Sequence record: DRR378314_1251
Reading direction: 5' to 3' (one strand)
DNA: 58,552 nucleotides
Under the pieces are notes generated by a model. It did not search any database and had not been told where the DNA came from. It worked only from the letters and a program-made list of their open reading frames with translations. Of the stretch, positions 1 to 58,552 are shown piece after piece. Every line of letters begins with the position of its first letter. The stretch's first letter is position 1. The position numbers and the translations under genes are program-made.

Positions 1-2
1 GA

Positions 3-1289
3 TTAGGCCGAAATCATCTCAAGGCCGCCCATGTAGTTGCGCAGGGCTTCCGGGACGGTGATGGAGCCGTCTTCGTTCTGATAGTTTTCGAGGATGGCCA
101 CGAGCGTGCGACCAACCGCGAGGCCGGAGCCGTTGAGCGTGTGGACGAATTCAGGCTTTGCGCCGGCTTCCGGGCGATAGCGCGCATTCATGCGGCGGGC
201 CTGATAGTCGCCACAGTACGAACACGAACTGATTTCGCGATAGGTGTTCTGGCTCGGCAACCAGACTTCGAGGTCATAGGTCTTGCGCGCCCCTGCCCCC
301 ATATCGCCCGCGCAGAGCAGCATCCGGCGGAATGGCAGGTCGAGCTTTTTCAGGATCGCCTCGGCGCATTCGGTCATGCGCTCAAGCTCCTTCAGCCCCT
401 CATCCTGGTTCGCCACGACCGAGACCATCTCAACCTTGTTGAACTGGTGCAGGCGGATCATGCCCTTAGTGTCGCGCCCTGCACTGCCGGCCTCAGAGCG
501 GAAACAGGGCGTGTGCGCGGTAAAGCGTTTCGGCAGTTCGCCGGGTTCGAGGATGCCGTCGCGGACAATGTTCGTCAGCGGAACTTCGGCCGTGGGGATG
601 AGGTAATGTTCAACTGTCGTCTTGAATAAATCTTCCGCAAATTTCGGCAGTTGACCCGTTCCGAGCAGCGCCTGGTCCTTCACCAGAACGGGCGGTGAGC
701 ATTCCGTATACCCATGCTCTTCTGTTTGCACGTCCAGCATGAAGGCGGCGAGGGCGCGCTCCAGCCGGGCCAGCTTGCCCTTCAGCAACACAAAGCGCGC
801 GCCGCTCATCTTTGCGGCGGTCTCGAAATCCATCATGCCGAGCGCTTCGCCGAGATCGGCATGGTCTTTCACGTCGAAGGCAAAGGATTTCGGCTCGCCC
901 CAGCGGGCTTGTTCCACATTGCCATCTTCGTCCTGCCCTTCCGGCACTTCGTCCAGCGGAATATTCGGCAGGCCATAGAGCAGGTCGTCCAGCAGTTTGC
1001 GGGCAGCTTCTTCCTGTTCACCCGCCGCTTCAATCGTGTCCTTGGCGTCGGCCACGACCTTGCGCAGGCGCTCAAATTCCGCCTCATCACCCGAGGCCTT
1101 CGCCTTGCCGATCAGCTTGGAGGTTTCGTTGCGCGCCTTTTCGGCTTCCTGCTTGTCGGTCACCGCCGTACGCACAGCGCCGTCATGCGCCAGGATCTCG
1201 TCCACGGAGTCGCCAAGGCCCGGCTTCTTCCGGTTCCAGGCGGCGCGGAACGCGTCGGGATTGTCTCGGATGGCGCGGATATCGAACAT
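3..1289 (-). CDS. serS: Seryl-tRNA synthetase
   Basis: N-terminal coiled-coil arm; class II motifs [32 protein letters not shown]. Confidence 0.98.
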
Positions 1290-1378
1290 GGCTGTCGTCC
1301 TGTCTGGTCAGTCGGGCAATGCTCTAATCCGCACCGCGCCAGCCTGCAACCGTGGGATATGCTTAGCAGCCTGCCTGA

Positions 1379-2200
1379 TCAGGCGGCGTCGGCGTCTGCC
1401 TCGGCCTGCTTCTTCTCGATCATCTTCACGCACCAGATCGAAATCTCATACAGGCAATAGACCGGAATGGTCAGCAAGACCTGCGAGATCATGTCTGGCG
1501 GGGTGAAGAAGGCTGAAAATGCCAGGATGGCGACAATCGCATATTTCCGTCCCTTGGAGAGGGCGTCAGACGACACAACGCCAATCTTGCCCAGAAGGGT
1601 CAGAACAACCGGCAACTGGAACGAAATGCCGAAAGCCAGCATCAGCGCCATGACGAGCGAGAGATAGTCCGCGACTTTCGGCAACATGGTGATGTTGGCG
1701 ATGTCGCTGTCTGGAATCTCCATCCCGACCGTGAAACGTGCCAGCATGGGCAACATCAGGAAATAGACGAAAGTGGCACCCGCTACGAACAAGACAGGCG
1801 CGAAGACAAGATAGGGCCAGAATGCGCCGCGCTCGTTCTTGTAGAGCCCCGGCGCCACGAATTTGTAGAGCTGCCAGGCCATGAATGGAAACGCCAGAAA
1901 GATGCCGCCGAACAAGGCCAGCTTCAGCTTGGCGAAGAAGAATTCCATCGGCGCGGTGTAGACAAATTCCAGCTTCGACCCGCGGATCGATTCCGCCATC
2001 AGCGCGAAGGGCGCGAGCAGCAGCTCGAAGATTTCCTGCGCAAAGAAGAAGCAGGCAATCGTGCCGACCATCAGCGCCACAAGAGACTGGATCAGACGAG
2101 AGCGCAGCTCTGTCAGATGCTCCAGCAGGGGCGCGCGGCTTGCCTCAACTTCATCATCAAGGATTTCGGGTTGTTCGTCTTTCGGCGGGACAGTGTTCAC
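1379..2200 (-). CDS. tatC: Twin-arginine translocase subunit TatC
   Basis: PLLEHLTELRSRL, FVAPGLYKNER, FQLPV and TPPD motifs; multiple TM segments; follows tatB. Confidence 0.97.
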   Translation of the reverse strand: MNTVPPKDEQPEILDDEVEASRAPLLEHLTELRSRLIQSLVALMVGTIACFFFAQEIFELLLAPFALMAESIRGSKLEFVYTAPMEFFFAKLKLALFGGIFLAFPFMAWQLYKFVAPGLYKNERGAFWPYLVFAPVLFVAGATFVYFLMLPMLARFTVGMEIPDSDIANITMLPKVADYLSLVMALMLAFGISFQLPVVLTLLGKIGVVSSDALSKGRKYAIVAILAFSAFFTPPDMISQVLLTIPVYCLYEISIWCVKMIEKKQAEADADAA

Positions 2201-2580
2201 GTGGCATCCCCTCCGGTTTTCGGCGCGGTGTCAGGCGCGTCAGTCCCAGCCTCAGGCTCAGGTTCTGGCGTGGGCTTCGGCGCGGAGGTCTTTTCCATGA
2301 CGGCGGAATTCACATCCGCCTCGAACGCGGCAAGATCGTCCTGCGCCTCTTTCATCGTGTTCTCGCGCTTGAGGTCTTCGATCTCCTTGCGGAGTTCGTC
2401 CAGCTCACTCTGACGGGCAATGTCTTCGAACGCGGCCTGGAATTCCCGCGCCATTGCGCGGCCCTTGCCGACGAACTGGCCGATTCGGCGCATCATCATC
2501 GGCAGATCCTTCGGGCCGACAATAATCAGCGCCGCAAGGCCCAACAGCAAAAGCTCGGAAAACCCGATTCCGGGCAGCAT
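2197..2580 (-). CDS. tatB: Twin-arginine translocase subunit TatB
   Basis: GFSELLL...IIVGPKDLP motif; 4-nt overlap with tatC. Confidence 0.95.
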   Translation of the reverse strand: MLPGIGFSELLLLGLAALIIVGPKDLPMMMRRIGQFVGKGRAMAREFQAAFEDIARQSELDELRKEIEDLKRENTMKEAQDDLAAFEADVNSAVMEKTSAPKPTPEPEPEAGTDAPDTAPKTGGDAT

Positions 2581-2604
2581 ATTAAGCGCCCTCCAGTCGG
2601 CAGC

Positions 2605-2820
2605 TTATGACGAGGCCTTCGTCTCGTCCTTTTTTGGGGTGACGTCGACCATTTCGTCCTTCTCGACGGATTTGGTCTCTTCTTCGTCCTTCAGGCCCTT
2701 GCGGAAAGCGCCAATGCCCTTGGCCATATCACCCATGATGGACGAAATCCGGCCCCGACCACCGAACAGGAGAAGCGCGACGACCACAACGATCAGCAAT
2801 TGAATCCAGCTTGGCGACAT
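2605..2820 (-). CDS. tatA: Twin-arginine translocase subunit TatA
   Basis: [23 protein letters not shown]...[10 protein letters not shown]; start moved to ATG 2820 with GAGGAG RBS. Confidence 0.95.
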
Positions 2821-2900
2821 GCGTCTCTCCTCGAAGATTTCCCGACATATATACAGCAGCCCACGCTGGAACAATGGCCCGGAGCTGCTAAAGAACAGCC

Positions 2901-3677
2901 ATGCGTATCGCCACATGGAATGTCAACTCGATCAAGGCCCGCCTTCCCACAGTGTTGGAAGTGCTGGACGCCATCAATTGCGATGTCGTCTGCCTTCAGG
3001 AAATCAAATGCGAGACGAATGCGTTTCCGTATATGGAGCTGGAGGAGCGGGGCTGGAACTGTGAAGTGCTCGGCCAGAAGAGCTATAATGGCGTCGCCCT
3101 GCTCTCGAAGCACGAGATCGAGGACGTCACAAAGGGGCTGCCGACACTCGAGGACGAACAGGCCCGCTATATCGAAGCCCTGATCCTGGCCGACCGCCCG
3201 ATCCGGATTGGCGGGCTCTATCTGCCAAACGGCAATCCGGCGCCCGGCCAGAAATACGACTACAAGATGGAATGGATGGACGCGCTGGAACAGCATGCGC
3301 GCGCCCTGCTGAAACAGGACGAAGCCTTTGTCCTGTGCGGCGACTACAATTGCATTCCTACGCCGGAAGATTGTTGGGATGAAACCGTCTGGCAGGATGA
3401 CGCGCTCGCCCTGCCCCAGACGCGGGCCGAATTCCGGAAACTGAAATATCTCGGCCTCGCCGACGCGTTTGAGTTAACCGACAACCGGGCGCATCAATAC
3501 ACGTTCTGGGACTATCAGGGCGGCGCCTTCAAGAAGGATCACGGAATCCGCATCGATCACCTGCTCTGCTCTCCACGGGCTTGCGACAGGCTCCAGTCGG
3601 TGGAGATCTATCGCAAGGCCCGGGAACTTGAGAAGCCATCCGACCATGTGCCCGTGATTGGCACGTTTGAAGACTAG
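2901..3677 (+). CDS. xth: Exodeoxyribonuclease III (AP endonuclease)
   Basis: [24 protein letters not shown] and SDHVP motifs. Confidence 0.96.
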
Positions 3678-3680
3678 GCC

Positions 3681-5597
3681 CTATTCGGCGCGGTCGATGT
3701 CATCGGCCCAGGCCGCAAGCCAGAAAGTCACTGCCTGCCAGTTGATGGCAACTTCGTTCAGGGAGTACGCATCGACATGATCGGCGTAGCAGGTCTGGGC
3801 GTGGCACTGATCGAAGATCACGCGCGCAACCGGCCCCGCAGGATTGGTATTGTTCGGACCGCCCGCGACAGCGCCGGGTGGCGGTAGCGGATAACCTTCA
3901 TACTGAGCTCCGGCCCAATGGCGGTGATGCGGCGCCTTGAAGGCGTTTTCGCCATGACCGGCAACGTAGGAGAGGTCGCGGGGATTCCGGCCGAGAACAT
4001 AGTCCAGCAGGTCCAGAGCGCCATCACGATACCGCGTGTCTCCGGTCAAATCATATGCGGTGCCAAGCATGACGCCGCGATTGCCCAGCAAGCCCATCGA
4101 GCCCCACGGCCAGACACCGCGGCTCATCGGAATCTGATAGCCTTCAAACCTGGTCTGCTGGACATATCCGTTTGTGGTGTTCAACAGCGCTGCCTGAGCT
4201 TCGGCCCGGATATCCTCGTCCGGTGCAAACCGGGACAGGGTGAGAATTCCATAGCCTGATGTCGCGCTCCAGGAAGGTTGCTGATACTCACTGATCGGCC
4301 ACTGATCCAGCTCCGACTGGTATCGCTTCAGATCGTCTGCATACTTGGCCGCGCCTGTTGTGGCGTACAGTTCTGCAGCTGCCCAATAGAACTCTTCCCG
4401 CACATCCGTGGACCCGTACGGTCCGCTTCCGGGAATATTGTCGTACGCGTAAACATCCGGCAGGCGTTGAGCTGCCTTGTAGGCGCGCTTTGCTGCGGAC
4501 AGACATTTGTTCGCATAGGCATCATCGATTCCCTGGAAAACACGGGCGCACTGCGCGCCCACCGCGGCAACATGAAGGGTCGCCGCCGTTGATGGAGGCG
4601 CCAGCGCACGCGCACGATTGCTCTCATGTGGCATGACGGGAAAGTCCGGCCAGCTCGTATCGCCGGACTTGTGATGCACCATGCCCGACACATCGGTGAG
4701 TTCGGGCTCAGCGGTCTCCCATTGGCCGGACATGTTTCCCCGAAGGATGGGGGCTTCCATACCCGGTTTTGCCTGCATGCTAAGCATATAGTCGATGTTG
4801 ACCCGTGCCTCATCCAGCAGGTCATTCAGGCCGTTCCCGGATTCCGGAAGATTGGCGGCGCCGTCTTCAAACCCTTTCGTCCCGCGCTCATAGGCGTTCA
4901 GCAGCGCCCACACGCTGACACCACCATTCACGACATATTTGCTGTGGTCGCCGGCATCATACCATCCGCCACTGACATCCAGCTTGTAGTCACATCCCGG
5001 CCATTTTACGTCATATTTGTCCGTGCCGGAAAAGCAGGTCAGCAATTCTCGTTCATGGCCGGCAGGGCGCGCCCATTGCTGACCGCCCGCATATTCCGCT
5101 TCAATCGGAACAGCGACGCGATTGTGATAGAAATAACGGAGGGTATCGTATTTCAGCTTGTTGAAGACGTTCTCAGAGACATCGAAAGGGTGGCTCTTGC
5201 CGACACCTTCGACGTCGAGAACCAGCTGGGTCGCCGGGGTCCTCAGAGCATCTGTGATGACCAGCTGAATGTTGGCATTGGAGCCCTCATGGAAGCCTTG
5301 AGGAATTGTCATGCCTTCTGCGGCAACCGCCCCGTTGGGCGCGAGAATTCGCCAGTTCAGCGGTTCGGCAATATCCGTTTCAGCAATACCGACAAAAGTG
5401 TAGCCAGGCCGAATGCCGGTCTGGGTGGCCCGCACAGGATTACGCGGCGCATTGAATGCGTTGAGATATTCCTGCTGGCGAGCCGAAATTTGCGCGGTAG
5501 CTGCGCTTGCGCCGTCATCCTGTGGCGCGGTTGCGCACCCTGCCAGTACCAGCGCTGAAGCCAATGAGGCGAAAGAAACATTCTTGAGCGAGACCAT
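3681..5597 (-). CDS. Glycoside hydrolase family 9 lipoprotein with N-terminal Ig-like domain
   Basis: Lipobox LAGC; GGWYDAGD, HHR and NEVAINW catalytic motifs. Confidence 0.9.
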   Translation of the reverse strand: MVSLKNVSFASLASALVLAGCATAPQDDGASAATAQISARQQEYLNAFNAPRNPVRATQTGIRPGYTFVGIAETDIAEPLNWRILAPNGAVAAEGMTIPQGFHEGSNANIQLVITDALRTPATQLVLDVEGVGKSHPFDVSENVFNKLKYDTLRYFYHNRVAVPIEAEYAGGQQWARPAGHERELLTCFSGTDKYDVKWPGCDYKLDVSGGWYDAGDHSKYVVNGGVSVWALLNAYERGTKGFEDGAANLPESGNGLNDLLDEARVNIDYMLSMQAKPGMEAPILRGNMSGQWETAEPELTDVSGMVHHKSGDTSWPDFPVMPHESNRARALAPPSTAATLHVAAVGAQCARVFQGIDDAYANKCLSAAKRAYKAAQRLPDVYAYDNIPGSGPYGSTDVREEFYWAAAELYATTGAAKYADDLKRYQSELDQWPISEYQQPSWSATSGYGILTLSRFAPDEDIRAEAQAALLNTTNGYVQQTRFEGYQIPMSRGVWPWGSMGLLGNRGVMLGTAYDLTGDTRYRDGALDLLDYVLGRNPRDLSYVAGHGENAFKAPHHRHWAGAQYEGYPLPPPGAVAGGPNNTNPAGPVARVIFDQCHAQTCYADHVDAYSLNEVAINWQAVTFWLAAWADDIDRAE

Positions 5598-5681
5598 CGG
5601 TTGAGTCCAATTTCTGCATGATTTTGAACCCTACCATGCAATTTCAGGACCACTCAGCGAAGATCTAACCGTCTATTCCCG

Positions 5682-6458
5682 CTAATTTACCGAACCGTAC
5701 TCGGCGCCTGCCTCATCGAAATAGGCCCGCCAGAAGGCTTTCACGTCCGCGACGGGCAGGTCATAAATCTGGCGGGGAACGATCCGCGCGACGACCTCAG
5801 CCTCATCCAGTCTCGGTTTCAGTTCGGCCAGTTCGCTATCCAGATACGCTTCGTAATCTGCCCCGGCCCGGTAGAAGCTGAACCCGTCAGAGTGCTGCAT
5901 CAGGTCTGACACCAGAACCACTCTGCGGCCGCGTTCGCCTGGCTGAAAGTCAGCGCGATCTGCAACAGAATAAACAGCTTCGATCAGAGGTGAGCTGGGC
6001 TGACGCGTGTCCATGAGGGCCGCTTCCACGCTCTCCAGCAGAGGCGCATAGAACTGCCCCTGCCAAGTCTGCTCTACCATTTTCGGATTCTGGAAGATCG
6101 GATTTGCCTCGGACGCGCTCCCCGGCGAGCAGGCATAATGCACCACTTTGGGATCGTAGGGGCTGGCCGCATTCGGGATCATGACGGTGAGCCGGCCATA
6201 TTTCGGCAAGGCACGCGCCTCAGCGTCGACGAATTCATAAACCCAATCCAGATCATTTGGATTGAAGGGGTCCGATTGATCGATCAGGATGATCGTGTGG
6301 GCCGGATCATTCCGGTCAACCCGGCAACTGGTCTCCGCCATCAGCGTGGGCGGCTGGTTGAACGCCACCAGGGCGAACAATGCAAAGACAACCCCAAGCA
6401 TCAGCGCGATCATTCCGCGCCAGAACCATGGGCCTCGGTCACTTCTGCGACGTGGCAT
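5682..6458 (-). CDS. Membrane-anchored hypothetical protein, vWA-like
   Basis: One N-terminal TM; IILIDQSD and VVLVSDLMQHS resemble vWA/MIDAS strands; AGGAGG RBS. Confidence 0.6.
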   Translation of the reverse strand: MPRRRSDRGPWFWRGMIALMLGVVFALFALVAFNQPPTLMAETSCRVDRNDPAHTIILIDQSDPFNPNDLDWVYEFVDAEARALPKYGRLTVMIPNAASPYDPKVVHYACSPGSASEANPIFQNPKMVEQTWQGQFYAPLLESVEAALMDTRQPSSPLIEAVYSVADRADFQPGERGRRVVLVSDLMQHSDGFSFYRAGADYEAYLDSELAELKPRLDEAEVVARIVPRQIYDLPVADVKAFWRAYFDEAGAEYGSVN

Positions 6459-6473
6459 CCCTGTCTACTCCTC

Positions 6474-8060
6474 CTAGGCGCGGCGAGCCTGATCAACGGG
6501 GACATGTGTTGCCCCCTTGGCGTCGCGGACCTTGCTGATTTCGTCAGCAACTTTCTTCTCGATGGAAGACAAGCCCTTCTGGACTTGCTGGATGTGCTGT
6601 TCAAGCCATTCCCTGGTCTGGTTCAGGGCCTTGATGTTGTTGTCGATCGCCGCAATCGCCTTGTTGGCCTGCTCGCGTTCCTTTGAATAATCGAAGGGCG
6701 GCAGTTGCGGTGTGACGATTTCGCTAAAGTATTCCGGGCAAGGTGCCTGATCGCCCAGCCGGTCCCGATTGGCATTGCGTGCGCGGCGGTGAGCCTGACG
6801 GTATGCCACTTTCAGGCTGCGCTCCTGATCGGCTGCGCGGGCCGCGATGGCGGATGCATAATCACGGCGCGTTTCCAGCAAATTCATCGCTTTCTCGATC
6901 TCGCGTTTCGCCGCAACGTGACGCGATTGCTGAGTCTCGAACCAGACGCGACAATTCGAGAAATAGTCAGACAGGTCATCGCGAACTCCATTGCGGACCT
7001 CCTGACGACGCTCATAGGCGCGGCGTTCCTTCCGCCAGACGCGGCCATACCCCGGATAGCGATCGGAGATACGGTCATAGCCCTCATAGATGGCCAGGCC
7101 GAACACGGCGAGCCCCATGAAAAGCAGGCCAAGGGCCAGGAAGCTCTCCAGCGCGAAGATGTTGGGGAACATTGACGAGATGACTTCGCCCGGCGCGATA
7201 GAGAACATCGAGAATGACCCCAGCGTCCCCGCTTCGGTGGCAGCGAGCAAGCCAAGCTCCACGGCGTCCCGGAAATGGGCGACGAAGAAGTTCAGGAAAA
7301 TGCCAGCGAGAATGAAGATCATCGCAATGGCACCGCCCATGATCTTCGCTGGCAGCGCCGGGTGATTGAGATAACGCAAGCCGAAAAAGCCCGCGATCAC
7401 GCCGAACACGACGTTCACAGCAGACACACCGAACGCAATCATCAGGCCGCCCATCAGGCCATTTGCCTGAGCGTCCTTGAACAACAGCGCGTTGAAACCG
7501 CCTTCAAGGATCATGATGAAAATCAGGATCGCGACGGCCTGCTCGACATTCTTCTTGATGTCTGGCGTCCGGTCGCCGATTCTATCACCGTGGCGCAGCT
7601 TGAACTGCTGGAGTTCGATGATCGCGGCCGAATGAGTTTCCTTCGCCTCGTTCACATCATCCAGTTCGTAATGGCGATATTCGTTTTCTTCCGTCTTGAT
7701 CGCCTCACGCAATTGGTCGGGATAGATGTCGATGGGCGTGTAGTCAGCAATATAGTTGCGGACCGAAGCCGCAGTCGTTGTCAGCCATGTGCCAAGGCCC
7801 CGGCGAACGTCTTCTGCGCGTTCAGCAATCTGCTGTTCGCATTCGCTCCACTCATCAGGGGTCGCAGCCTCAGACATGGGCAGGCCATCACGCCCGTCCT
7901 TCTTTGCGGTCACCTTGGTGATCTGGCGACTCAACCCGAGATATCCCTGGGCGCGCTTGCCCTTCAGACCATGATCAGAAAGGTCGTTGCGAATCTCCAG
8001 CGGCTTCACCTTTGTCTGGCATCCAACGTCTGCGCCCCAGCGCACAGCTTTCTTTGACAT
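6474..8060 (-). CDS. Hypothetical membrane protein with about 4 TM helices flanked by long coiled coils
   Basis: Long ORF with central hydrophobic block and charged helical termini; ATG 8060 with AGAGGA RBS. Confidence 0.7.
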   Translation of the reverse strand: MSKKAVRWGADVGCQTKVKPLEIRNDLSDHGLKGKRAQGYLGLSRQITKVTAKKDGRDGLPMSEAATPDEWSECEQQIAERAEDVRRGLGTWLTTTAASVRNYIADYTPIDIYPDQLREAIKTEENEYRHYELDDVNEAKETHSAAIIELQQFKLRHGDRIGDRTPDIKKNVEQAVAILIFIMILEGGFNALLFKDAQANGLMGGLMIAFGVSAVNVVFGVIAGFFGLRYLNHPALPAKIMGGAIAMIFILAGIFLNFFVAHFRDAVELGLLAATEAGTLGSFSMFSIAPGEVISSMFPNIFALESFLALGLLFMGLAVFGLAIYEGYDRISDRYPGYGRVWRKERRAYERRQEVRNGVRDDLSDYFSNCRVWFETQQSRHVAAKREIEKAMNLLETRRDYASAIAARAADQERSLKVAYRQAHRRARNANRDRLGDQAPCPEYFSEIVTPQLPPFDYSKEREQANKAIAAIDNNIKALNQTREWLEQHIQQVQKGLSSIEKKVADEISKVRDAKGATHVPVDQARRA

Positions 8061-8206
8061 GCTACATCCTCTTAACAACACACCGCGTTTCATTAACTTT
8101 CGCGAAGATGGGCTGCCTTGGTTACTGAAGCGTGAAAACCGGCGCGGTTAATGCGTATCGTAATGTAATTGGCACAGCTTCATGCTTGCGGCGTTCATTT
8201 CGAAAA

Positions 8207-8221
8207 TGTAACAGCGTAACC
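8207..8221 (+). promoter_or_regulatory. Putative Zur box (TGTAAC-AGC-GTAACC)
   Basis: Imperfect 6-3-6 match to Zur-type TGTTAT-N3-ATAACA operator, directly before a His-rich ORF and ZnuD-like receptor. Confidence 0.5.
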
Positions 8222-8524
8222 ATGAGCTTTCATCGCCATCGGACCCTCTATCTGGCCCTTCTGGCAGCGCTGTTCGTTTTCGTGCAGGCGCACGCACTTG
8301 GCCATGCGGCGGAGCATGGAGATGAACCGCATGACCATTACGGCGCGGCATGCGAACTCAGTGTGATTGCCACAGATCAGATCCTGTTGCCCGCGGCGCC
8401 AAGCGAGCCATTCGTTTTGCCGCCTGCGCCCGGCGCAACTGAGCCCTGTATTTCTGTCGCCAACTGGACCCGTCCGCCGGGGCGCGCGCCGCCTCCGCGA
8501 AGTCCTCCACCCCTTCAGCAATAG
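8222..8524 (+). CDS. His-rich DUF2946/CruR-like leader protein with C-terminal RAPP/RSPP arrest-like motifs
   Basis: Hydrophobic N-terminus, HAAEHGDEPHDH cluster, CELS, Pro-rich linker, ends GRAPPPRSPPPLQQ; directly upstream of a TBDR. Confidence 0.75.
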   Translation: MSFHRHRTLYLALLAALFVFVQAHALGHAAEHGDEPHDHYGAACELSVIATDQILLPAAPSEPFVLPPAPGATEPCISVANWTRPPGRAPPPRSPPPLQQ

Positions 8525-8571
8525 AAACCATTTGTTCCCGCCTTCGGGCGGCACGTCTATTGTCTGAAGGA
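8512..8571 (+). promoter_or_regulatory. mRNA hairpin sequestering the TBDR ribosome-binding site
   Basis: CCTTCAGCAATAGA (8512-8525) pairs with TCTATTG-t-CTGAAGG (8556-8570), covering SD GAAGGA; inner CCGCC-TTCG-GGCGG hairpin at 8538-8551. Confidence 0.7.
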
Positions 8572-8581
8572 CCCCCCAATC

Positions 8582-10786
8582 ATGAAATTCCCCGTCTCTC
8601 GTCGCGTCATCGCGACGTCGCTCCTGTTGAGCGCAAGTCCCTTTGCCTTCGCACAGGAAGAAGCGCCTGAAACCCTCGATACCATTATCGTCACTGGCGT
8701 TGGCCCACAGCGCACATCAGATGAAATGGTCGGCAATGTCACCGCCATCGACCGCGGTGAACTGGTTCAAAAACTCTCCGGCACGCTCGGTGATACGCTG
8801 TCCACGGAAGCGGGTGTCTCGACCACCTTCTTCGGTCAGGGGGCCAGCCGCCCGGTCCTGAGGGGGCTTGGCGCGGAACGCGTTCTCGTTCTCGCAAATG
8901 GGATCGGCACCATTGATGCCTCCGCCGCGTCGCCGGACCACCAGGTCGCCACCGACGGCATCGACGCCGAAAAGATCGAGATCGTTCGCGGACCAGCTGC
9001 TCTGGCCTATGGCGGTCAGGCGATCGGCGGTGTGGTCAATGTGATCGATGGCCTGATCGTTGAAAGCCTGCCCGATGAACCGGTCTCCTTTGACGGCTTT
9101 GCCGCCACCAACAGTGTAAATGAAGGCTCGGAGCTGGGCGGCAAGGCGCGCTTCGCGACCGGCCCATTCGTTCTGACACTGTCAGCATCCGCACGCGATT
9201 TTGGCGATTATGACATTCCGGGCTTTGCAGAGTCATCTCTGCTGAGAGCAATGGAAGAAGACGAGCACGATGATCATGATGATGAAGATGATCATGACGA
9301 TGAAGATCAGGACGACGAGGACCATGATCACGACGAGCACGAGGATGAAGAAATTCGTGACACGATGGAGAATTCCTTCCTCCAGTCCGAAACCTATTCA
9401 GCCGGCTTCTCTTGGGTTGGTGATGACGCGTTCCTGGGCTTTGCCATCCGCCAGCAGACGTCCAGCTACGGGTTGCCAGGCCACGAGCATCATCATGAGG
9501 AAGAAGAGCACGATGATCATGATGACGAGGATGATCACGACGATGAAGATCATGACGACGAAGATCACGAGCACGAGGAAGAGTCCCCGTTCATTGATCT
9601 GGAGCAGACCCGTTATGACATTCGCGGTGGCGCCAAGCTGAATGCCGGCCCGCTCACGCACATTGCCGGTAACCTGTCCTATGCGGACTATGAGCATATC
9701 GAGTTCGAAGGCGCAGGTGAGCCGGGCACCGTGTTTACCACTGAGGGAACTGAGGGCCGCCTTGAGCTTGGTCATGCATTCGGCGAATTTGTCGGCGCGG
9801 CTGGCGTTCAATTTCTGGACAAGGATTTCAGCGCAGACGGCGACGAAGCCTTCCTGACCCCAACATCGACCAAGACCTTTGGGGCCTTCCTGTTTGAAAC
9901 CCTGCAATTTGCAGATCATTCCGTACTGGAAGGTGGTCTCCGCTTCGACAATACCGAGCTCGACAATGACATTCAGGGCGAACGCAGCTTCGACCTGTTC
10001 AGCGCATCAGCGGGCGCGCACAAGCATCTGGAGTCCGGCTGGTGGATCGGCGGCCTGGTCAGCTATACCGAGCGCGCGCCAAACGAAAGCGAGCTGTTCG
10101 CAGATGGTCCGCACCTCGCGACCAGTCAGTATGAGGTTGGCAACGCCTCACTGAGCAAGGAGAAAGGCACAAATATCGAAGCCTCGCTCCGCTGGGAGAA
10201 TGACCGTTTCAGCATCAGCGGGAACATCTTCCATGCTGACTTTGACGGCTTTATCTACCTGACACCCGGCGTGGTGCTGGAGGATGGCGTTGAAGTGGAT
10301 GAACTGGATGAACTTCCGGTCTTCCTGTTCCAGCAACAGGGCGCGAGCTTCACAGGCGCAGAGATCGAAGCCGAAGCCCGCTTCCCCGAGGGATTGCTGG
10401 GCGCAAACTGGGTCACCTCTGCCAGCCTCGACCTGGTCGATGGCGAACTGGATGACGGGAGCAATGTGCCTTACCTGCCGCCGATGACATTCCACGCGGC
10501 GCTTGATGGCGATTGGGGCCTCTGGTCCGCCGGGGTCAACGTCACCGCCGCTGCCGATCAGGATGATCCGGGCACCGGAATTCTGCCAACAGACGGATAT
10601 ATCATGACCGGCCTGCGCGGTGCTGTGAATCTGTCAGAGCTTGGCTTTGGCAAGGAAGGCACGCAATTCTTCGTGGAAGGCCGGAATCTGACGGATGAGG
10701 AAGTCCGCTATTCCACATCGCTCCTGAAGGATTCGGTGCCGGCACCGGGCCGCAATATTCGCGTCGGTATCCGCGTCGCGTTCTAA
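8582..10786 (+). CDS. TonB-dependent receptor, ZnuD-like zinc/metal uptake
   Basis: Signal peptide, TonB box DTIIVTG, plug motifs SRPVLRG and IEIVRGPAALAYG, His/Asp-rich loops, C-terminal Phe. Confidence 0.9.
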   Translation: MKFPVSRRVIATSLLLSASPFAFAQEEAPETLDTIIVTGVGPQRTSDEMVGNVTAIDRGELVQKLSGTLGDTLSTEAGVSTTFFGQGASRPVLRGLGAERVLVLANGIGTIDASAASPDHQVATDGIDAEKIEIVRGPAALAYGGQAIGGVVNVIDGLIVESLPDEPVSFDGFAATNSVNEGSELGGKARFATGPFVLTLSASARDFGDYDIPGFAESSLLRAMEEDEHDDHDDEDDHDDEDQDDEDHDHDEHEDEEIRDTMENSFLQSETYSAGFSWVGDDAFLGFAIRQQTSSYGLPGHEHHHEEEEHDDHDDEDDHDDEDHDDEDHEHEEESPFIDLEQTRYDIRGGAKLNAGPLTHIAGNLSYADYEHIEFEGAGEPGTVFTTEGTEGRLELGHAFGEFVGAAGVQFLDKDFSADGDEAFLTPTSTKTFGAFLFETLQFADHSVLEGGLRFDNTELDNDIQGERSFDLFSASAGAHKHLESGWWIGGLVSYTERAPNESELFADGPHLATSQYEVGNASLSKEKGTNIEASLRWENDRFSISGNIFHADFDGFIYLTPGVVLEDGVEVDELDELPVFLFQQQGASFTGAEIEAEARFPEGLLGANWVTSASLDLVDGELDDGSNVPYLPPMTFHAALDGDWGLWSAGVNVTAAADQDDPGTGILPTDGYIMTGLRGAVNLSELGFGKEGTQFFVEGRNLTDEEVRYSTSLLKDSVPAPGRNIRVGIRVAF
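9254..9583 (+). repeat. Two intragenic His/Asp/Glu tandem repeat tracts (HDDED-like units), about 9254-9352 and 9482-9583
   Basis: Both tracts begin GAGCACGATGATCATGATGA and contain repeated GATCATGACGA-like units. Confidence 0.85.
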
Positions 10787-10823
10787 TCAACAGGCGAGGC
10801 CTGACCTGCACGATTCGTGTGGG

Positions 10824-11600
10824 TCAGGCTGCTGGCTGGCCCAGATAGGCCGAGAGAATGGCCTGATCGACGACTGTTCGAACATGCACAGGTTCGAAAG
10901 GCTTGGGGATCAGGTAGGAGGGTTCCTCGTCCTGTCCCTGCAACAGCATTTCCGGATAGGCGGTGATGAAGATTACCGGGACCGGGTTTTCCATCGCGCC
11001 GAGGATGTCTCTCACAGCATCAATTCCAATGGATCCGTCAGCCAGGCGAATGTCTGACAGGATCAACCCGAACTCTGTCTCAGCGGCGAGGTCGACGGCT
11101 TCCTTGTGGGTGGTTGCAATCCCCACAACTGAGTGGCCCGCTTCGGTCACGATCTGGGACAATTGATAGGAAATCAGGGATTCGTCTTCGATGATGAGAA
11201 CGGACGTGCTGACTTCGTTGGCGATCGTGGTTTCCGCCTGTCTCAGCATTTCCTCGACATCGGTATCGTTCACGGTGAGTATCCGGGCCGCTTCCTGAAC
11301 GGAAAATCCCTCGACGACAGTCAGCAGCAATGCGCGGCGCTGAATGGTCGTCATCGTGCTCAGGATCTTGCCGATGCCACTATCTGCGGACAGCTTGCTG
11401 ACGCGCTTGCTGATGGACTTGTCGAGTTCGGCAAACAGGTCGGCCTTGTTGAACTTCAGATCCGGGGCAACGGAGATTCGGAATATGAGCGACTCGATCA
11501 TGTCTTCAACGGCTTCGTCGCCGTTCGTCTGCTCCCCCATCAAACCGCGCGCATAGCGCCGCAGATAGGGTAGTTCTGAAGAAATCAAGTCAGAGAGCAT
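10824..11600 (-). CDS. phyR: PhyR-like response regulator (sigma-like domain plus receiver)
   Basis: LPYLRRYARGL sigma-like N-terminus; receiver motifs IIEDE, DIRLADGS, FITAYPE, KPF. Confidence 0.85.
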   Translation of the reverse strand: MLSDLISSELPYLRRYARGLMGEQTNGDEAVEDMIESLIFRISVAPDLKFNKADLFAELDKSISKRVSKLSADSGIGKILSTMTTIQRRALLLTVVEGFSVQEAARILTVNDTDVEEMLRQAETTIANEVSTSVLIIEDESLISYQLSQIVTEAGHSVVGIATTHKEAVDLAAETEFGLILSDIRLADGSIGIDAVRDILGAMENPVPVIFITAYPEMLLQGQDEEPSYLIPKPFEPVHVRTVVDQAILSAYLGQPAA

Positions 11601-11887
11601 CCTGCCCGTATCCCCTTTAATTGGCCACCTTCACTGGCCAACACATTGCAGGCCTCGTAACCCTGATCACCTGTTCTTCAGAAATGCATAATCAAGGGTT
11701 AAGAACAATAATACGTGTCAGCGGCGGGCGGGTTGCCCGTGCCAAGCAGCTTGAGTCACCGAATTCCTCAAACCTGCAATAATTAATACAGGACACAACC
11801 TCACCAGAAATGCGGGAACAAGTCAGCGCCGCGGGCGCCTACCCCCTAAGGGGCACTCAACCGCTCGCGAGCCCGACGCAGCGTCAT

Positions 11888-11905
11888 CTGTAGTAAATAC
11901 TACAG
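11888..11905. promoter_or_regulatory. Perfect inverted repeat CTGTAGTA-AA-TACTACAG, candidate operator
   Basis: 8-2-8 palindrome in the 400-bp intergenic region upstream of phyR. Confidence 0.45.
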
Positions 11906-12000
11906 TTCGAACTCGTCACCCTGAACGGCAAGCGATTGCCGCCTGCACAAAATTCCGTCCAAACGGATGGGAACTGCGAAAATATTCAGGAAACCCGGCC

Positions 12001-13095
12001 TCAGGCTGGCAGGGACACACTCATCCGGTAACCGGTTTCCGTCGGCCCGTTTTCCAGATGCGCGCCGATTTGCGCCGCTGAGGCCGCCATGATGCGCTTG
12101 CCGAGACCCGAGACCGATCCTGGCGCGGGTTCCGGCCGCTTGGCGGCGCCGCCATTGTCTTCGCAGAGGATTTCTAGCCCGTCTTCAACCTGTCCAGAGC
12201 CCTTGATCCAGATTTCGCCCGGCTGGCCGTCGCTGAAGGCGTGCTTGATGGAATTGGCGACGAATTCACTCACGATCACGGCGATGGCGCTGGCCGTGGA
12301 GGTGGGAATAGCGACGGCCCCTGCCTCGCAATGAACGCGAACCCCCGGCGGCGCGGAATCCTCCAGCAATTGGGCAATGTGGCCCAGGAAGGCATCGAGG
12401 CTCACCGCATTCTCCAGCGGCGAGTCATGCAGCAATTCGTGAAGCGCAGCTGTCGCCTCAATTCGCCGCCCGATCGCATCGAAGGCTTCGGTCATGTCCA
12501 CGCCCGGCCTAGCGCGGCTCTTGTAGACGCGCACGAGCGAGGCGACCGACTGGAGCGAATTCTTGACCCGATGGTCCATTTCATTGCGCAGGATTTTCTG
12601 GTTCTTCAAGGCGAGGCGCAGATCCAGTTCCCGCATCACCTGCCGGGCGAGCGTGTGCAGCGTGCTTTTCTGAAAATCGTCCAGCGCGTTCGGCTTGTTG
12701 TCGAGTACGCAGAGCGTTCCGATGGGCAGGCCATTCGGCGCTTTCAGCAGCACGCCGGCATAGAATCGCAACCCGTCCGCGGGCGTGCAGAGTTCATTGT
12801 CTGCCGTGCGCGGGTCCAGTTGGGTGTCGTGGATCTCGACGTAATCCTCACTCAGGATGACGTGAGAGCAGATCGAAGTGGCGAGCGGCGTTTCGCGCGC
12901 GCCGATACCGACTTCCGCCTTGAACCATTGGCGGTCTTCATCGATCAGATTCACCACCGAAATGGGCACATTGCAAATGCGCGAGGCCAGCTCGACAACT
13001 TCGTCGAACTCCGGCTCGCGCTCTGTGTCCAGAATGTCGTACTTCCGAAGGGTCTCCAGCCGGAGAGCCTGGTTCGGGTGGGCGGCCGCTTTCAT
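12001..13095 (-). CDS. Soluble GAF-domain sensor histidine kinase (HisKA_2/HWE group)
   Basis: GAF domain (LRFYAGVLL, GTLCVLD); H-box EMDHRVKNSLQ; EFVANSIKHAF, DNG, GLG; start ATG 13095. Confidence 0.9.
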   Translation of the reverse strand: MKAAAHPNQALRLETLRKYDILDTEREPEFDEVVELASRICNVPISVVNLIDEDRQWFKAEVGIGARETPLATSICSHVILSEDYVEIHDTQLDPRTADNELCTPADGLRFYAGVLLKAPNGLPIGTLCVLDNKPNALDDFQKSTLHTLARQVMRELDLRLALKNQKILRNEMDHRVKNSLQSVASLVRVYKSRARPGVDMTEAFDAIGRRIEATAALHELLHDSPLENAVSLDAFLGHIAQLLEDSAPPGVRVHCEAGAVAIPTSTASAIAVIVSEFVANSIKHAFSDGQPGEIWIKGSGQVEDGLEILCEDNGGAAKRPEPAPGSVSGLGKRIMAASAAQIGAHLENGPTETGYRMSVSLPA

Positions 13096-13243
13096 AGGTG
13101 TGATTCCAGTGTCTTTTCGCGCCACTATAGCGGGAGTTTCAACAAATACACCCATAAGTGGCCCGCGCACTGCCAGCTGCACATGCGACGCCCGTGAAGG
13201 CGCTTGAGCTTGGAATCCGGATTGTCAGGAAATGGCCGCCGCG

Positions 13244-13639
13244 TCAGGTGTCCGGCAAGGGCAGAGGCACGCCGAGCCTGTCGGCAAAATGGTCATGCGC
13301 CGCGTCGAGCGGCCCGAAACCGAGCCGGCGCGATGCGGTGCTCAACCCGACCAGCGGCACATGACGTCTATGAAAGTCTTCGCCATCCAGCGCGGCGCGC
13401 AAGGCGGGCGATGGCTCAGCCCCTGGCAAGGGCGCGCGCCGCCGCCCGGTGAAATCATCTGACAGGGCCAGGACAACCACTTCGCCCCAGCCTGCAATGC
13501 CCCACAGCATCTGCGCCCCCGGCGGGGCTTCTCGCCGGAACCATGCCTGCAAGCGCTGAATGCGCCAGAAGATCAGTGGCCAGACGGGCCACAGATACCA
13601 CGGCAAGGTCTTCACAGGGGAGAAAAGCGAACACTCCAT
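13244..13639 (-). CDS. Hypothetical protein, Trp-rich N-terminus
   Basis: ORF fills the gap; LPWYLWPVWPLIFWR segment; no recognised family. Confidence 0.45.
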   Translation of the reverse strand: MECSLFSPVKTLPWYLWPVWPLIFWRIQRLQAWFRREAPPGAQMLWGIAGWGEVVVLALSDDFTGRRRAPLPGAEPSPALRAALDGEDFHRRHVPLVGLSTASRRLGFGPLDAAHDHFADRLGVPLPLPDT

Positions 13640-13796
13640 CGCCCGCCAGTATATGTCAGGCGGCGGAGGGGTTGGATAAGTTTATGTCCCGCGCAATGAT
13701 GGCCGCAGGATGGGGCGGGGTTGAGGGGGGATAAGCGCCCCGCCCCAATCCCGGCCATCGCGAGAACGCGCTCCCGTCCGGATCAGATCGCACCTC

Positions 13797-13846
13797 GTCG
13801 CCCCGTGTCACCATGTGTCGCCCCGTGTCGTCTCATGTCGCCATCT
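13797..13846. repeat. Five degenerate tandem 10-mers
   Basis: GTCGCCCCGT GTCACCATGT GTCGCCCCGT GTCGTCTCAT GTCGCCATCT. Confidence 0.7.
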
Positions 13847-13853
13847 GTGAGCA

Positions 13854-13937
13854 CTCATGCTGAGCGAAGTCGAAGCATGTGGGCGGGCTTGGCCAAAGCT
13901 GGGTCCCGGATATTTGCGGCGCAAATTCCGGGATGAC
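13854..13937. repeat. Two REP-like palindromic elements
   Basis: CATGCT-GAGCGAAGTCGA-AGCATG and TCCCGGA-T-ATTTGC-GGC-GCAAAT-TCCGGGA-TGAC (GTCATCCCGG type on the minus strand). Confidence 0.65.
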
Positions 13938-13954
13938 AGGGATGGGAGGCCTGC

Positions 13955-14353
13955 TCAACCTGTCCGGCCATCGACGCGCCAGTCCGGGAAGCGGCGGACC
14001 TTTCCGGCGAACATCAGGCAGACTTCATTGCCCGCCGGGTCTCGCAGCCGCGCCTCTCGCCAGCCCCAGGATTCGTCAGTGGGCTCCGTTTCAAAGACCA
14101 GCCCCTGCGCTTTCAGGTCCTCAACATGCGCGTCAAGCGCGTCGGCAGACGGATGATCGAAATAGATCACGGGGCCGGACCCGACTGGCGCGGTGACGGC
14201 GTGGAGCGACAAGGTCGCGCCGCTGCCATCGGCGCTTTCAAACCGGGCATAGCGCGGCGGAGCCTCCACGATCCGCACCATGCCAAGCGCCTCATAAAAA
14301 GCGACGCTGGCAGAGTAATCGAGACAGGGTATGGTGATTTGATTGAGGATCAT
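13955..14353 (-). CDS. VOC (glyoxalase/bleomycin resistance) family protein
   Basis: LNQITI...SVAFYEALG; WGWREARLRDPAGNEVCL; start ATG 14353. Confidence 0.9.
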   Translation of the reverse strand: MILNQITIPCLDYSASVAFYEALGMVRIVEAPPRYARFESADGSGATLSLHAVTAPVGSGPVIYFDHPSADALDAHVEDLKAQGLVFETEPTDESWGWREARLRDPAGNEVCLMFAGKVRRFPDWRVDGRTG

Positions 14354-14538
14354 GGACGGGCCTTTCATGCACGAAGTTCGTGAGAGGCCTGTCTTGTAAT
14401 TGCTCAAGTTAGGGTGAGGTCAAGGGTGGATCTATTGAGAAGCTTGCGTTGCTACCCTCAACAAAGCTCGAATTTCCGCTTAAGTTGAGGAGTGGTAGAA
14501 ATAACTCCTTCGAAAGATCTTCTGACAGGAAAATTTCA

Positions 14539-15369
14539 ATGTCGCCTCCTTCAAAGCTAACTTCAAACTTCTCTTTCGACCGCATAGTCTGGCTAAACGC
14601 ACTGCCAGAACACGAATATGGGCCGACCAGGAGGATGGTGGAGGACATCGAGGCGGCGGCGAACCGGGCCGGAATTCTCTTTAGGGAATATAGACCTCAA
14701 TCGAGCTACGAGTTGAGTAGCTTTCTGGATGCAGAAAGAATGGCAGGCGGAAAACCACTGATCCATTTAGATAGCCATGGTTCAGAAACTGGAATCTCCA
14801 TAGGAGACCATCACGAAGACGTATCCTGGAAATTCGTATGCGCCGCCCTAAGACCGATCAACATAGTCTCTAACAATCAACTACTCGTCGTTTCGAACTG
14901 CTGTTTCGGAATTTTTGCCTCGCACTTCGTGAGTCTCACCGAACCAGCTCCATTTCTAGGATTCATTGGCCCGGTCGACATCATACGGGTAGGCGAATTC
15001 GAACATTCCATACCTGCCTTTTACCAATCAATCTTGAAACAGGATGATCTGCTTGTAGGAATGAAGGAGCTTTCCAAATTTGATTTCTGGCTCGCAGAAC
15101 AATTTCTGCTTACTGTGCTTGTTAACTACCTGAAAAACGAAGGCTCATCCTTTGCGAAATCGCAGTTCGTCGAAGAACTCGTGTCAAAAGCCAAAGCAAC
15201 CGGAAATATATTGCTCACCGAACGGGTTACCCCTTACCGAAAAGATTTCAAGCGACTCCTGAAAGAAGAGCTTGGCCCGAAACTCCTAGAAGACCGCGCC
15301 CAAACATTCCTTCTAGGGAACAAACCTGAGTTCACATATTCTGATTTGCTCAGGCTCGCCCAAGAGTGA
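14539..15369 (+). CDS. AT-rich orphan protein with caspase/CHAT-like His-Gly and Cys motifs
   Basis: LIHLDSHG and LVVSNCCFG; ATG 14539 with ACAGGA RBS; visibly more AT-rich than its flanks. Confidence 0.6.
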   Translation: MSPPSKLTSNFSFDRIVWLNALPEHEYGPTRRMVEDIEAAANRAGILFREYRPQSSYELSSFLDAERMAGGKPLIHLDSHGSETGISIGDHHEDVSWKFVCAALRPINIVSNNQLLVVSNCCFGIFASHFVSLTEPAPFLGFIGPVDIIRVGEFEHSIPAFYQSILKQDDLLVGMKELSKFDFWLAEQFLLTVLVNYLKNEGSSFAKSQFVEELVSKAKATGNILLTERVTPYRKDFKRLLKEELGPKLLEDRAQTFLLGNKPEFTYSDLLRLAQE

Positions 15370-15372
15370 ATC

Positions 15373-16905
15373 TCACAGCGGAATATTATCGTGTTTCTTC
15401 CACGGGTTTTCGAGCTGCTTGTTCTGCAGGCTACGGAGGGCTTTGGCGACGCGTTTGCGGGTTGAGTGCGGCATGATGATGTCGTCGATATAGCCCTTGC
15501 GCGCGGCGACGTACGGGTTTGCGAAATTGTCCTCATACATCTTTGTGTGCTCGGCAATCTTCTCTTCGTCGCCAATATCCTTGCGGAAGATGATCTCGAC
15601 TGCGCCCTTCGCGCCCATCACAGCGATCTCTGCCGTTGGCCAGGCATAGTTCACATCGCCGCGCAGATGCTTGGAGCTCATCACGTCATATGCGCCGCCA
15701 TAGGCCTTGCGGGTGATGACGGTGACCTTCGGCACGGTCGCCTCGGCATACGCGAACAGCAGTTTCGCGCCATGCTTGATCAGGCCGCCATATTCCTGCT
15801 TCGTGCCCGGCATGAAGCCCGGAACGTCCACAAAGGTGACGACCGGAATGTTGAAACAGTCGCAGAAGCGGACAAAGCGCGACGCCTTGCGGGAGGCGTC
15901 AATGTCCAGAACCCCGGCCAGAGTCATCGGCTGGTTGGCGACGAAGCCCACGGTGGAGCCTTCGATGCGGCCGAAGCCGCACAGGATGTTGGCGCCGAAT
16001 TTCGGGCTGATCTCGAAGAAGTCGCCTTCATCGGCCACTTTCTCGATCAGTTCGCGCATGTCGTAAGGCGAGTTCGGGTTTGGCGGGATCAGCGAGTCGA
16101 GGCTTTCCTCAACCCGGTCCGCGGAATCATAGACGGTGCGGACGGGCGGGTCTTCACGGTTCGAGCCCGGCAGGAAATCGATCAGGCGGCGCATCTGGAC
16201 CAGCGCCTCGATGTCGTTCTCGAACGCGCCATCGACCACGCCGGACTTCGCCGCATGAACGGAGGCCCCGCCGAGGGATTCGTGGGTGACCTCTTCATTG
16301 GTCACGGTTTTCACCACGTCCGGCCCGGTGACGTACATGTAGGACGTGTCCTTCACCATGAAGATGAAGTCTGTCAGCGCCGGGGAATACACGTCGCCCC
16401 CTGCGCAGGGGCCCATGATGACGGAAATCTGAGGGATAACACCGGAGGAGAGGACATTCTCCATGAAGATGTCGGCATAGCCAGCCAGCGAATCGACGCC
16501 TTCCTGAATGCGCGCGCCGCCCGCATCAAAAATGCCGACCACAGGCGCGCCATTCATGGCGGCGGCCTTCTGAACCTTCACGATCTTGGCAGCGTGCGTC
16601 TTCGACAGGGAGCCACCGAACACGGTGAAATCCTTGGAGAAAACATAGACAAGGCGGCCATTGATGGTGCCCTGTCCGGTGACAACGCCGTCGCCGGGGA
16701 TCTTCTGCTCGTCCATACCGAAATCAGAGCATTGATGCTCAACGAACATGTCCCATTCCTCGAAGCTGCCTTCGTCCAGCAGAACCTCGATCCGCTCGCG
16801 GGCGCTCAGCTTGCCCTTGGCGTGCTGCCGCTCAATCCGGGCGGCTCCACCACCCATGCGGGCCTGTTCGCGTTTCTGCTCTAGCGCTTCGATTACATCC
16901 TGCAT
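15373..16905 (-). CDS. pccB: Propionyl-CoA carboxylase beta subunit
   Basis: [30 protein letters not shown] and KKHDNIPL motifs. Confidence 0.95.
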
Positions 16906-17097
16906 GCGCGCGGACTCCTTGCCAAAAGACTGTCACAAATTTCGTTGGTTTGTTTGATAGTCGCACCACTTTCATTGGCAAGGGCAAATCCGGCGGTATC
17001 TTGCCGCGCGTCGCGTCAGCTTCCGCAGCGTCAGGGGCAATCTGTTGCGGGATCGACCCGCAATGCGGGGGAAAGTTGCGGGTTGGCGCGCTGGAGG

Positions 17098-17811
17098 TCA
17101 GCCGAGGCCGACGAGCCAGGTTTCCAACGCCCTGGCCTCCACCCGGCGCAGCGCGGTAACGGCCTTGGCCTCGTCATCTTCGCCCCATTGCTGAGCCTGC
17201 CACGCCTCATCGATCCGGGCGACCTCAAAGGCGTCCGTCGCGGTCAGTTCGCCCTCAACCACGGCCATTGCCAGCACGGCAGAGCCGAACAGGCCGCAGC
17301 CATAGAGCAGGCCTGTCAGGGCAAAATCATCCAGGCCAAGCGCATAGGTCCGCGCCGCCTCCAGCGAGGCATCCGGCTGGGGCGAGGCGATGATCCCCTC
17401 GACCGGCACAAGGATCACGTCCAGCGCCTGCCCGGCCCAGGCCCGCAGCGGCGCCCAATGGGCCTCTTCCAGCTCGGCCAGTTCCTCGGAATCCTCCGCG
17501 ATGTGGCAGACAAGATCCGTCTCGCAATAGCGCGCCAGTTCATCGGCCATCTCGTAGCGGGTCTCCGGCACGCGGTCGATCGCGACATTGGCAAGGCGCG
17601 TCAGGTGCATGGCGGCCAGGTCGATATGCTCGTCTTGCGCGTTCCACTCGGCCGCGATGGCCTTGGCCAGTTTCTCCGTCGGCAGGCTCAGCGCCGCGCG
17701 GGCGGGCGTCTTGATGGAGCGGCCATCGAGTTCCACGGTCCAGCCGCCCGGCATCTGCACGGCCTTGGCGGTTTCATAGAAGCGTTTCGGCTTTGGGGTC
17801 TCGTCAGTCAT
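17098..17811 (-). CDS. ATP12 family chaperone
   Basis: KRFYE, LDGRSIKTP, AEWNAQ, DEAWQAQQWG motifs; start ATG 17811. Confidence 0.92.
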   Translation of the reverse strand: MTDETPKPKRFYETAKAVQMPGGWTVELDGRSIKTPARAALSLPTEKLAKAIAAEWNAQDEHIDLAAMHLTRLANVAIDRVPETRYEMADELARYCETDLVCHIAEDSEELAELEEAHWAPLRAWAGQALDVILVPVEGIIASPQPDASLEAARTYALGLDDFALTGLLYGCGLFGSAVLAMAVVEGELTATDAFEVARIDEAWQAQQWGEDDEAKAVTALRRVEARALETWLVGLG

Positions 17812-17859
17812 GCGCGCGCATGTACGCGCAAGAAGCCGGGTTTCCAAGAGGCGAAGTGC

Positions 17860-18537
17860 TCAGGACGCAGGCTCAAACGCCAGCAGGCTTTTGCGGAGGG
17901 TGTCGAACTCATGATGGATTTCGTGGGCGCCGACGTCTTCAAGTTCGTGGGCGGCGCCGAAGCCCCAGCTGACGCCGTGGGTGTAGACGCCGGCGGCGCG
18001 GCCCATGGAAATGTCGTGGATCGCATCGCCGATCATCAGGCTTTCATGCGGCGCGCAGCCCAGCGCGCCCATCGCTTGTTCCACCATGTGCGGATGCGGC
18101 TTGCCGGGGCCATCATCGGCGCACCAGATCGTGTCGAAGAAATGCTTGATGTCATGCGCCTCGAACAGGCTGGCAATGCCCTTGTGCGTCTTGCCGGTGG
18201 CCATGGCGATCAGCCAGCCCTCCTCGCGCAGCATTTCCAGCGTCTCCAGCGCGCCATCATAGAGCGGCTGGGCAAAATCCGGCCGGGCGCGGGCACGCAC
18301 CCAGGATTCGCGATAGTCCTGCACCAGCTTTTCAATGTCGTCAGCGCTGGCCTCCGGCGCCAACTGGCCGCACGCCTGATGCAGGCTGAGCCCGACAATC
18401 TTTCGGGTATCCTCATAGTCGGGCGGGGTCAGCGCGGAGAGGCGAAAGGCCTCCACCATGATCTCATGGATCGACTGGCGGCTGTCGACCAGTGTTCCGT
18501 CCACGTCCCAGATGGCGAGTTTCAGACTGTCACTCAT
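17860..18537 (-). CDS. HAD-IA family hydrolase (phosphoglycolate phosphatase-like)
   Basis: WDVDGTLVDS, ATGK, KPHP and MIGD motifs. Confidence 0.92.
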   Translation of the reverse strand: MSDSLKLAIWDVDGTLVDSRQSIHEIMVEAFRLSALTPPDYEDTRKIVGLSLHQACGQLAPEASADDIEKLVQDYRESWVRARARPDFAQPLYDGALETLEMLREEGWLIAMATGKTHKGIASLFEAHDIKHFFDTIWCADDGPGKPHPHMVEQAMGALGCAPHESLMIGDAIHDISMGRAAGVYTHGVSWGFGAAHELEDVGAHEIHHEFDTLRKSLLAFEPAS

Positions 18538-19580
18538 ACAAAGGGCGCGAGCGGGTCCTTGCCCGCTTCCTGTTCGAGGAAGCCGAGCGCCTCAAAGGTC
18601 TGTTTCATGTGCGGCGGCAACGGCGCAACGATCTTGATCGGCTTGCCATTCTCGCGCGGGATGATCAGGGCGCGGGCATGCAGATGCAGGCCGGGCGCGA
18701 GGCCCTGAGGCACTTCCCGACGGCACTGGTATTTGAAATCACCCAGAATGGACGTGTTCATTTCCAGCATGTGGAAGCGCAGCTGGTGCATGCGACCGGT
18801 TTCCGGCTTCAGCGCGACCCAGGCCGCTTTCTGCCCGGCCGTGGAAACAACCGCATAATCCGTGATCGAATGACGTGCACCTTCGACGCCTTGCGCAGAG
18901 CGGAACATGCGTTCACGGTCTGCATCGCGGCGGCCGCGGGCCTTCGGGTGCACGATGCGATAGCCATCCGGCTCGCGCTCATCCTCGATGCCCTTTACCA
19001 TCCAGCAGCGGATTTGGCCGAAAGGCGGATTGGGCACAGCCACAGTGACCGCCCAATAGACCTTGTCCATGTCACGGCTGCGGAACTTCTCGGCCAGTTG
19101 CGCGGCGGCCTTCGGATATTTGGCAAGCAGCAGCACGCCGCTCGTATCCTTGTCCAACCGGTGGACGAGAACCGGGCGATGCTCGCCATCGCCCAGCGCG
19201 GCCAGCATGCCATCAATATGGCGGCCCTGCCCCGACCCGCCCTGAACGGCGATACCGGCGGGCTTGTTGATGGCGATCATCTCGTCATCCTCATAGAGGA
19301 TCAGGTCACGGATGAACCGGCGATCTTCCTCGGAGATGCGATCCGCCTTTTTCTGGGCCGGGCGCGTTGCGTCCGCCTCCAGGATTGGCAGGCGCACCTG
19401 CTGGCCAGTCTCCAGCCGCGTATTCGCCTTGGCGCGAGACCCATCGACGCGGATCTGCCCCGTGCGGAGCATCTTCTCGATCTGGCCCTGCGTGACTGGC
19501 ACGCGACGCTTGACCCAGCGGTCAAGCCGGGTGCCGGATTCCTTGTCGGAAACCGTTTCTGTAACAATCTGGCCGCTCAT
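18534..19580 (-). CDS. RluA family pseudouridine synthase with S4 domain (RluC-like)
   Basis: RLDRW, NKPAG, VHRLDKDTSG and TGRMHQLR motifs; start ATG 19580 overlapping crcB stop. Confidence 0.93.
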   Translation of the reverse strand: MSGQIVTETVSDKESGTRLDRWVKRRVPVTQGQIEKMLRTGQIRVDGSRAKANTRLETGQQVRLPILEADATRPAQKKADRISEEDRRFIRDLILYEDDEMIAINKPAGIAVQGGSGQGRHIDGMLAALGDGEHRPVLVHRLDKDTSGVLLLAKYPKAAAQLAEKFRSRDMDKVYWAVTVAVPNPPFGQIRCWMVKGIEDEREPDGYRIVHPKARGRRDADRERMFRSAQGVEGARHSITDYAVVSTAGQKAAWVALKPETGRMHQLRFHMLEMNTSILGDFKYQCRREVPQGLAPGLHLHARALIIPRENGKPIKIVAPLPPHMKQTFEALGFLEQEAGKDPLAPFV

Positions 19581-19960
19581 GCGAACACCTTCCGCGCAAT
19601 CCAAAGTCCAATGAACAGCGCCATTACGCCCAGCAACAGGGACAGGCCCGCATAGGCCCCCGCCTTCACCGTCTCGCCCTTGCGCAGGAATTCTGCCACT
19701 TCCAGCGAGAAGGCCGAAAAGGTGGTGAATCCGCCAAGCACACCGGTCGCCAGAAAGAGCCGCGTCGTCTGGTGCAGCCCTTCTGCTTTCAGCGCCAGCC
19801 AGCCAACCAGCAGGCCCATCAGCAGGCTGCCCAGCAGGTTTACGGCAAACGTGCCATGCGGCCAGCCCGCCGGCAGATGGCGCACGGCCAAAAGACCGAC
19901 GCCATGCCGAAGCGATGCGCCAATGGCGCCGCCTGCTGCAACTGCGAGAAATCCGTTCAT
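19577..19960 (-). CDS. crcB: Fluoride efflux channel CrcB/Fluc
   Basis: GGAIGASLR, GTFAVNLLGS and GGFTTFSAF motifs. Confidence 0.96.
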   Translation of the reverse strand: MNGFLAVAAGGAIGASLRHGVGLLAVRHLPAGWPHGTFAVNLLGSLLMGLLVGWLALKAEGLHQTTRLFLATGVLGGFTTFSAFSLEVAEFLRKGETVKAGAYAGLSLLLGVMALFIGLWIARKVFA

Positions 19961-20046
19961 GGCGGCCTTCTACCCGTTCGCACGACGTTCTTAAAGGGCG
20001 AAACACCGTGAGGTGGCTCGAGCCGTCATGACCAAGCACGTAACAC

Positions 20047-20076
20047 AAAAAAAGGCCGGCCCGTGTCGGGCCGGCC
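20047..20076 (-). terminator. Rho-independent terminator
   Basis: GGCCGGCCCG-ACA-CGGGCCGGCC followed by T7 on the minus strand. Confidence 0.9.
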
Positions 20077-20149
20077 ATTCTGAAAGGCGTCTTGGGGACA
20101 TCGATCAGAAATTCGCAAATAGAGGGCCTGTCAGCCGGCCCTCTGATGC

Positions 20150-20806
20150 CTAGCGAGCTTGTGCGAGGCGGACCTCGGAATTCACCTTGCTGCTGACATA
20201 GTCTGGCGATGGCGAGTCCACACGGCCTTCAACGCCCGAGAAGAGCTGGACGATGTAGATCTTGCCATTCGCACGAACGGCGGCAATGCCCATGTGATCA
20301 AATTCGGACCGCGCCATATTCGCCGCGTTCACCGGGTCGGATTTCAGCGCATTGAAGGCTTCGGCTGCGGTTCCGAAATCAGAGATCACGGCCATGTTCG
20401 CACCGAATGCACCAATCAGATGCGTACGCTCCAGCATGCGGACGCGGTCCAGATGCCCACGACCTTCCGGATCGCTGTGCGCGATGTAATCCCGTGTGGC
20501 CATGTCATAGGCGTGAATACGCGCAGCTTCGTTGAGCGACTGAAGGCTTTTCAGGCCATCGGCGCCCTGGCTGGTGCGCATCGCATCCGTCAGACGGCTG
20601 AGTTCGGTTTGCATGAATGGATCAGCTTCTACACCCTGCGCCGATTGGAGGCAGGCTACAGTCTCTGATTGGAAAGCTGCGGGCTGAAGGGCGAGCCCGT
20701 CAGACAGGTCGCATTCCTGATCGGCATTTGCTGCCAGTCCCAGCGCCGCGAGCGCCAGAGCCGAGATTGACATATATTTGTAGCATCTCTGTAACATAAC
20801 TGTCAC
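20150..20806 (-). CDS. Exported CAP (SCP-like) domain protein; start uncertain
   Basis: Signal peptide; AARIHAYDMA, IAHSDPEG, MGIAAV and IYIVQLF motifs. Confidence 0.85.
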   Translation of the reverse strand: MTVMLQRCYKYMSISALALAALGLAANADQECDLSDGLALQPAAFQSETVACLQSAQGVEADPFMQTELSRLTDAMRTSQGADGLKSLQSLNEAARIHAYDMATRDYIAHSDPEGRGHLDRVRMLERTHLIGAFGANMAVISDFGTAAEAFNALKSDPVNAANMARSEFDHMGIAAVRANGKIYIVQLFSGVEGRVDSPSPDYVSSKVNSEVRLAQAR

Positions 20807-20900
20807 AATACATTTTGTGACGAATTTGCGTCAAGTAACTACAAAATTACGTATCTTTTCCGTATCGGCCTTTTCAGCTTAATGATCCAAGCACCTGAAT

Positions 20901-21374
20901 TTACTCAGTATCGGGCTGGCACGCGCGCAATCCTGAGACGGGAATGACGGTTTCCCAACCTCCAGAATTCAGGAGCGTTATGCGGCCAGATGAAATTTTT
21001 TGTCCGCCTTCGACGGTCTCGCCGGGGGTAATCTTCAAGAAAACCGACTCACTTTCGGGGCCGATATAGTCCATCTCTGTCATGAATTGCCCGAACAGGC
21101 TGCCGCCCTGACGAACCATGGCAAGCGTCTGCTGTGCCTCAGCCAGCATGGTTTCGGCGGTGCTGGCGCCGGCCCTGGAGAAATAGATGAAGCGGCGGGG
21201 ATCGCCCTGAGTCCAGAGAAACAGGCCGCACTCACCGGGTTCAAGATCCTGAGCAGGCAGATTCCCCGCAATGGGCACATCCGGCGCCGGCGGGACTGGC
21301 GCCTTTCCTGCCCCACTCGCGCAGCCTGCCAGGGCAAGCGTGCCCACCGTCAACATCGCAATCAACCGCTTCAT
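20901..21374 (-). CDS. Hypothetical lipoprotein at the end of the T2SS operon
   Basis: Lipobox LAGC; 4-nt overlap with gspN. Confidence 0.8.
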   Translation of the reverse strand: MKRLIAMLTVGTLALAGCASGAGKAPVPPAPDVPIAGNLPAQDLEPGECGLFLWTQGDPRRFIYFSRAGASTAETMLAEAQQTLAMVRQGGSLFGQFMTEMDYIGPESESVFLKITPGETVEGGQKISSGRITLLNSGGWETVIPVSGLRACQPDTE

Positions 21375-22114
21375 GGACGGCTCCCTTCTGGTTTTAGCGG
21401 ACGCTCATAGATCAGCGTGCCATTCTCGTCCCGAAAGCCAGCGAAGGCCAGATTTGCCTTCACTTCATCATCTGCCTCCGCAACGGTGACACGCAGGCCC
21501 GCAGATTGGCTGAACATCATATGCAGTACGGTACCGTCCGCCGCCTTACCCGACAGGTCGGCTTCGAGTTGGCCATTCAGGCACCCAAGCGGTCCACTCA
21601 CGATCGGCCAGTCGCGGCCAAAGCCAGCCGCCGCAAGGCGCACTACGTCGCTCGTCACAGTGCCCGCCGCGGACTCGCAGCGCTCGCCTGCCAGCCGGAC
21701 CTGACCATCGGACAAGCGAACGGAGCCTCCAAGCTGCGCGATCATGGGGTCTACATTCCATTCGTCTGTAAGAGGCAGGTTGAGATTGACGTGATCCGCA
21801 AGAATGGAGTCCCGACTGGCTTTGATGTCCGCCTGTCCCTGCCCCTGCTGGCCGACCCAGCTGACATGGTGCGATGGTCCACCGCCCAGCAAGCGCAGCA
21901 AGTCAGAATCCAGATTGATCGCCCCTACGGGCGTGCCACGCCAGGAAAGGCCCGTCACCTGACCATGCCAGATCGAGCCGCGCGCCTGCTGCCAGCCCAA
22001 TCCCCGCTCCGCCATACCGGATTGACGCAAGACAAACGACAGCGGCGTGAATGCGATGAGACCCCCGACAAGCGTGATCAGAAACAGGATGACAAAGAGC
22101 GTGCTGCTTCGCAT
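21371..22114 (-). CDS. gspN: Type II secretion protein N
   Basis: N-terminal TM, GSIWHG motif, two Cys; position after gspM. Confidence 0.85.
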   Translation of the reverse strand: MRSSTLFVILFLITLVGGLIAFTPLSFVLRQSGMAERGLGWQQARGSIWHGQVTGLSWRGTPVGAINLDSDLLRLLGGGPSHHVSWVGQQGQGQADIKASRDSILADHVNLNLPLTDEWNVDPMIAQLGGSVRLSDGQVRLAGERCESAAGTVTSDVVRLAAAGFGRDWPIVSGPLGCLNGQLEADLSGKAADGTVLHMMFSQSAGLRVTVAEADDEVKANLAFAGFRDENGTLIYERPLKPEGSRP

Positions 22115-22590
22115 CAGGTATCTCCTCCCGCGAACTCAAAACTGGCACGAACATATCCGCCCGGTTCGGCAAACATGGAAACCCGCTCTGGCACAATACC
22201 ATAGGAGTCATCTGCATCAGCCAGCCACGCATAAACAAGTGTCGGTGCGGCCTGTTCGAATTGCAGGATCAGACGGTCATCGTCTGTGGTCTGCAGGCGT
22301 GACACAGACAGACCGCGGGCATTGGCAAGCTGCAACAGGTCCGCCCGCACATTGCCGCTGGACGCTTCAGATGATTCGGCAGGTCCGGTGCCTGTGGATC
22401 TTGTCGCCAGTTCCGCGGAGACCACGTCCAATTGCCGGCTTGCGGCTTCTAGCTTCATGGATGCATCGGCGCGCGCGGCCGTCACGGGGCGCACAACCCC
22501 AAACTGCGCCAGAGCAAAGATCCCAAGCAACGCCGCCACGGCCAGCAAGCCCTTTTCGCGCCCCGACCGCTCGTTCCAATACTGCATCAT
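22114..22590 (-). CDS. gspM: Type II secretion protein M
   Basis: WNERSGREKGLL followed by TM and coiled coil; operon position. Confidence 0.88.
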   Translation of the reverse strand: MMQYWNERSGREKGLLAVAALLGIFALAQFGVVRPVTAARADASMKLEAASRQLDVVSAELATRSTGTGPAESSEASSGNVRADLLQLANARGLSVSRLQTTDDDRLILQFEQAAPTLVYAWLADADDSYGIVPERVSMFAEPGGYVRASFEFAGGDT

Positions 22591-23693
22591 GAGCGGCCTC
22601 CAATGGAAAGATCCCCGACGACGAGCCCATCCTCCAGTCGCGTATCGCCCAGATTCACACGCATGCCGGTCTGTTCGACAGCCTGCTTCAAATCCTGGTC
22701 TGCGCCGAAAGCGGGATAGGTCAGCGTGGCGCGCAGTTCACCCATGTTGCGGTCATAGCGCAAGCTGACCAGTGACGCCCCCGGGGTCTCTGCCACCGCG
22801 CCATAGAGCACCGCGCTTGTTTGCTCGAAATCGGCGGACGGACTGCGCGATGCATTTCCCTCGCTCGCGCGCAAGGCAGCGGCAGGATTGGAAGGCATCG
22901 ACTGGTCTGGAAATGCCGCCGCATAGAGACGCGCCGTTTCCGCATCCAGACCGGCCGTCAGCTGTTTCATCTTCTCGACGGACCAGACGGACTGCGCGGT
23001 CCAGGCCAGGAAGAGCGATGCCGCCAACGCAGCAGGAAGGCGGAAGCGGGTGAGATTGATCGATTGTTCAGATGGACGAGCGTATTCGCCTTGCCTCAAA
23101 TCGACGAGGCGCGGTGCATTCTCTGCCCAGCTGGCGAGTTGCGTGAGGCTGTCGGTCTGCTGAATATTCGGCTCAGCGTCCTTTTCCCGCATCAGCGCCG
23201 CCATCACATCTGATGGCCAATACGGATCAATCGCGACAGGACGGCCGCTGATTGTTGCGAGCTGTCGCGAACCGAAATCTGCATGCGTTGACGCGGGCAG
23301 CACGGACAGGTCTGGCACCAAACGCGCAGCCCCAATCCCGGCAGAGTCCAATGCGTCCAACCAGCCCGCCATGCTCTGCCTTGAAACCGCATAGACGAGC
23401 CTGTGGTCACTGGCCTCTTGCGCAGCTTCGACCGCCACATGCATCGTATCGACGGGAACGGCGAGTTCATCTTCGATGGCAAATGCCGCGAGCCGTGTCA
23501 TCTCGGCGGGCCGTTTCGCTGTCATCCGCACCCTGTGCGCAGACACCTCCGTGCCCGGCACGAACACGACCAGATCCGCCCCGGAGGGAAGGGTTGCATT
23601 TGGCGGTAGCGTTTCAATCCCATGCGGACCACTGCGCACGAAACGCCACTCAGCGCCACTGGCGGGAATTTCCGTATATATACGCGTGCGCAT
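22587..23693 (-). CDS. gspL: Type II secretion protein L
   Basis: FVPG, FAIEDELA, LVPD and DLRQGEY motifs; single TM. Confidence 0.9.
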   Translation of the reverse strand: MRTRIYTEIPASGAEWRFVRSGPHGIETLPPNATLPSGADLVVFVPGTEVSAHRVRMTAKRPAEMTRLAAFAIEDELAVPVDTMHVAVEAAQEASDHRLVYAVSRQSMAGWLDALDSAGIGAARLVPDLSVLPASTHADFGSRQLATISGRPVAIDPYWPSDVMAALMREKDAEPNIQQTDSLTQLASWAENAPRLVDLRQGEYARPSEQSINLTRFRLPAALAASLFLAWTAQSVWSVEKMKQLTAGLDAETARLYAAAFPDQSMPSNPAAALRASEGNASRSPSADFEQTSAVLYGAVAETPGASLVSLRYDRNMGELRATLTYPAFGADQDLKQAVEQTGMRVNLGDTRLEDGLVVGDLSIGGRS

Positions 23694-24679
23694 CAGCGAA
23701 GGCTCCTGTGCGAGTTCAGCAGGACGAAACGGCCATTATCACCCCGCCCGTATAGAGCGTCTATTGCGATATCACCCGTTCCCGAAGACACTGTGATGAT
23801 GGCGCCAATTACGCTCGAAACCGTAGAGAGCTCATGATCCCGGCGCAGTTCCGGCGCGATGCTCACCACATTCTCTGAAAGCAGAAATTCCTCAACATTC
23901 AACCAGCCCCCACTTGGCCGCGACAAGATAAGTCGTTCAGCTTCACTGACGCTCAGCTCTTCTGACAGCCGCGCCGCCAGCAGTGGCGCCTGGGACTCGG
24001 TCAGCGTATTGATGTTCATGGGGGGATTGTTCGTATCCGAGCGCACACAGACAAGGTTTGAAATGGCGGCGCGCGTTTCTGGCGTATACCCCTTGATGGC
24101 CCTCAGGTCCTGACGGGACACGAGACGCTGGCCCGGAGTGCGATGCGGGACAGCGCGATCAAAATACAGCGCGTCCTCGCCGCCGAAGGCGCGTGGACTG
24201 GAGTCCGCGTCCATCCAGTCTGCCAGCGTATCAACCATTTCGCGTGCTTCGGTGCTGAACAGTCCAGCCCCTTCCAGCAGGCGATGAAGTTGATCCGTCG
24301 AGACCGTGCCGCCCGCATCTTCGGCGTCCGACAGGACCAGGGAATTCAGGTTCAGACAATTCGTGGCATCATACAGGTCTACTGTGATGACGCCGCGGGG
24401 ATAGGTGAAGCGGATCGGCTCAGCAAAGATGGCAGAGTCGGCATCCAGTTTCCCATTTGTCTGAGCGAGCAGTTCATTGACGATGACTTCGCCAACTGAA
24501 ATCGCCCCCCGCGCCGCCCAGAAGCGATCCGCCCTGTCGGTGGAAACGCGCGAAACATGGACCGATCTGGCGAGCGCGTCGGTCGCCGCCAGCGCAGCGG
24601 TCGACATCAGCACGATCAGCAACAGAACACTGAGAAGCGTCGCGCCGCGTTCAGTATCGCGGTTTTCTGATTGCATCAT
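23693..24679 (-). CDS. gspK: Type II secretion minor pseudopilin K
   Basis: G-ATLLSVLL prepilin-like N-terminus; LNLN, DWMDAD and NINT motifs. Confidence 0.92.
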   Translation of the reverse strand: MMQSENRDTERGATLLSVLLLIVLMSTAALAATDALARSVHVSRVSTDRADRFWAARGAISVGEVIVNELLAQTNGKLDADSAIFAEPIRFTYPRGVITVDLYDATNCLNLNSLVLSDAEDAGGTVSTDQLHRLLEGAGLFSTEAREMVDTLADWMDADSSPRAFGGEDALYFDRAVPHRTPGQRLVSRQDLRAIKGYTPETRAAISNLVCVRSDTNNPPMNINTLTESQAPLLAARLSEELSVSEAERLILSRPSGGWLNVEEFLLSENVVSIAPELRRDHELSTVSSVIGAIITVSSGTGDIAIDALYGRGDNGRFVLLNSHRSLR

Positions 24680-25272
24680 CCGGCACCTCCCACCAGGAAG
24701 ACCTGCCGCAATTCGTCACCCTCTCCGAACACAAGCGTAAGCTCTACCAGTTCCGGCAACGCATCCGCCTGCCCCGACCAGTCCAGCCGCCAGTTCTCAC
24801 TGGAGAAGAACCGAATGCCCACCGTTTCGAGACCTTGCGCCAAGACCCGGTCAGCATACGGCGTTCTGTAAACCGGGTCTGGCCGCAACCACGCTCGGCG
24901 CACCAGGCTTCCATTATCAAGAAGATACTCGACCCGTTGCAAGTCTCCGCGCGGATCGGTTTCATCCAGATTGAACCAGCCCGCACGGGTGAACGCCATC
25001 AAGGGTTCAAGTGTGGAATACCCTCCACTGAACGCCCTTGGCGCATCTAGCCCGTTCGCGGGGCGTGTCCGCCGCAAAGTCGCATTGGCGAGATCATCCC
25101 TCAACAGACTATGCGCCGCGCTTTGGCTGCGCACCATGTCTGTGCGGGCTTCCACCATCTGCCCGGAGCGTAACGTCTGGATCAGCAAGGTGGAGCCGGC
25201 AACCATCAGAAGGGATGTCACCGCCAGCGCAACGAGCATTTCAATGAGCGTGAAACCAGCAGTCCTGCTCAT
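24676..25272 (-). CDS. gspJ: Type II secretion minor pseudopilin J
   Basis: G-FTLIEMLVAL; LQRVEY; start ATG 25272. Confidence 0.92.
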   Translation of the reverse strand: MSRTAGFTLIEMLVALAVTSLLMVAGSTLLIQTLRSGQMVEARTDMVRSQSAAHSLLRDDLANATLRRTRPANGLDAPRAFSGGYSTLEPLMAFTRAGWFNLDETDPRGDLQRVEYLLDNGSLVRRAWLRPDPVYRTPYADRVLAQGLETVGIRFFSSENWRLDWSGQADALPELVELTLVFGEGDELRQVFLVGGAG

Positions 25273-25646
25273 GGCGCGGCCCTGTGCACAAGTGTTTGCC
25301 GGGTCACCAATTGCTGGTCTGTCTCTGCGTCGCTGACAATCACCTGCACCGCGAACAGGTTCTGCCGATCTGTCGCTGCGATCGTGCGCGTCCATGCGAG
25401 TGCTCGGCCCCGCTGCTCACTCGTTCCAGACTGAATACCCGGCGCGAACGTGTCCGACACTGCCATGATTTCCGCGATCTGATTGTCCGCTTCGACCGTC
25501 GCAAGGAAGCGCTGGTCAACATGCCGGGCGCCCACGAGCGTTTCATTGCCCAGATGCGCCAGTGACATCGCCGCGATGCTGAAGACGCCCAATGCGACCA
25601 GCACCTCAACCAGTGTAAATCCATGCTCCTGACGCGTGATGGCCAT
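25269..25646 (-). CDS. gspI: Type II secretion minor pseudopilin I
   Basis: G-FTLVEVLVAL; start ATG 25646. Confidence 0.92.
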   Translation of the reverse strand: MAITRQEHGFTLVEVLVALGVFSIAAMSLAHLGNETLVGARHVDQRFLATVEADNQIAEIMAVSDTFAPGIQSGTSEQRGRALAWTRTIAATDRQNLFAVQVIVSDAETDQQLVTRQTLVHRAAP

Positions 25647-25647
25647 T

Positions 25648-26106
25648 CTAACGCTCCACCCTGAACTGACCGGCCGCGGAAACATTGATCGTCCGTACGG
25701 CAGTGCCCTCTCTCAGCGTTAGTGGTCGACCGCTGACCATGCCTGTGGGGTCGGCCACAATGGCGGGCCAGTCCTTGCGATCGTCTCGGCTCTTGCGAAC
25801 CGCCAACTGGATGGAAGACGGCAAACGGTGATTTGACCTGGCGATCGCCACCCAGTCGCCATTGGCCCAAGATTGAGATTGGTATCCCTGAGCAGTCACG
25901 TGGATCGCGCGCAATTCACCGGACGAGATCGCCTCATCCGAAATGCGTTCGATTGCGTCTTCCAATCGCGCAAGCTCACGATCCAGCCCGGACGGCTGGC
26001 GTGGGAGCGTCATGACGATGGCCGCGCTGGCAAGCGCCAGAATGAACAAGGCGACAAGCACTTCCACCAATGACATGCCCGACTGAGAGGACGATGACAG
26101 CTTCAT
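25648..26106 (-). CDS. gspH: Type II secretion minor pseudopilin H
   Basis: G-MSLVEVLVAL; lies between gspG and gspI. Confidence 0.88.
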   Translation of the reverse strand: MKLSSSSQSGMSLVEVLVALFILALASAAIVMTLPRQPSGLDRELARLEDAIERISDEAISSGELRAIHVTAQGYQSQSWANGDWVAIARSNHRLPSSIQLAVRKSRDDRKDWPAIVADPTGMVSGRPLTLREGTAVRTINVSAAGQFRVER

Positions 26107-26564
26107 TAGGACATGGAATCCCAATTGCCGATATCATCATCCGTTCCGGCCTGACCATCCGGCCCTGTCGAGAACACATCATATGCGCCGCCCGACCGTG
26201 TGCCCGGATAGGCGTATTGATAGGCATTGCCCCAGGGATCGGTGCGCAGGCGCTTGATGTATCCGCCGGGGCGATACTGAGCCGCCTGCGGCCCCGTGGG
26301 CGCAGTGTTGAGCGCCGCCAGACCCTGATCTGCAGAGGGGTAATTGTACATGTCCAGATTGTACATATCGAGTGCGCTTTCGAGCGCCGCGATATCAGAA
26401 TGCGCCTTGCCGATACGGGATTGATCCGTTGCGGGCGCAACATTGATCACGATCAGCGTGGCCAACAGACCCATGATGAAAACAACCACCATCAATTCAA
26501 CGAGTGAAAAGCCTGCCGACATGTTGCGACGGCCCTGTTCTGTTTGGGGTGCTTTGAAGTCCAT
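26106..26564 (-). CDS. gspG: Type II secretion major pseudopilin G
   Basis: G-FSLVELMVV; DPWGNAYQY; GPDG...DDIGNW. Confidence 0.96.
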   Translation of the reverse strand: MDFKAPQTEQGRRNMSAGFSLVELMVVVFIMGLLATLIVINVAPATDQSRIGKAHSDIAALESALDMYNLDMYNYPSADQGLAALNTAPTGPQAAQYRPGGYIKRLRTDPWGNAYQYAYPGTRSGGAYDVFSTGPDGQAGTDDDIGNWDSMS

Positions 26565-26573
26565 GAAAGCCTC

Positions 26574-27782
26574 CTATCCAATAGCGAGTGTGTTGAGTTG
26601 CAGGATTGGCAGCATGACCGACAGGACGATCAATCCGACTATCCCGCCCAGAACAACAATGATCAGCGGTTCCAGCAAGGACAGCAGGGTCGAAGAGCCA
26701 GTTTCGAATTCTGAATCCAGAAAGTCAGCGGCGCGGGTCATCATGCCCGGAATGTCCCGGCCCGCCTCACCGCTCGACACCATGTGCACCATCATCGGCG
26801 GGAAGACGCCCGTGGCCTTCAAGGCGCCAGCAAAGGAACCACCTTCCCGGACGCGCTCTGCTATCTGATCCGCGGCATTGCTGAAGACGAGGTTTCCCGA
26901 CGCGCCCTTGGCGCCCGCGAGCGCCTCAAGCACGGTCGCGCCAGAGCCGGACAGCGTGGCGAACACGCGGGCGAACCGGCCCGCGCAGACGGTGCGATTC
27001 AATGGGCCAATAATGGGCATGCGCAAGCTGTAATGATCCACTGCGCGGCGGACGACAGGCAATCGCGCAGCACGGACAATCAGGAAGATGCCTATCGCCA
27101 AAACGAGACCAATGAGGATGCCATGCGCCTTCAACGTCTCCGACATGCCGATAACGATCCGGGTAATGAACGGTATGTCGGCATCGAACAGATCGAATTG
27201 CTCGACCAGACGCGGCACCACGAACAGCATCATGGCAATGATCATACCGACCGCCATCACCCCAAGCACCGCAGGATAAATCAGTGCCGCCTGAACTTTC
27301 TGACGAAGTTGGTGACTGCGTTCCAGATAAGTGGCAAGCCGTTCGGTGACATCACCCAGGCGACCTGACATTTCACCGGCGGACACCACTGAACGCACGA
27401 GCGGAGGGAACGCCTTTGGCGCGATCGACATGGCGTCCGCCAGGCGCGCGCCCTCAGTCACTTCGGCCTTAATGGCATGTAGCACTCTTTGGGATTGCGG
27501 CGTCGAGGCATCCTCCGCAGCCGCGGCAAGGGCCTGTTCAACTGGTAAGCCGGATTGGAGCAGAACTGACAATTGCCGCACGAGCAGAACCCGCTGCTTC
27601 TCGCTGATACCGCCGCGCACACGGCTCGCTTTGGCAGCTGTCTCGCTTACCGGGTTCACATCAAGCGCCATGAGATCTCTCAGACGCAATTCCCGTCGTG
27701 CGGAGCGCGGACTGTCGGCAGAGATGATACCCTTTTGACGGCGACCATGTCCGTCAACCGCAACATATTCGAAGGCTGGCAT
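26574..27782 (-). CDS. gspF: Type II secretion inner-membrane protein F
   Basis: GEMSGRL, ALIYP and LLEP motifs; three TM segments. Confidence 0.96.
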   Translation of the reverse strand: MPAFEYVAVDGHGRRQKGIISADSPRSARRELRLRDLMALDVNPVSETAAKASRVRGGISEKQRVLLVRQLSVLLQSGLPVEQALAAAAEDASTPQSQRVLHAIKAEVTEGARLADAMSIAPKAFPPLVRSVVSAGEMSGRLGDVTERLATYLERSHQLRQKVQAALIYPAVLGVMAVGMIIAMMLFVVPRLVEQFDLFDADIPFITRIVIGMSETLKAHGILIGLVLAIGIFLIVRAARLPVVRRAVDHYSLRMPIIGPLNRTVCAGRFARVFATLSGSGATVLEALAGAKGASGNLVFSNAADQIAERVREGGSFAGALKATGVFPPMMVHMVSSGEAGRDIPGMMTRAADFLDSEFETGSSTLLSLLEPLIIVVLGGIVGLIVLSVMLPILQLNTLAIG

Positions 27783-29272
27783 TACGCGCCTCCCTTGCGA
27801 CAGACGCGCAGGACTTCGGCAGGGCTGGTGTCCTGAGACACCACGTAGCGACGCGCATTGTCGATCAGGCGATCATGGACGCTGAAGGCAGCCTCATCGA
27901 TCTGATGCTCACTGGCTTCACTGCCCAGAAGGTCGCGAATTTCGTGATCAACGGTCAAAAGCTCGTAGATGCCGATGCGTCCATCAAACCCGGTATTGCC
28001 GCAGGAGAAGCACCCATTCGGCTCCCCGACCATGACTGTGTCACCGGAGGAGAAGCCAAGCGCTTCCAGTTCGGCCCCGGTCGCCGGGCGCTCCGTCTTG
28101 CAATTCGGGCAGAGGCGACGCACGAGACGCTGCGCCATCACGGCGCGTAGCGTGGATGCGAGCAAATACGCCTCGACGCCCATGTCGCGCAGGCGGGTAA
28201 TGGCCCCGGCGGCGCTGTTCGTGTGCAGCGTTGAGAGCGCAAGACGCCCCGTGGATGCAAACTCGAACGCGACTTCGGCAGTCTCGGAGTCCCGGATCTC
28301 ACCCACCATCACGACATTCGGATCCTGGCGCAGAATCGAGCGGAGCGTTGCCGCAAAATTGAGGCCGACCTTGTGGTCCATCTGGGTCTGACTGATGCCC
28401 GGAAGTCCGTACTCGACAGGATCTTCGAGGGTCATGATATTATCGCGGCCATTGTTGAGCCGGGACAGGGAGGCATAAAGAGTGGTGGTTTTGCCGGAGC
28501 CAACAGGTCCGGTCACGAGGATGACGCCGTTCGGCTGGGCCAGCGCATCCGAGAAACGCTCCAGTGTTTTCTCGTCCATGCCCAGTTCCGTCAGGCCCAC
28601 CAGAGCATTTTTCGTGTCCAGCAGGCGCAGCACGACCCGTTCGCCATATCGCGTGGGCAGCGTGGCAACGCGCACATCGATGGACCGCCCGCCAACTGAC
28701 AGAGAGATGCGCCCGTCCTGGGGCAAGCGTTTCTCCGCGATATCCAGCCGAGCCATGACCTTGATACGCGAGACAATCGGCGCAGCCAGCTTTCGGGGGG
28801 GCGTCAAGACTTCAACAAGATCCCCATCAATCCGATACCGGATGGAGAGATTGTTTTCGAACGGGTCTATATGGATGTCCGATGCCCGCCGCTTGATGGC
28901 CTCGTGGATCAAACCATTGATGAGACGAATAACCGGCGCATCATCCTGACCATCCAACAGGTCAGCCGCCTTCGGTAGGTCGTCAATCAGGCTTTCAAGC
29001 CCACCGCGGCTTTCAACAGCAGCGTCAATGTCGTCATCCGCCATGGGACCGGTTGCAAACGCTTCGGCCAGGATCTGGTCATACTTGTCCTTGTCAAAAG
29101 CCTCGACCGCAAACACGTCGCCAAGCGCGCGGCGCGCCTCGATCAGAGCCAATGGGTCAGCCCCCTGACGGACAGCAACCGTTAGGCGGTCACGTCCGGA
29201 CAGGACGACCAGACCTTTGTCCTTTGCAAAGGCATAGGTGAATTGTGTGGGGGTGAGTTCAGACGGCATCAT
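27782..29272 (-). CDS. gspE: Type II secretion ATPase E
   Basis: Walker A GPVGSGKTT, LEDPVE, LRQDPNVVMVGEIRD, two CxxC motifs. Confidence 0.97.
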   Translation of the reverse strand: MMPSELTPTQFTYAFAKDKGLVVLSGRDRLTVAVRQGADPLALIEARRALGDVFAVEAFDKDKYDQILAEAFATGPMADDDIDAAVESRGGLESLIDDLPKAADLLDGQDDAPVIRLINGLIHEAIKRRASDIHIDPFENNLSIRYRIDGDLVEVLTPPRKLAAPIVSRIKVMARLDIAEKRLPQDGRISLSVGGRSIDVRVATLPTRYGERVVLRLLDTKNALVGLTELGMDEKTLERFSDALAQPNGVILVTGPVGSGKTTTLYASLSRLNNGRDNIMTLEDPVEYGLPGISQTQMDHKVGLNFAATLRSILRQDPNVVMVGEIRDSETAEVAFEFASTGRLALSTLHTNSAAGAITRLRDMGVEAYLLASTLRAVMAQRLVRRLCPNCKTERPATGAELEALGFSSGDTVMVGEPNGCFSCGNTGFDGRIGIYELLTVDHEIRDLLGSEASEHQIDEAAFSVHDRLIDNARRYVVSQDTSPAEVLRVCRKGGA

Positions 29273-31218
29273 TTCGGGGGCGGGCTTCCCAGCACTTCCG
29301 TGATGAAATTGTCGATGGAGGATGTGCCATCGCTTTCACCTTCCCACAGTTCTTCGGCACGAATGTAGTTGTAGGACCGGCTGGTCGCACCTGCCGCATC
29401 CTTACGGTCACGAATAACAGTTGGGCGGATGAAGACCATCAGATTGGTCCGGCCGAGGGATTTTCCTTCCGTGCGGAACAACCGACCCGCAACCGGAATG
29501 TCCCCCAGCACCGGAACTTTCTGATTGGAAAATTCCTCTGTCTGCTCGATCAAGCCGCCGAGCACGATGATTTCACCATCATCCGCGATTACACTGGTTG
29601 AGATTTCACGCGTGTTGAAGACGACATCGGTGACGCCGGCGGCGATAGCCCCCGCAACATTCGACACTTCCTGTTCGATCTGCATGCGAATTGTATTGTC
29701 GTTGGAAATGCGTGGCGTGACGGTAAGAGACACACCAACATCCTTTCGCTCGACCGTGGTGAACGGGTTGCTGTTATCATCACCCAGGACCTGTCCCGTT
29801 GTGATCGGCACGTTCTGACCGACCAGAAGCGAGGATGTTCCATTGTCGAGAGTCATATTGAACGGCTTCGACAAGATACGGGAGTTCGTATCGGCCTCGA
29901 CAGCTGTCAGCACCGCGCCGAACAGCGTATCGCCATCCTGTCCGCCTACGCCAACGGTCAGACCGGTCAGGCCGAGCAGGGAGTTGAGGGCTGCGGTGGT
30001 CAGCGCCTCATTGACAGTCTCATCATCGCCGGAGAAAGGCGTATCATCGCTGATCGCGCCTGCCAGAGTCAGCAGGTTCGGGGCAGATGCGGAAAAATTG
30101 GTTGTCGCAAATGGCGTCGAATTGCTGCCCGTGCCGGACAGCAGGAATTGCAGGCCAAGTTGGCGCGCCGTGTCGTCTGACATTTCGACGATGATCGCCT
30201 CGACGAGAACCTGGGCCCTGCGACGGTCCAGGTCAGAGATCACGCGCTCAAGGCTGAGGAGTGTTTCCGGCGCGGCGCTGATCACGAGCGAATTCGTGGA
30301 ATCATGATGCGCGATGGTTGTTGCCTCGTTCGGCTCCGCAAGACCGCGGCGCTTGTCGATCGCATATGCGACTTGCTGAAGAATTGGCACGACCTCGTTT
30401 GCGTCAGCGTTGTTCAGCGGAACTACACGGATCGTGTCTTTCAACCGGTCGCGTCCGTCCAGGTCGGCTGTAACCAGTTTCGCCCGCTCAACCGCCGCAG
30501 GATCCCCCCGGAGGATGAGCGCATTGCCGGCTTCTGATGCGATGGCCTTGAAATTGGTCTTGTAGCTGTCTTCAGACGTGCTCGCGTTCAGCGACGTAAG
30601 GATGCTCGCCACTTCCGTGGCAGATGTGTTCGCCAACTGGATGGTCGCTGTCACGGACGGGTCGACATCAATATTGCCAACCATGTTCCGCAGGCGCGGT
30701 ACGTTGGACGCATAGTCGACGACCACGAGCGTATTTGACTGGCTGTTGGCGATCACCTGCCCCTGCTCATCAATAATCGGCTTCAGCATTTTCGCCGCTT
30801 CCACCGCGTTCACATGCTTCAGATTGAAGATCTCCGTAGTGAACGCGTTTGAGCCGTAGGCAGACATACCGGCCTCACCAACAGCGCTCTGTTCCGGGAC
30901 AATGCGATAAGTTGCCTTGCCCGCCGGGATCGCCGCGAAACCATGCACGCGAAGCGATGACAGGAAAACATCGAAGACCTGCTGGCGCGTCAACGGCGTG
31001 GTCGAAGACACGGTGATGCGCTTGGTGCGCGCTTCGGGGTGAACCACGAATGTGTATCCGGTGACCGTCGACACATCCGCAATCAGGGCCGAAAGTTCAA
31101 CGTCTTCGAAGTTGAGCACATGACGCGCTGTATCTGAAGGCGCCTGATTGGCGAGGGCAAAAGCGGACGGTGTCGCCGCTATGAACGCTGTTGCAGACAA
31201 GAGGGTTTTGAGTTTCAT
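29269..31218 (-). CDS. gspD: Type II secretion secretin D
   Basis: Signal peptide, N-domains, QVLVEAIIVE and VPVLGDIPVAGRLF secretin motifs. Confidence 0.96.
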   Translation of the reverse strand: MKLKTLLSATAFIAATPSAFALANQAPSDTARHVLNFEDVELSALIADVSTVTGYTFVVHPEARTKRITVSSTTPLTRQQVFDVFLSSLRVHGFAAIPAGKATYRIVPEQSAVGEAGMSAYGSNAFTTEIFNLKHVNAVEAAKMLKPIIDEQGQVIANSQSNTLVVVDYASNVPRLRNMVGNIDVDPSVTATIQLANTSATEVASILTSLNASTSEDSYKTNFKAIASEAGNALILRGDPAAVERAKLVTADLDGRDRLKDTIRVVPLNNADANEVVPILQQVAYAIDKRRGLAEPNEATTIAHHDSTNSLVISAAPETLLSLERVISDLDRRRAQVLVEAIIVEMSDDTARQLGLQFLLSGTGSNSTPFATTNFSASAPNLLTLAGAISDDTPFSGDDETVNEALTTAALNSLLGLTGLTVGVGGQDGDTLFGAVLTAVEADTNSRILSKPFNMTLDNGTSSLLVGQNVPITTGQVLGDDNSNPFTTVERKDVGVSLTVTPRISNDNTIRMQIEQEVSNVAGAIAAGVTDVVFNTREISTSVIADDGEIIVLGGLIEQTEEFSNQKVPVLGDIPVAGRLFRTEGKSLGRTNLMVFIRPTVIRDRKDAAGATSRSYNYIRAEELWEGESDGTSSIDNFITEVLGSPPPK

Positions 31219-32141
31219 CGGGATCGGGCCTCCTCTGGCGCGAGCGTGTGGTCGAATGTTTGTCCATCGCGGTCGAGCGTCAGCCGAACCGGGGCGGGAT
31301 CTGAAAATTTGCGGGCAAGTTCTGCGGGCGGCACGTCTGTGATCGCGGCGCCGTCGAGGCCGATCACGACATCACCCGGTCGAAGGCCGGCCTGGATGAG
31401 AACAGTCTCATCGCCGCGCGAGCCGATCCGGTAGCCAACGAAATCGGTTCCGCGGTGAACCGGATCAATCGTGATGCTGGATACCAGATCCGCGCGCGCG
31501 ACCCGGGATGTCGTTGTATTGGGAGACAAGCCGTCGCGCGCCTCGTTACTGCCGGGAGTTGTCAGCACTGACAGTAATCCCGCGCCGCCCTCCATGAGCA
31601 GGGCTTCGGTTTGTCCCGCCTTTCGGAGGGTCACCCGATCTGCATAGATACGGTGAAGTGTGACGCCATCCAGAATGACTTCTCCCGGCCTGTAGGCCGC
31701 AGTCTCGTTGTTCGGTGTCGTGATCCAGGCAATGCCATCGGCCTCGTCTGAAGAGGCGCGGACGCCGCGGAGACGCAAGTTCAGGCTGGTCTCCGGAGCA
31801 TCGGGTGTGTCGGCCAGAATCGCCGCACCGGCACCGAAGGGATTCTCATGAATCAATCGGGATGTATCCACCGCGATTGCTGATGTCGTGACCATTGGTC
31901 CCTGTACCGAAGCACGTACAGGAATGTCCGGCGACACAGCCCCGCCGGGCTCAATGGCAAGCCAGGCGAGCTTGGCAGCGCTCAGGCCGAGTCCGATCAC
32001 AAGAACGGCTTCAATTGCGCGCAATGCCGGGCTGGCACCCTGCCGCGCGATCTTCGCAAGAGATTCGAACCGTTCCACGCTCAACTCGACCCACTTTCCC
32101 CGGTCTTTCAACGACCAATGGGCTCGCGATTCGTGTCGCAA
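31215..32141 (-). CDS. gspC: Type II secretion protein C (TM, HR and PDZ domains); true start may be about 32084
   Basis: APETSLNLRLRG HR domain; GLRPGDVVIGLDG PDZ motif; first gene of the operon. Confidence 0.88.
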   Translation of the reverse strand: MRHESRAHWSLKDRGKWVELSVERFESLAKIARQGASPALRAIEAVLVIGLGLSAAKLAWLAIEPGGAVSPDIPVRASVQGPMVTTSAIAVDTSRLIHENPFGAGAAILADTPDAPETSLNLRLRGVRASSDEADGIAWITTPNNETAAYRPGEVILDGVTLHRIYADRVTLRKAGQTEALLMEGGAGLLSVLTTPGSNEARDGLSPNTTTSRVARADLVSSITIDPVHRGTDFVGYRIGSRGDETVLIQAGLRPGDVVIGLDGAAITDVPPAELARKFSDPAPVRLTLDRDGQTFDHTLAPEEARSR

Positions 32142-32247
32142 GCCCTTTCACTCAATCTCTCAACCTGGATCAGATCGCGACGTTTGGTCGGCGTCTCACC
32201 AGATAACTCTTTAACTCGCGCGGATTCTCGCGAACCGCGCCTGCCAA

Positions 32248-32625
32248 TCAGGTCAGCAGATCCACCGGCACATCGAGGGCGTCTGCCAATCGCTTCGCCG
32301 TCTTCAGGCCGTAAGACATTCCGCGCTCGATCGCCGAAATGTGGTTCGGCCGGATGCCGCACAAATCACTCAAGTCCTTCTGCGTCATCAGTCGGTATTG
32401 CCGGACAACCCTTACCGGGTTTTCGCCCTCGCGAATCCGCTCAGAGACTTCCTCCGGCACATTTGCGGCGGCATCGCTTTCGACCGAGTTCAGTTGCTGC
32501 GCCAGGCCAGCGACCGACTGTTCAAGGTCAGACACCTTCTTCTCAAGGTCCAACACCTTGATTTCCAAGGAATAAACCAGCTCAAAGTCGCTTGACACAG
32601 CTATGCCCCTCTGCAGTTGCTGCAC
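32248..32625 (-). CDS. XRE-family HTH protein with N-terminal coiled coil
   Basis: GENPVRVVRQYRLMTQKDLS...ISAIERG...LADALDV. Confidence 0.85.
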   Translation of the reverse strand: MQQLQRGIAVSSDFELVYSLEIKVLDLEKKVSDLEQSVAGLAQQLNSVESDAAANVPEEVSERIREGENPVRVVRQYRLMTQKDLSDLCGIRPNHISAIERGMSYGLKTAKRLADALDVPVDLLT

Positions 32626-32764
32626 CGATATGCGCTTTTCTGTACGGTTTAATGTCGGGAGTAATAAAGTTCTGTGACAGCCTCAGCCGGTGTCCCGTCT
32701 TGCGGGCCATAATCGCTTAACCGAATCGCCGCCTCCTCAGGCTACGCGATTTCGGGAGCTGACC

Positions 32765-33070
32765 ATGTCGATTAAATGGGTTCGCCGCAGGGCGCATATG
32801 CGCCGCCTTCCGTCCGGCCAAACTGTTGAGGTTGCGGCCTCCTGGATGCCCATTGAACGCAATGAAAGCGGTAGTCCGGAACGATCGAGCCATTCCGCGT
32901 GCCCAATCTGCGGCGCGCCGATCCTCAGCCAGCGCATGCCAAATGGCGGCTGGGTTCACTATGAGCGCCACCGCAATTTCAGCCGGATCAAACATCCCTG
33001 CTTTTATAGAGGGGATGATATGGCCCCGGCACGCGACGAGGAAACAGGCGACCTATTCGCAGAGCTCTGA
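32765..33070 (+). CDS. Small hypothetical protein with putative zinc-binding motif
   Basis: CPICG and KHPC; ATG 32765 with GGGAG RBS. Confidence 0.6.
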   Translation: MSIKWVRRRAHMRRLPSGQTVEVAASWMPIERNESGSPERSSHSACPICGAPILSQRMPNGGWVHYERHRNFSRIKHPCFYRGDDMAPARDEETGDLFAEL

Positions 33071-33218
33071 CGCGCACATTTCACCCCGCTCACACGATTA
33101 TGGAGTACACATTTTCGCGCACCCATGAGCATTGGGGATGATCTCGCCCCTGCGCGGTGTTACCAGTCCTGTTCAAACGGCAAGCGAACGCGCGCCGATG
33201 TAATACAGGATCATCGTC

Positions 33219-35606
33219 ATGACGAATTTCGACGCACTGAAATCCATGGAACAACGCCTGCTCTGGCTGTCATCCTGGATCGTGCACAACGCCAACCATC
33301 TTCGCCCAAAGGAAGACGGAGACGTTAAAGTCGGCGGCCATCAGGCTTCCTGCGCGTCGATGGTGTCCATCATGACCGCGCTCTACTTCCACACACTGCG
33401 CCCGGAAGACCGCGTTGCGGTGAAGCCCCACGCATCACCTGTCTTTCACGCCATGCAATACATGATGGGAAACCAGACGCGCGAAAAACTCGAAAATTTT
33501 CGCGGCTATGGCGGCGCCCAATCCTATCCCAGCCGCACCAAGGATGTGGATGACGTCGACTTCTCCACAGGATCGGTCGGGCTTGGCGTTGCAATCACGG
33601 CCTTCGCCTCCTTGATGCAGGACTATCTGGAAGCGAAGAATTGGGCCGGCGACCGAAAACTGGGGCGCATGATCGCTCTGGTTGGCGATGCCGAACTCGA
33701 CGAAGGCAATGTCTATGAATGCCTGCAGGAAGGCTGGAAGCATGGCCTGCGCAATACATGGTGGGTGATCGACTATAATCGCCAGAGTCTGGACGGCGTG
33801 GTCCATGAGGGGCTTTGGGAAAAAATTGACGCGATCTTCAAGGCGTTCGGCTGGCGAACCGTGGTGCTGCGTCACGGCGTGTTGCAACGAGCCGCCTTTG
33901 AAGAACCCGGTGGTGAGGCGCTGAAGGTATGGATCCAGTCCTGTCCGAATGCTGACTACTCCGCCCTCACCTATCAGGGCGGCGCGGCATGGCGCAAACG
34001 CCTGTTGGACGATATTGGCGACCAGGGCGATGTTACAGCCTTGTTGGAAAAGCGAAGCGATGAAGAGCTAAGCGCGCTCATGAACAATCTGGGCGGGCAG
34101 TGCGTTCAGACGCTGACAGATGCTTTCGACAGCATCAACGGTGATCAGCCTACTGTCTTCCTTGCCTACACGATCAAGGGCTGGGGCACACCGCTGGCCG
34201 GACACAAGGACAACCATGCCGGCCTGATGAACCCGCCGCAAATGGCAGACTTCCAGAAGCGCATGAATGTGCCCGAAGGGCAGGAATGGGAGAGACTGGC
34301 AGGCATCGACGATCCCGACGCGCTTCAGGCACTGATGGACACTGCCGCCTTCTTCGCAGAGGGGCGCCGCCGCTTTGAAGCCCCACGAGTGGAGAGCTCC
34401 GGGCCGGTATTCCTTGACGATCGAAACCAGTCGACTCAGGCAGGCTTCGGAAAGATTCTGGACGCAATTGCCAAATCTGACAGCGAACTGGCGGACCGCA
34501 TCCTCACCACTTCGCCTGACGTTACTGCATCAACCAATCTTGGCCCATGGGTAAACAGGCGCAGCCTGTTCGCACGCGAGTCCAAGGGAGACACGTTCCG
34601 GGAACAGAGAATCCCCTCGACGCAGAAATGGCAGTTCTCCCCCGAGGGCCAGCATATCGAACTTGGCATTGCCGAAATGAATTTGTTCTTGATGCTGGGC
34701 GCAGCGGGATTGTCACACAGCCTCTTTGGTGAACGTATCCTTCCCATCGGCACAGTGTATGACCCCTTTGTGGCGCGTGGCCTCGATGCGCTGAATTATG
34801 CCTGCTATCAGGATTCCCGCTTCATCATTGTCGGAACGCCATCGGGCGTCACGCTGGCCCCGGAAGGTGGCGCGCACCAGTCTATCGGCGCGCAGCTAAT
34901 CGGCATGAGTCAGGACGGACTGGTCTCATTCGAACCGGCATTCCTGGATGAGTTGTCCATCATCATGGATTGGTCGTTCGACTACCTTCAGCGCAGCGGC
35001 GAAGGCGACCCCGATGAACGCACATGGCTCCGCGATGAAACAGGCGGCTCCGTTTATCTTCGGCTGACCACCCGCTCCATTGACCAGCTTGGCCTCAAAG
35101 CACGCGACGACGCAGAGTTTCAGCGCGGCGTTGTCGATGGTGGCTATTGGCTGCGCGAACCCGGTCCGAACTGCGAAGTCGTGATCGCCTATCAGGGCTG
35201 TGTCGCGCCGGAGGTAATTGAAGCGGCCGGCCGCATCGGCAATGATCGCCGTGACATCGGCGTATTGGCAATTACCTCAGCTGACAGACTGAATTCGGGC
35301 TGGACCGCCGCAAGGCGTGCGAGAGCCAGAGGTCATGTGGATGCTACCAGCCAGATTGAACGACTGATGGGGTCGGTCTCACGCGATGCAACCCTGATCA
35401 CGGTGACGGATGGCCATCCGGCGACGCTGGCCTGGATCGGCTCGGTCATGGGACACCGCACAGCGCCGCTCGGCGTGGAGCATTTCGGTCAAACCGGCAC
35501 AATCAACGATCTCTATCGGCACTTCATGATTGATGCCGACGCCATCGTCTCCGCCGCAAACCACCTCTCAGCCGGGCGCAAGATACGCCTCGCGAAACAG
35601 ATCTGA
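33219..35606 (+). CDS. AceE-like ThDP-dependent 2-oxoacid dehydrogenase E1 / transketolase-family enzyme
   Basis: GGHQAS, STGSVGLG, GDAELDEG...N ThDP motif, GIAEMN, EGGAHQS. Confidence 0.9.
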   Translation: MTNFDALKSMEQRLLWLSSWIVHNANHLRPKEDGDVKVGGHQASCASMVSIMTALYFHTLRPEDRVAVKPHASPVFHAMQYMMGNQTREKLENFRGYGGAQSYPSRTKDVDDVDFSTGSVGLGVAITAFASLMQDYLEAKNWAGDRKLGRMIALVGDAELDEGNVYECLQEGWKHGLRNTWWVIDYNRQSLDGVVHEGLWEKIDAIFKAFGWRTVVLRHGVLQRAAFEEPGGEALKVWIQSCPNADYSALTYQGGAAWRKRLLDDIGDQGDVTALLEKRSDEELSALMNNLGGQCVQTLTDAFDSINGDQPTVFLAYTIKGWGTPLAGHKDNHAGLMNPPQMADFQKRMNVPEGQEWERLAGIDDPDALQALMDTAAFFAEGRRRFEAPRVESSGPVFLDDRNQSTQAGFGKILDAIAKSDSELADRILTTSPDVTASTNLGPWVNRRSLFARESKGDTFREQRIPSTQKWQFSPEGQHIELGIAEMNLFLMLGAAGLSHSLFGERILPIGTVYDPFVARGLDALNYACYQDSRFIIVGTPSGVTLAPEGGAHQSIGAQLIGMSQDGLVSFEPAFLDELSIIMDWSFDYLQRSGEGDPDERTWLRDETGGSVYLRLTTRSIDQLGLKARDDAEFQRGVVDGGYWLREPGPNCEVVIAYQGCVAPEVIEAAGRIGNDRRDIGVLAITSADRLNSGWTAARRARARGHVDATSQIERLMGSVSRDATLITVTDGHPATLAWIGSVMGHRTAPLGVEHFGQTGTINDLYRHFMIDADAIVSAANHLSAGRKIRLAKQI

Positions 35607-35627
35607 CCACTCGCCGTCGCCAGCCGG

Positions 35628-37658
35628 TCACCAGTCAATCTCCGGCTCACCGACCCAGATGGGAGAACTCCATGCGCGCACAGGCCTGTCCTGAAGCGTG
35701 GGAATGGTCACGCGTATAGGCGCCGCCTGTTCTACGCGGGCATAATAGATCGCGTGCCCGACGGCTGGCGCCGTCCACTCTGCTTCGAAGTCCAGCCCCA
35801 GATCTCCGCTGCGATGAAACACCGGCTCCCACTCCGCATCTTCGCCGAACACGTAGCGGTAGACTTCAATCTCCGAGATGCCGGCCGTTCCATGAACTTC
35901 CAGCCGGAAATCAAGCTCCGTCACATCCTCTGAGAGAACACTGCCCATCGGCTGACCATTGGCAGAAAAGTCGAGCAGGATGCGCTCACCTGTCGTGCCA
36001 TACATGGCCCCGTCCCGCATGGATTGCAGGAGTGCGTCACGGGTTAGTTCAGGGGCCATGATAGCCGTTAGTCCGTTGGCGCGTTTGCCCGGCTGTCCGT
36101 TGTGATCGTCTGACGCCGCCAGCGTGAACAGCTTCATCCCCGCCGCCCAGGCGTCTCGCACATAATGCGCCCCGCGTTTCGACAGGGAAAAGCCGGGCGT
36201 ACTTCCCGCATTCTCATAGGATAGCGGGTCGGATGGGTCGTACATCTCACTCTGGCCGTGGGCGCTGAATATCTCGATGTGACGCATCTGTCGCGGGAAA
36301 CGGTGTGAGCCGTCAAAGTTCGCGCCGCCCCAGCCGATGCCTGTGTGATGCGTCGCGACAATCATCTGCTCTCGATCAATATCCTCTTCGAGCGCAGTCA
36401 ATTTGTCTTCGTTCATCCCCCTGCCCGCGCCATACCGTTGGCTTTCAATGGCAGGTCCGGAGCAAGTCGGAAAATAGCCATCCAGATGATAGCCGATACC
36501 GCCTTCGAACCCGAGGATCGTTACGAACTCGCCGGGCGCGTTGTATGACTCACACCAATCCTGGGTCTTTTGCCAGTATCCCGCTTCCAATCCAAACACA
36601 TGATTGGTTAGCGCCGCATAGTCGAGCGCGGAGACATCTCGCGCATATGTATAATGATCAGGATCCGCAAGCGAGCTCAACGCGTCCGCGCTCCAGGCAT
36701 TGTGAGAGTGCAAGTCTCCCCACCACGGCCCGTTCGGCGTGTCCGTAATCCGAACGGGATTGGACAAGGTGCCACTGACATCGAACCGATAGACGCCAGG
36801 TTCGTCAAGAGTGACGACGCGTTCAGCGCGTCCCGTGTACAAGATCATCTCATCAAGGACCTCTCCGTCCAGCGATAGATTCACGCTGTCTTCGCTGGCG
36901 GACAGATTGTCATACTTGTCGCGTGAAATGATCTCTATCTTGAACGGCTCACCCGGCCGTACAGATGACGGCACGATGACTTGCCGGGACGCTGTCGATC
37001 CTGCCTCTACGACAAAGGTCGGGTCCTGTGCCATGCGAACCTTGTTCACATCCACGCGCACCGGAAATGCCCCACTGGCGACCCAGGGCGTGGTGGTGGA
37101 ATAGGTCATGACGACTTCGCCGCCGGGCGGAATATCCGCGCCCTTCAGCACGGCCGTGACCCGCTGGCCGTGACGCTCTGCCGCCGCCTTTCCCACATCG
37201 TCAAACTGCAGCCTGCGGATGCGAAGACTGAATTTCGCCTTCGGTGCATCGGGCGACGTAACGGTGACCGTGTCCCAGAGCATGATCTCCCGCGTGTCAG
37301 CCCGGCCCGTAAATATGTAGCCGATCGCGACGCCGATCACGTCTACAATGGAAGCTGGCTTCTGCAAGGTTTTGGTAAGCGAGTAGCTGAGGTCATAGGT
37401 CAGCGCAGCATTGGGCAGCTGCGTACTGATATTCGAACCGCGCTTGAGACCATCCGGAAAGGCAACTCTGACGCGTATAGGCGCAGATACGTGGGCCGGC
37501 ATGACAGCAGGTTCCACAACGGCAGTAATGTTCGGATTGATCTCTTCCGCTTTCTTCTCGAAAGTTTCCATCCGGCTGATCCTCTGCCACAGGAAGCCCA
37601 CAATAAAGAGAACGGCCACGCCAATCAGAATGTACTTCGCAATACGACGTTTTTTCAT
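35628..37658 (-). CDS. Membrane-anchored DUF3604 / PHP-like metallohydrolase
   Basis: N-terminal TM; WGDLHSH...SAD, TNH, ASDDH, YGTTGERI and AWSSPIW motifs. Confidence 0.8.
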   Translation of the reverse strand: MKKRRIAKYILIGVAVLFIVGFLWQRISRMETFEKKAEEINPNITAVVEPAVMPAHVSAPIRVRVAFPDGLKRGSNISTQLPNAALTYDLSYSLTKTLQKPASIVDVIGVAIGYIFTGRADTREIMLWDTVTVTSPDAPKAKFSLRIRRLQFDDVGKAAAERHGQRVTAVLKGADIPPGGEVVMTYSTTTPWVASGAFPVRVDVNKVRMAQDPTFVVEAGSTASRQVIVPSSVRPGEPFKIEIISRDKYDNLSASEDSVNLSLDGEVLDEMILYTGRAERVVTLDEPGVYRFDVSGTLSNPVRITDTPNGPWWGDLHSHNAWSADALSSLADPDHYTYARDVSALDYAALTNHVFGLEAGYWQKTQDWCESYNAPGEFVTILGFEGGIGYHLDGYFPTCSGPAIESQRYGAGRGMNEDKLTALEEDIDREQMIVATHHTGIGWGGANFDGSHRFPRQMRHIEIFSAHGQSEMYDPSDPLSYENAGSTPGFSLSKRGAHYVRDAWAAGMKLFTLAASDDHNGQPGKRANGLTAIMAPELTRDALLQSMRDGAMYGTTGERILLDFSANGQPMGSVLSEDVTELDFRLEVHGTAGISEIEVYRYVFGEDAEWEPVFHRSGDLGLDFEAEWTAPAVGHAIYYARVEQAAPIRVTIPTLQDRPVRAWSSPIWVGEPEIDW

Positions 37659-37687
37659 AAAACTCCCTCCCCGGAGCTTATTTGAAA

Positions 37688-40600
37688 TCAGGGATTTGGA
37701 ACAGATTGAGTGACAAGGCGAACATCACCGATCAATCCGATCTTTGGATGCTTCTTCTCTCCAAGCCCTGCCATGAATTCCATTTTCGGTTCTTCACCGG
37801 ACTCTGCTCGCGCAACCAGTTCGTGGAACCGAGGCGGCGTTACGGTCAGTGTGATCTGGTTCTCGCCTGCGTAAAGCGCGGAGGAGATATTGATCTCATA
37901 CGGTGGCAGCACAAGCCGCCCCAAGTCGCTTCCATTCACCGAAACCGCCACGCTACCGTCGACGCGCTCCATCACCAGATAGATCGGACCCGGGATCTCG
38001 GACACAGAAGTGGTGGTTGAATAGACAAGCCCCGTCCCTTCGTCACGAAATCCTTCAAGGCTTGCCGCATCAACGAGTGGAGACTCCAACTCGGCCTCAA
38101 AGGTGCCAGCCTTCAGCGACCACTCTGTCAATGAAATGCCTTCGCCAATGGGCAACGACTCGTAGACGACAGCGCCGGGCAGTTCGCCGGGCGTCTCGAT
38201 CAGGAAGAGAGACGCCAGAGCCGGAAAGGCAAGCTCGACCTGCCCTTGGCCGGCTTCCTCAAATTTGAATGCCTGACCTGTTGTCGGATCAAATGCATAG
38301 AGACTGCTACCCTCATCCAGCGTCACGTCCACAGTCACGCGTGTCGCCGTCGCACTCTGGTTGGAGAGGAAGTGAATTGCGCTATCATCCGACTGAACAC
38401 GGGTAACCCGGCGTACAGTGCTGGCCCCGGCAAAGACGAAGTTTCCTTTCGCCCAGGCTTTCAACGCGCCCGCATCCGACAATGTACGGTTGGCTTCCAG
38501 CACGCGCATAATCTCGGCGATTTGGGCATCTCTCACCTGATGATCCAAATAACCTGGCTGACGGGTTGGTGTGCGCCCCATGATAGCGACGCGATCCGAT
38601 ATGGCCGAAAGCGCCTGGGCCGATTCCAGCTCGATCCACGGCGCATCAAACAACAGGATTTTCTGGTCCGCATTGAGCGTATCGAGACGATGCGTGAGTG
38701 CGTCATCATTTATCCAGGTCCATGTAATGCCACGCTCATCCAGTTCTTTCACGATCGGCATGAGGCGTTCGAGCCAAAGCGTGCTTTCCAGTTTCTCGAT
38801 CTCAGGCAGCTTGACGAAGGGAATGCTGCCACCTGCCTCTTTATCAGCGCGGTCGACTTCGTCGGGCATAGCGCCCATGAAGAGGAACAGATCCTTTGCT
38901 TGCTCGCTGATGGACAGCTCACTCGGGAATCCGAGGAATGGATAATAGATCAGGACGTCAGCATCTGGCTTACCTGCCTGTAGAAGGTTCTGTGAACGGA
39001 CCAGATAGGTGTTGATCTCTTCCAACGTATTCCAGATTGAGGATTCTGGCCCATAGTTTCCGGAATAATTGAACTCTCCGCCACTTCCGTGGAAGGGGTG
39101 CCAGCCCATTTCACCGAATGCCTCTGCATATTCTGGCCGATCGGAATCATAGGGCACACCATGATAGAGAATCTGGTTTACGCCAGACAGGAACAGCTTG
39201 TCTGCGGCCGCCTTGATCCGTGCCGGTGAAACCGCATAGCCCATTTCCGACCACACAAAGGATTCGCTTGCGATAACTGGTCGGTCATAGAGCAGTCCCG
39301 CAGCTCCCGCGAGCTTCAACGAGAACTCCGAACCGCCGCCATACAATTGCTCCATCTCCGGAATGTGATTGCGACCAAGTGCCTGAATCGCATCCAAATC
39401 CATTCCGTAGCTTTGGCCCTTGGACAGCAAGCCCCGGGCCTCTGCCCAATCCGCGCTCCCCCCAACGAAGCGATCCACGAGGAGATCAGAAATGGTCTTC
39501 TGATAATCGAAGCGAATGCGCTCGTCGTTTTCTGTTAGTTTGAAGCTTGGTGCCGCGTAGACCCGAGCCACGTCTCGCACATAGAAATTGTCGCGCACAT
39601 CGACGAAGACAGCAGGAATAAGGGGCGCAAGATCATATCCCCGACGGCTCTCGAACTCCTCCAGAATATCAGGCGTGCCCAGGCGGTCCGCCATAAATTC
39701 GATACTGTCATTGAAGAAGCCGGTGAACCCGTCGCCATAATGCGCGCTCAAACCTGTGCGCTCCCCAAACGCGTAGGCGTAGTGCCCGCTCAGGATTTCT
39801 GTATCCAGATGGTCCACAACGAAGCCGGAAGAATCCCCGGCCACAAGAACCGGTGCAGATCCGGAGGGCTGGCTCCACGCCGCAACAATGACCCATTCGC
39901 CTTCAGGCGCATCCCAGGACAGCCGACCATCCACAACGCGGTCTGTCAGGACAATAGCTGACGCACCGTCCAGCTCTACAGTGTCGGTTGCAACCATCGG
40001 ACTTCCGTCTCGCTTTCCGCCAATCTTTTTGGCCGCGACGACGCTTACCAGCTGGCCCAGCTCGGGCACAAAATTGTTCAGGTCTGCCCCGGGCGACGCA
40101 TGGCTGAACGCCATCTCGCCATAGGCCATCAGATGGTCCCCAAAGCCCGCTTTCGGTGCTGGCAGATCAAAACTGACCTCTCGGCCACCGGAAACTGTCT
40201 TCTCGGAGAAACGCAATTCCCGAAGTCCTTCATCAACCGGCACCTGTGGACCACCTGCCGGCCAACCGCTCAGATGGTTCAAGTACAAATCGAAGTTCAG
40301 GTCTGATGCACACGCCATGACTTCGGAGAGTTCGGCGTTGAATTCATCTGATCCGAACGATCGAATACTTGCCTGGATTTCGTCTGAATCAATATCGAGT
40401 CCCGCTGCGAACGCCTGAATCTCGACGCCGCCAAACCCTTTGGCATCAAAGGCTGCTAGCTGCGCGCATGCCGTCTCGGCCGAAACATCTCCACCGGGCC
40501 ACCACCACCGGGTCCACGGCCGGCGCTCCTCCGGCGGATGGGTCAGGGCTCCCGGTTGGGTCAGGTCCAGTTCATAGCTGAGATTGATCGCGCTTTTTGG

Positions 40601-40777
40601 TGCGCCGACCTGCTCCCGATACTCCAGCAAACTGCTCACCTCGGGATTATTATCCGGAAGCGTCATATGGGATTTGATCTTGCCATTCAGCCAGAACCAG
40701 CCAATCGCCACCGCGAGCAGTGCAAGCACGACAAGCGCCCCGATGCCGATTCCCAGCCACTTCAATATCCGGCCCAT
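37688..40777 (-). CDS. Glycoside hydrolase family 106 (alpha-L-rhamnosidase-like), N-terminally anchored
   Basis: RPWTRWWWPG, GFGGVEI, GWPAGGP, FNDSIE, FESRRGYDL and GVNQILYHG motifs. Confidence 0.85.
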   Translation of the reverse strand: MGRILKWLGIGIGALVVLALLAVAIGWFWLNGKIKSHMTLPDNNPEVSSLLEYREQVGAPKSAINLSYELDLTQPGALTHPPEERRPWTRWWWPGGDVSAETACAQLAAFDAKGFGGVEIQAFAAGLDIDSDEIQASIRSFGSDEFNAELSEVMACASDLNFDLYLNHLSGWPAGGPQVPVDEGLRELRFSEKTVSGGREVSFDLPAPKAGFGDHLMAYGEMAFSHASPGADLNNFVPELGQLVSVVAAKKIGGKRDGSPMVATDTVELDGASAIVLTDRVVDGRLSWDAPEGEWVIVAAWSQPSGSAPVLVAGDSSGFVVDHLDTEILSGHYAYAFGERTGLSAHYGDGFTGFFNDSIEFMADRLGTPDILEEFESRRGYDLAPLIPAVFVDVRDNFYVRDVARVYAAPSFKLTENDERIRFDYQKTISDLLVDRFVGGSADWAEARGLLSKGQSYGMDLDAIQALGRNHIPEMEQLYGGGSEFSLKLAGAAGLLYDRPVIASESFVWSEMGYAVSPARIKAAADKLFLSGVNQILYHGVPYDSDRPEYAEAFGEMGWHPFHGSGGEFNYSGNYGPESSIWNTLEEINTYLVRSQNLLQAGKPDADVLIYYPFLGFPSELSISEQAKDLFLFMGAMPDEVDRADKEAGGSIPFVKLPEIEKLESTLWLERLMPIVKELDERGITWTWINDDALTHRLDTLNADQKILLFDAPWIELESAQALSAISDRVAIMGRTPTRQPGYLDHQVRDAQIAEIMRVLEANRTLSDAGALKAWAKGNFVFAGASTVRRVTRVQSDDSAIHFLSNQSATATRVTVDVTLDEGSSLYAFDPTTGQAFKFEEAGQGQVELAFPALASLFLIETPGELPGAVVYESLPIGEGISLTEWSLKAGTFEAELESPLVDAASLEGFRDEGTGLVYSTTTSVSEIPGPIYLVMERVDGSVAVSVNGSDLGRLVLPPYEINISSALYAGENQITLTVTPPRFHELVARAESGEEPKMEFMAGLGEKKHPKIGLIGDVRLVTQSVPNP

Positions 40778-40851
40778 GTTTCTTCCCTCGTGTTTTGTCG
40801 GCTGGCAGTTGCTCCGGCCAGCTATGATTGTTCAGCAGGTATGCCACGCCG

Positions 40852-42708
40852 TCAAAGGCGCAGCGCACCCTCGGCCAGCGCATCCCGGTCCGAGATGGTG
40901 TACGGCCTGTAGCTCTTTTCCCGTTCGTCCAGAATGAAAACGCCATCCACGTTCGCAAGCCCGTCAATGCCCTGCTTGACCAAATCCACTTTGGACAGCT
41001 TCAACGTCCCCGTTGTGTTGTGGCCGTCGACGATACGCAGAAAGACGGGCCGTGCATATGACGGCAAATGCTTTGCAATCTCTTCGTATACAGATGCCAC
41101 TGAGAACGTCTCATCGACCGACACAGCCGCCATTCCCGCTTTGCCGTCAAACCCTGGGACCGGCACGCCGAACACATTGGCAATGGTCACCCCCGGAACA
41201 TGGGACATCACTTCCGCGACCTCTGTGGTCGATACATTTTCCGACTTCCAGCGGAATGTATCGCCAACCCGGTCCACAAAATAGAAACGTCCCATCCTGT
41301 CCCGGCGCATCAGGTCACCCGAACGGAACCAGGCATCATTTGCTTCAAATACATTGCGCAGGATCTTCTTCTCAGTCGCGGATTTGTCGCTATACCCCTC
41401 AAAACTGTTGCGGGTTTCCGTCTGCTTGATTGCACCAATGGCCTCGCCGGGCTCGTCTATATCTGCCTCCATGCAGAGGCCGTCAGGCGCACGAAGGATC
41501 TCACCTGTAACTGGGTCGGTCTTCACGATCCTTATCAACATCTGCTTACGGATGATGGGAGGTACACAGCCCACCGACCCAATCGTTCCATCCAGATTGA
41601 TGAGAGAGATGTTACCTTCTGTTGATCCGTAGAATTCGAACAATTGCTTGATGCCCGTTCGGTTTACAAATTGCCGCCAAACATCAGGCCGCATGCCATT
41701 CCCGAGGCCGCGGGTCATCTTGTGCGTCCGCTCCGCGTCGCTGGGTGGCTGGTTCATCAGGAACCGCCCAAGCTCTCCAACATAGATGAACATGGTCGCG
41801 CCATAATCGCGGGCCTCTTTCCAGAAGGCGCTGGCCGAGAATTTGCGACGCAAGAGGATTGCGGCCCCCGTGGTCAACGCAATGCCCACACCGCAGACGC
41901 CGGTTGTCCCGTGATAGAGCGGGAGCGTCTCGTAGATCACATCATCAGGCCCGACCTGGCACGGGGTCGCGAAACTGCGCATCATGATCAGGCATCGCGC
42001 ATGGGTCATCTTCGCTGCCTTGGGCAGGCCAGTGGTGCCGGATGTGTAGATCAGAAGCGCGACATCCTTGCCCCGCAAGGCATCCCTTTGAGATCGGTCA
42101 GGGCGATCCGAGGAAAGAGTTTCGAGCCAGTTGGAGAACGTGCTGCCCGGATCAAGAATTTCGACAGGCACACTGCTGTCTACCAGATCGGCGCGAATGT
42201 CCCGCACACGGGCGTCCAGCTCCTGACAGGTAATGATTGCCCTGGCTTCAGCCACGTTAAGACAATGCGTCAGGCCGGTGCCAGACAGGTGCGAATTGAT
42301 CAGCGCCGTTATCACACCAATCTTCGACAGGCCGAACCACACCGCGACATAGTCCGGTCGGTTGTCCATGAATAGGGCGACCGTGTCTCCGGGCTTCAGC
42401 CCTATATTCTGCCCCCAGGCCGCTATCCTGTTCGCCCGCGCCTCAAGATCGGCATAGGTGGAGCGCGCGCCTTCAAAGATAAAAGCGGTGTTGTCCGCGA
42501 AGCGATCAACCGTGCCTTCAAGAACGTCCGGGATCAGCACCGACCCATGCGGCGTGAAAGCTTTGGTGTCCTGATCGATCTGTCGGAGCTTTGCCGTATA
42601 GACAATCTGCTTCCACAAGCGGGAAAGTGCGCCGCCATCACGACGATCAGATTGGTCCGCAGGCTTGGCACCCCGCTTCGCAAGCGACAAATCCAAAGCT
42701 TCCTCCAC
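40852..42708 (-). CDS. Long-chain acyl-CoA synthetase (FATP-like)
   Basis: IYTSGTTGLPKAA, YGSTEGN and FVDRVGDTFRWKSENVST motifs. Confidence 0.93.
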   Translation of the reverse strand: MEEALDLSLAKRGAKPADQSDRRDGGALSRLWKQIVYTAKLRQIDQDTKAFTPHGSVLIPDVLEGTVDRFADNTAFIFEGARSTYADLEARANRIAAWGQNIGLKPGDTVALFMDNRPDYVAVWFGLSKIGVITALINSHLSGTGLTHCLNVAEARAIITCQELDARVRDIRADLVDSSVPVEILDPGSTFSNWLETLSSDRPDRSQRDALRGKDVALLIYTSGTTGLPKAAKMTHARCLIMMRSFATPCQVGPDDVIYETLPLYHGTTGVCGVGIALTTGAAILLRRKFSASAFWKEARDYGATMFIYVGELGRFLMNQPPSDAERTHKMTRGLGNGMRPDVWRQFVNRTGIKQLFEFYGSTEGNISLINLDGTIGSVGCVPPIIRKQMLIRIVKTDPVTGEILRAPDGLCMEADIDEPGEAIGAIKQTETRNSFEGYSDKSATEKKILRNVFEANDAWFRSGDLMRRDRMGRFYFVDRVGDTFRWKSENVSTTEVAEVMSHVPGVTIANVFGVPVPGFDGKAGMAAVSVDETFSVASVYEEIAKHLPSYARPVFLRIVDGHNTTGTLKLSKVDLVKQGIDGLANVDGVFILDEREKSYRPYTISDRDALAEGALRL

Positions 42709-42880
42709 TTTTTCTCCACTTGTAATCTTTTTATCTGATCGCTAAGCTCGCGCAACAGATCACAAATGGCAATTGTAATTTTCTCCAATTGAAATTATTT
42801 CTGTTTGAACCGGTCGGCAACAGGCTTGGCAAAAATATTTACGGGAGGATGTCGGCCGCTTGCGCCGACATTGGCACTTT

Positions 42881-44269
42881 ATGAACTCTATTGCGTCTCA
42901 GGGCCTATCGGTCTCGCCTGCCACCCAAATCGGCTTCGGACGCAGAGCCGGGTTTGGCCTCGGCGATTTCGGCATCAATATTTTCTGGAACATGACGAAT
43001 CTTTTCGCCATGTTCTTCTATACTGATGTCGCGGGCCTGCCGAACTTCATGGCCGGGCTCGTGATCTTCGGAGCGATGCTCTGGGATGCGGTGACAGACC
43101 CACTCGTCGGTCTGCTCGCGGACCGCACCCGCACAAGGCTTGGCCGCTTCCGCCCCTACCTTTTCCTTGGCGCAATTCCGCTCGGCTTGTCCTTCATGTT
43201 CATGTTCAGGACCGGCAATCTCGAACTGGGTGCGTTGGCGCTTTACGCCTTTGCCACGCAGATCATTTTCCGAACTTTCTACACAGTTGTCAGTGTTCCT
43301 TATGGATCCTTGTCGGCTCGCATGACGAAGGACCCGAATGAACGAAGCGCGCTGGCAGTCTACAGAATGGTATTCGCCACCACCGCCGGCATCCTGATCG
43401 CTGCATTCACACGAGACGGCGCTGCGGTGCTCGGCGGCGGGGACCTCAAGCTGGGCTTTGAACGCCTGGCGATGGTGTACGCCGTGCTCGGCGCCGCCGC
43501 CGTCCTGGCATGTGCCGTCTTCACGCGCGAGCCTGATATTGACCAGAACGAGCCTTCCGCAGCCCTGCGGGACCAAGCCCGCATGATGCGACAGAACTCT
43601 GCATTCTGGATCGTCTTCGCCACGACAGTGATCGGGGGTATCGGCTCCACCGTCGCCGGCAAGGCGATGTTGTATTACCTGAAATACAATCTGAATGCCG
43701 AACACCTGTTCGGCGTAGTGATGTTCAGCATCACTTTGATGGTCATGTTCTGTGTGCCGATCTGGGGCTTTCTCTCCCGGCGGATTGGCAAACGGGCCGT
43801 CTGGGCGTGTGGTGCCTCCATTTCAGCCATCACGACGGCGCTACTTTTCTTTAATCCCGTGGAGACGGCTCTGGTCGTTACGCTGATCCTGATCTTCGGG
43901 GCGATCGGATCGTCGGCAAGTTATGTCAGTGTCTGGTCCACGCTTCCTGACACGGTTGAATATGGCGAATGGAAAACCGGCGTTCGGTCTGAATCGCTTG
44001 TTTTCGGCGCAATCGCATTCGCACAGAAACTGTCGCTTGGCGTTGCCACCCTGTTCAGCGGCTTCCTGCTCGATGCTTTCGGATATGTCGCCAATCAGGA
44101 GCAGACGCCACAGGCGCTGCTGGGCCTGAAACTCATGATTTCTGTCATCCCTTTCATGGCGGCGATCACCTGTCTCGTCCTGATCCTCAACTACAAGCTC
44201 GACCAGGCGCGACACCGAGAGATCGTCCGTGACATCGAGCTGCGCGAAAGCCATTCCGACTCTCAGTAA
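42881..44269 (+). CDS. Glycoside-pentoside-hexuronide family MFS transporter
   Basis: WDAVTDPLVG...DRTRTRLGRFRPY; PDTVEYGEWKTGVR. Confidence 0.93.
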   Translation: MNSIASQGLSVSPATQIGFGRRAGFGLGDFGINIFWNMTNLFAMFFYTDVAGLPNFMAGLVIFGAMLWDAVTDPLVGLLADRTRTRLGRFRPYLFLGAIPLGLSFMFMFRTGNLELGALALYAFATQIIFRTFYTVVSVPYGSLSARMTKDPNERSALAVYRMVFATTAGILIAAFTRDGAAVLGGGDLKLGFERLAMVYAVLGAAAVLACAVFTREPDIDQNEPSAALRDQARMMRQNSAFWIVFATTVIGGIGSTVAGKAMLYYLKYNLNAEHLFGVVMFSITLMVMFCVPIWGFLSRRIGKRAVWACGASISAITTALLFFNPVETALVVTLILIFGAIGSSASYVSVWSTLPDTVEYGEWKTGVRSESLVFGAIAFAQKLSLGVATLFSGFLLDAFGYVANQEQTPQALLGLKLMISVIPFMAAITCLVLILNYKLDQARHREIVRDIELRESHSDSQ

Positions 44270-44287
44270 AAGGACCCCGCACGCCCT

Positions 44288-46393
44288 ATGGTCAATGCAC
44301 ACAAAGACTTCAACACGGCCCCTCTGGACCCGGCTCTTGAGCAGGAAGTCAAATCCATCGTCGATGACTTGTCTCTGACCGAGAAGGTGAAGATGCTGTC
44401 AGGACACGGCTTCTTCGAGAAGTTCTTTGGCGAGGAAAATCGACAGTTCGGTCAACGCGCCTATCCTGCGGGCAGCGGCAACGAACGTCACGATATTCCG
44501 TCGCTATACTTCTGCGATGGGCCGAGAGGCGCGCGACACAAGCGGAATACCACCTGCTTTCCAGTCACCATGGCGCGCGGAGCGACCTGGGATCGCGACA
44601 TTGAACGCCGCGTGGGTGAAGCCATCGCGATTGAAGCGCGCGCGCTTGGCGCCTCAATATCCGGTGCCGTCTGCATCAACTTGCTGCGCCATCCGGCTTG
44701 GGGCCGCGCACAGGAAACCTATGGCGAAGACCCCGTGCACCTCGGTGAAATGGGCGCAGCGCTCACTGAAGGACTTCAGACCCACAACATCATCGCGACC
44801 GCAAAACACTTTGCAGTCAACAGCATCGAAAACTCGCGTTTCAAGGTTGATGTGCGCGTCACCGACCGCGCATTGCATGAAGTCTACCTGCCGCATTTCA
44901 AACGTGTGCTGATGTCAGGCTGCGCGTCCGTCATGAGCGCCTATAACAAGATCAACGGCGACTATTGCGCCCACAGCGTTCCGTTGCTGCGGAGTATTCT
45001 GAAAGACCAATGGGGCTTCAGAGGGTTCGTCCACTCTGACTGGGTGAAAGGATGTTACGGCGCCGACGCAGTTACGGCTGGTCTGGATGTCGAGATGCCC
45101 GAAGGTATTTTCTATGGCAGCAACCTCGAAGGCGCTGTCGAACGCGGGGAAGTGGATGAGGCACATGTCGACGAAGCGGTGACGCGCATTCTGCGCACCC
45201 AGTTCACATTCGCGCGCGCCGACGATCCCAGAACCTATTCCGAAGAAGACCTTGCCTGCGACGCCCATATCCAGTTGTCGCGCGAAGTCGCCGGGAAAAG
45301 TTTCGTCCTCCTGAAAAATGACGGTCTGCTCCCGCTTGATCGCGACAAGGCGCAAACAATCGCAGTGATCGGCAAACTTGCCGCCGAAGTGAATCTCGGT
45401 GATCGAGGTTCATCCAGCGTGAACCCGCCCTATGCGGTTACGATCCTTGATGGCCTGAAATCTGCCGCCGGACCAGACACGCAGATTGCATTTGACGACG
45501 GATCTGACCCTGCTCGCATGATCGAATGCGCAAAGGCTGCTGACGTAGTGATCGCCATTGTTGGCTATACCTGGGAGGATGAAGGAGAGTTTATCCCCGG
45601 AAATGAAGCCCTGGAAGGTCTGGACCCGGACAAACAAATGCCATCGCGCGGCGGTGATCGATCGTCCCTCAATCTGCTGAAATCCGACGAAGACATGATC
45701 GCTGAACTGTCGGATGCGAATGACCGTCTGCTGGTTGGCGTGATGTCCGGCAGCGCGGTCATCATGGAATCCTGGCGCAACAAACCTGCGGCGATCATGA
45801 TGACATGGTACCCCGGCATGGAAGGCGGTAACGCCTTTGCCTCGGCCATTTTTGGCGACATCAATCCGGAAGGACGCCTGCCATTCACAATTCCGACCGA
45901 TGCGGACCATTTGCCATTCTTCGATGCCGAAGCAGACGACATCAAATACGGTCTTTACCACGGTTACACGCTGCTGGAAAAATCCGGGCAGCGTGCGGCC
46001 TTCCCGTTCGGCTTCGGCCTTGGCTACACTGAATTCACATATGGCGACATCAGAGCGACAAAGGGCGACAAACTGCCAACACTCGAGATTGATGTTACAA
46101 ACACGGGCGACAAACCCGGCACCGAAACTGTGCAATTCTACATCGGCTTTGGCGAGAGCCTGATCGACCGCCCCGTCAAACTGCTGCGGGGGTTTGAAAA
46201 ACTATTCCTTCGCCCGGGCGAAACAAAAACCGTCGCCTTTTCCGTGACCCATCAGGACCTGGCCTATTACGACGAGACCTCACGGTCCTGGCAAGTCGAA
46301 CCTGTTGGTCATACGGCACATATCGGCGCGAACTGCGAAGACGCACTCACCCGCACCGTTCGCTTTGAAACAGAGCCGGCAGACGACTCATGA
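44288..46393 (+). CDS. GH3 beta-glucosidase-like enzyme without signal peptide
   Basis: DGPRG, GRAQETYGEDP, KHFAVN, HSDW nucleophile, FPFGFGLGYT, Fn3-like C-terminus. Confidence 0.93.
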   Translation: MVNAHKDFNTAPLDPALEQEVKSIVDDLSLTEKVKMLSGHGFFEKFFGEENRQFGQRAYPAGSGNERHDIPSLYFCDGPRGARHKRNTTCFPVTMARGATWDRDIERRVGEAIAIEARALGASISGAVCINLLRHPAWGRAQETYGEDPVHLGEMGAALTEGLQTHNIIATAKHFAVNSIENSRFKVDVRVTDRALHEVYLPHFKRVLMSGCASVMSAYNKINGDYCAHSVPLLRSILKDQWGFRGFVHSDWVKGCYGADAVTAGLDVEMPEGIFYGSNLEGAVERGEVDEAHVDEAVTRILRTQFTFARADDPRTYSEEDLACDAHIQLSREVAGKSFVLLKNDGLLPLDRDKAQTIAVIGKLAAEVNLGDRGSSSVNPPYAVTILDGLKSAAGPDTQIAFDDGSDPARMIECAKAADVVIAIVGYTWEDEGEFIPGNEALEGLDPDKQMPSRGGDRSSLNLLKSDEDMIAELSDANDRLLVGVMSGSAVIMESWRNKPAAIMMTWYPGMEGGNAFASAIFGDINPEGRLPFTIPTDADHLPFFDAEADDIKYGLYHGYTLLEKSGQRAAFPFGFGLGYTEFTYGDIRATKGDKLPTLEIDVTNTGDKPGTETVQFYIGFGESLIDRPVKLLRGFEKLFLRPGETKTVAFSVTHQDLAYYDETSRSWQVEPVGHTAHIGANCEDALTRTVRFETEPADDS

Positions 46394-46439
46394 AGATTGC
46401 CATATGGTCCCCAGCCCAAAGCCAGTGTAAGGAATTTGC

Positions 46440-47096
46440 ATGACAAATTCGAAAACGGCCACGAAAACACCCCAGCAACCCGTGCAAGCACGAGCCATCG
46501 AGACGCGCGCCCGAATCATTGAAGTCGCGATGAAAACCTTCGCGGAACGCGGATATGACGGGGCCAACACGCGCGACATTGCGGACGAGGCTGGCGCGAC
46601 GCATGGCGCGATCCGCTATCATTTTGGCACGAAAGAAGAGCTCTGGAAGAAAACCATCGAGACGATGTTCCACCAGCTACGCATGGACGTCTATGGTGAG
46701 GACGGCACGGAACTTTTGAACATAAAAAATCCCGTCAAAAGCATGCGGGAGTTCCTGTCGCGCTATATCCGCTATTCGGCAAACAACCCTGACCATGCAC
46801 GCATCATGATTTCAGAATCCGTGCGCGGCGGCCCGCGGCTCGAGTGGATGGCAGAAAACTTCATCAAGCCTGCCCACAAGATCCTGATGAAGGAAACACA
46901 GAAACAGATCAAATCAGGACTGCTGCCCGATCTGCCACCGGTTTCGATGTTCTACATTATCGTTTCAATGTGTCAGATGCCCTTTGTCCTCTCCAAGGAA
47001 ATCAAGCTTCTCCACAAACTCGATCTGAAAAAAACTCCAGCGATTGAGCAGCACATTGATGCTGTCATGGCTGTACTGGTGCGCAGCGGACGCTAA
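46440..47096 (+). CDS. TetR/AcrR family transcriptional regulator
   Basis: FAERGYDGANTRDIADEAG...IRYHFGTKEEL. Confidence 0.95.
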   Translation: MTNSKTATKTPQQPVQARAIETRARIIEVAMKTFAERGYDGANTRDIADEAGATHGAIRYHFGTKEELWKKTIETMFHQLRMDVYGEDGTELLNIKNPVKSMREFLSRYIRYSANNPDHARIMISESVRGGPRLEWMAENFIKPAHKILMKETQKQIKSGLLPDLPPVSMFYIIVSMCQMPFVLSKEIKLLHKLDLKKTPAIEQHIDAVMAVLVRSGR

Positions 47097-47139
47097 TGTT
47101 CGAACTTGACGTCGAAAACAAGCGTACTGTTTTTCGATA

Positions 47140-47163
47140 AAAACATTTCCATTGAAATGTTTT
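47140..47163. promoter_or_regulatory. Perfect 10-4-10 inverted repeat, candidate TetR operator
   Basis: AAAACATTTC-CATT-GAAATGTTTT upstream of the esterase gene. Confidence 0.6.
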
Positions 47164-47211
47164 GGGTGTATCCTCCCCGCAGATCAGAAACAGACAATCT
47201 CTGGGGAGAAT

Positions 47212-49029
47212 ATGAAACGCATTCGAACATTATCTATCGCCCTCATTGCGGGCCTGGCCCTTGGGGCTTGTGGCGACAAGACCAATTCCGAGGCCCCTGC
47301 TTTGACCTACGAACTGGACGAAGCGACGCGCGTCACATTGGCTGATGGCGAAGTTGTCGGAACACGGGGTCGTGACGATGCTTTCGCTTGGTACGGAATT
47401 CCTTTTGCGGCTCCACCAGTCGGAGACCTGAGGTGGCGTGCGCCTCGCCCGGTCGAGGCATGGGACACGCCACTCGAAGCCACCTTTCCCTTCAACCGCT
47501 GCGCTCAGCTGACCAGCAGTTTTGAGCCCGATCGCGAAGAAGGCGAGCTCGCGGGAAAAGAAGACTGCTTGTATCTGAACGTTTGGGCCCCATCGAATTC
47601 GGACAGTGAGCCCAAGCCGGTCATGGTCTGGATCCACGGCGGCGCCAATGTCTGGGGCTATGCCGGACAATACGAAATGGGTCGCTTGGCTCAATCACAA
47701 GATGTTGTCGTTGTGGGCATCAATTACCGCCTCGCCATGATGGGGTGGTTCGGGCATCCTTCGATCGTGTCGACGGCCGAAACAGATCTCGACCGTTCCA
47801 TGAATTTTGGCACGCTGGACCAGATTGCCGCCCTCGAATGGATACAGAAGAACATCGGCGCGTTTGGTGGAGATCCGAACAACGTAACCGTATTCGGCCA
47901 ATCGGCCGGCGCGTTTAACGTCGCCGCATTGATTTCTTCGCCACTTACCGAAGACCTGTTCCATAAGGCGATCGTCCAGAGCGGCGGGTTTCGCAGTACG
48001 TCCTATCAGGATGCTGTTGATGGCCCCGCCAACGAAGCGCGTCGGCGGGGCGCTGCGTCACAAGAATTTGTCGCTCACTTGGTCGATATGGGCAGTCTCC
48101 CCCCCCAGGACTCCATGAGTCCTGAGGAGTTGGCCACGCGCCTTCGGGCAATGTCGCCCGCTGAGATCTTTGACGCCTACAAGAAGCTCCCCATCGCGGT
48201 AGACGCAGCTGGGTTGATCAATCCGGTCGATATTTCCCACGACGGCGTTGCCTTGCCAGAAGAAGGCATTCGCAATGCCCTCATCAACGGCTCCGAAATG
48301 CGGGATGTGCCCCTGATGGTCGGCACCACGAAGGATGAATTCAAAGGCATAGCGTTCGTCGACAAGGAAATGGTCGGCAATTTCTTCAACATCGCATTCT
48401 GGCCAAAAAACAAGAAAGCCTACACCGCATACGGATACTATCCGAATGCCCTCTGGTCTTATCATGGGGTCGAAGAAGTGGCTGATTACTGGACACGTCA
48501 TCGGTCATCGCCTGTCTACACGTACCGGTTTGATTGGGACGAGCAAGGCAAAGCGTTCACAACGGATGTGAGCTTCCTGGTTGGTGCTTCTCATTCACTC
48601 GAGATCCCATTCGTTATTGGCGGTTTTGATGACAAGGTCGGAGACCCGATGGGCGTGTTTTTCAACAAGAAAAACAGGGCTGGCCGCGAATCGCTATCCG
48701 GAAAAATGATGGAGTACTGGGCGAATTTCGCCTATGAAGGCGCCCCCGGCAAAGGTCGCTCCGGCACATTACCAGAATGGTCCGCCTGGAAACGAGGTGA
48801 TGACACGGACCGACTGATGATCCTTGACACAGAGAAGGATGGCGGCGTCCGAATGATCCACGATATTCCATCAGCCGAGGAATTATTCGAAGCCTTCCAG
48901 GATGACAAGCGCTTTCGCAAGCAGAGTGTGCGATGCAAAACCGCTGATATGGCACTGGAAATCATGAACATCGTTGGCGGTGAAATGGAGCCTTGGGAAG
49001 CCTACCAGGCTGATCATTGCAACTCCTGA
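47212..49029 (+). CDS. Type B carboxylesterase lipoprotein
   Basis: Lipobox LGAC; GIPFAAPPVGDLRW, EDCLYLNVW, WIHGG, GQSAG and GASH motifs; ATG 47212 with GGGGAG RBS. Confidence 0.93.
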   Translation: MKRIRTLSIALIAGLALGACGDKTNSEAPALTYELDEATRVTLADGEVVGTRGRDDAFAWYGIPFAAPPVGDLRWRAPRPVEAWDTPLEATFPFNRCAQLTSSFEPDREEGELAGKEDCLYLNVWAPSNSDSEPKPVMVWIHGGANVWGYAGQYEMGRLAQSQDVVVVGINYRLAMMGWFGHPSIVSTAETDLDRSMNFGTLDQIAALEWIQKNIGAFGGDPNNVTVFGQSAGAFNVAALISSPLTEDLFHKAIVQSGGFRSTSYQDAVDGPANEARRRGAASQEFVAHLVDMGSLPPQDSMSPEELATRLRAMSPAEIFDAYKKLPIAVDAAGLINPVDISHDGVALPEEGIRNALINGSEMRDVPLMVGTTKDEFKGIAFVDKEMVGNFFNIAFWPKNKKAYTAYGYYPNALWSYHGVEEVADYWTRHRSSPVYTYRFDWDEQGKAFTTDVSFLVGASHSLEIPFVIGGFDDKVGDPMGVFFNKKNRAGRESLSGKMMEYWANFAYEGAPGKGRSGTLPEWSAWKRGDDTDRLMILDTEKDGGVRMIHDIPSAEELFEAFQDDKRFRKQSVRCKTADMALEIMNIVGGEMEPWEAYQADHCNS

Positions 49030-49037
49030 CCACGAAA

Positions 49038-49069
49038 CCAGGCTGGAGCGGAATCGCGCTCCAGCCTGG
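49038..49069 (+). terminator. 13-bp perfect hairpin after the esterase gene (terminator or stability element)
   Basis: CCAGGCTGGAGCG-N6-CGCTCCAGCCTGG; no U-tract. Confidence 0.5.
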
Positions 49070-49267
49070 GGCCACCCTCCACATCTCTGCCACACCTGCC
49101 ACACATTACTTAAAAACTCGCCCAAGCCAAAAAGATTGCACTTGACATGTTTTTAGGTTTCGGAGCATCGTCCCCTCACGAAATCAGCTGCTGAACGCAA
49201 CGTCGGACAGCGGATTAGAAAAGATGGGCCAACGGCCCCGCACACGTTGTGCGAAGGGAGGAAAATT

Positions 49268-51928
49268 ATGGGAAACATCCAGCGCAAGCTGTTACTTTCG
49301 TCTGTCGCTCTGGCGAGCACGGGATTCGTCGCGCCTATCGCTATGGCTCAGGACGCGACTGATGCGCCACCTGCGGTCACAGACGAGGCGTCACGTGAAC
49401 TCGACACCGTCACGGTTACCGTTTCTACCGGCACCCTGCTTCGCGGCGTCAGCCCCGTTGGCGCCAACGTGCTCAGCATCGACCAGGAAGCCATTGCCGA
49501 GATCGCACCGGCATCTTCCATCGACCTGCTGGCCCGCGTTCCGCAGGTGACGAACACCTTCAATACGCTGCCAACCGCACTAGGCAATGTCGGCGTACCA
49601 TTCCCGCGACCCAACATCCGAAATCTTGGAAACGCCGGGTCAGACACTACACTGACGCTTCTCAATGGCCACCGGCTGGTCGGCTCAGGCGCGCTACAAT
49701 CTGCGCCAGATGTCACAACGATTGCACCAGAAGTTCTGGGCCGCCTGGAAGTTGTCGCGAATGGTGGGTCGGCCACCTATGGTTCTGACGCTGTCGGCGG
49801 CGTGATCAACTTCATCACACGAAACGAGATTGACGGTATTGAAGCCAGCTACCGGCACGGTTTCGGCGACAAGTACAAATCCTCTGACGCCTCTCTCTCA
49901 CTCGGTAAGGTATGGGAGTCAGGTGATGCGTACATCACGCTCAACCATACGAATAATGATGAAGTATACGGTCGAGATCGCGACTATGTTCAGCAGGACC
50001 ATACGTCTCGCGGTGGCGATGACTTCCGTGTTTTGAATTGTTCGCCCGGACATATTACGCTTGGCGACATCAATTTCTTTCTGCCAAACCGCCTGCCGGG
50101 CGAGAACCGTTGCGCTGAGACTGACTTCACGACCCTGTATCCCGAACAGGAAAACACACGTGCTTTCGCCAACCTCACCCAGTCATTTGGTGAGTCTCTC
50201 GTATTCGACGTTACGGCTTATTACTCAGACCGCGAAGTCACCAACCAAGGTGGAGGACTGCTTCTGGGAACAGGCCTCAGCGGCAGCGGCCTGATTACCG
50301 CAGCCAACCCGTTTTTCCAGACCATTGTAGGAGAGCCCGCCCACCAGGTTAGCTTCAGTTATGACGAAGTCTTTGGGACTAATACGGAAGAATTCACGAC
50401 AAACCTGAGTGCATGGGGGATTACGCCCAAACTTTCCTGGAAGATCAATAATTCCTGGAATCTAACCTCGTCACTGAATTACGGTAAGAGCGACAATGAG
50501 ATCCTCGAACCCAAGATCAACCCGGCGCTTCAAGCCGCAGCGCTGGCTTCCTCAAACCCACTAACTGCGCTGAACCCCTATGATCTCAGCCAAACAAATC
50601 CGGCAGTTCTCGCAGCTTTGCGTGACTACACAACGGGCGGCGTTTCAGAACAGGAATTGTTCCAGATCCGGTCCGTATTGGACGGCGATGCGTTCGAATT
50701 GCCGGCCGGAACCGTCAAGCTGGCAGTGGGCGCGGAATACACCGAGGAATCTCTGGACGCCGCAATCCTGGAAGGAACACGCAGTGATCCAACGCGCTAT
50801 GAAGCAAACCCTTCTCGCGAGATCACCTCCTTCTTCGGAGAAGTTCTGGTTCCGATCCTGTCTGAAGACTCCGGCACCGGTAGCCTTGAGGTGTCCTTGG
50901 CAGCCCGTCACGACTCCTACAGTGATGCGGGTGACACGACAAATCCGCAAGTCGGTTTCAACTACAAGCCAATTGAGGATCTGACCATTCGCGGATCCGT
51001 CGGCACATCGTTCAATGCGCCTTCGCTAAACGACTCTGTCGGCGGGGCAGATCTGCGCTATCAAATCATTCCGGTCAGCCCGGTACGCGCCCCGGACTCG
51101 CTGCCGACCGACCTGTTCCGTCCCACGGTCGTGGTCGCTGGGTCAAATCCTGACATAAAGCCTCAGGAAGCTGACACGATGACCATCGGTTTCGACTGGG
51201 CCCCTTCAAGCGGCGCATTTGAGGGATGGCGCACAAGCCTGACCTACTACAAGGTGGACTTCAAGAACCAGATCGCTGTGCCGCCTATTCTTGAGCCAGC
51301 ATTCTTCCTGACGCCGGCCTATGATAGCTTGTACGATATCAATCCGACACTTGAGCAGGTGCTGGCACGTGCGGGCGACCTTCGGGTCGAAGGGCTGCCG
51401 AACATCGCCACCGTGTTCGCAACATCTTCTCCATACGTCGTTCTGGACGCGCGCCGAATTAATCTCGGTTCAGTCGAAACTGATGGCCTTGATTTCGAAG
51501 TCAGCTACTTGCACCCGACCGACATGGGCGCCTTCTATTCCAGCCTCGGCGGAACCTATGCGCTCAATCGCGATGTTACCCCCTTCGAAGGCGCATCTGC
51601 CTCCGATGGACTGGAATTTGGCGTCAGTCGGCTGAAAGCTGTTGCCACGTTCGGCTGGCATGCAGACCGCTTTGATACGACCGTCCGCATCAATCATAAC
51701 TCCGGATACGACGCAAACCCGACAGCTAGCGTGGACGGCTTCACGACTGTCAACTACTATGCTGGCTACGATTTGCCGACGCCGGACTATGTCGACGAAC
51801 TCAAACTGACGCTGAATGTCGACAATCTCATCGACGAAGATCCACCATTCTTCGCGGATGGTGATGGCTTCGCGAACGGGTCCACCCTCGGTCGCGTTAT
51901 CTATCTCGGCCTGAAAGCAAAGTTCTAA
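49268..51928 (+). CDS. TonB-dependent receptor
   Basis: Signal peptide, DTVTVT TonB box, TLTLLNGHR, YGSDAVGGVINFIT, C-terminal Phe; GGGAGG RBS. Confidence 0.95.
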   Translation: MGNIQRKLLLSSVALASTGFVAPIAMAQDATDAPPAVTDEASRELDTVTVTVSTGTLLRGVSPVGANVLSIDQEAIAEIAPASSIDLLARVPQVTNTFNTLPTALGNVGVPFPRPNIRNLGNAGSDTTLTLLNGHRLVGSGALQSAPDVTTIAPEVLGRLEVVANGGSATYGSDAVGGVINFITRNEIDGIEASYRHGFGDKYKSSDASLSLGKVWESGDAYITLNHTNNDEVYGRDRDYVQQDHTSRGGDDFRVLNCSPGHITLGDINFFLPNRLPGENRCAETDFTTLYPEQENTRAFANLTQSFGESLVFDVTAYYSDREVTNQGGGLLLGTGLSGSGLITAANPFFQTIVGEPAHQVSFSYDEVFGTNTEEFTTNLSAWGITPKLSWKINNSWNLTSSLNYGKSDNEILEPKINPALQAAALASSNPLTALNPYDLSQTNPAVLAALRDYTTGGVSEQELFQIRSVLDGDAFELPAGTVKLAVGAEYTEESLDAAILEGTRSDPTRYEANPSREITSFFGEVLVPILSEDSGTGSLEVSLAARHDSYSDAGDTTNPQVGFNYKPIEDLTIRGSVGTSFNAPSLNDSVGGADLRYQIIPVSPVRAPDSLPTDLFRPTVVVAGSNPDIKPQEADTMTIGFDWAPSSGAFEGWRTSLTYYKVDFKNQIAVPPILEPAFFLTPAYDSLYDINPTLEQVLARAGDLRVEGLPNIATVFATSSPYVVLDARRINLGSVETDGLDFEVSYLHPTDMGAFYSSLGGTYALNRDVTPFEGASASDGLEFGVSRLKAVATFGWHADRFDTTVRINHNSGYDANPTASVDGFTTVNYYAGYDLPTPDYVDELKLTLNVDNLIDEDPPFFADGDGFANGSTLGRVIYLGLKAKF

Positions 51929-52061
51929 TCGGTCCCAAATGGAGAAAGGCAGTCAAATCTCCAAAACTTGACGGAGTTTGCGTCCATACCGGATGCAAAC
52001 TCCCTTTTTTCCGTCACCCCATCTCCAGTTACGTCCTCCCACAAACATCAAGGAGCTTCCC

Positions 52062-54170
52062 TTGAGCGACACCCCCCCAAACTACGCCCCCCGGAAAGGC
52101 CTCAGCGAGGCTGAAATTCGGGAGATGGTTGAAGGCGTCATCAAGGACGCAACCCTCGAAGAAAAAGTCGCCATGATGTCTGGACGGGGATTCATGGAGT
52201 CCATGCAACGAACCAATAATCGCTGGGGCGCAGAACCTTACCAGGCAGGTGGCGGATGCGAACGGCTGGGCGCACCAGCCTTTTACTTCACAGATGGCCC
52301 TCGCGGCGTAGCCCGCGGCAATTCAACGTGTTTCCCCACAACGATGGCCCGCGGCGCAAGTTGGGACTGCGACCTGGAACAACGCATTGGCGAGGCAATG
52401 GGCAAGGAAATCCGCGCCCAGGATTGCAATCTTTCCGGCGCGGTGTGCATCAATCTGCTGCGCCATCCGGGATGGGGCCGCGCGCAGGAAACCTATGGGG
52501 AAGACCCTTATCATCTCGGTGAGATGGGGGCAGCATTGTCCACAGGTATCCAGACCCACAATGTCGCCGCAACGGTCAAACATTTCGCTGTAAATTCAAT
52601 CGAGAACTCGCGTTTCAAGGTCGATGTCAAAGTCGATGACCGGACGTTGCGCGAAGTCTACTTGCCCCATTTTAAACGCGTACTCGACTCCGGCTGCGCA
52701 ACTGTGATGAGTGCGTACAACAAGATGAATGGTGAGTATTGCGGCCAGAATCACGACCTGCTCACAAACATCCTGCGCGGTGAATGGGGTTTTGAAGGCT
52801 TCGTCCACTCAGACTGGATTTTCGGCGTATACAAACCTTATGGAGCGGCTGCGGGGCTCGACGTAGAAAACCCGGAGCCGATCTATTTCGGGCAAAACCT
52901 CATCAAGTCTGTCAAGAAAGGCGCGGTCGCACCGAGTGTAATCGACACGGCCTGTCGGCGAATCCTGACCACCGCCTACAAACTTCTAGCGGCTGAAGAT
53001 CCATTTGAAGCCTACACGATTGATATGGTGGCAAATGAGGAGCATGTAGCGCTAGCGCGAGAAGCAGCTGAAAAATCTGCTGTGCTTCTGACCAATAATG
53101 GCGTCCTGCCTCTCAGGAAATCCAGCAACGTCTCGGTTTTCGGTAGCTTGGCGACAATCGCCAATACGGGGGATCACGGTTCCTCCACGGTCAGGCCGCC
53201 TCATGTGGTTACGCCCCTTCAAGGTCTTTCCACATATGTCGGACGCGACCTGACTTTGGCCGGCGACGAAACCGATCTCGAACAAGCTGCCGCCGCAGCG
53301 CGGGATGCCGAGATCGCAATCGTTATTGTCGGCACCACTGCAGATGACGAAGGCGAGTACATCCCAGGAAATCTGAGTACGCAATCCGAAACATCGGAAG
53401 AAAAGTCCGCCGAAAACGCCGGACCTCTCGGGAGCGGCAAGGACCGCGGTGGAGACCGACGCAAACTACGCCTGCCCGACCATCAGCAAGCGCTTGTTGA
53501 CACGGTCACCGAGAATAACCCGAACACAATCGTCGTGCTTGTTTGCGGATCGGCAATCATTTGTGATTGGGCCGATAAGGCGGGAGCCATCTTGCAAACT
53601 TTCTATGCGGGTATGGAAGGCGGCACTGCACTGGCAAACCTCCTTTATGGCGAAGTAAATCCCTCCGGAAAGCTGCCCTTCTCTGTTGCGTATTCAGAAG
53701 CCGATTACCCGTTCTTTGATCCAGATGCTGATGAGATCGAATACGGCCCACTCCACGGATATACGCTTCTTGAGAGCACGGAAACCGAGCCGATGTTCCG
53801 GTTCGGCCATGGCTTGTCGTACACACAGTTCAGTTACCGCGCCCTGAAGGCTCACACTACGGCGGAAGGGATCGATGCCGAAGTCACGTTGGTCAACACG
53901 GGCGACACCGCCGGAACAGAAATTTCTCAGCTCTACATCGGCTTCCCGGGGGATCTGGTTTATCGCCCGAACAAATTGTTGCGCGGCTTTGAACGTATTA
54001 CCCTTGCCCCCGGCGCGCGAAAGACAATCCGTTTCCACGTGCCGCTGGAACAGTTGAAATACTATGATACCAGCACTGGCAATTGGCGGATCGAGCCGGG
54101 CACGCACACGATCCATGTCGGCGGAACCAGCGATCCGGCAGCTCTGTTGAATGCCAGCGTGACGATATGA
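52062..54170 (+). CDS. Second GH3 beta-glucosidase-like enzyme without signal peptide
   Basis: Same GH3 motifs (DGPRG, KHFAVN, HSDW, FGHGLSYT); TTG start with AAGGAG RBS. Confidence 0.93.
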   Translation: MSDTPPNYAPRKGLSEAEIREMVEGVIKDATLEEKVAMMSGRGFMESMQRTNNRWGAEPYQAGGGCERLGAPAFYFTDGPRGVARGNSTCFPTTMARGASWDCDLEQRIGEAMGKEIRAQDCNLSGAVCINLLRHPGWGRAQETYGEDPYHLGEMGAALSTGIQTHNVAATVKHFAVNSIENSRFKVDVKVDDRTLREVYLPHFKRVLDSGCATVMSAYNKMNGEYCGQNHDLLTNILRGEWGFEGFVHSDWIFGVYKPYGAAAGLDVENPEPIYFGQNLIKSVKKGAVAPSVIDTACRRILTTAYKLLAAEDPFEAYTIDMVANEEHVALAREAAEKSAVLLTNNGVLPLRKSSNVSVFGSLATIANTGDHGSSTVRPPHVVTPLQGLSTYVGRDLTLAGDETDLEQAAAAARDAEIAIVIVGTTADDEGEYIPGNLSTQSETSEEKSAENAGPLGSGKDRGGDRRKLRLPDHQQALVDTVTENNPNTIVVLVCGSAIICDWADKAGAILQTFYAGMEGGTALANLLYGEVNPSGKLPFSVAYSEADYPFFDPDADEIEYGPLHGYTLLESTETEPMFRFGHGLSYTQFSYRALKAHTTAEGIDAEVTLVNTGDTAGTEISQLYIGFPGDLVYRPNKLLRGFERITLAPGARKTIRFHVPLEQLKYYDTSTGNWRIEPGTHTIHVGGTSDPAALLNASVTI

Positions 54171-54256
54171 TTTCGAGGGCTAGCCTGAGAACGTGGCTCA
54201 AACGGGTTGGGCTTGCTCCACTGCTGATCGACATTGACCCTTCCTGACCGCCAATC

Positions 54257-55453
54257 CTACGGCCGCCAAAGCAAGCCTTCGAGCGCGACAGCGATGTTCG
54301 TACGGTTGCCGTCTGCCAAGGCCTGAGGAAGCAAATCATTCACCCTGTCCAATTGCCGATTGAGTGTATTTCGGTGAATGCCAAGCTGGTCGGCCGTATA
54401 CGCCGCATTACAGCCCTGTTTCAGATATGTGAGGAGGTTGTGCTTCAAATCCTCCGGCGCCCTGAGCAAGTCTCCGAGGACATCAGACGCAAACCGCTGA
54501 AACGCGCCATCATCCGGGATCAAGACTGTTTGAAGCCTGACCAGATCATGGTCCGCAACGCGTCGCCCATTCCGCGCCCCCGCGAGAATATTGCGCACAA
54601 TGCGCGCAGAGTTTGCACTTTCCAGAAACCCGGCAAACCCCTGCCCCAAACGTCCGATCGCCACCATTACGCCGTCCGGACACTCCGACTCCAGTTCGGC
54701 AGCCTGGATCTGCTTGTCAAAGCAAAGAAATATGGAGCTTTCGCCCTCCTCAACGCGCAGCCCCGGCGCGTGCCCCAGAACCTGTACTATCTGATCTGTC
54801 GCGCGGTTTACCAGGGCGCTATCAGGCTGCACATCCATCGCCCAAATTCGAACAACTGTGTGGCTGCGATCAAAACGATACCCCAGCCTTTGACCAGCGG
54901 AAAACGGATCCCCCAATTTCCCGCTCAATACCTGTTGCAGCACTTCTCGCTGTAAAGCCGGCGCCCCTTTCGCGAGTTCAGCCCGTTCTGCATCGATGAA
55001 TCTCGAGAGGATCGCTAAAGCCGCATCAGTATAGTCACCAATGCTGCGCGCCGAACGATCCAGAACGGCCTGAAGCTCGTGTTTGTCAGATGTCAGGTCA
55101 AAGACGATCCGCATCCAGCGGCGCCAGGTGATATTCTGCGCAACCCGATACCCGTTCAGCGAAATATCAAGTTCTCCCTTGCGCACTTGCTCGCGAATGA
55201 TGGCGTACAATTCCGAAGAGATAACCGGTGTGATCGGCCCGTTCGGATCTGACAGAATGGAATTGGCCCAGTGCATTACGCCAATCAGGTTTTCTCGCCG
55301 GATGACGCTTTCAACGAAGGGCAAATTGTCAGACTCGATAGCGGTGACCACGGCCTTGCCCACCTCATCGCGCCAGGATTGCGGCGCCTTCAGCACACGC
55401 TCTGCGCCTTGTCGCAATAGCTCGTCCACGCGCTCATCGAAACTGTTCATCAT
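54257..55453 (-). CDS. PucR/CdaR family transcriptional regulator
   Basis: C-terminal HTH NAAYTADQLGIHRNTLNRQL; divergent from the monooxygenase. Confidence 0.88.
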   Translation of the reverse strand: MMNSFDERVDELLRQGAERVLKAPQSWRDEVGKAVVTAIESDNLPFVESVIRRENLIGVMHWANSILSDPNGPITPVISSELYAIIREQVRKGELDISLNGYRVAQNITWRRWMRIVFDLTSDKHELQAVLDRSARSIGDYTDAALAILSRFIDAERAELAKGAPALQREVLQQVLSGKLGDPFSAGQRLGYRFDRSHTVVRIWAMDVQPDSALVNRATDQIVQVLGHAPGLRVEEGESSIFLCFDKQIQAAELESECPDGVMVAIGRLGQGFAGFLESANSARIVRNILAGARNGRRVADHDLVRLQTVLIPDDGAFQRFASDVLGDLLRAPEDLKHNLLTYLKQGCNAAYTADQLGIHRNTLNRQLDRVNDLLPQALADGNRTNIAVALEGLLWRP

Positions 55454-55479
55454 GCACTCACTATACCCTGAAAAGGTGT

Positions 55480-55491
55480 GATGTGCACATC
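55480..55491. promoter_or_regulatory. Palindrome GATGTGCACATC, candidate operator
   Basis: Perfect 12-bp palindrome nested in GTGTGA...TCACAC between divergent regulator and monooxygenase genes. Confidence 0.45.
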
Positions 55492-55538
55492 CCATTTCAC
55501 ACGGAACTAATGGATCGTGTGGTCTGATGGAGGCCTCT

Positions 55539-57014
55539 ATGCCAATTGAAACCGATCCCGCTTTCTCTGTTGAACCGATTGATGTGCTGATCATAGGGGC
55601 TGGTATCTCTGGAATTGGCTGCGCGTGCTACCTGCAGCGTGAACTGCCCGGCAAGAGCTGGGAAATTGTGGAAGCGCGTGAGACGTTTGGCGGGACCTGG
55701 GACTTGTTCAAATATCCAGGCATCCGCTCGGACTCCGATCTCTACACCTTCTCCTACGACTTCAAACCCTGGACCAGTCCGAACGCCCTCGCATCGGCCG
55801 AGGAGATCATGTCCTATCTCAAGGAAGCCGCCGAAGAGCACAACGTGCTGGAGCGGATCTCCTATAATCGGAAAGTCGTCAGCGCGTCGTGGGAAAGTGA
55901 TGAAGCGTTGTGGACAGTCACAATCGAAAACAGCCAGACCGGCGCGCGCGAGACCCGCAAATGCCGCTGGCTTTTCGGCGCGACCGGTTACTATGACTAT
56001 GACAAAGGCTTCCGACCAGCGTTCGAGGATGAGGATGCCTTTCACGGCCCCAAGATCCACCCTCAATTCTGGCCTGAAGACTTCGACTATTCCGGAAAGC
56101 GCGTTGCCATAATCGGAAGTGGAGCCACCGCGGTCACGCTGGTACCCTCCATGACAGACAAGGCTGCACATGTCGTTCAGGTCCAACGCACCCCGACCTA
56201 TATCATGCCGCGCCCCAGACAGGACAAGGTGGCGCTTTGGTTAAAAAAATGGTTGCCGCCCAAGGTCGCCTATGGGCTGACCCGTTGGAAAAACACGCGC
56301 GTACAGCGCTGGTTCTATCTGTACTGCCAGAAATTCCCTGACCGCGCGCGGCGACTGATCCGCAAGCTGAACCGCCAACACCTGCCAGCTGACTATCCCG
56401 TGGATGTGCATTTCAAGCCACCTTACAATCCGTGGGACCAAAGGCTCTGCGCTGTTCCGGATGCGGACTTCTTCAAGGATATTTCTGCCGGGCGGGCATC
56501 TATCGTGACCGGTCATATTGAACGGTTTACACCTGCCGGAATTCAGATGAAGTCGGGCGAACATGTAGATGCAGATGCGATCATCATTGCGACCGGCCTG
56601 AAGCTAAAGATGATGGGCGGCATCGACTTCACCGTAGACGGAAAACCGGTCGACGTATCTGATCACCTGGTTTTCAAAGGCCTGATGCTCGACGGTATCC
56701 CAAACTACAGTTTCGCGATCGGCTACACCAATTCCTCCTGGACTTTAAAAGTTGGGCTGGTGTGCGGCTATCTCTGCAAACTGCTGAAGGAAATGGACCG
56801 CCAGGGCAAAACAGTCTGCATTCCTCGACGCCCTGAAGGGGAGATCGTTACACGGCCCTTGATGGATTTTGGCGCCGGCTACGTCAAACGCGCGGTCGCT
56901 TCAATGCCGAAACAGGGAGATGATTATCCGTGGGAGATGTCGTCTGACTACACGACAGATATTGCCCTGTTCAAACGGGGCAAGGTGATCGACCCGGCCC
57001 TGGAGCTTTTCTAG
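55539..57014 (+). CDS. Flavin-containing monooxygenase, AlmA/EthA-like Baeyer-Villiger family
   Basis: GAGISG, GGTWDLFKYPGIRSDSD, FHGPKIHPQFWP, GSGATA and YNPWDQRLC motifs; ATG 55539 with GGAGG RBS. Confidence 0.93.
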   Translation: MPIETDPAFSVEPIDVLIIGAGISGIGCACYLQRELPGKSWEIVEARETFGGTWDLFKYPGIRSDSDLYTFSYDFKPWTSPNALASAEEIMSYLKEAAEEHNVLERISYNRKVVSASWESDEALWTVTIENSQTGARETRKCRWLFGATGYYDYDKGFRPAFEDEDAFHGPKIHPQFWPEDFDYSGKRVAIIGSGATAVTLVPSMTDKAAHVVQVQRTPTYIMPRPRQDKVALWLKKWLPPKVAYGLTRWKNTRVQRWFYLYCQKFPDRARRLIRKLNRQHLPADYPVDVHFKPPYNPWDQRLCAVPDADFFKDISAGRASIVTGHIERFTPAGIQMKSGEHVDADAIIIATGLKLKMMGGIDFTVDGKPVDVSDHLVFKGLMLDGIPNYSFAIGYTNSSWTLKVGLVCGYLCKLLKEMDRQGKTVCIPRRPEGEIVTRPLMDFGAGYVKRAVASMPKQGDDYPWEMSSDYTTDIALFKRGKVIDPALELF

Positions 57015-57059
57015 CCATTCCAACCGCCAATCCAGCTCAAGACATTCAGGATACGTCAG

Positions 57060-57926
57060 ATGATCAAGACATATGCAGGCAAGACTTGCGTCGTCACCGG
57101 TGCCGGCAGTGGTATCGGTCGGGAGTTGGCCCTCGCACTGGCACGCGCCGGCGCTCGTCTGGCAATTTCGGACATTGACCCTGTCGGCCTCGATGAAACC
57201 CAACAGATGCTGCACGCAGAGGGCGTGCAACTGCACAGTCAAATTCTGGACGTGTCCGACAGCGCTGCGATCTATGCCTACCCCGATGCCATTCTCAGCA
57301 AGTTTGGCGCAATCCACCAACTTTACAACAATGCCGGAATATCCGGTGGCGGACGTTCCATAGCCGACACGCCTTTGGAAACCATCCAGAAAGTCATCGA
57401 CATCAACCTGATGGGGGTTCTGCACGCCTCGCGCGCCTTCATGCCCCACCTGGAAAGCAGCGGTTCAGGGATTCTCGTCAATATCTCCAGTCTGAATGGC
57501 CTCGTCGCGCAGCCGAACGTCGCCATCTATTGCACGACGAAGTTTGCGGTCCGTGGCCTTACAGAAGCCATCCGGACGGACGCCCTGTTTTCCGGCGCGA
57601 ATCTGCAGGTGGTCGTGGTCCACCCTGGCGGCGTCAAAACCAACATCGCCAAAGCGAAGGAAGCAGATCTCGCAAAGATGACGCCAGAAGAACGCGAGCA
57701 GGCTTTGAAAGTACTGTCGGTCTACGAAAAGAAATTCCTGACTTATCCAGCCGATGCCGCGGCGATGGATATCCTCAACGGCGTTGCCAAGGGCAAGTGC
57801 CGTATCATTGTCACGCCGCAGGCCAAGCATTTGGACCGGCTCGCGCGCCTGCTGCCTGCATCCTATCCGAAGATCATTTCCAACGCGACGAAACGCATTC
57901 AACGCAAGCTCACTTCCAAAGCCTGA
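57060..57926 (+). CDS. Short-chain dehydrogenase/reductase
   Basis: TGAGSGIG, NNAG and YCTTK motifs. Confidence 0.95.
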   Translation: MIKTYAGKTCVVTGAGSGIGRELALALARAGARLAISDIDPVGLDETQQMLHAEGVQLHSQILDVSDSAAIYAYPDAILSKFGAIHQLYNNAGISGGGRSIADTPLETIQKVIDINLMGVLHASRAFMPHLESSGSGILVNISSLNGLVAQPNVAIYCTTKFAVRGLTEAIRTDALFSGANLQVVVVHPGGVKTNIAKAKEADLAKMTPEEREQALKVLSVYEKKFLTYPADAAAMDILNGVAKGKCRIIVTPQAKHLDRLARLLPASYPKIISNATKRIQRKLTSKA

Positions 57927-58031
57927 ATTCACGGCACCCCTCAAAACCCACTTGCCTTTGGGGCATCGGCGACGCGCCTGAATCTGTTTGCTAAGTCTGC
58001 TTCGAAAGCATCAAGTTTCGGAGCATCACAC

Positions 58032-58466
58032 ATGTCGATCTGGAAAAATGGGGTCCCACAACCGCAATATCTCACACATTACGAGACACCTACCCTGGTT
58101 GAACACCTCGGGATCGAAGTCATTGACGCAACAGAAAATTCGCTGACCGCCAGGATGCCTGTTGATGGCCGCACGGTTCAGCCTCACGGCCGGCTGCATG
58201 GTGGCGCGTCAGTGGCCCTGGCAGAAACCGTTGGCTCTATTGCGGCCAACCTTACGCTTGATTCCAACGAACAGGTCGGTGTCGGTCTTGAAATCAATGC
58301 CAACCATATCCGCCCGGTCATGAGCGGATACGTGTATGCGACGGCAACCCCAGAGGCGCTGGGCCGAACAACTCAGATCTGGTCTATCCGCATCGAGGAT
58401 GAGGATGGACGACTGGTCTGTATTTCGCGATTTACCGTAGCGGTCATCCCGGCCAAACGCGCCTGA
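58032..58466 (+). CDS. Hotdog-fold acyl-CoA thioesterase (PaaI/MenI-like)
   Basis: QPHGRLHGGASVALAE and GLEINANH motifs. Confidence 0.93.
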   Translation: MSIWKNGVPQPQYLTHYETPTLVEHLGIEVIDATENSLTARMPVDGRTVQPHGRLHGGASVALAETVGSIAANLTLDSNEQVGVGLEINANHIRPVMSGYVYATATPEALGRTTQIWSIRIEDEDGRLVCISRFTVAVIPAKRA

Positions 58467-58480
58467 ACAGGCACCAAAGG

Positions 58481-58516
58481 AAAAGCCCCCGAAATCCGCG
58501 AGGATATCAGGGGCTT
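58481..58516 (-). terminator. Rho-independent terminator downstream of the tRNA
   Basis: Minus strand AAGCCCCTGATATCC-TCGC-GGATTTCGGGGGCTTTT. Confidence 0.75.
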
Positions 58517-58518
58517 GT

Positions 58519-58552
58519 TGGGTGCGGGAGTAGGATTTGAACCTACGACCTT
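58519..58552 (-). tRNA. 3' part of a tRNA, probably initiator tRNA-Met, cut by the window end
   Basis: Minus strand AAGGTCGTAGGTTCAAATCCTACTCCCGCACCCA gives T-arm, acceptor strand and CCA; anticodon lies outside the window. Confidence 0.8.

Follow-up and report, generated by a model that had tools for sequence, protein, structure and literature searches.

Copper is so far the only metal for which sensing by arrest peptides has been demonstrated, namely in CruR and CutF. CruR is Bp2923 of Bordetella pertussis, a DUF2946 upstream ORF (uORF) located before the gene for the TonB-dependent transporter BfrG, as described in PMC9426467. CutF belongs to cutFOG of Rhodobacter capsulatus, and its stalling melts a stem-loop that shields the Shine-Dalgarno (SD) sequence, according to PMC9973294 and bioRxiv 10.1101/2025.02.05.636593. 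More generally, RAPP-encoding uORFs before TonB receptors are a recognised and already published class, with TonB-dependent receptors over-represented downstream (Fujiwara et al., EMBO J 2025, PMC12992588). In the available text of the latter work, the P and A sites of the ribosome arrested on CruR are occupied by the two Pro codons of RAPP, and the arrest of ApdA/ApdP tolerates RSPP, though as no more than 'partially permissive'; the same text mentions no His/Cys family, 'tandem' or 'zinc', its supplementary lists lying outside this comparison. The words zinc and ZnuD are absent from the available text of the CruR paper (PMC9426467). We found no literature combining arrest peptide, zinc and TonB-dependent, albeit the supplements of PMC9973294, PMC9426467 and PMC12992588 may list members of the family described below, and the literature found for ZnuD with uORF made no mention of ZnuD.

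We analyzed a 58,552-nucleotide stretch of DNA from the record DRR378314_1251 (hereafter the window), in which a short leader ORF is followed, 57 nt downstream and on the same strand, by the gene for a TonB-dependent receptor (Table 1). The first-pass annotation took this arrangement for a leader akin to CruR, carrying RAPP-type motifs and controlling a ZnuD-like receptor, and the sequence comparisons below favor such a leader of the CruR/CutF kind. We propose, with a probability of roughly 60%, that the leader ORF is a cis-acting nascent-chain sensor of the CruR/CutF type that sets the translation of the receptor. The His cluster (HALGHAAEHGDEPHDH, residues 24-39), CELS (residues 44-47), RAPP, RSPP, the 14-bp stem and the C(UUCG)G hairpin were all found where the first-pass annotation had placed them, and the hydrophobic N-terminus is present as well. 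The ORF size of 100 aa was also right; the start of the annotated region, 8207, falls in an upstream Zur-like box, and the ORF (8222-8524, + strand) runs from the ATG at 8222 to the TAG at 8522-8524. The in-frame GTG at 8132 shows no conservation as coding sequence in relatives. AlphaFold2 with the family alignment (mean pLDDT of 85.6 and pTM of 0.43) predicted a helix of residues 2-32 and otherwise little structure.

Table 1. Positions of the features of the leader-receptor locus in the window.
Feature	Coordinates	Strand	Remark
Possible -35 element TTGCGG	8186..8191	+	In the block GCTTGC, conserved in the genus
Zur-box-like element GTAA-N5-TAAC (GTAACAGCGTAAC)	8208..8220		Ends 2 nt ahead of the leader ATG
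Leader ORF (uORF), 100 aa plus TAG	8222..8524	+	Public relatives are 'hypothetical protein' without a precomputed Pfam domain
Hydrophobic N-terminal segment, residues 9-26	8246..8299	+	Putative signal peptide or N-in signal anchor, from reading the sequence
Putative metal-binding motif H28-x8-H37-x-H39-x4-C44	8303..8353	+	Family form H-x3-[YFHW]-G-x3-H-x-H-x4-C
Spacer, residues 48-87	8363..8482	+	Length conserved, sequence variable
First RxPP (RAPP), residues 88-91	8483..8494	+	Upstream half of the tandem
Second RxPP (RSPP), residues 93-96	8498..8509	+	Predicted family-wide conserved arrest position
5' arm of the long-range helix (anti-SD)	8512..8525	+	Last codons, stop codon and one base more
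Inner GC hairpin with UUCG loop, 5 bp	8538..8551	+	8538-8542 with 8547-8551; enclosed by the long-range helix
3' arm of the long-range helix	8556..8570	+	Takes in SD bases; RNA fold
SD sequence GAAGGA of the receptor gene	8566..8571	+	10 nt ahead of the receptor ATG at 8582
ZnuD-like TonB-dependent receptor, 734 aa	8582..10786	+	Pfam Plug and barrel domains; two long His/Asp/Glu-rich stretches

The leader belongs to a sizeable, unannotated family of proteins of about 100 aa, matching 495 representative clusters in a library of 1.84 billion proteins (E<=0.001). Pfam has no entry for this family and its members bear only the label hypothetical protein, which makes it invisible in genome annotation. 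The recurrence of the ORF is beyond chance, with homologues in 15 of the 61 related genomes, in 10 of 80 from the genus, and in 19 of 401 and 15 of 401 genomes evenly drawn from the class and the phylum, respectively; a related-locus search with an 8-sequence alignment gave three loci. The family counts below refer to the best 150 of the 495 representatives, alongside a separate alignment of 14 sequences, and overstate independence because the loci are mutually related. The hallmarks are a hydrophobic N-terminus, H-x8-H-x-H-x4-C, a variable spacer of conserved length, and a C-terminal RxPP before the stop. H28, H37, H39, C44, R93, P95 and P96 are invariant in the 14 sequences; among the best 150 representatives, C44 is invariant and the other six are each at least 90% conserved. 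HxHx4C was found in 141 of the 150, and the full metal-binding motif in 104. The feature 'CxxC reduced to CxxS' did not hold for the family, since Ser47 is not conserved (position C44+3 is S in 38, A in 19, G in 17, D in 14, T in 14, C in 2 and others in the rest of the 141 scored); H28, H37, H39 and C44 make up the conserved sensor-like motif. The second Cys of CxxC is absent in 139 of the 141, and more distant matches from other classes carry CxxC, so that the His/Cys leaders and their CxxC relatives grade together. In the consensus of the 150 sequences, residues 45-88 lack any majority residue except Pro 57, and C+3 and the last RxPP stand 44-49 residues apart, most often 46 (45 in 34, 46 in 77 and 47 in 18 of 137 scored); in the window, 45 residues lie between residue 47 and R93.

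Membership in DUF2946 was not borne out by the HMM search, as the window ORF scored 12.8 bits (E of 0.2) against PF11162, below the gathering threshold of 23.7 bits. Matches to DUF2946 at E<=0.01 were obtained for 14 of the 150 family members (best, 1.7e-4), and when the family profile was compared with that of a DUF2946-like leader from the same genus, only nine C-terminal columns aligned (probability of 2.7%).

The last RxPP of the best 150 representatives is RGPP in 74, RAPP in 43 and RSPP in 29, and is absent in four. It stands 1-7 residues ahead of the stop in 145 of the 146 representatives with the motif, and RSPP in the window is four residues ahead of the stop. A tandem of RxPP with a fixed 5-residue offset, as seen between RAPP and RSPP in the window, was found in 89 of the 150, of which 65 have RAPPPR[GSA]PP. 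Both motifs noted earlier are present, but RAPP is not the key one; the predicted arrest position conserved across the family is the second motif, RSPP.

The best NCBIfam match of the receptor was ZnuD (NF038289) with 363.8 bits, below the curated cut-off of 950, and ZnuD (4RDR) was its sole solved-structure relative at E<=1e-10 (E of 1.8e-50). Judged by sequence, the receptor is ZnuD-like and not a ZnuD equivalog. Across the family, the downstream products are porin-like outer-membrane proteins or TonB receptors resembling ZnuD. All 12 receptors scanned behind the leader family (that in the window, plus six and five others) had ZnuD as their top-listed NCBIfam family, with scores of 200-364 bits against the cut-off of 950. 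ZnuD-like receptors also lie behind the CxxC-type relatives in other classes.

Other leaders were seen in the same genus. One, of the Cys type and with RGPP, lies ahead of an OprC/TonB-copper-like receptor, and those with HxCGSCHxH lie ahead of IhpA/TolC-like metal-efflux factors, implying that the leader type tracks the metal system.

The first-pass annotation assumed a Zur layer, and a Zur-like box was indeed found in front of the leader, which agrees with that layer at the sequence level. In 12 of 34 loci and in 4 of 13 loci of a second set, a site of the form GT[TA]A-N5-T[AT]AC stood no more than 45 nt ahead of the leader start, against a background of 0.018 per 150 nt over all loci, these sites included. 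TGTWAYNNNRTWACA has only 11 matching sites in the nearest genome when one mismatch is allowed; one of them is the window site, and one of the other ten is located 72 nt ahead of a ZIP zinc transporter gene. The Caulobacter Zur sites described in PMC4176598 share the core form with the window box. The possible -35 element is separated by 17 nt from TAACAG, which is followed by 7 nt to the ATG, and this spacing suggests a leaderless or near-leaderless mRNA; a promoter scan called no consensus sigma-70 site. Contigs of the metatranscriptome X14 cover 8087-8528 and 8538-9400 at low depth with a break at 8529-8537, and those of a second metatranscriptome, X18, cover 8231-8405, which means no more than presence in RNA libraries, the break carrying no weight.

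The identity of the metal needs to be weighed here. Zinc is a probable and not a certain ligand, considering the low ZnuD scores, the CxxC relatives before ZnuD-like receptors, and the copper-sensing nature of the characterised relatives. The leader may instead respond to copper or to nickel/cobalt, the receptor being a ZnuD-like transporter of another metal or a metallophore. Such a reading would suit CruR and CutF, both of which respond to copper (PMC9426467, PMC9973294), the capacity of His and Cys to bind Cu, Ni and Co as well as Zn, and the His-only CutF-like clusters that adjoin HupE/UreJ genes, linked to Ni and Co, in the account of PMC9973294, besides the above-mentioned CxxC-type relatives and the receptor score far under the ZnuD cut-off. 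We nevertheless hold it to be doubtful, as it is countered by the Zur-like boxes at the leader start and the similar site preceding the ZIP transporter gene, the near-complete loss of the second Cys of CxxC, the existence of a separate Cys-type leader for the OprC-like receptor in the same genus, and the His/Asp/Glu-rich stretches of the receptor.

The claim that the last codons of the leader sequester the receptor SD is consistent with the predicted RNA fold. The region of 8470-8600 folds with an MFE of -42.1 kcal/mol (z = -3.05; 1 of 200 shuffles folds as well), in which 8512-8525 pairs with 8556-8570 in a helix of 14 bp with a single bulge at 8563, covering GAAGG of the SD. In the thermodynamic modelling, GAAGG has an unpaired probability of 0.00 in free mRNA. 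A GC-rich hairpin sits at the inner position in all genus loci with changed stem sequences; it lacks a following U-tract, and a terminator scan called none between the leader and the receptor. Rfam contains no known RNA family matching 7900-8800 at E<=1.

Relatives were expected to show covariation of the stem, and the genus loci do so. There are compensatory changes of the arms, CAG/CUG to CAA/UUG and CUUCAG/CUGAAG to AAUCAU/AUGAUU, and native arm duplexes are more stable (mean of -15.4 kcal/mol) than cross-species pairs (-11.6 kcal/mol) over nine genus loci. In a MAFFT alignment of 11 genus sequences, in which bulges and the inner hairpin are out of register, 64.9% of cells were paired by a column-wise count versus 63.0% after shuffling, and the covariation score was reached by 10 of 500 shuffles; RNAalifold on seven sequences recovered the outer helix only in part. 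We ascribe the weak column-wise covariation to register shifts and bulge migration, and for this reason used per-sequence duplex energies and swap controls. Across 34 loci, the SD is predicted to be paired at 0.76 on average, mostly with the 13 nt directly 3' of the stall site; a ribosome at the last RxPP would cover 73% of its partner mass with its footprint, and 65% lies between the A site and +15. When the 13-nt piece was swapped with that of another locus, the pairing of the SD with the piece dropped from 0.525 to 0.21. The native tail was higher in 28 of the 34 loci, lower in four (L011, L012, L013 and L037) and tied in two (L004 and L042), that is, no better than the swapped one in six.

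With Pro95 (8504-8506) in the P site, the 5' arm falls in the +3 to +15 zone of the ribosome, whereas a ribosome held at RAPP would cover the mRNA up to around 8504 and leave the stem intact. The footprint geometry therefore agrees with the earlier claim that a ribosome stalled at RSPP reaches the 5' arm, but the SD is freed only partly; its modelled unpaired probability rises from 0.17 to 0.32 with the ribosome at RSPP and is unchanged with the ribosome at RAPP. A second anti-SD in the inner hairpin, CCUUC, is able to take the place of the first, which keeps this unmasking modest. The modelled family mean over a coarse SD window rises from 0.40 to 0.52 with a stalled ribosome. A ribosome reaching the stop codon likewise opens the helix in the model, and plain translational coupling thus explains part of the design.

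The same leader peptide could alternatively act on transcription as CruR does, with the stall masking a C-rich rut or blocking Rho, its release allowing Rho-dependent termination before or inside the receptor gene, and the SD helix being secondary. Among characterised uptake-receptor systems the closest one, CruR, uses Rho (PMC9426467), the + strand from around 8380 to 8720 is C-rich and G-poor (GC skew of -0.13 to -0.33), and an untranslated 5' region of the receptor gene would be open to Rho polarity anyway. We consider this alternative unlikely, since the leader and the downstream gene are 57 nt apart here, and 54-142 nt apart across the 34 loci (three of which take longer values under the start codons chosen), versus 162 nt in the published CruR locus, and the conserved, co-varying pairing of the leader tail with the SD would be superfluous for a purely Rho-based switch.

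We therefore return to the nascent-chain sensor acting on translation. The leader is probably a metal-responsive translation switch, as its last codons pair with the ribosome-binding site of the receptor, beside the conserved features. The transcript would probably begin with the leader ATG or shortly ahead of it, and the Zur-like operator would overlap its promoter. The ribosome may then pause at the C-terminal Arg-x-Pro-Pro motifs, and once RSPP is reached and Pro95 occupies the P site, the mRNA channel of the ribosome would cover the first bases of the 5' arm. As the bases covered are those pairing with the receptor SD, the SD would be exposed during the stall. The H28/H37/H39/C44 motif would at that moment lie 51-67 residues from the peptidyl-transferase centre, and this distance would place it in the Sec channel or immediately beyond the exit tunnel. 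A metal, most likely zinc, would bind the motif and pull or fold the chain, ending the arrest. The helix would re-form upon release and less receptor would be made when the metal is plentiful, by analogy with the copper logic of CruR. It is very improbable that the leader senses no metal and is a Sec monitor or constitutive coupling device in the manner of ApdA/ApdP and SecM, or a small periplasmic protein with its own role (for instance a zinc chaperone or receptor ligand), despite RAPP arrest peptides having first been found as monitors of protein export (PMC7897499), the export signal-like N-terminus and the opening of the helix by every ribosome that finishes the leader, because the conservation of three His and a Cys at constant spacing from the arrest site, the sequence between being free to vary, suits a sensor on a tethered nascent chain better than it suits a folded protein or the monitoring of export alone, and the downstream genes are metal receptors and not Sec components.

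A further elaboration can be put forward only tentatively. Zur may read cytoplasmic zinc at a leaderless promoter, the His3-Cys motif of the leader may read periplasmic or translocon-proximal zinc with the chain still on the halted ribosome, and of the two stops at the tandem RAPP-P-RxPP only the second may expose the SD. If this two-step switch is true, an arrest peptide would for the first time be tied to a metal besides copper, and several hundred sequence clusters would control ZnuD-like receptors and porin-like outer-membrane proteins. The system could show how outer-membrane zinc import is tuned beyond Zur.

Among the receptors, the ZnuD of Neisseria meningitidis (PDB 4RDR) resembles that in the window in being TonB-dependent and its only solved-structure relative, albeit the score of 363.8 bits stays below the curated 950. 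The Zur-regulated receptors ZnuK/L/M of Caulobacter share sites resembling the upstream box (PMC4176598). In contrast to the window, no leader ORF is described for ZnuD or ZnuK/L/M in the available accounts.

ApdA and ApdP are likewise small exported proteins with RxPP near the C-terminus, encoded upstream of the regulated gene, and are described as monitors of the export machinery. In SecM-secA, a stalled ribosome disrupts a helix hiding a downstream SD, as we propose for the window; the SecM arrest motif is RAGP, and SecM senses Sec activity and not a metal. The leader is like CutF, as far as the published descriptions go, in its putative Sec-type N-terminus, Pro-rich C-terminal stall site, short intergenic region and SD-shielding stem-loop predicted within reach of the stalled ribosome. 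On the other hand, CutF has CxxxC, which is absent from the window leader, and senses periplasmic copper to turn a detoxifying oxidase ON with the metal, while the anti-SD in the window sits in the last codons of the leader itself. As the target in the window is an importer, the sign of the response is expected to be opposite to that of CutF.

CruR, as described in PMC9426467, and the window leader are both small ORFs heading a TonB-receptor operon, exported (predicted for the latter), with a C-terminal RxPP close to the stop and 45 residues from the metal motif to the arrest motif (CXXC to RAPP in CruR), and the uptake logic, in which the stall is ON and metal releases it, is expected to be shared. 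The window leader differs in having H-x8-H-x-H-x4-C in place of CXXC (CELS here), its DUF2946 score below the threshold, the tandem arrest motifs, and a helix that sequesters the SD within a short intergenic region, where CruR has Rho-dependent termination in a region of 162 nt. Unlike in CruR, the metal is probably zinc, given the ZnuD-like receptor and the Zur-like box. With the leader and its family, the arrest principle would reach a receptor for zinc-type uptake through another ligand motif, three His plus one Cys, combining the fixed 45-residue ruler of CruR with the SD unmasking of CutF and SecM, plus a fixed tandem of arrest motifs.

The 100-aa leader upstream of the receptor gene is a member of a protein family, not a chance ORF, as homologues were found in 15 of the 61 related genomes, 10 of the 80 genomes of the genus, 19 of 401 genomes drawn evenly from the class, and 15 of 401 from the phylum, and a 14-sequence profile searched against 1.84 billion proteins retrieved 495 representative clusters at E<=0.001 (123 at E<=1e-10). 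Nearly all of the profile matches are ~100 aa in length, and the family members in public records are named 'hypothetical protein' with no Pfam domain. The first-pass annotation had begun the ORF at 8207, but this position falls in non-coding DNA upstream of the true start (see the table). The peptide features it described, namely the hydrophobic N-terminus, HALGHAAEHGDEPHDH, CELS, RAPP (residues 88-91), and RSPP (93-96), all lie where they had been placed. Separately, a protein from a public metagenome contig of 645 bases (P0007) is identical to the window leader over its first 63 residues and then unrelated, with the RxPP tail lost; this contig is probably frameshifted or chimeric.

Features of the leader locus
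Feature	Position	Strand	Remark
Divergent neighbour	6474-8093	-	539 aa
Zur-box-like element	8208-8220		GTAACAGCGTAAC; ends 2 nt 5' of leader ATG
Leader ORF	8222-8524	+	100 aa, stop TAG
RAPP	8483-8494		
RSPP	8498-8509		
Stem, 5' arm	8512-8525		
Inner hairpin	8538-8551		
CCUUC in inner hairpin	8541-8545		
Stem, 3' arm	8556-8570		
Receptor SD GAAGGA	8566-8571		10 nt before receptor ATG
TonB-dependent receptor	ATG 8582	+	734 aa; Plug and barrel domains (Pfam)
GAT/GAC-rich repeat	9269-9306		
PhyR-like gene	10824-11600		converges on receptor

The conserved motifs were counted in the best 150 of the 495 representatives. HxHx4C occurred in 141 and the longer form H-x3-[YFHW]-G-x3-H-x-H-x4-C in 104, and we regard H28, H37, H39, and C44 of the leader as conserved putative ligands. 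The 'CxxS' singled out initially is not a conserved feature, since the residue at Cys+3 varies (S 38, A 19, G 17, D 14, T 14, C 2, and others). The last RxPP motif (RGPP 74, RAPP 43, RSPP 29, absent 4) resides 1-7 residues ahead of the stop in 145 of 146 sequences and 44-49 residues (mode 46) after Cys+3, and the spacer between the two bears almost no conserved residue. In 89 of the 150, two RxPP motifs are exactly 5 residues apart, typically as RAPPPR[GSA]PP, and R93, P95, and P96 are invariant in the 14-sequence alignment. Of the two arrest motifs proposed for the window, RSPP thus occupies the family-wide conserved position, which we take from sequence as the putative arrest site, while RAPP is the upstream half of the tandem.

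The stem proposed to hide the receptor's Shine-Dalgarno sequence (SD) was recovered by folding 8470-8600 (dG -42.1 kcal/mol, z = -3.05) as 14 bp with one bulge, enclosing a 5-bp GC hairpin with a UUCG loop and covering the SD. Its covariation is borne out by compensatory changes in the outer helix within the genus (CAG...CUG to CAA...UUG in three species and CUUCAG/CUGAAG to AAUCAU/AUGAUU in one other species), whereas the column-wise count over the alignment was weak. The duplex of the two arms averaged -15.4 kcal/mol for native pairs versus -11.6 kcal/mol for cross-species pairs. Across 34 loci, which are related to one another, the mean paired fraction of the SD was 0.76. Of its partner mass, 73% fell within the footprint, -12 to +15, expected for a ribosome holding residue three of the last RxPP in its P site, 65% within the 13-nt stretch that runs from the A site to +15, and only 10% in the remaining intergenic region. 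When the 13 nt were swapped for those of another locus, the pairing dropped from 0.525 to 0.21, the native stretch pairing better in 28 of the 34 loci, worse in 4, and equally in 2.

The modelled mean unpaired fraction of the six SD bases was 0.17 in the free mRNA (0.00 for GAAGG), 0.17 with a ribosome at RAPP, 0.32 at RSPP, and 0.24 with a terminating ribosome, and for the family as a whole, scored over a coarse SD window, the rise was only from 0.40 to 0.52. By the footprint geometry, a ribosome at the first motif is predicted to leave the helix closed and one at the second to open it. In the model the SD opens only in part, since CCUUC in the inner hairpin can recapture it when the outer arm is blocked. 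This second anti-SD is found in the window strain and its nearest relative and is absent from the other species of the genus.

The Zur layer suggested earlier is upheld as far as a Zur-like box precedes the leader and recurs upstream of its family members, the binding of Zur being putative. In 12 of the 34 loci and 4 of 13 further loci, GT[TA]A-N5-T[AT]AC was detected no more than 45 nt ahead of the leader start, at a background of 0.018 per 150 nt. Two loci having the pattern are porin-linked, and perfect palindromes were found upstream of L037 and L040, leader loci followed by a ~450-aa exported protein. The 15-nt palindromic form (<=1 mismatch) occurs at only 11 sites in the nearest genome, of which one is the leader site and another precedes a ZIP zinc transporter gene by 72 nt. 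Zur sites of the same form have been reported in Caulobacter (PMC4176598). No SD precedes the leader ATG in 8186-8224. In this region a conserved GCTTGC block and the Zur-like box have the spacing (TTGCGG-17-TAACAG-7-ATG) expected of -35 and -10 elements if transcription began at the ATG, so that the leader mRNA may be leaderless. The divergent neighbour, with membrane segments, a long coiled coil, and no Pfam family, has its start (MSKKAVRWGADVGCQ...) syntenic beside the leader in all genus loci seen.

The best NCBIfam match of the receptor is ZnuD (363.8 bits, the cut-off being 950), and ZnuD (4RDR) is also its sole solved-structure relative at E<=1e-10. The receptor contains two long His/Asp/Glu-rich stretches, and no further gene follows it on the same strand. 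The GAT/GAC-rich repeat encodes an Asp/His/Glu-rich stretch of the receptor; the very deep metatranscriptome contigs matching there (word depth in the thousands, run X15) are unrelated, and we rejected them as evidence of receptor expression, regarding them as a low-complexity artefact. The TonB-dependent receptors that follow leaders of this family are ZnuD-like: ZnuD was the top-listed NCBIfam family for all 12 scanned (that of the window, 6/6 and 5/5 others), partial downstream sequences scoring 200-290 bits. Many family members instead precede a second type of gene, encoding an outer-membrane-type protein ~450 aa long that carries a signal peptide and an N-terminal coiled coil and matches no Pfam family (L029, L031-L037, L039, L040, L042, L044, L075, L080, and L081). 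This protein may be a trimeric channel of the outer membrane resembling porins; in a language-model atlas it falls close to clusters labelled porin O/P or TonB-related, which we treat as a lead only.

Two other leader types were observed in the genus. At L051-L053, a leader of ~140 aa with two Cys, ending in RLPARGPPLSA, lies 65-69 nt before a receptor with TonB-copper (OprC type) as the best NCBIfam match, and in the intergenic region there is likewise an arm next to the stop, together with an inner hairpin. At L047-L050 and L054-L057, leaders with HxCGSCHxH that end in GLYRPPRA at the stop precede IhpA/TolC-like outer-membrane factors of divalent-metal exporters by 73-74 nt. The Cys-type leader before OprC-like receptors and HxCGSCHxH before efflux factors imply that the leader type tracks the metal system.

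We propose that a stall at the conserved RxPP would expose the receptor's SD, that the His3-Cys motif, then 51-67 residues from the peptidyl-transferase centre, would bind metal as it emerges, and that metal binding would end the arrest, so that receptor synthesis would drop when metal is available. We assign this model as a whole a probability of roughly 0.6. Zinc is the metal that we favour at somewhat better than even odds: the target receptors are ZnuD-like, Zur-like boxes lie upstream, the second Cys has been lost, and the genus has a separate leader of copper type. The sensing of another metal is a minority reading, at about one chance in four. Slightly less probable is Rho control as in CruR, the copper-responsive leader of Bordetella, with which the C-rich, G-poor composition of the region agrees. 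Both readings are compatible with the core of the arrest-peptide model. That the leader senses no metal at all is improbable.

Overall, the initial observation stands, and so largely does its interpretation, corrected on the ORF start, CxxS, RAPP, and DUF2946. Membership in DUF2946 did not hold in the HMM search, in which the window leader scored 12.8 bits against a threshold of 23.7 and only 14 of the 150 best members matched at E<=0.01. In the profile-profile comparison with the DUF2946-like leader of the genus, the C-terminal motif alone aligned. The texts consulted on CruR, CutF, and RAPP arrest peptides describe neither this family nor a tandem arrest arrangement, and they make no connection with zinc or ZnuD. 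RAPP/RGPP uORFs are reported to be over-represented before TonB-dependent receptors, the P and A sites to be occupied by the Pro-Pro codons of RAPP when CruR arrests, and RSPP to be permissive for arrest, though only partially so in ApdA/ApdP (PMC12992588). The CXXC-to-RAPP spacing of CruR, described as conserved and functionally important (PMC9426467), is 45, as is that from position 47 to R93 in the window. More distant matches in other classes of the phylum have CxxC at the same place, indicating that the family grades into the canonical CruR-type family. For CutF, the copper-responsive leader of Rhodobacter capsulatus, stalling is reported to open a stem-loop shielding the SD, and among CutF-like proteins 29 clusters are distinguished, 'not all Cu-specific', whose motifs contain Cys, His, or both (PMC9973294); the HxCGSCHxH leaders resemble the CzcI/CusD-type members (PMC9973294). 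Judged by its sequence, the leader represents a separate His3-Cys branch of the CruR/CutF leaders that lacks annotation, has a conserved helix between leader tail and SD and a tandem of putative arrest motifs, and would serve outer-membrane uptake genes of zinc type.

Follow-up and report, generated by a model that had tools for sequence, protein, structure and literature searches.

An ester-decorated glycoside locus and its neighbours in a marine Hyphomonas: a candidate TonB-dependent uptake and hydrolysis system

Do the sugar and lipid genes that lie side by side in a marine Hyphomonas work on one and the same compound? In a window of 58,552 nt (the whole stretch of DNA that was analysed) a preliminary description had listed 13 genes, contiguous across 22.8 kb, and had taken them for a single glycolipid catabolic system. 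The gene list has stood up well: 13 of 13 are long open reading frames at the positions given below, and all fit named families in Pfam and NCBIfam. The region itself, however, is no single operon but a patchwork of five or more transcription units. Its best-supported core consists of a TetR regulator, a lipoprotein type-B carboxylesterase, a TonB-dependent receptor, a GPH symporter and two GH3 paralogs without signal peptide. A unit encoding an acyl-CoA synthetase, a GH106-like enzyme and a DUF3604 protein probably belongs to this core, and PucR, a Baeyer-Villiger monooxygenase (BVMO), a short-chain dehydrogenase (SDR) and a thioesterase make up an independent ketone/ester oxidation module. 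Taken jointly, this is the account towards which we lean, with moderate confidence.

Within the locus, Pfam detects neither endo-acting enzymes nor lyases nor genes of sugar catabolism. The earlier remark that the window lacks rhamnose catabolic genes agrees with this and with the upstream part, where none of the 28 open reading frames scanned matches a rhamnose-catabolic family (8 of the 28 have no Pfam match at all). Next to a type II secretion operon, 35-45 kb upstream, there are also a GH9 gene and another receptor.

The core genes and their control

The features of the core are, in order of position:
42710..42800, no strand: divergent promoter region, in which a 22-nt sequence occurs twice as a direct repeat, at 42710-42731 and at 42779-42800 (82% alike)
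42860..44269, plus strand: glycoside:cation symporter of the GPH family, in the inner membrane (TIGR00792, 349 bits; cut-off 231)
44288..46393, plus strand: GH3 exo-glycosidase a, 701 residues, with three GH3 Pfam domains
46440..47096, plus strand: TetR-family regulator (Pfam, NCBIfam)
47140..47163, no strand: perfect 10-4-10 palindrome AAAACATTTC-CATT-GAAATGTTTT, between the TetR stop and the esterase start
47212..49029, plus strand: type-B carboxylesterase, lipoprotein of 605 residues (PF00135 COesterase, 323 bits), starting with the ATG at 47212; the reading frame opens at 47152
49038..49069, plus strand: perfect hairpin with a 13-bp stem, directly 3' of the esterase stop
49130..49153, no strand: another operator-like site, 5' of the receptor gene, which agrees with the palindrome at 19 of 24 positions (5 mismatches)
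49247..51928, plus strand: TonB-dependent outer-membrane receptor with plug and barrel domains
51973..52003, plus strand: hairpin of 13 pairs with a T-run, 3' of the receptor stop
51978..54170, plus strand: GH3 exo-glycosidase b, with GH3 Pfam domains

Gene families are seen in the profiles, cellular locations in the N-termini. The esterase begins with MKRIRTLSIALIAGLALGAC, a hydrophobic signal followed by the lipobox ALGAC (residues 16-20), the cysteine of which, C20, recurs in no fewer than 90% of the 40 homologs aligned; it is thus predicted to be a bacterial lipoprotein. Its assignment to the type-B carboxylesterases is based on PF00135, on the GxSxG-type nucleophile motif GQSAG at residue 229 and on S231, E376 and H461, which are invariant across 40 homologs. 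BD-FAE, the feruloyl/acetyl-xylan esterase family, also matches the protein with 35 bits. Short acyl groups are often the favoured substrates of type-B carboxylesterases, and the ester may therefore be acetyl and not a fatty acid.

The two GH3 proteins are 49% identical to each other. Both are placed in GH3 by N-terminal, C-terminal and Fn3-like domains above cut-off and by the SDW motif, in which the Asp nucleophile of the family sits (residue 250 in GH3a, 278 in GH3b). The best solved relatives of GH3a are the beta-glucosidases 8j9f and 7ms2. Neither paralog reaches a specific NCBIfam equivalog cut-off; the best match, far below its cut-off, is an arabinopyranosidase model, whose enzyme presumably acts on ginsenoside.

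Some gene borders need adjustment. The receptor likely starts with the ATG at 49268, after AGGGAGG, and the true start of GH3b is probably downstream of 51978, where the mechanical TTG start is overlapped by the second hairpin. The hairpin behind the esterase is a likely terminator, and together with the one behind the receptor it marks unit boundaries.

The esterase gene adjoins the TetR gene. The palindrome between them, which by its sequence is a candidate TetR operator, overlaps a TTGAAA -35-like box. The site upstream of the receptor is the sole other 24-mer in the 58.5-kb window with up to 7 mismatches to the palindrome, and in 2000 shuffles no such match arose. Most likely, TetR acts through this common palindrome as the repressor of, at a minimum, the promoters of esterase and receptor; this regulation we infer from the two sites. 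No full operator copy is present in the synthetase/GPH intergenic region, none lies near the PucR module, and none similar was found in the H. beringensis locus L009 described below. A short motif, CNNTTGNNATNNTTT, also matches in the divergent promoter region and has 5 matches against 0.38 expected. It was rejected as evidence for a regulon because the sites that it matches are those from which it was drawn post hoc, and because it resembles a -35 box. Scanning for sigma-70 consensus promoters gave 6 matches, fewer than the 9.1 in shuffles, an uninformative outcome. The solved relatives of TetR were of no help; they match in the DNA-binding domain only or are uncharacterised.

Synteny was examined in the best 80 of 598 confirmed esterase relatives, all with at most 49% identity; the closest relatives, of 79-82% identity, are not among them. 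Pfam scanning of the neighbours covered 97 of 139 open reading frames, with L037, L045, L053 and L036 dropped. Within 10 kb of the esterase, GH3 is found in 5 of these 80 loci, GPH in 4 and TetR in 1. Synthetase, DUF3604, PucR, monooxygenase, thioesterase and the same receptor type occur in none of the 80 within that distance, nor did the GH106-like query find a match by tBLASTn at the thresholds used. The closest esterase of the set (L007, 45% identity) sits amid unrelated genes.

The synteny is partial, and it is seen best in H. beringensis L009. There, GPH on the minus strand stands next to TetR, receptor, GH3 and COesterase on the plus strand (identities: GPH 40%, TetR 52%, GH3 54/46%, esterase 35%). 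L009 differs in having one GH3 instead of two, a sulfatase next to its GPH gene and another receptor type, which yields no BLAST match to the receptor here; the 10 kb upstream of its esterase contain no synthetase, GH106-like or DUF3604 gene. L009 may represent a paralogous module. Shorter arrangements are GH106-LacI-GH3-COesterase in Novosphingobium capsulatum (L043, with a canonical GH106) and COesterase-LacI-GH3 in a Caulobacteraceae locus (L072).

That the esterase goes together with the sugar genes is supported by several lines of evidence. The esterase shares the operator-like palindrome with the receptor promoter and has TetR as its neighbour. A related set exists in H. beringensis, and COesterase-GH3 adjacency recurs in Novosphingobium and Caulobacteraceae. 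Finally, relatives of the GH106-like protein reside in receptor-GH3-GH106-GH78 loci, and for their counterparts in Sphingobium the substrates are steroidal saponins (PMC10653915). The preliminary description had postulated one co-regulated and co-conserved glycolipid locus. Its "glycoside plus ester" part is supported, since the esterase shares the palindrome and the H. beringensis set, and the grouping of esterase, GH3, GPH, TetR and receptor recurs there; the rest is absent within 10 kb in the best 80 of the 598 loci, and PucR, BVMO, SDR and thioesterase drop out of the proposal.

Of course, receptor, GH3, GPH and GH106 are also the usual parts of an ordinary alphaproteobacterial TonB-dependent carbohydrate locus. 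It would handle acetylated, feruloylated or plain rhamno-, gluco- or xylo-oligosaccharides; the esterase would be a deacetylase, in line with its BD-FAE match, and the lipid genes, including the synthetase, would be chance neighbours. The distant GH9 gene with its receptor and the lack of a synthetase homolog in the 80 best of the 598 related loci fit such a view, which is nevertheless rather unlikely: the locus offers no endo-acting enzyme, lyase or sugar-catabolic gene, its regulator is TetR and not of the LacI type, both GH3s lack a signal peptide, and the synthetase is a distinct paralog found on same-sized contigs as GH106-like and esterase homologs.

The synthetase, the GH106-like enzyme and the DUF3604 protein

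The unit that probably accompanies the core reads:
35628..37658, minus strand: DUF3604/PHP-fold metal hydrolase, 676 residues (Pfam, 35.7 bits against 20.4; NCBIfam CehA/McbA metallohydrolase, 48 bits)
37688..40777, minus strand: divergent GH106-family glycoside hydrolase, 1029 residues, with N-terminal membrane anchor (PF17132, 154.9 bits against 29)
40852..42708, minus strand: FATP-like long-chain acyl-CoA synthetase PRK08279, 618 residues (NF006134, 669.3 bits against a cut-off of 625)

The synthetase gene is divergent from the GPH gene. After 74 bp it is followed by the GH106-like gene, which itself precedes the DUF3604 gene, the last of the unit, by 29 bp. Being above the cut-off of the PRK08279 equivalog, the product of the synthetase gene is predicted to be a FATP-like acyl-CoA synthetase. 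In a tree from which the fish protein P0336 was left out, it groups with Henriciella, Ponticaulis and two contigs in a clade of 14 rows (support 100), and the other Hyphomonas synthetases fall elsewhere. Contigs of the same size recur across the homolog lists: 165080 (esterase, GH106-like, synthetase), 35801 (esterase, synthetase), 290765 (GH106-like, synthetase) and 82994 (esterase, GH106-like). Size matching speaks for co-residence of the homologs, not for adjacency; three of the size-matched contigs measure 0.58-3 Mb. The cluster of an 84%-identical synthetase lists 1507387, the esterase and GH106-like clusters of a close relative list 1868386. The paralog clade and the same-sized contigs make a link of the synthetase to the esterase and GH106-like genes suggestive only.

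The GH106-like protein fits the GH106 family profile PF17132. With the equivalog model NF049897 it scores 200 bits, against a cut-off of 1300. It aligns with PDB entry 6q2f (RHA-P) at E 7e-22, and D357-S358-I-E360 falls on ..DSIE506 of that enzyme. E505 corresponds to the base E593 of BT_0986 and E476 to the Ca ligand E561; the acid of BT_0986 is E461 and its Ca ligands are D458/S459/E561, according to PMC6828813. The positions of catalytic acid, base and Ca ligands are thus kept in the alignment, and a rhamnosidase activity is predicted. Over 951 residues the protein is 29% identical to a Hymenobacter glycosyl hydrolase.

The DUF3604 protein carries an N-terminal membrane anchor, MKKRRIAKYILIGVAVLFIVGFLW. 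DUF3604 is found in 29 of 30 Atlas matches of the protein, its AlphaFold model has a pLDDT of 89.4, and the best PDB fold is 3e38, a PHP-like phosphoesterase (probability 1.00). H317, H319, E462 and H519 are invariant in 51 sequences and presumably ligate the metal. Profile, fold and conserved residues together place the protein in the DUF3604/PHP superfamily. To our knowledge no function has been assigned to the family, and the only two papers found to mention it appear not to address one. Plasmid contexts from Agrobacterium and Pseudosulfitobacter were discarded as a clue to the substrate; they contain transporters and GntR regulators only.

Could the GH106-like enzyme and the GH3s instead deglycosylate plant or algal specialised metabolites, such as saponins or flavonoid rhamnoglucosides, with TetR sensing the hydrophobic aglycone? 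The analogy is to SpGH3-1, SpGH106-1 and SpGH78-1 of Sphingobium sp. RC1, described as saponin/glycoalkaloid glycosidase genes; with steroidal saponins, SpGH106-1 behaved as a 1,2-alpha-L-rhamnosidase (PMC10653915). A hydrolase in a Sphingomonas receptor-GH3-GH106like-GH78 locus shares 28% identity with the GH106-like protein, there are matches in 'Tom' Sphingobium strains, and the arabinopyranosidase model, though far below its cut-off, is the best one for GH3. Yet identities are 27-29% only, GH78 and rhamnose catabolism are missing here, the host is marine, and esterase and synthetase would be left without a role. We consider such substrates improbable.

The PucR/monooxygenase module

The remaining genes extend almost to the end of the window:
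54257..55594, minus strand: PucR regulator, Rv1453 family (NF050824, 265 bits, matching from residue 54)
55527..57014, plus strand: type I Baeyer-Villiger flavin monooxygenase of EthA/AlmA size, fingerprint FHGPKIHPQFWP
57060..57926, plus strand: SDR oxidoreductase (Pfam, NCBIfam)
58032..58466, plus strand: hotdog-fold thioesterase, TIGR00369 (Pfam, NCBIfam); the window ends 86 bp later

The true PucR start is probably near 55453. The monooxygenase is predicted to be a type I BVMO by FHGPKIHPQFWP at residue 172, an instance of FxGxxxHxxxW[P/D], and the Rossmann motif GAGISG at residue 24; its nearest solved proteins are BVMOs, and likeness to EthA/AlmA is stated by size.

The preliminary description had let the aglycone pass through monooxygenase, SDR and thioesterase, and thereby united all 13 genes. 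The contiguity over 22.8 kb invites this idea and its enzymatic logic is plausible, yet we judge it very improbable. The module has a PucR regulator of its own, with no operator copy nearby; homologs of PucR, monooxygenase and thioesterase are found in none of the best 80 of 598 esterase loci; and the PucR-BVMO pair is conserved by itself in Rhodococcus. For these reasons we place monooxygenase, SDR and thioesterase outside the glycoside locus. The Rhodococcus parallel is plasmid pA21d2 of R. fascians (L086), which has a divergent PucR (32% identical) and flavin monooxygenase (54%) and no glycosidases; an alpha/beta hydrolase takes the place of the SDR and the hotdog thioesterase of Hyphomonas. 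A P. aeruginosa plasmid with PucR was dismissed as a parallel, as it contains no monooxygenase.

A possible pathway and related systems

The core would take up an ester-decorated beta-glycoside in a TonB-dependent manner and hydrolyse it; this substrate and the role of the synthetase are what we infer from the genes above. The receptor would take the compound across the outer membrane, and the lipid-anchored type-B carboxylesterase would remove acyl groups in the periplasm. The membrane-anchored, rhamnosidase-like GH106 enzyme would trim the glycan there, beside the DUF3604 PHP-fold hydrolase. What remains of the glycoside would enter the cell by the GPH symporter and be cleaved by the two cytoplasmic GH3 paralogs. 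The FATP-like synthetase could trap a freed fatty acid as acyl-CoA.

Glycolipid import with the aglycone sent to lipid catabolism is possible. Glycolipids and acylated glycosides, be they biosurfactants, algal and bacterial membrane glycolipids or saponins, are a large and poorly tracked marine carbon pool, and our literature search found no description of a TonB-dependent locus for them. An undescribed TonB-dependent system for scavenging glycolipids or acyl-glycosides may exist in marine Hyphomonadaceae and in certain further Proteobacteria of the sea, an idea that we put forward as tentative and rather doubtful. An amphipathic glycoside would pass the receptor, the lipoprotein esterase would free a fatty acid and the dedicated synthetase paralog would trap it by vectorial acylation; the new membrane-anchored GH106 subfamily and the DUF3604 hydrolase would trim the head group before GPH import and cytoplasmic GH3 cleavage. 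If the esterase module, and especially the unit of synthetase, GH106-like and DUF3604 genes, does act on glycolipids or acylated glycosides, DUF3604 and the marine GH106 subfamily would receive their first function. Should the esterase do no more than deacetylate, this would be a common type of carbohydrate-utilisation cluster whose neighbours have nothing to do with it.

Among single enzymes, BT_0986 (5mqm) and RHA-P (6q2f) share the Pfam family of the GH106-like protein and align at the acid, Ca and base positions. The Hyphomonas protein, by contrast, carries a membrane anchor in place of a signal peptide, belongs to a marine subfamily of its own and is active by prediction; with the canonical N. 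capsulatum GH106 it shares about 24% identity, in the barrel only. Sphingobium sp. RC1 resembles our locus, by description, in its adjacent GH3 and GH106 genes, there with an amphipathic glycoside as substrate, and differs in that the accessible text mentions neither an esterase nor a TonB receptor (PMC10653915). The plasmid locus L081 of Sphingomonas parapaucimobilis, an alphaproteobacterial TonB-dependent carbohydrate-utilisation (CUT) locus, is ordered MFS-receptor-GH3-GH106like-GH78 with rhamnonate genes. Like the Hyphomonas locus, it combines an outer-membrane TonB-dependent receptor and a sugar transporter of the inner membrane with GH3 and a GH106-family enzyme in one cluster. The Hyphomonas locus, in contrast, has TetR instead of IclR/LacI, lacks GH78 and rhamnose catabolism, keeps its GH3s in the cytoplasm, has a GH106-like enzyme that is only 28% identical and includes a lipoprotein carboxylesterase. 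What is new, relative to known systems, is a variant of the TonB-dependent carbohydrate-utilisation locus.

Gene content and protein location

All genes named in the preliminary description are present where it had placed them, as judged from the ORF listing and from Pfam and NCBIfam scans. In line with its remark that rhamnose-catabolic genes are missing, the 28 upstream ORFs scanned, eight of them without any Pfam match, yielded no match to a family of rhamnose catabolism. The G+C content is 55–63% across the region at 35628..58466, with no sharp break, and a protein that NCBI names from Hyphomonas atlantica matches the esterase at 100% identity. The window fits an alphaproteobacterium because of its PhyR gene.

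Features of the region and its surroundings
3681..10786, GH9 endoglucanase (299 bits), two ORFs without Pfam match (5682..6458, 6474..8093), second TonB-dependent receptor (8582..10786)
10824..13182, alphaproteobacterial general stress response genes: PhyR anti-anti-sigma response regulator (10824..11600), GAF-HWE/HisKA_2 histidine kinase
20901..32141, minus, type II secretion operon directly upstream of the region: GspC, D, E, F, several small ORFs without Pfam match, J, K, L, M, N
33219..35606, plus, TPP E1/transketolase-like protein, 795 aa, far under every equivalog cut-off (aceE 159 vs 860); convergent with the DUF3604 gene, 21 bp separating the stops
35628..42708, minus, acyl-CoA synthetase, GH106-like hydrolase, DUF3604 protein; gaps of 74 and 29 bp
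44288..46393, plus, GH3a
51978..54170, GH3b
54257..58466, PucR, monooxygenase, SDR, thioesterase

The GH9-receptor group possibly forms a beta-glucan uptake cluster of its own, the products of which could also feed the GH3 enzymes.

The esterase starts with a lipoprotein signal (…LALGAC); GH3a and GH3b carry no signal peptide. The GH106-like and DUF3604 proteins each have a single hydrophobic anchor at the N-terminus. Since relatives of the former have cleavable signal peptides, its catalytic domain is expected on the periplasmic side. Because GH3a lacks an equivalent of the first ~40 residues of GH3b, the latter probably begins downstream of 51978. The mechanical TTG start at that position lies inside a hairpin (51973..52003) 3' of the receptor gene.

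DUF3604 was assigned to 29 of the 30 nearest Atlas clusters. A confident model (pLDDT 89.4, from a 51-sequence alignment) had the PHP-like phosphoesterase 3e38 as its top solved match; other matches were due to beta-sandwich domains. A literature search gave only two papers that name the family, and neither seems to deal with its function.

Transcription units and candidate TetR sites

The GPH gene and GH3a, 18 bp apart on the plus strand, diverge from the synthetase gene over 151 bp containing two 22-nt direct repeats, and the TetR gene begins 46 bp beyond GH3a. The esterase gene is followed by a perfect 13-bp hairpin, the receptor gene by a 13-pair hairpin with a T-run. The stretch from the TetR stop to the esterase start contains a perfect 10-4-10 palindrome (47140..47163). 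When the whole window was scanned on both strands at up to 7 mismatches, its sole second match (5 mismatches) was upstream of the receptor gene, at 49130..49153; when 3.8 kb of intergenic sequence was shuffled 2000 times, no match at 5 mismatches or fewer arose. The shared palindrome makes a TetR regulon of esterase and receptor probable, with TetR predicted to bind both candidate sites. The same scan revealed no full copy between the synthetase and GPH genes. A shorter motif, CNNTTGNNATNNTTT, is common to all three promoter regions; it is -35-box-like and was defined post hoc. Its single match outside the region is at 15240..15254 (minus), at the end of an ORF without Pfam match (14449..15369).

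The PucR gene is divergent from the monooxygenase, SDR and thioesterase genes. Its longest ORF shares 68 bp with the start of the monooxygenase gene. The family profile matches from residue 54 onwards, and MMNSF at residue 48 offers a start. PucR probably begins near 55453, which would leave ~73 bp as a divergent promoter region.

Conservation of the gene neighbourhood

Genomes were scanned with an alignment of 40 esterase homologs, and the best 80 of 598 relatives were kept with 10-kb flanks. These loci were searched by tBLASTn with 14 window proteins, i.e., those of the 13 genes of the region and the TPP-enzyme.

Homologs within 10 kb of the esterase (best 80 of 598 loci)
GH3, 5/80
GPH, 4/80
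TetR, 1/80
SDR, 13/80, of low identity and generic
Synthetase, GH106-like, DUF3604, receptor, PucR, monooxygenase, thioesterase, each 0/80

The informative case is Hyphomonas beringensis (L009), with sulfatase and GPH genes on the minus strand, then TetR, receptor, GH3 and COesterase on the plus strand. Identities to the window proteins are 52% for TetR, 54/46% for GH3, 40% for GPH and 35% for the esterase; the receptor gave no BLAST match. The sulfatase (1487..3232, minus, downstream of the GPH gene) has a lipoprotein-like signal and hints at a sulfated glycoside in that module. A Pfam scan of 97 of 139 neighbouring ORFs (L037, L045, L053 and L036 left out) revealed GH106 (1029 bits)-LacI-GH3-COesterase in Novosphingobium capsulatum and COesterase-LacI-GH3 in a Caulobacteraceae genome. 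Such neighbours are missing by tBLASTn and Pfam at L007, the closest esterase relative among the best 80 of 598 (45%), and at the Hyphomonadaceae-type loci L016 and L021, and by tBLASTn only at L037, also of Hyphomonadaceae type; this counts against the link between esterase and sugar genes. In three Pseudomonadales MAGs (L005, L014, L032) a 38–39% identical carboxylesterase stands beside a GPH-family transporter (seen by tBLASTn only at L014), a family III CoA-transferase (without Pfam match at L005) and Amidohydro_3, which would be a non-glycosidase context for a GPH transporter.

The synthetase is over the PRK08279 equivalog cut-off. In a midpoint-rooted FastTree tree of 119 of the 120 hits listed (one fish protein was left out) plus the window protein, it groups with Henriciella litoralis, Ponticaulis sp. 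and two contig-only proteins in a clade of 14 rows (SH-like support 100), separate from the synthetases of H. johnsonii and other Hyphomonas. The 'longest_contig' values coincide between the esterase, GH106-like and synthetase searches, which is evidence of co-residence, not of adjacency. A close relative provides a counter-case: its esterase and GH106-like clusters give 1,868,386, its synthetase cluster 1,507,387.

Contigs with coinciding values
165,080 bp, esterase, GH106-like and synthetase
35,801 bp, esterase and synthetase; no GH106-like entry
584,689 bp (Ponticaulis), esterase and synthetase; no GH106-like entry
290,765 bp, GH106-like and synthetase; no esterase entry
3,042,077 bp (Henriciella), GH106-like and synthetase; no esterase entry
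82,994 bp, esterase and GH106-like; no synthetase entry
1,247,635 bp, esterase and GH106-like; no synthetase entry

Comparison with known systems

Literature searches brought up no account of a locus built like this. The proposal of a glycolipid-utilising locus is supported in part. A module coupling the esterase to glycoside import and hydrolysis is well founded, and a connection with fatty-acid activation is suggested; the analysis does not support one with the monooxygenase, SDR and thioesterase. The monooxygenase has the Baeyer-Villiger fingerprint, and its nearest solved proteins are such enzymes. On the Rhodococcus fascians plasmid pA21d2 the genes of a 32%-identical PucR and a 54%-identical monooxygenase are divergent; an alpha/beta hydrolase gene comes after the latter, and this locus contains no glycosidases. 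We treat the PucR-monooxygenase-SDR-thioesterase set as an independent module.

The GH106-like protein is over the Pfam cut-off yet distant from canonical members: it shares 24% identity with the N. capsulatum GH106, in the barrel only, and matches 6q2f with E 7e-22. In HMMER alignments D357-S358-x-E360 aligns to the DSIE motif of RHA-P, and E505 and E476 align to E593 and E561 of BT_0986, residues whose functional roles are described in PMC6828813. Nearer homologs (32–47%) occur in marine Henriciella, Citromicrobium, Parasphingorhabdus, Halioglobus/Haliea and Aestuariicella. Full-length relatives at 28–29% identity are located in glycan loci: in Sphingomonas parapaucimobilis the order is rhamnonate genes-MFS-receptor-GH3-GH106like-GH78, and in Hymenobacter the neighbours are an arabinofuranosidase and an acetylesterase. 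PMC10653915 reports activity on steroidal saponins for SpGH3-1, SpGH106-1 and SpGH78-1, which are adjacent in Sphingobium.
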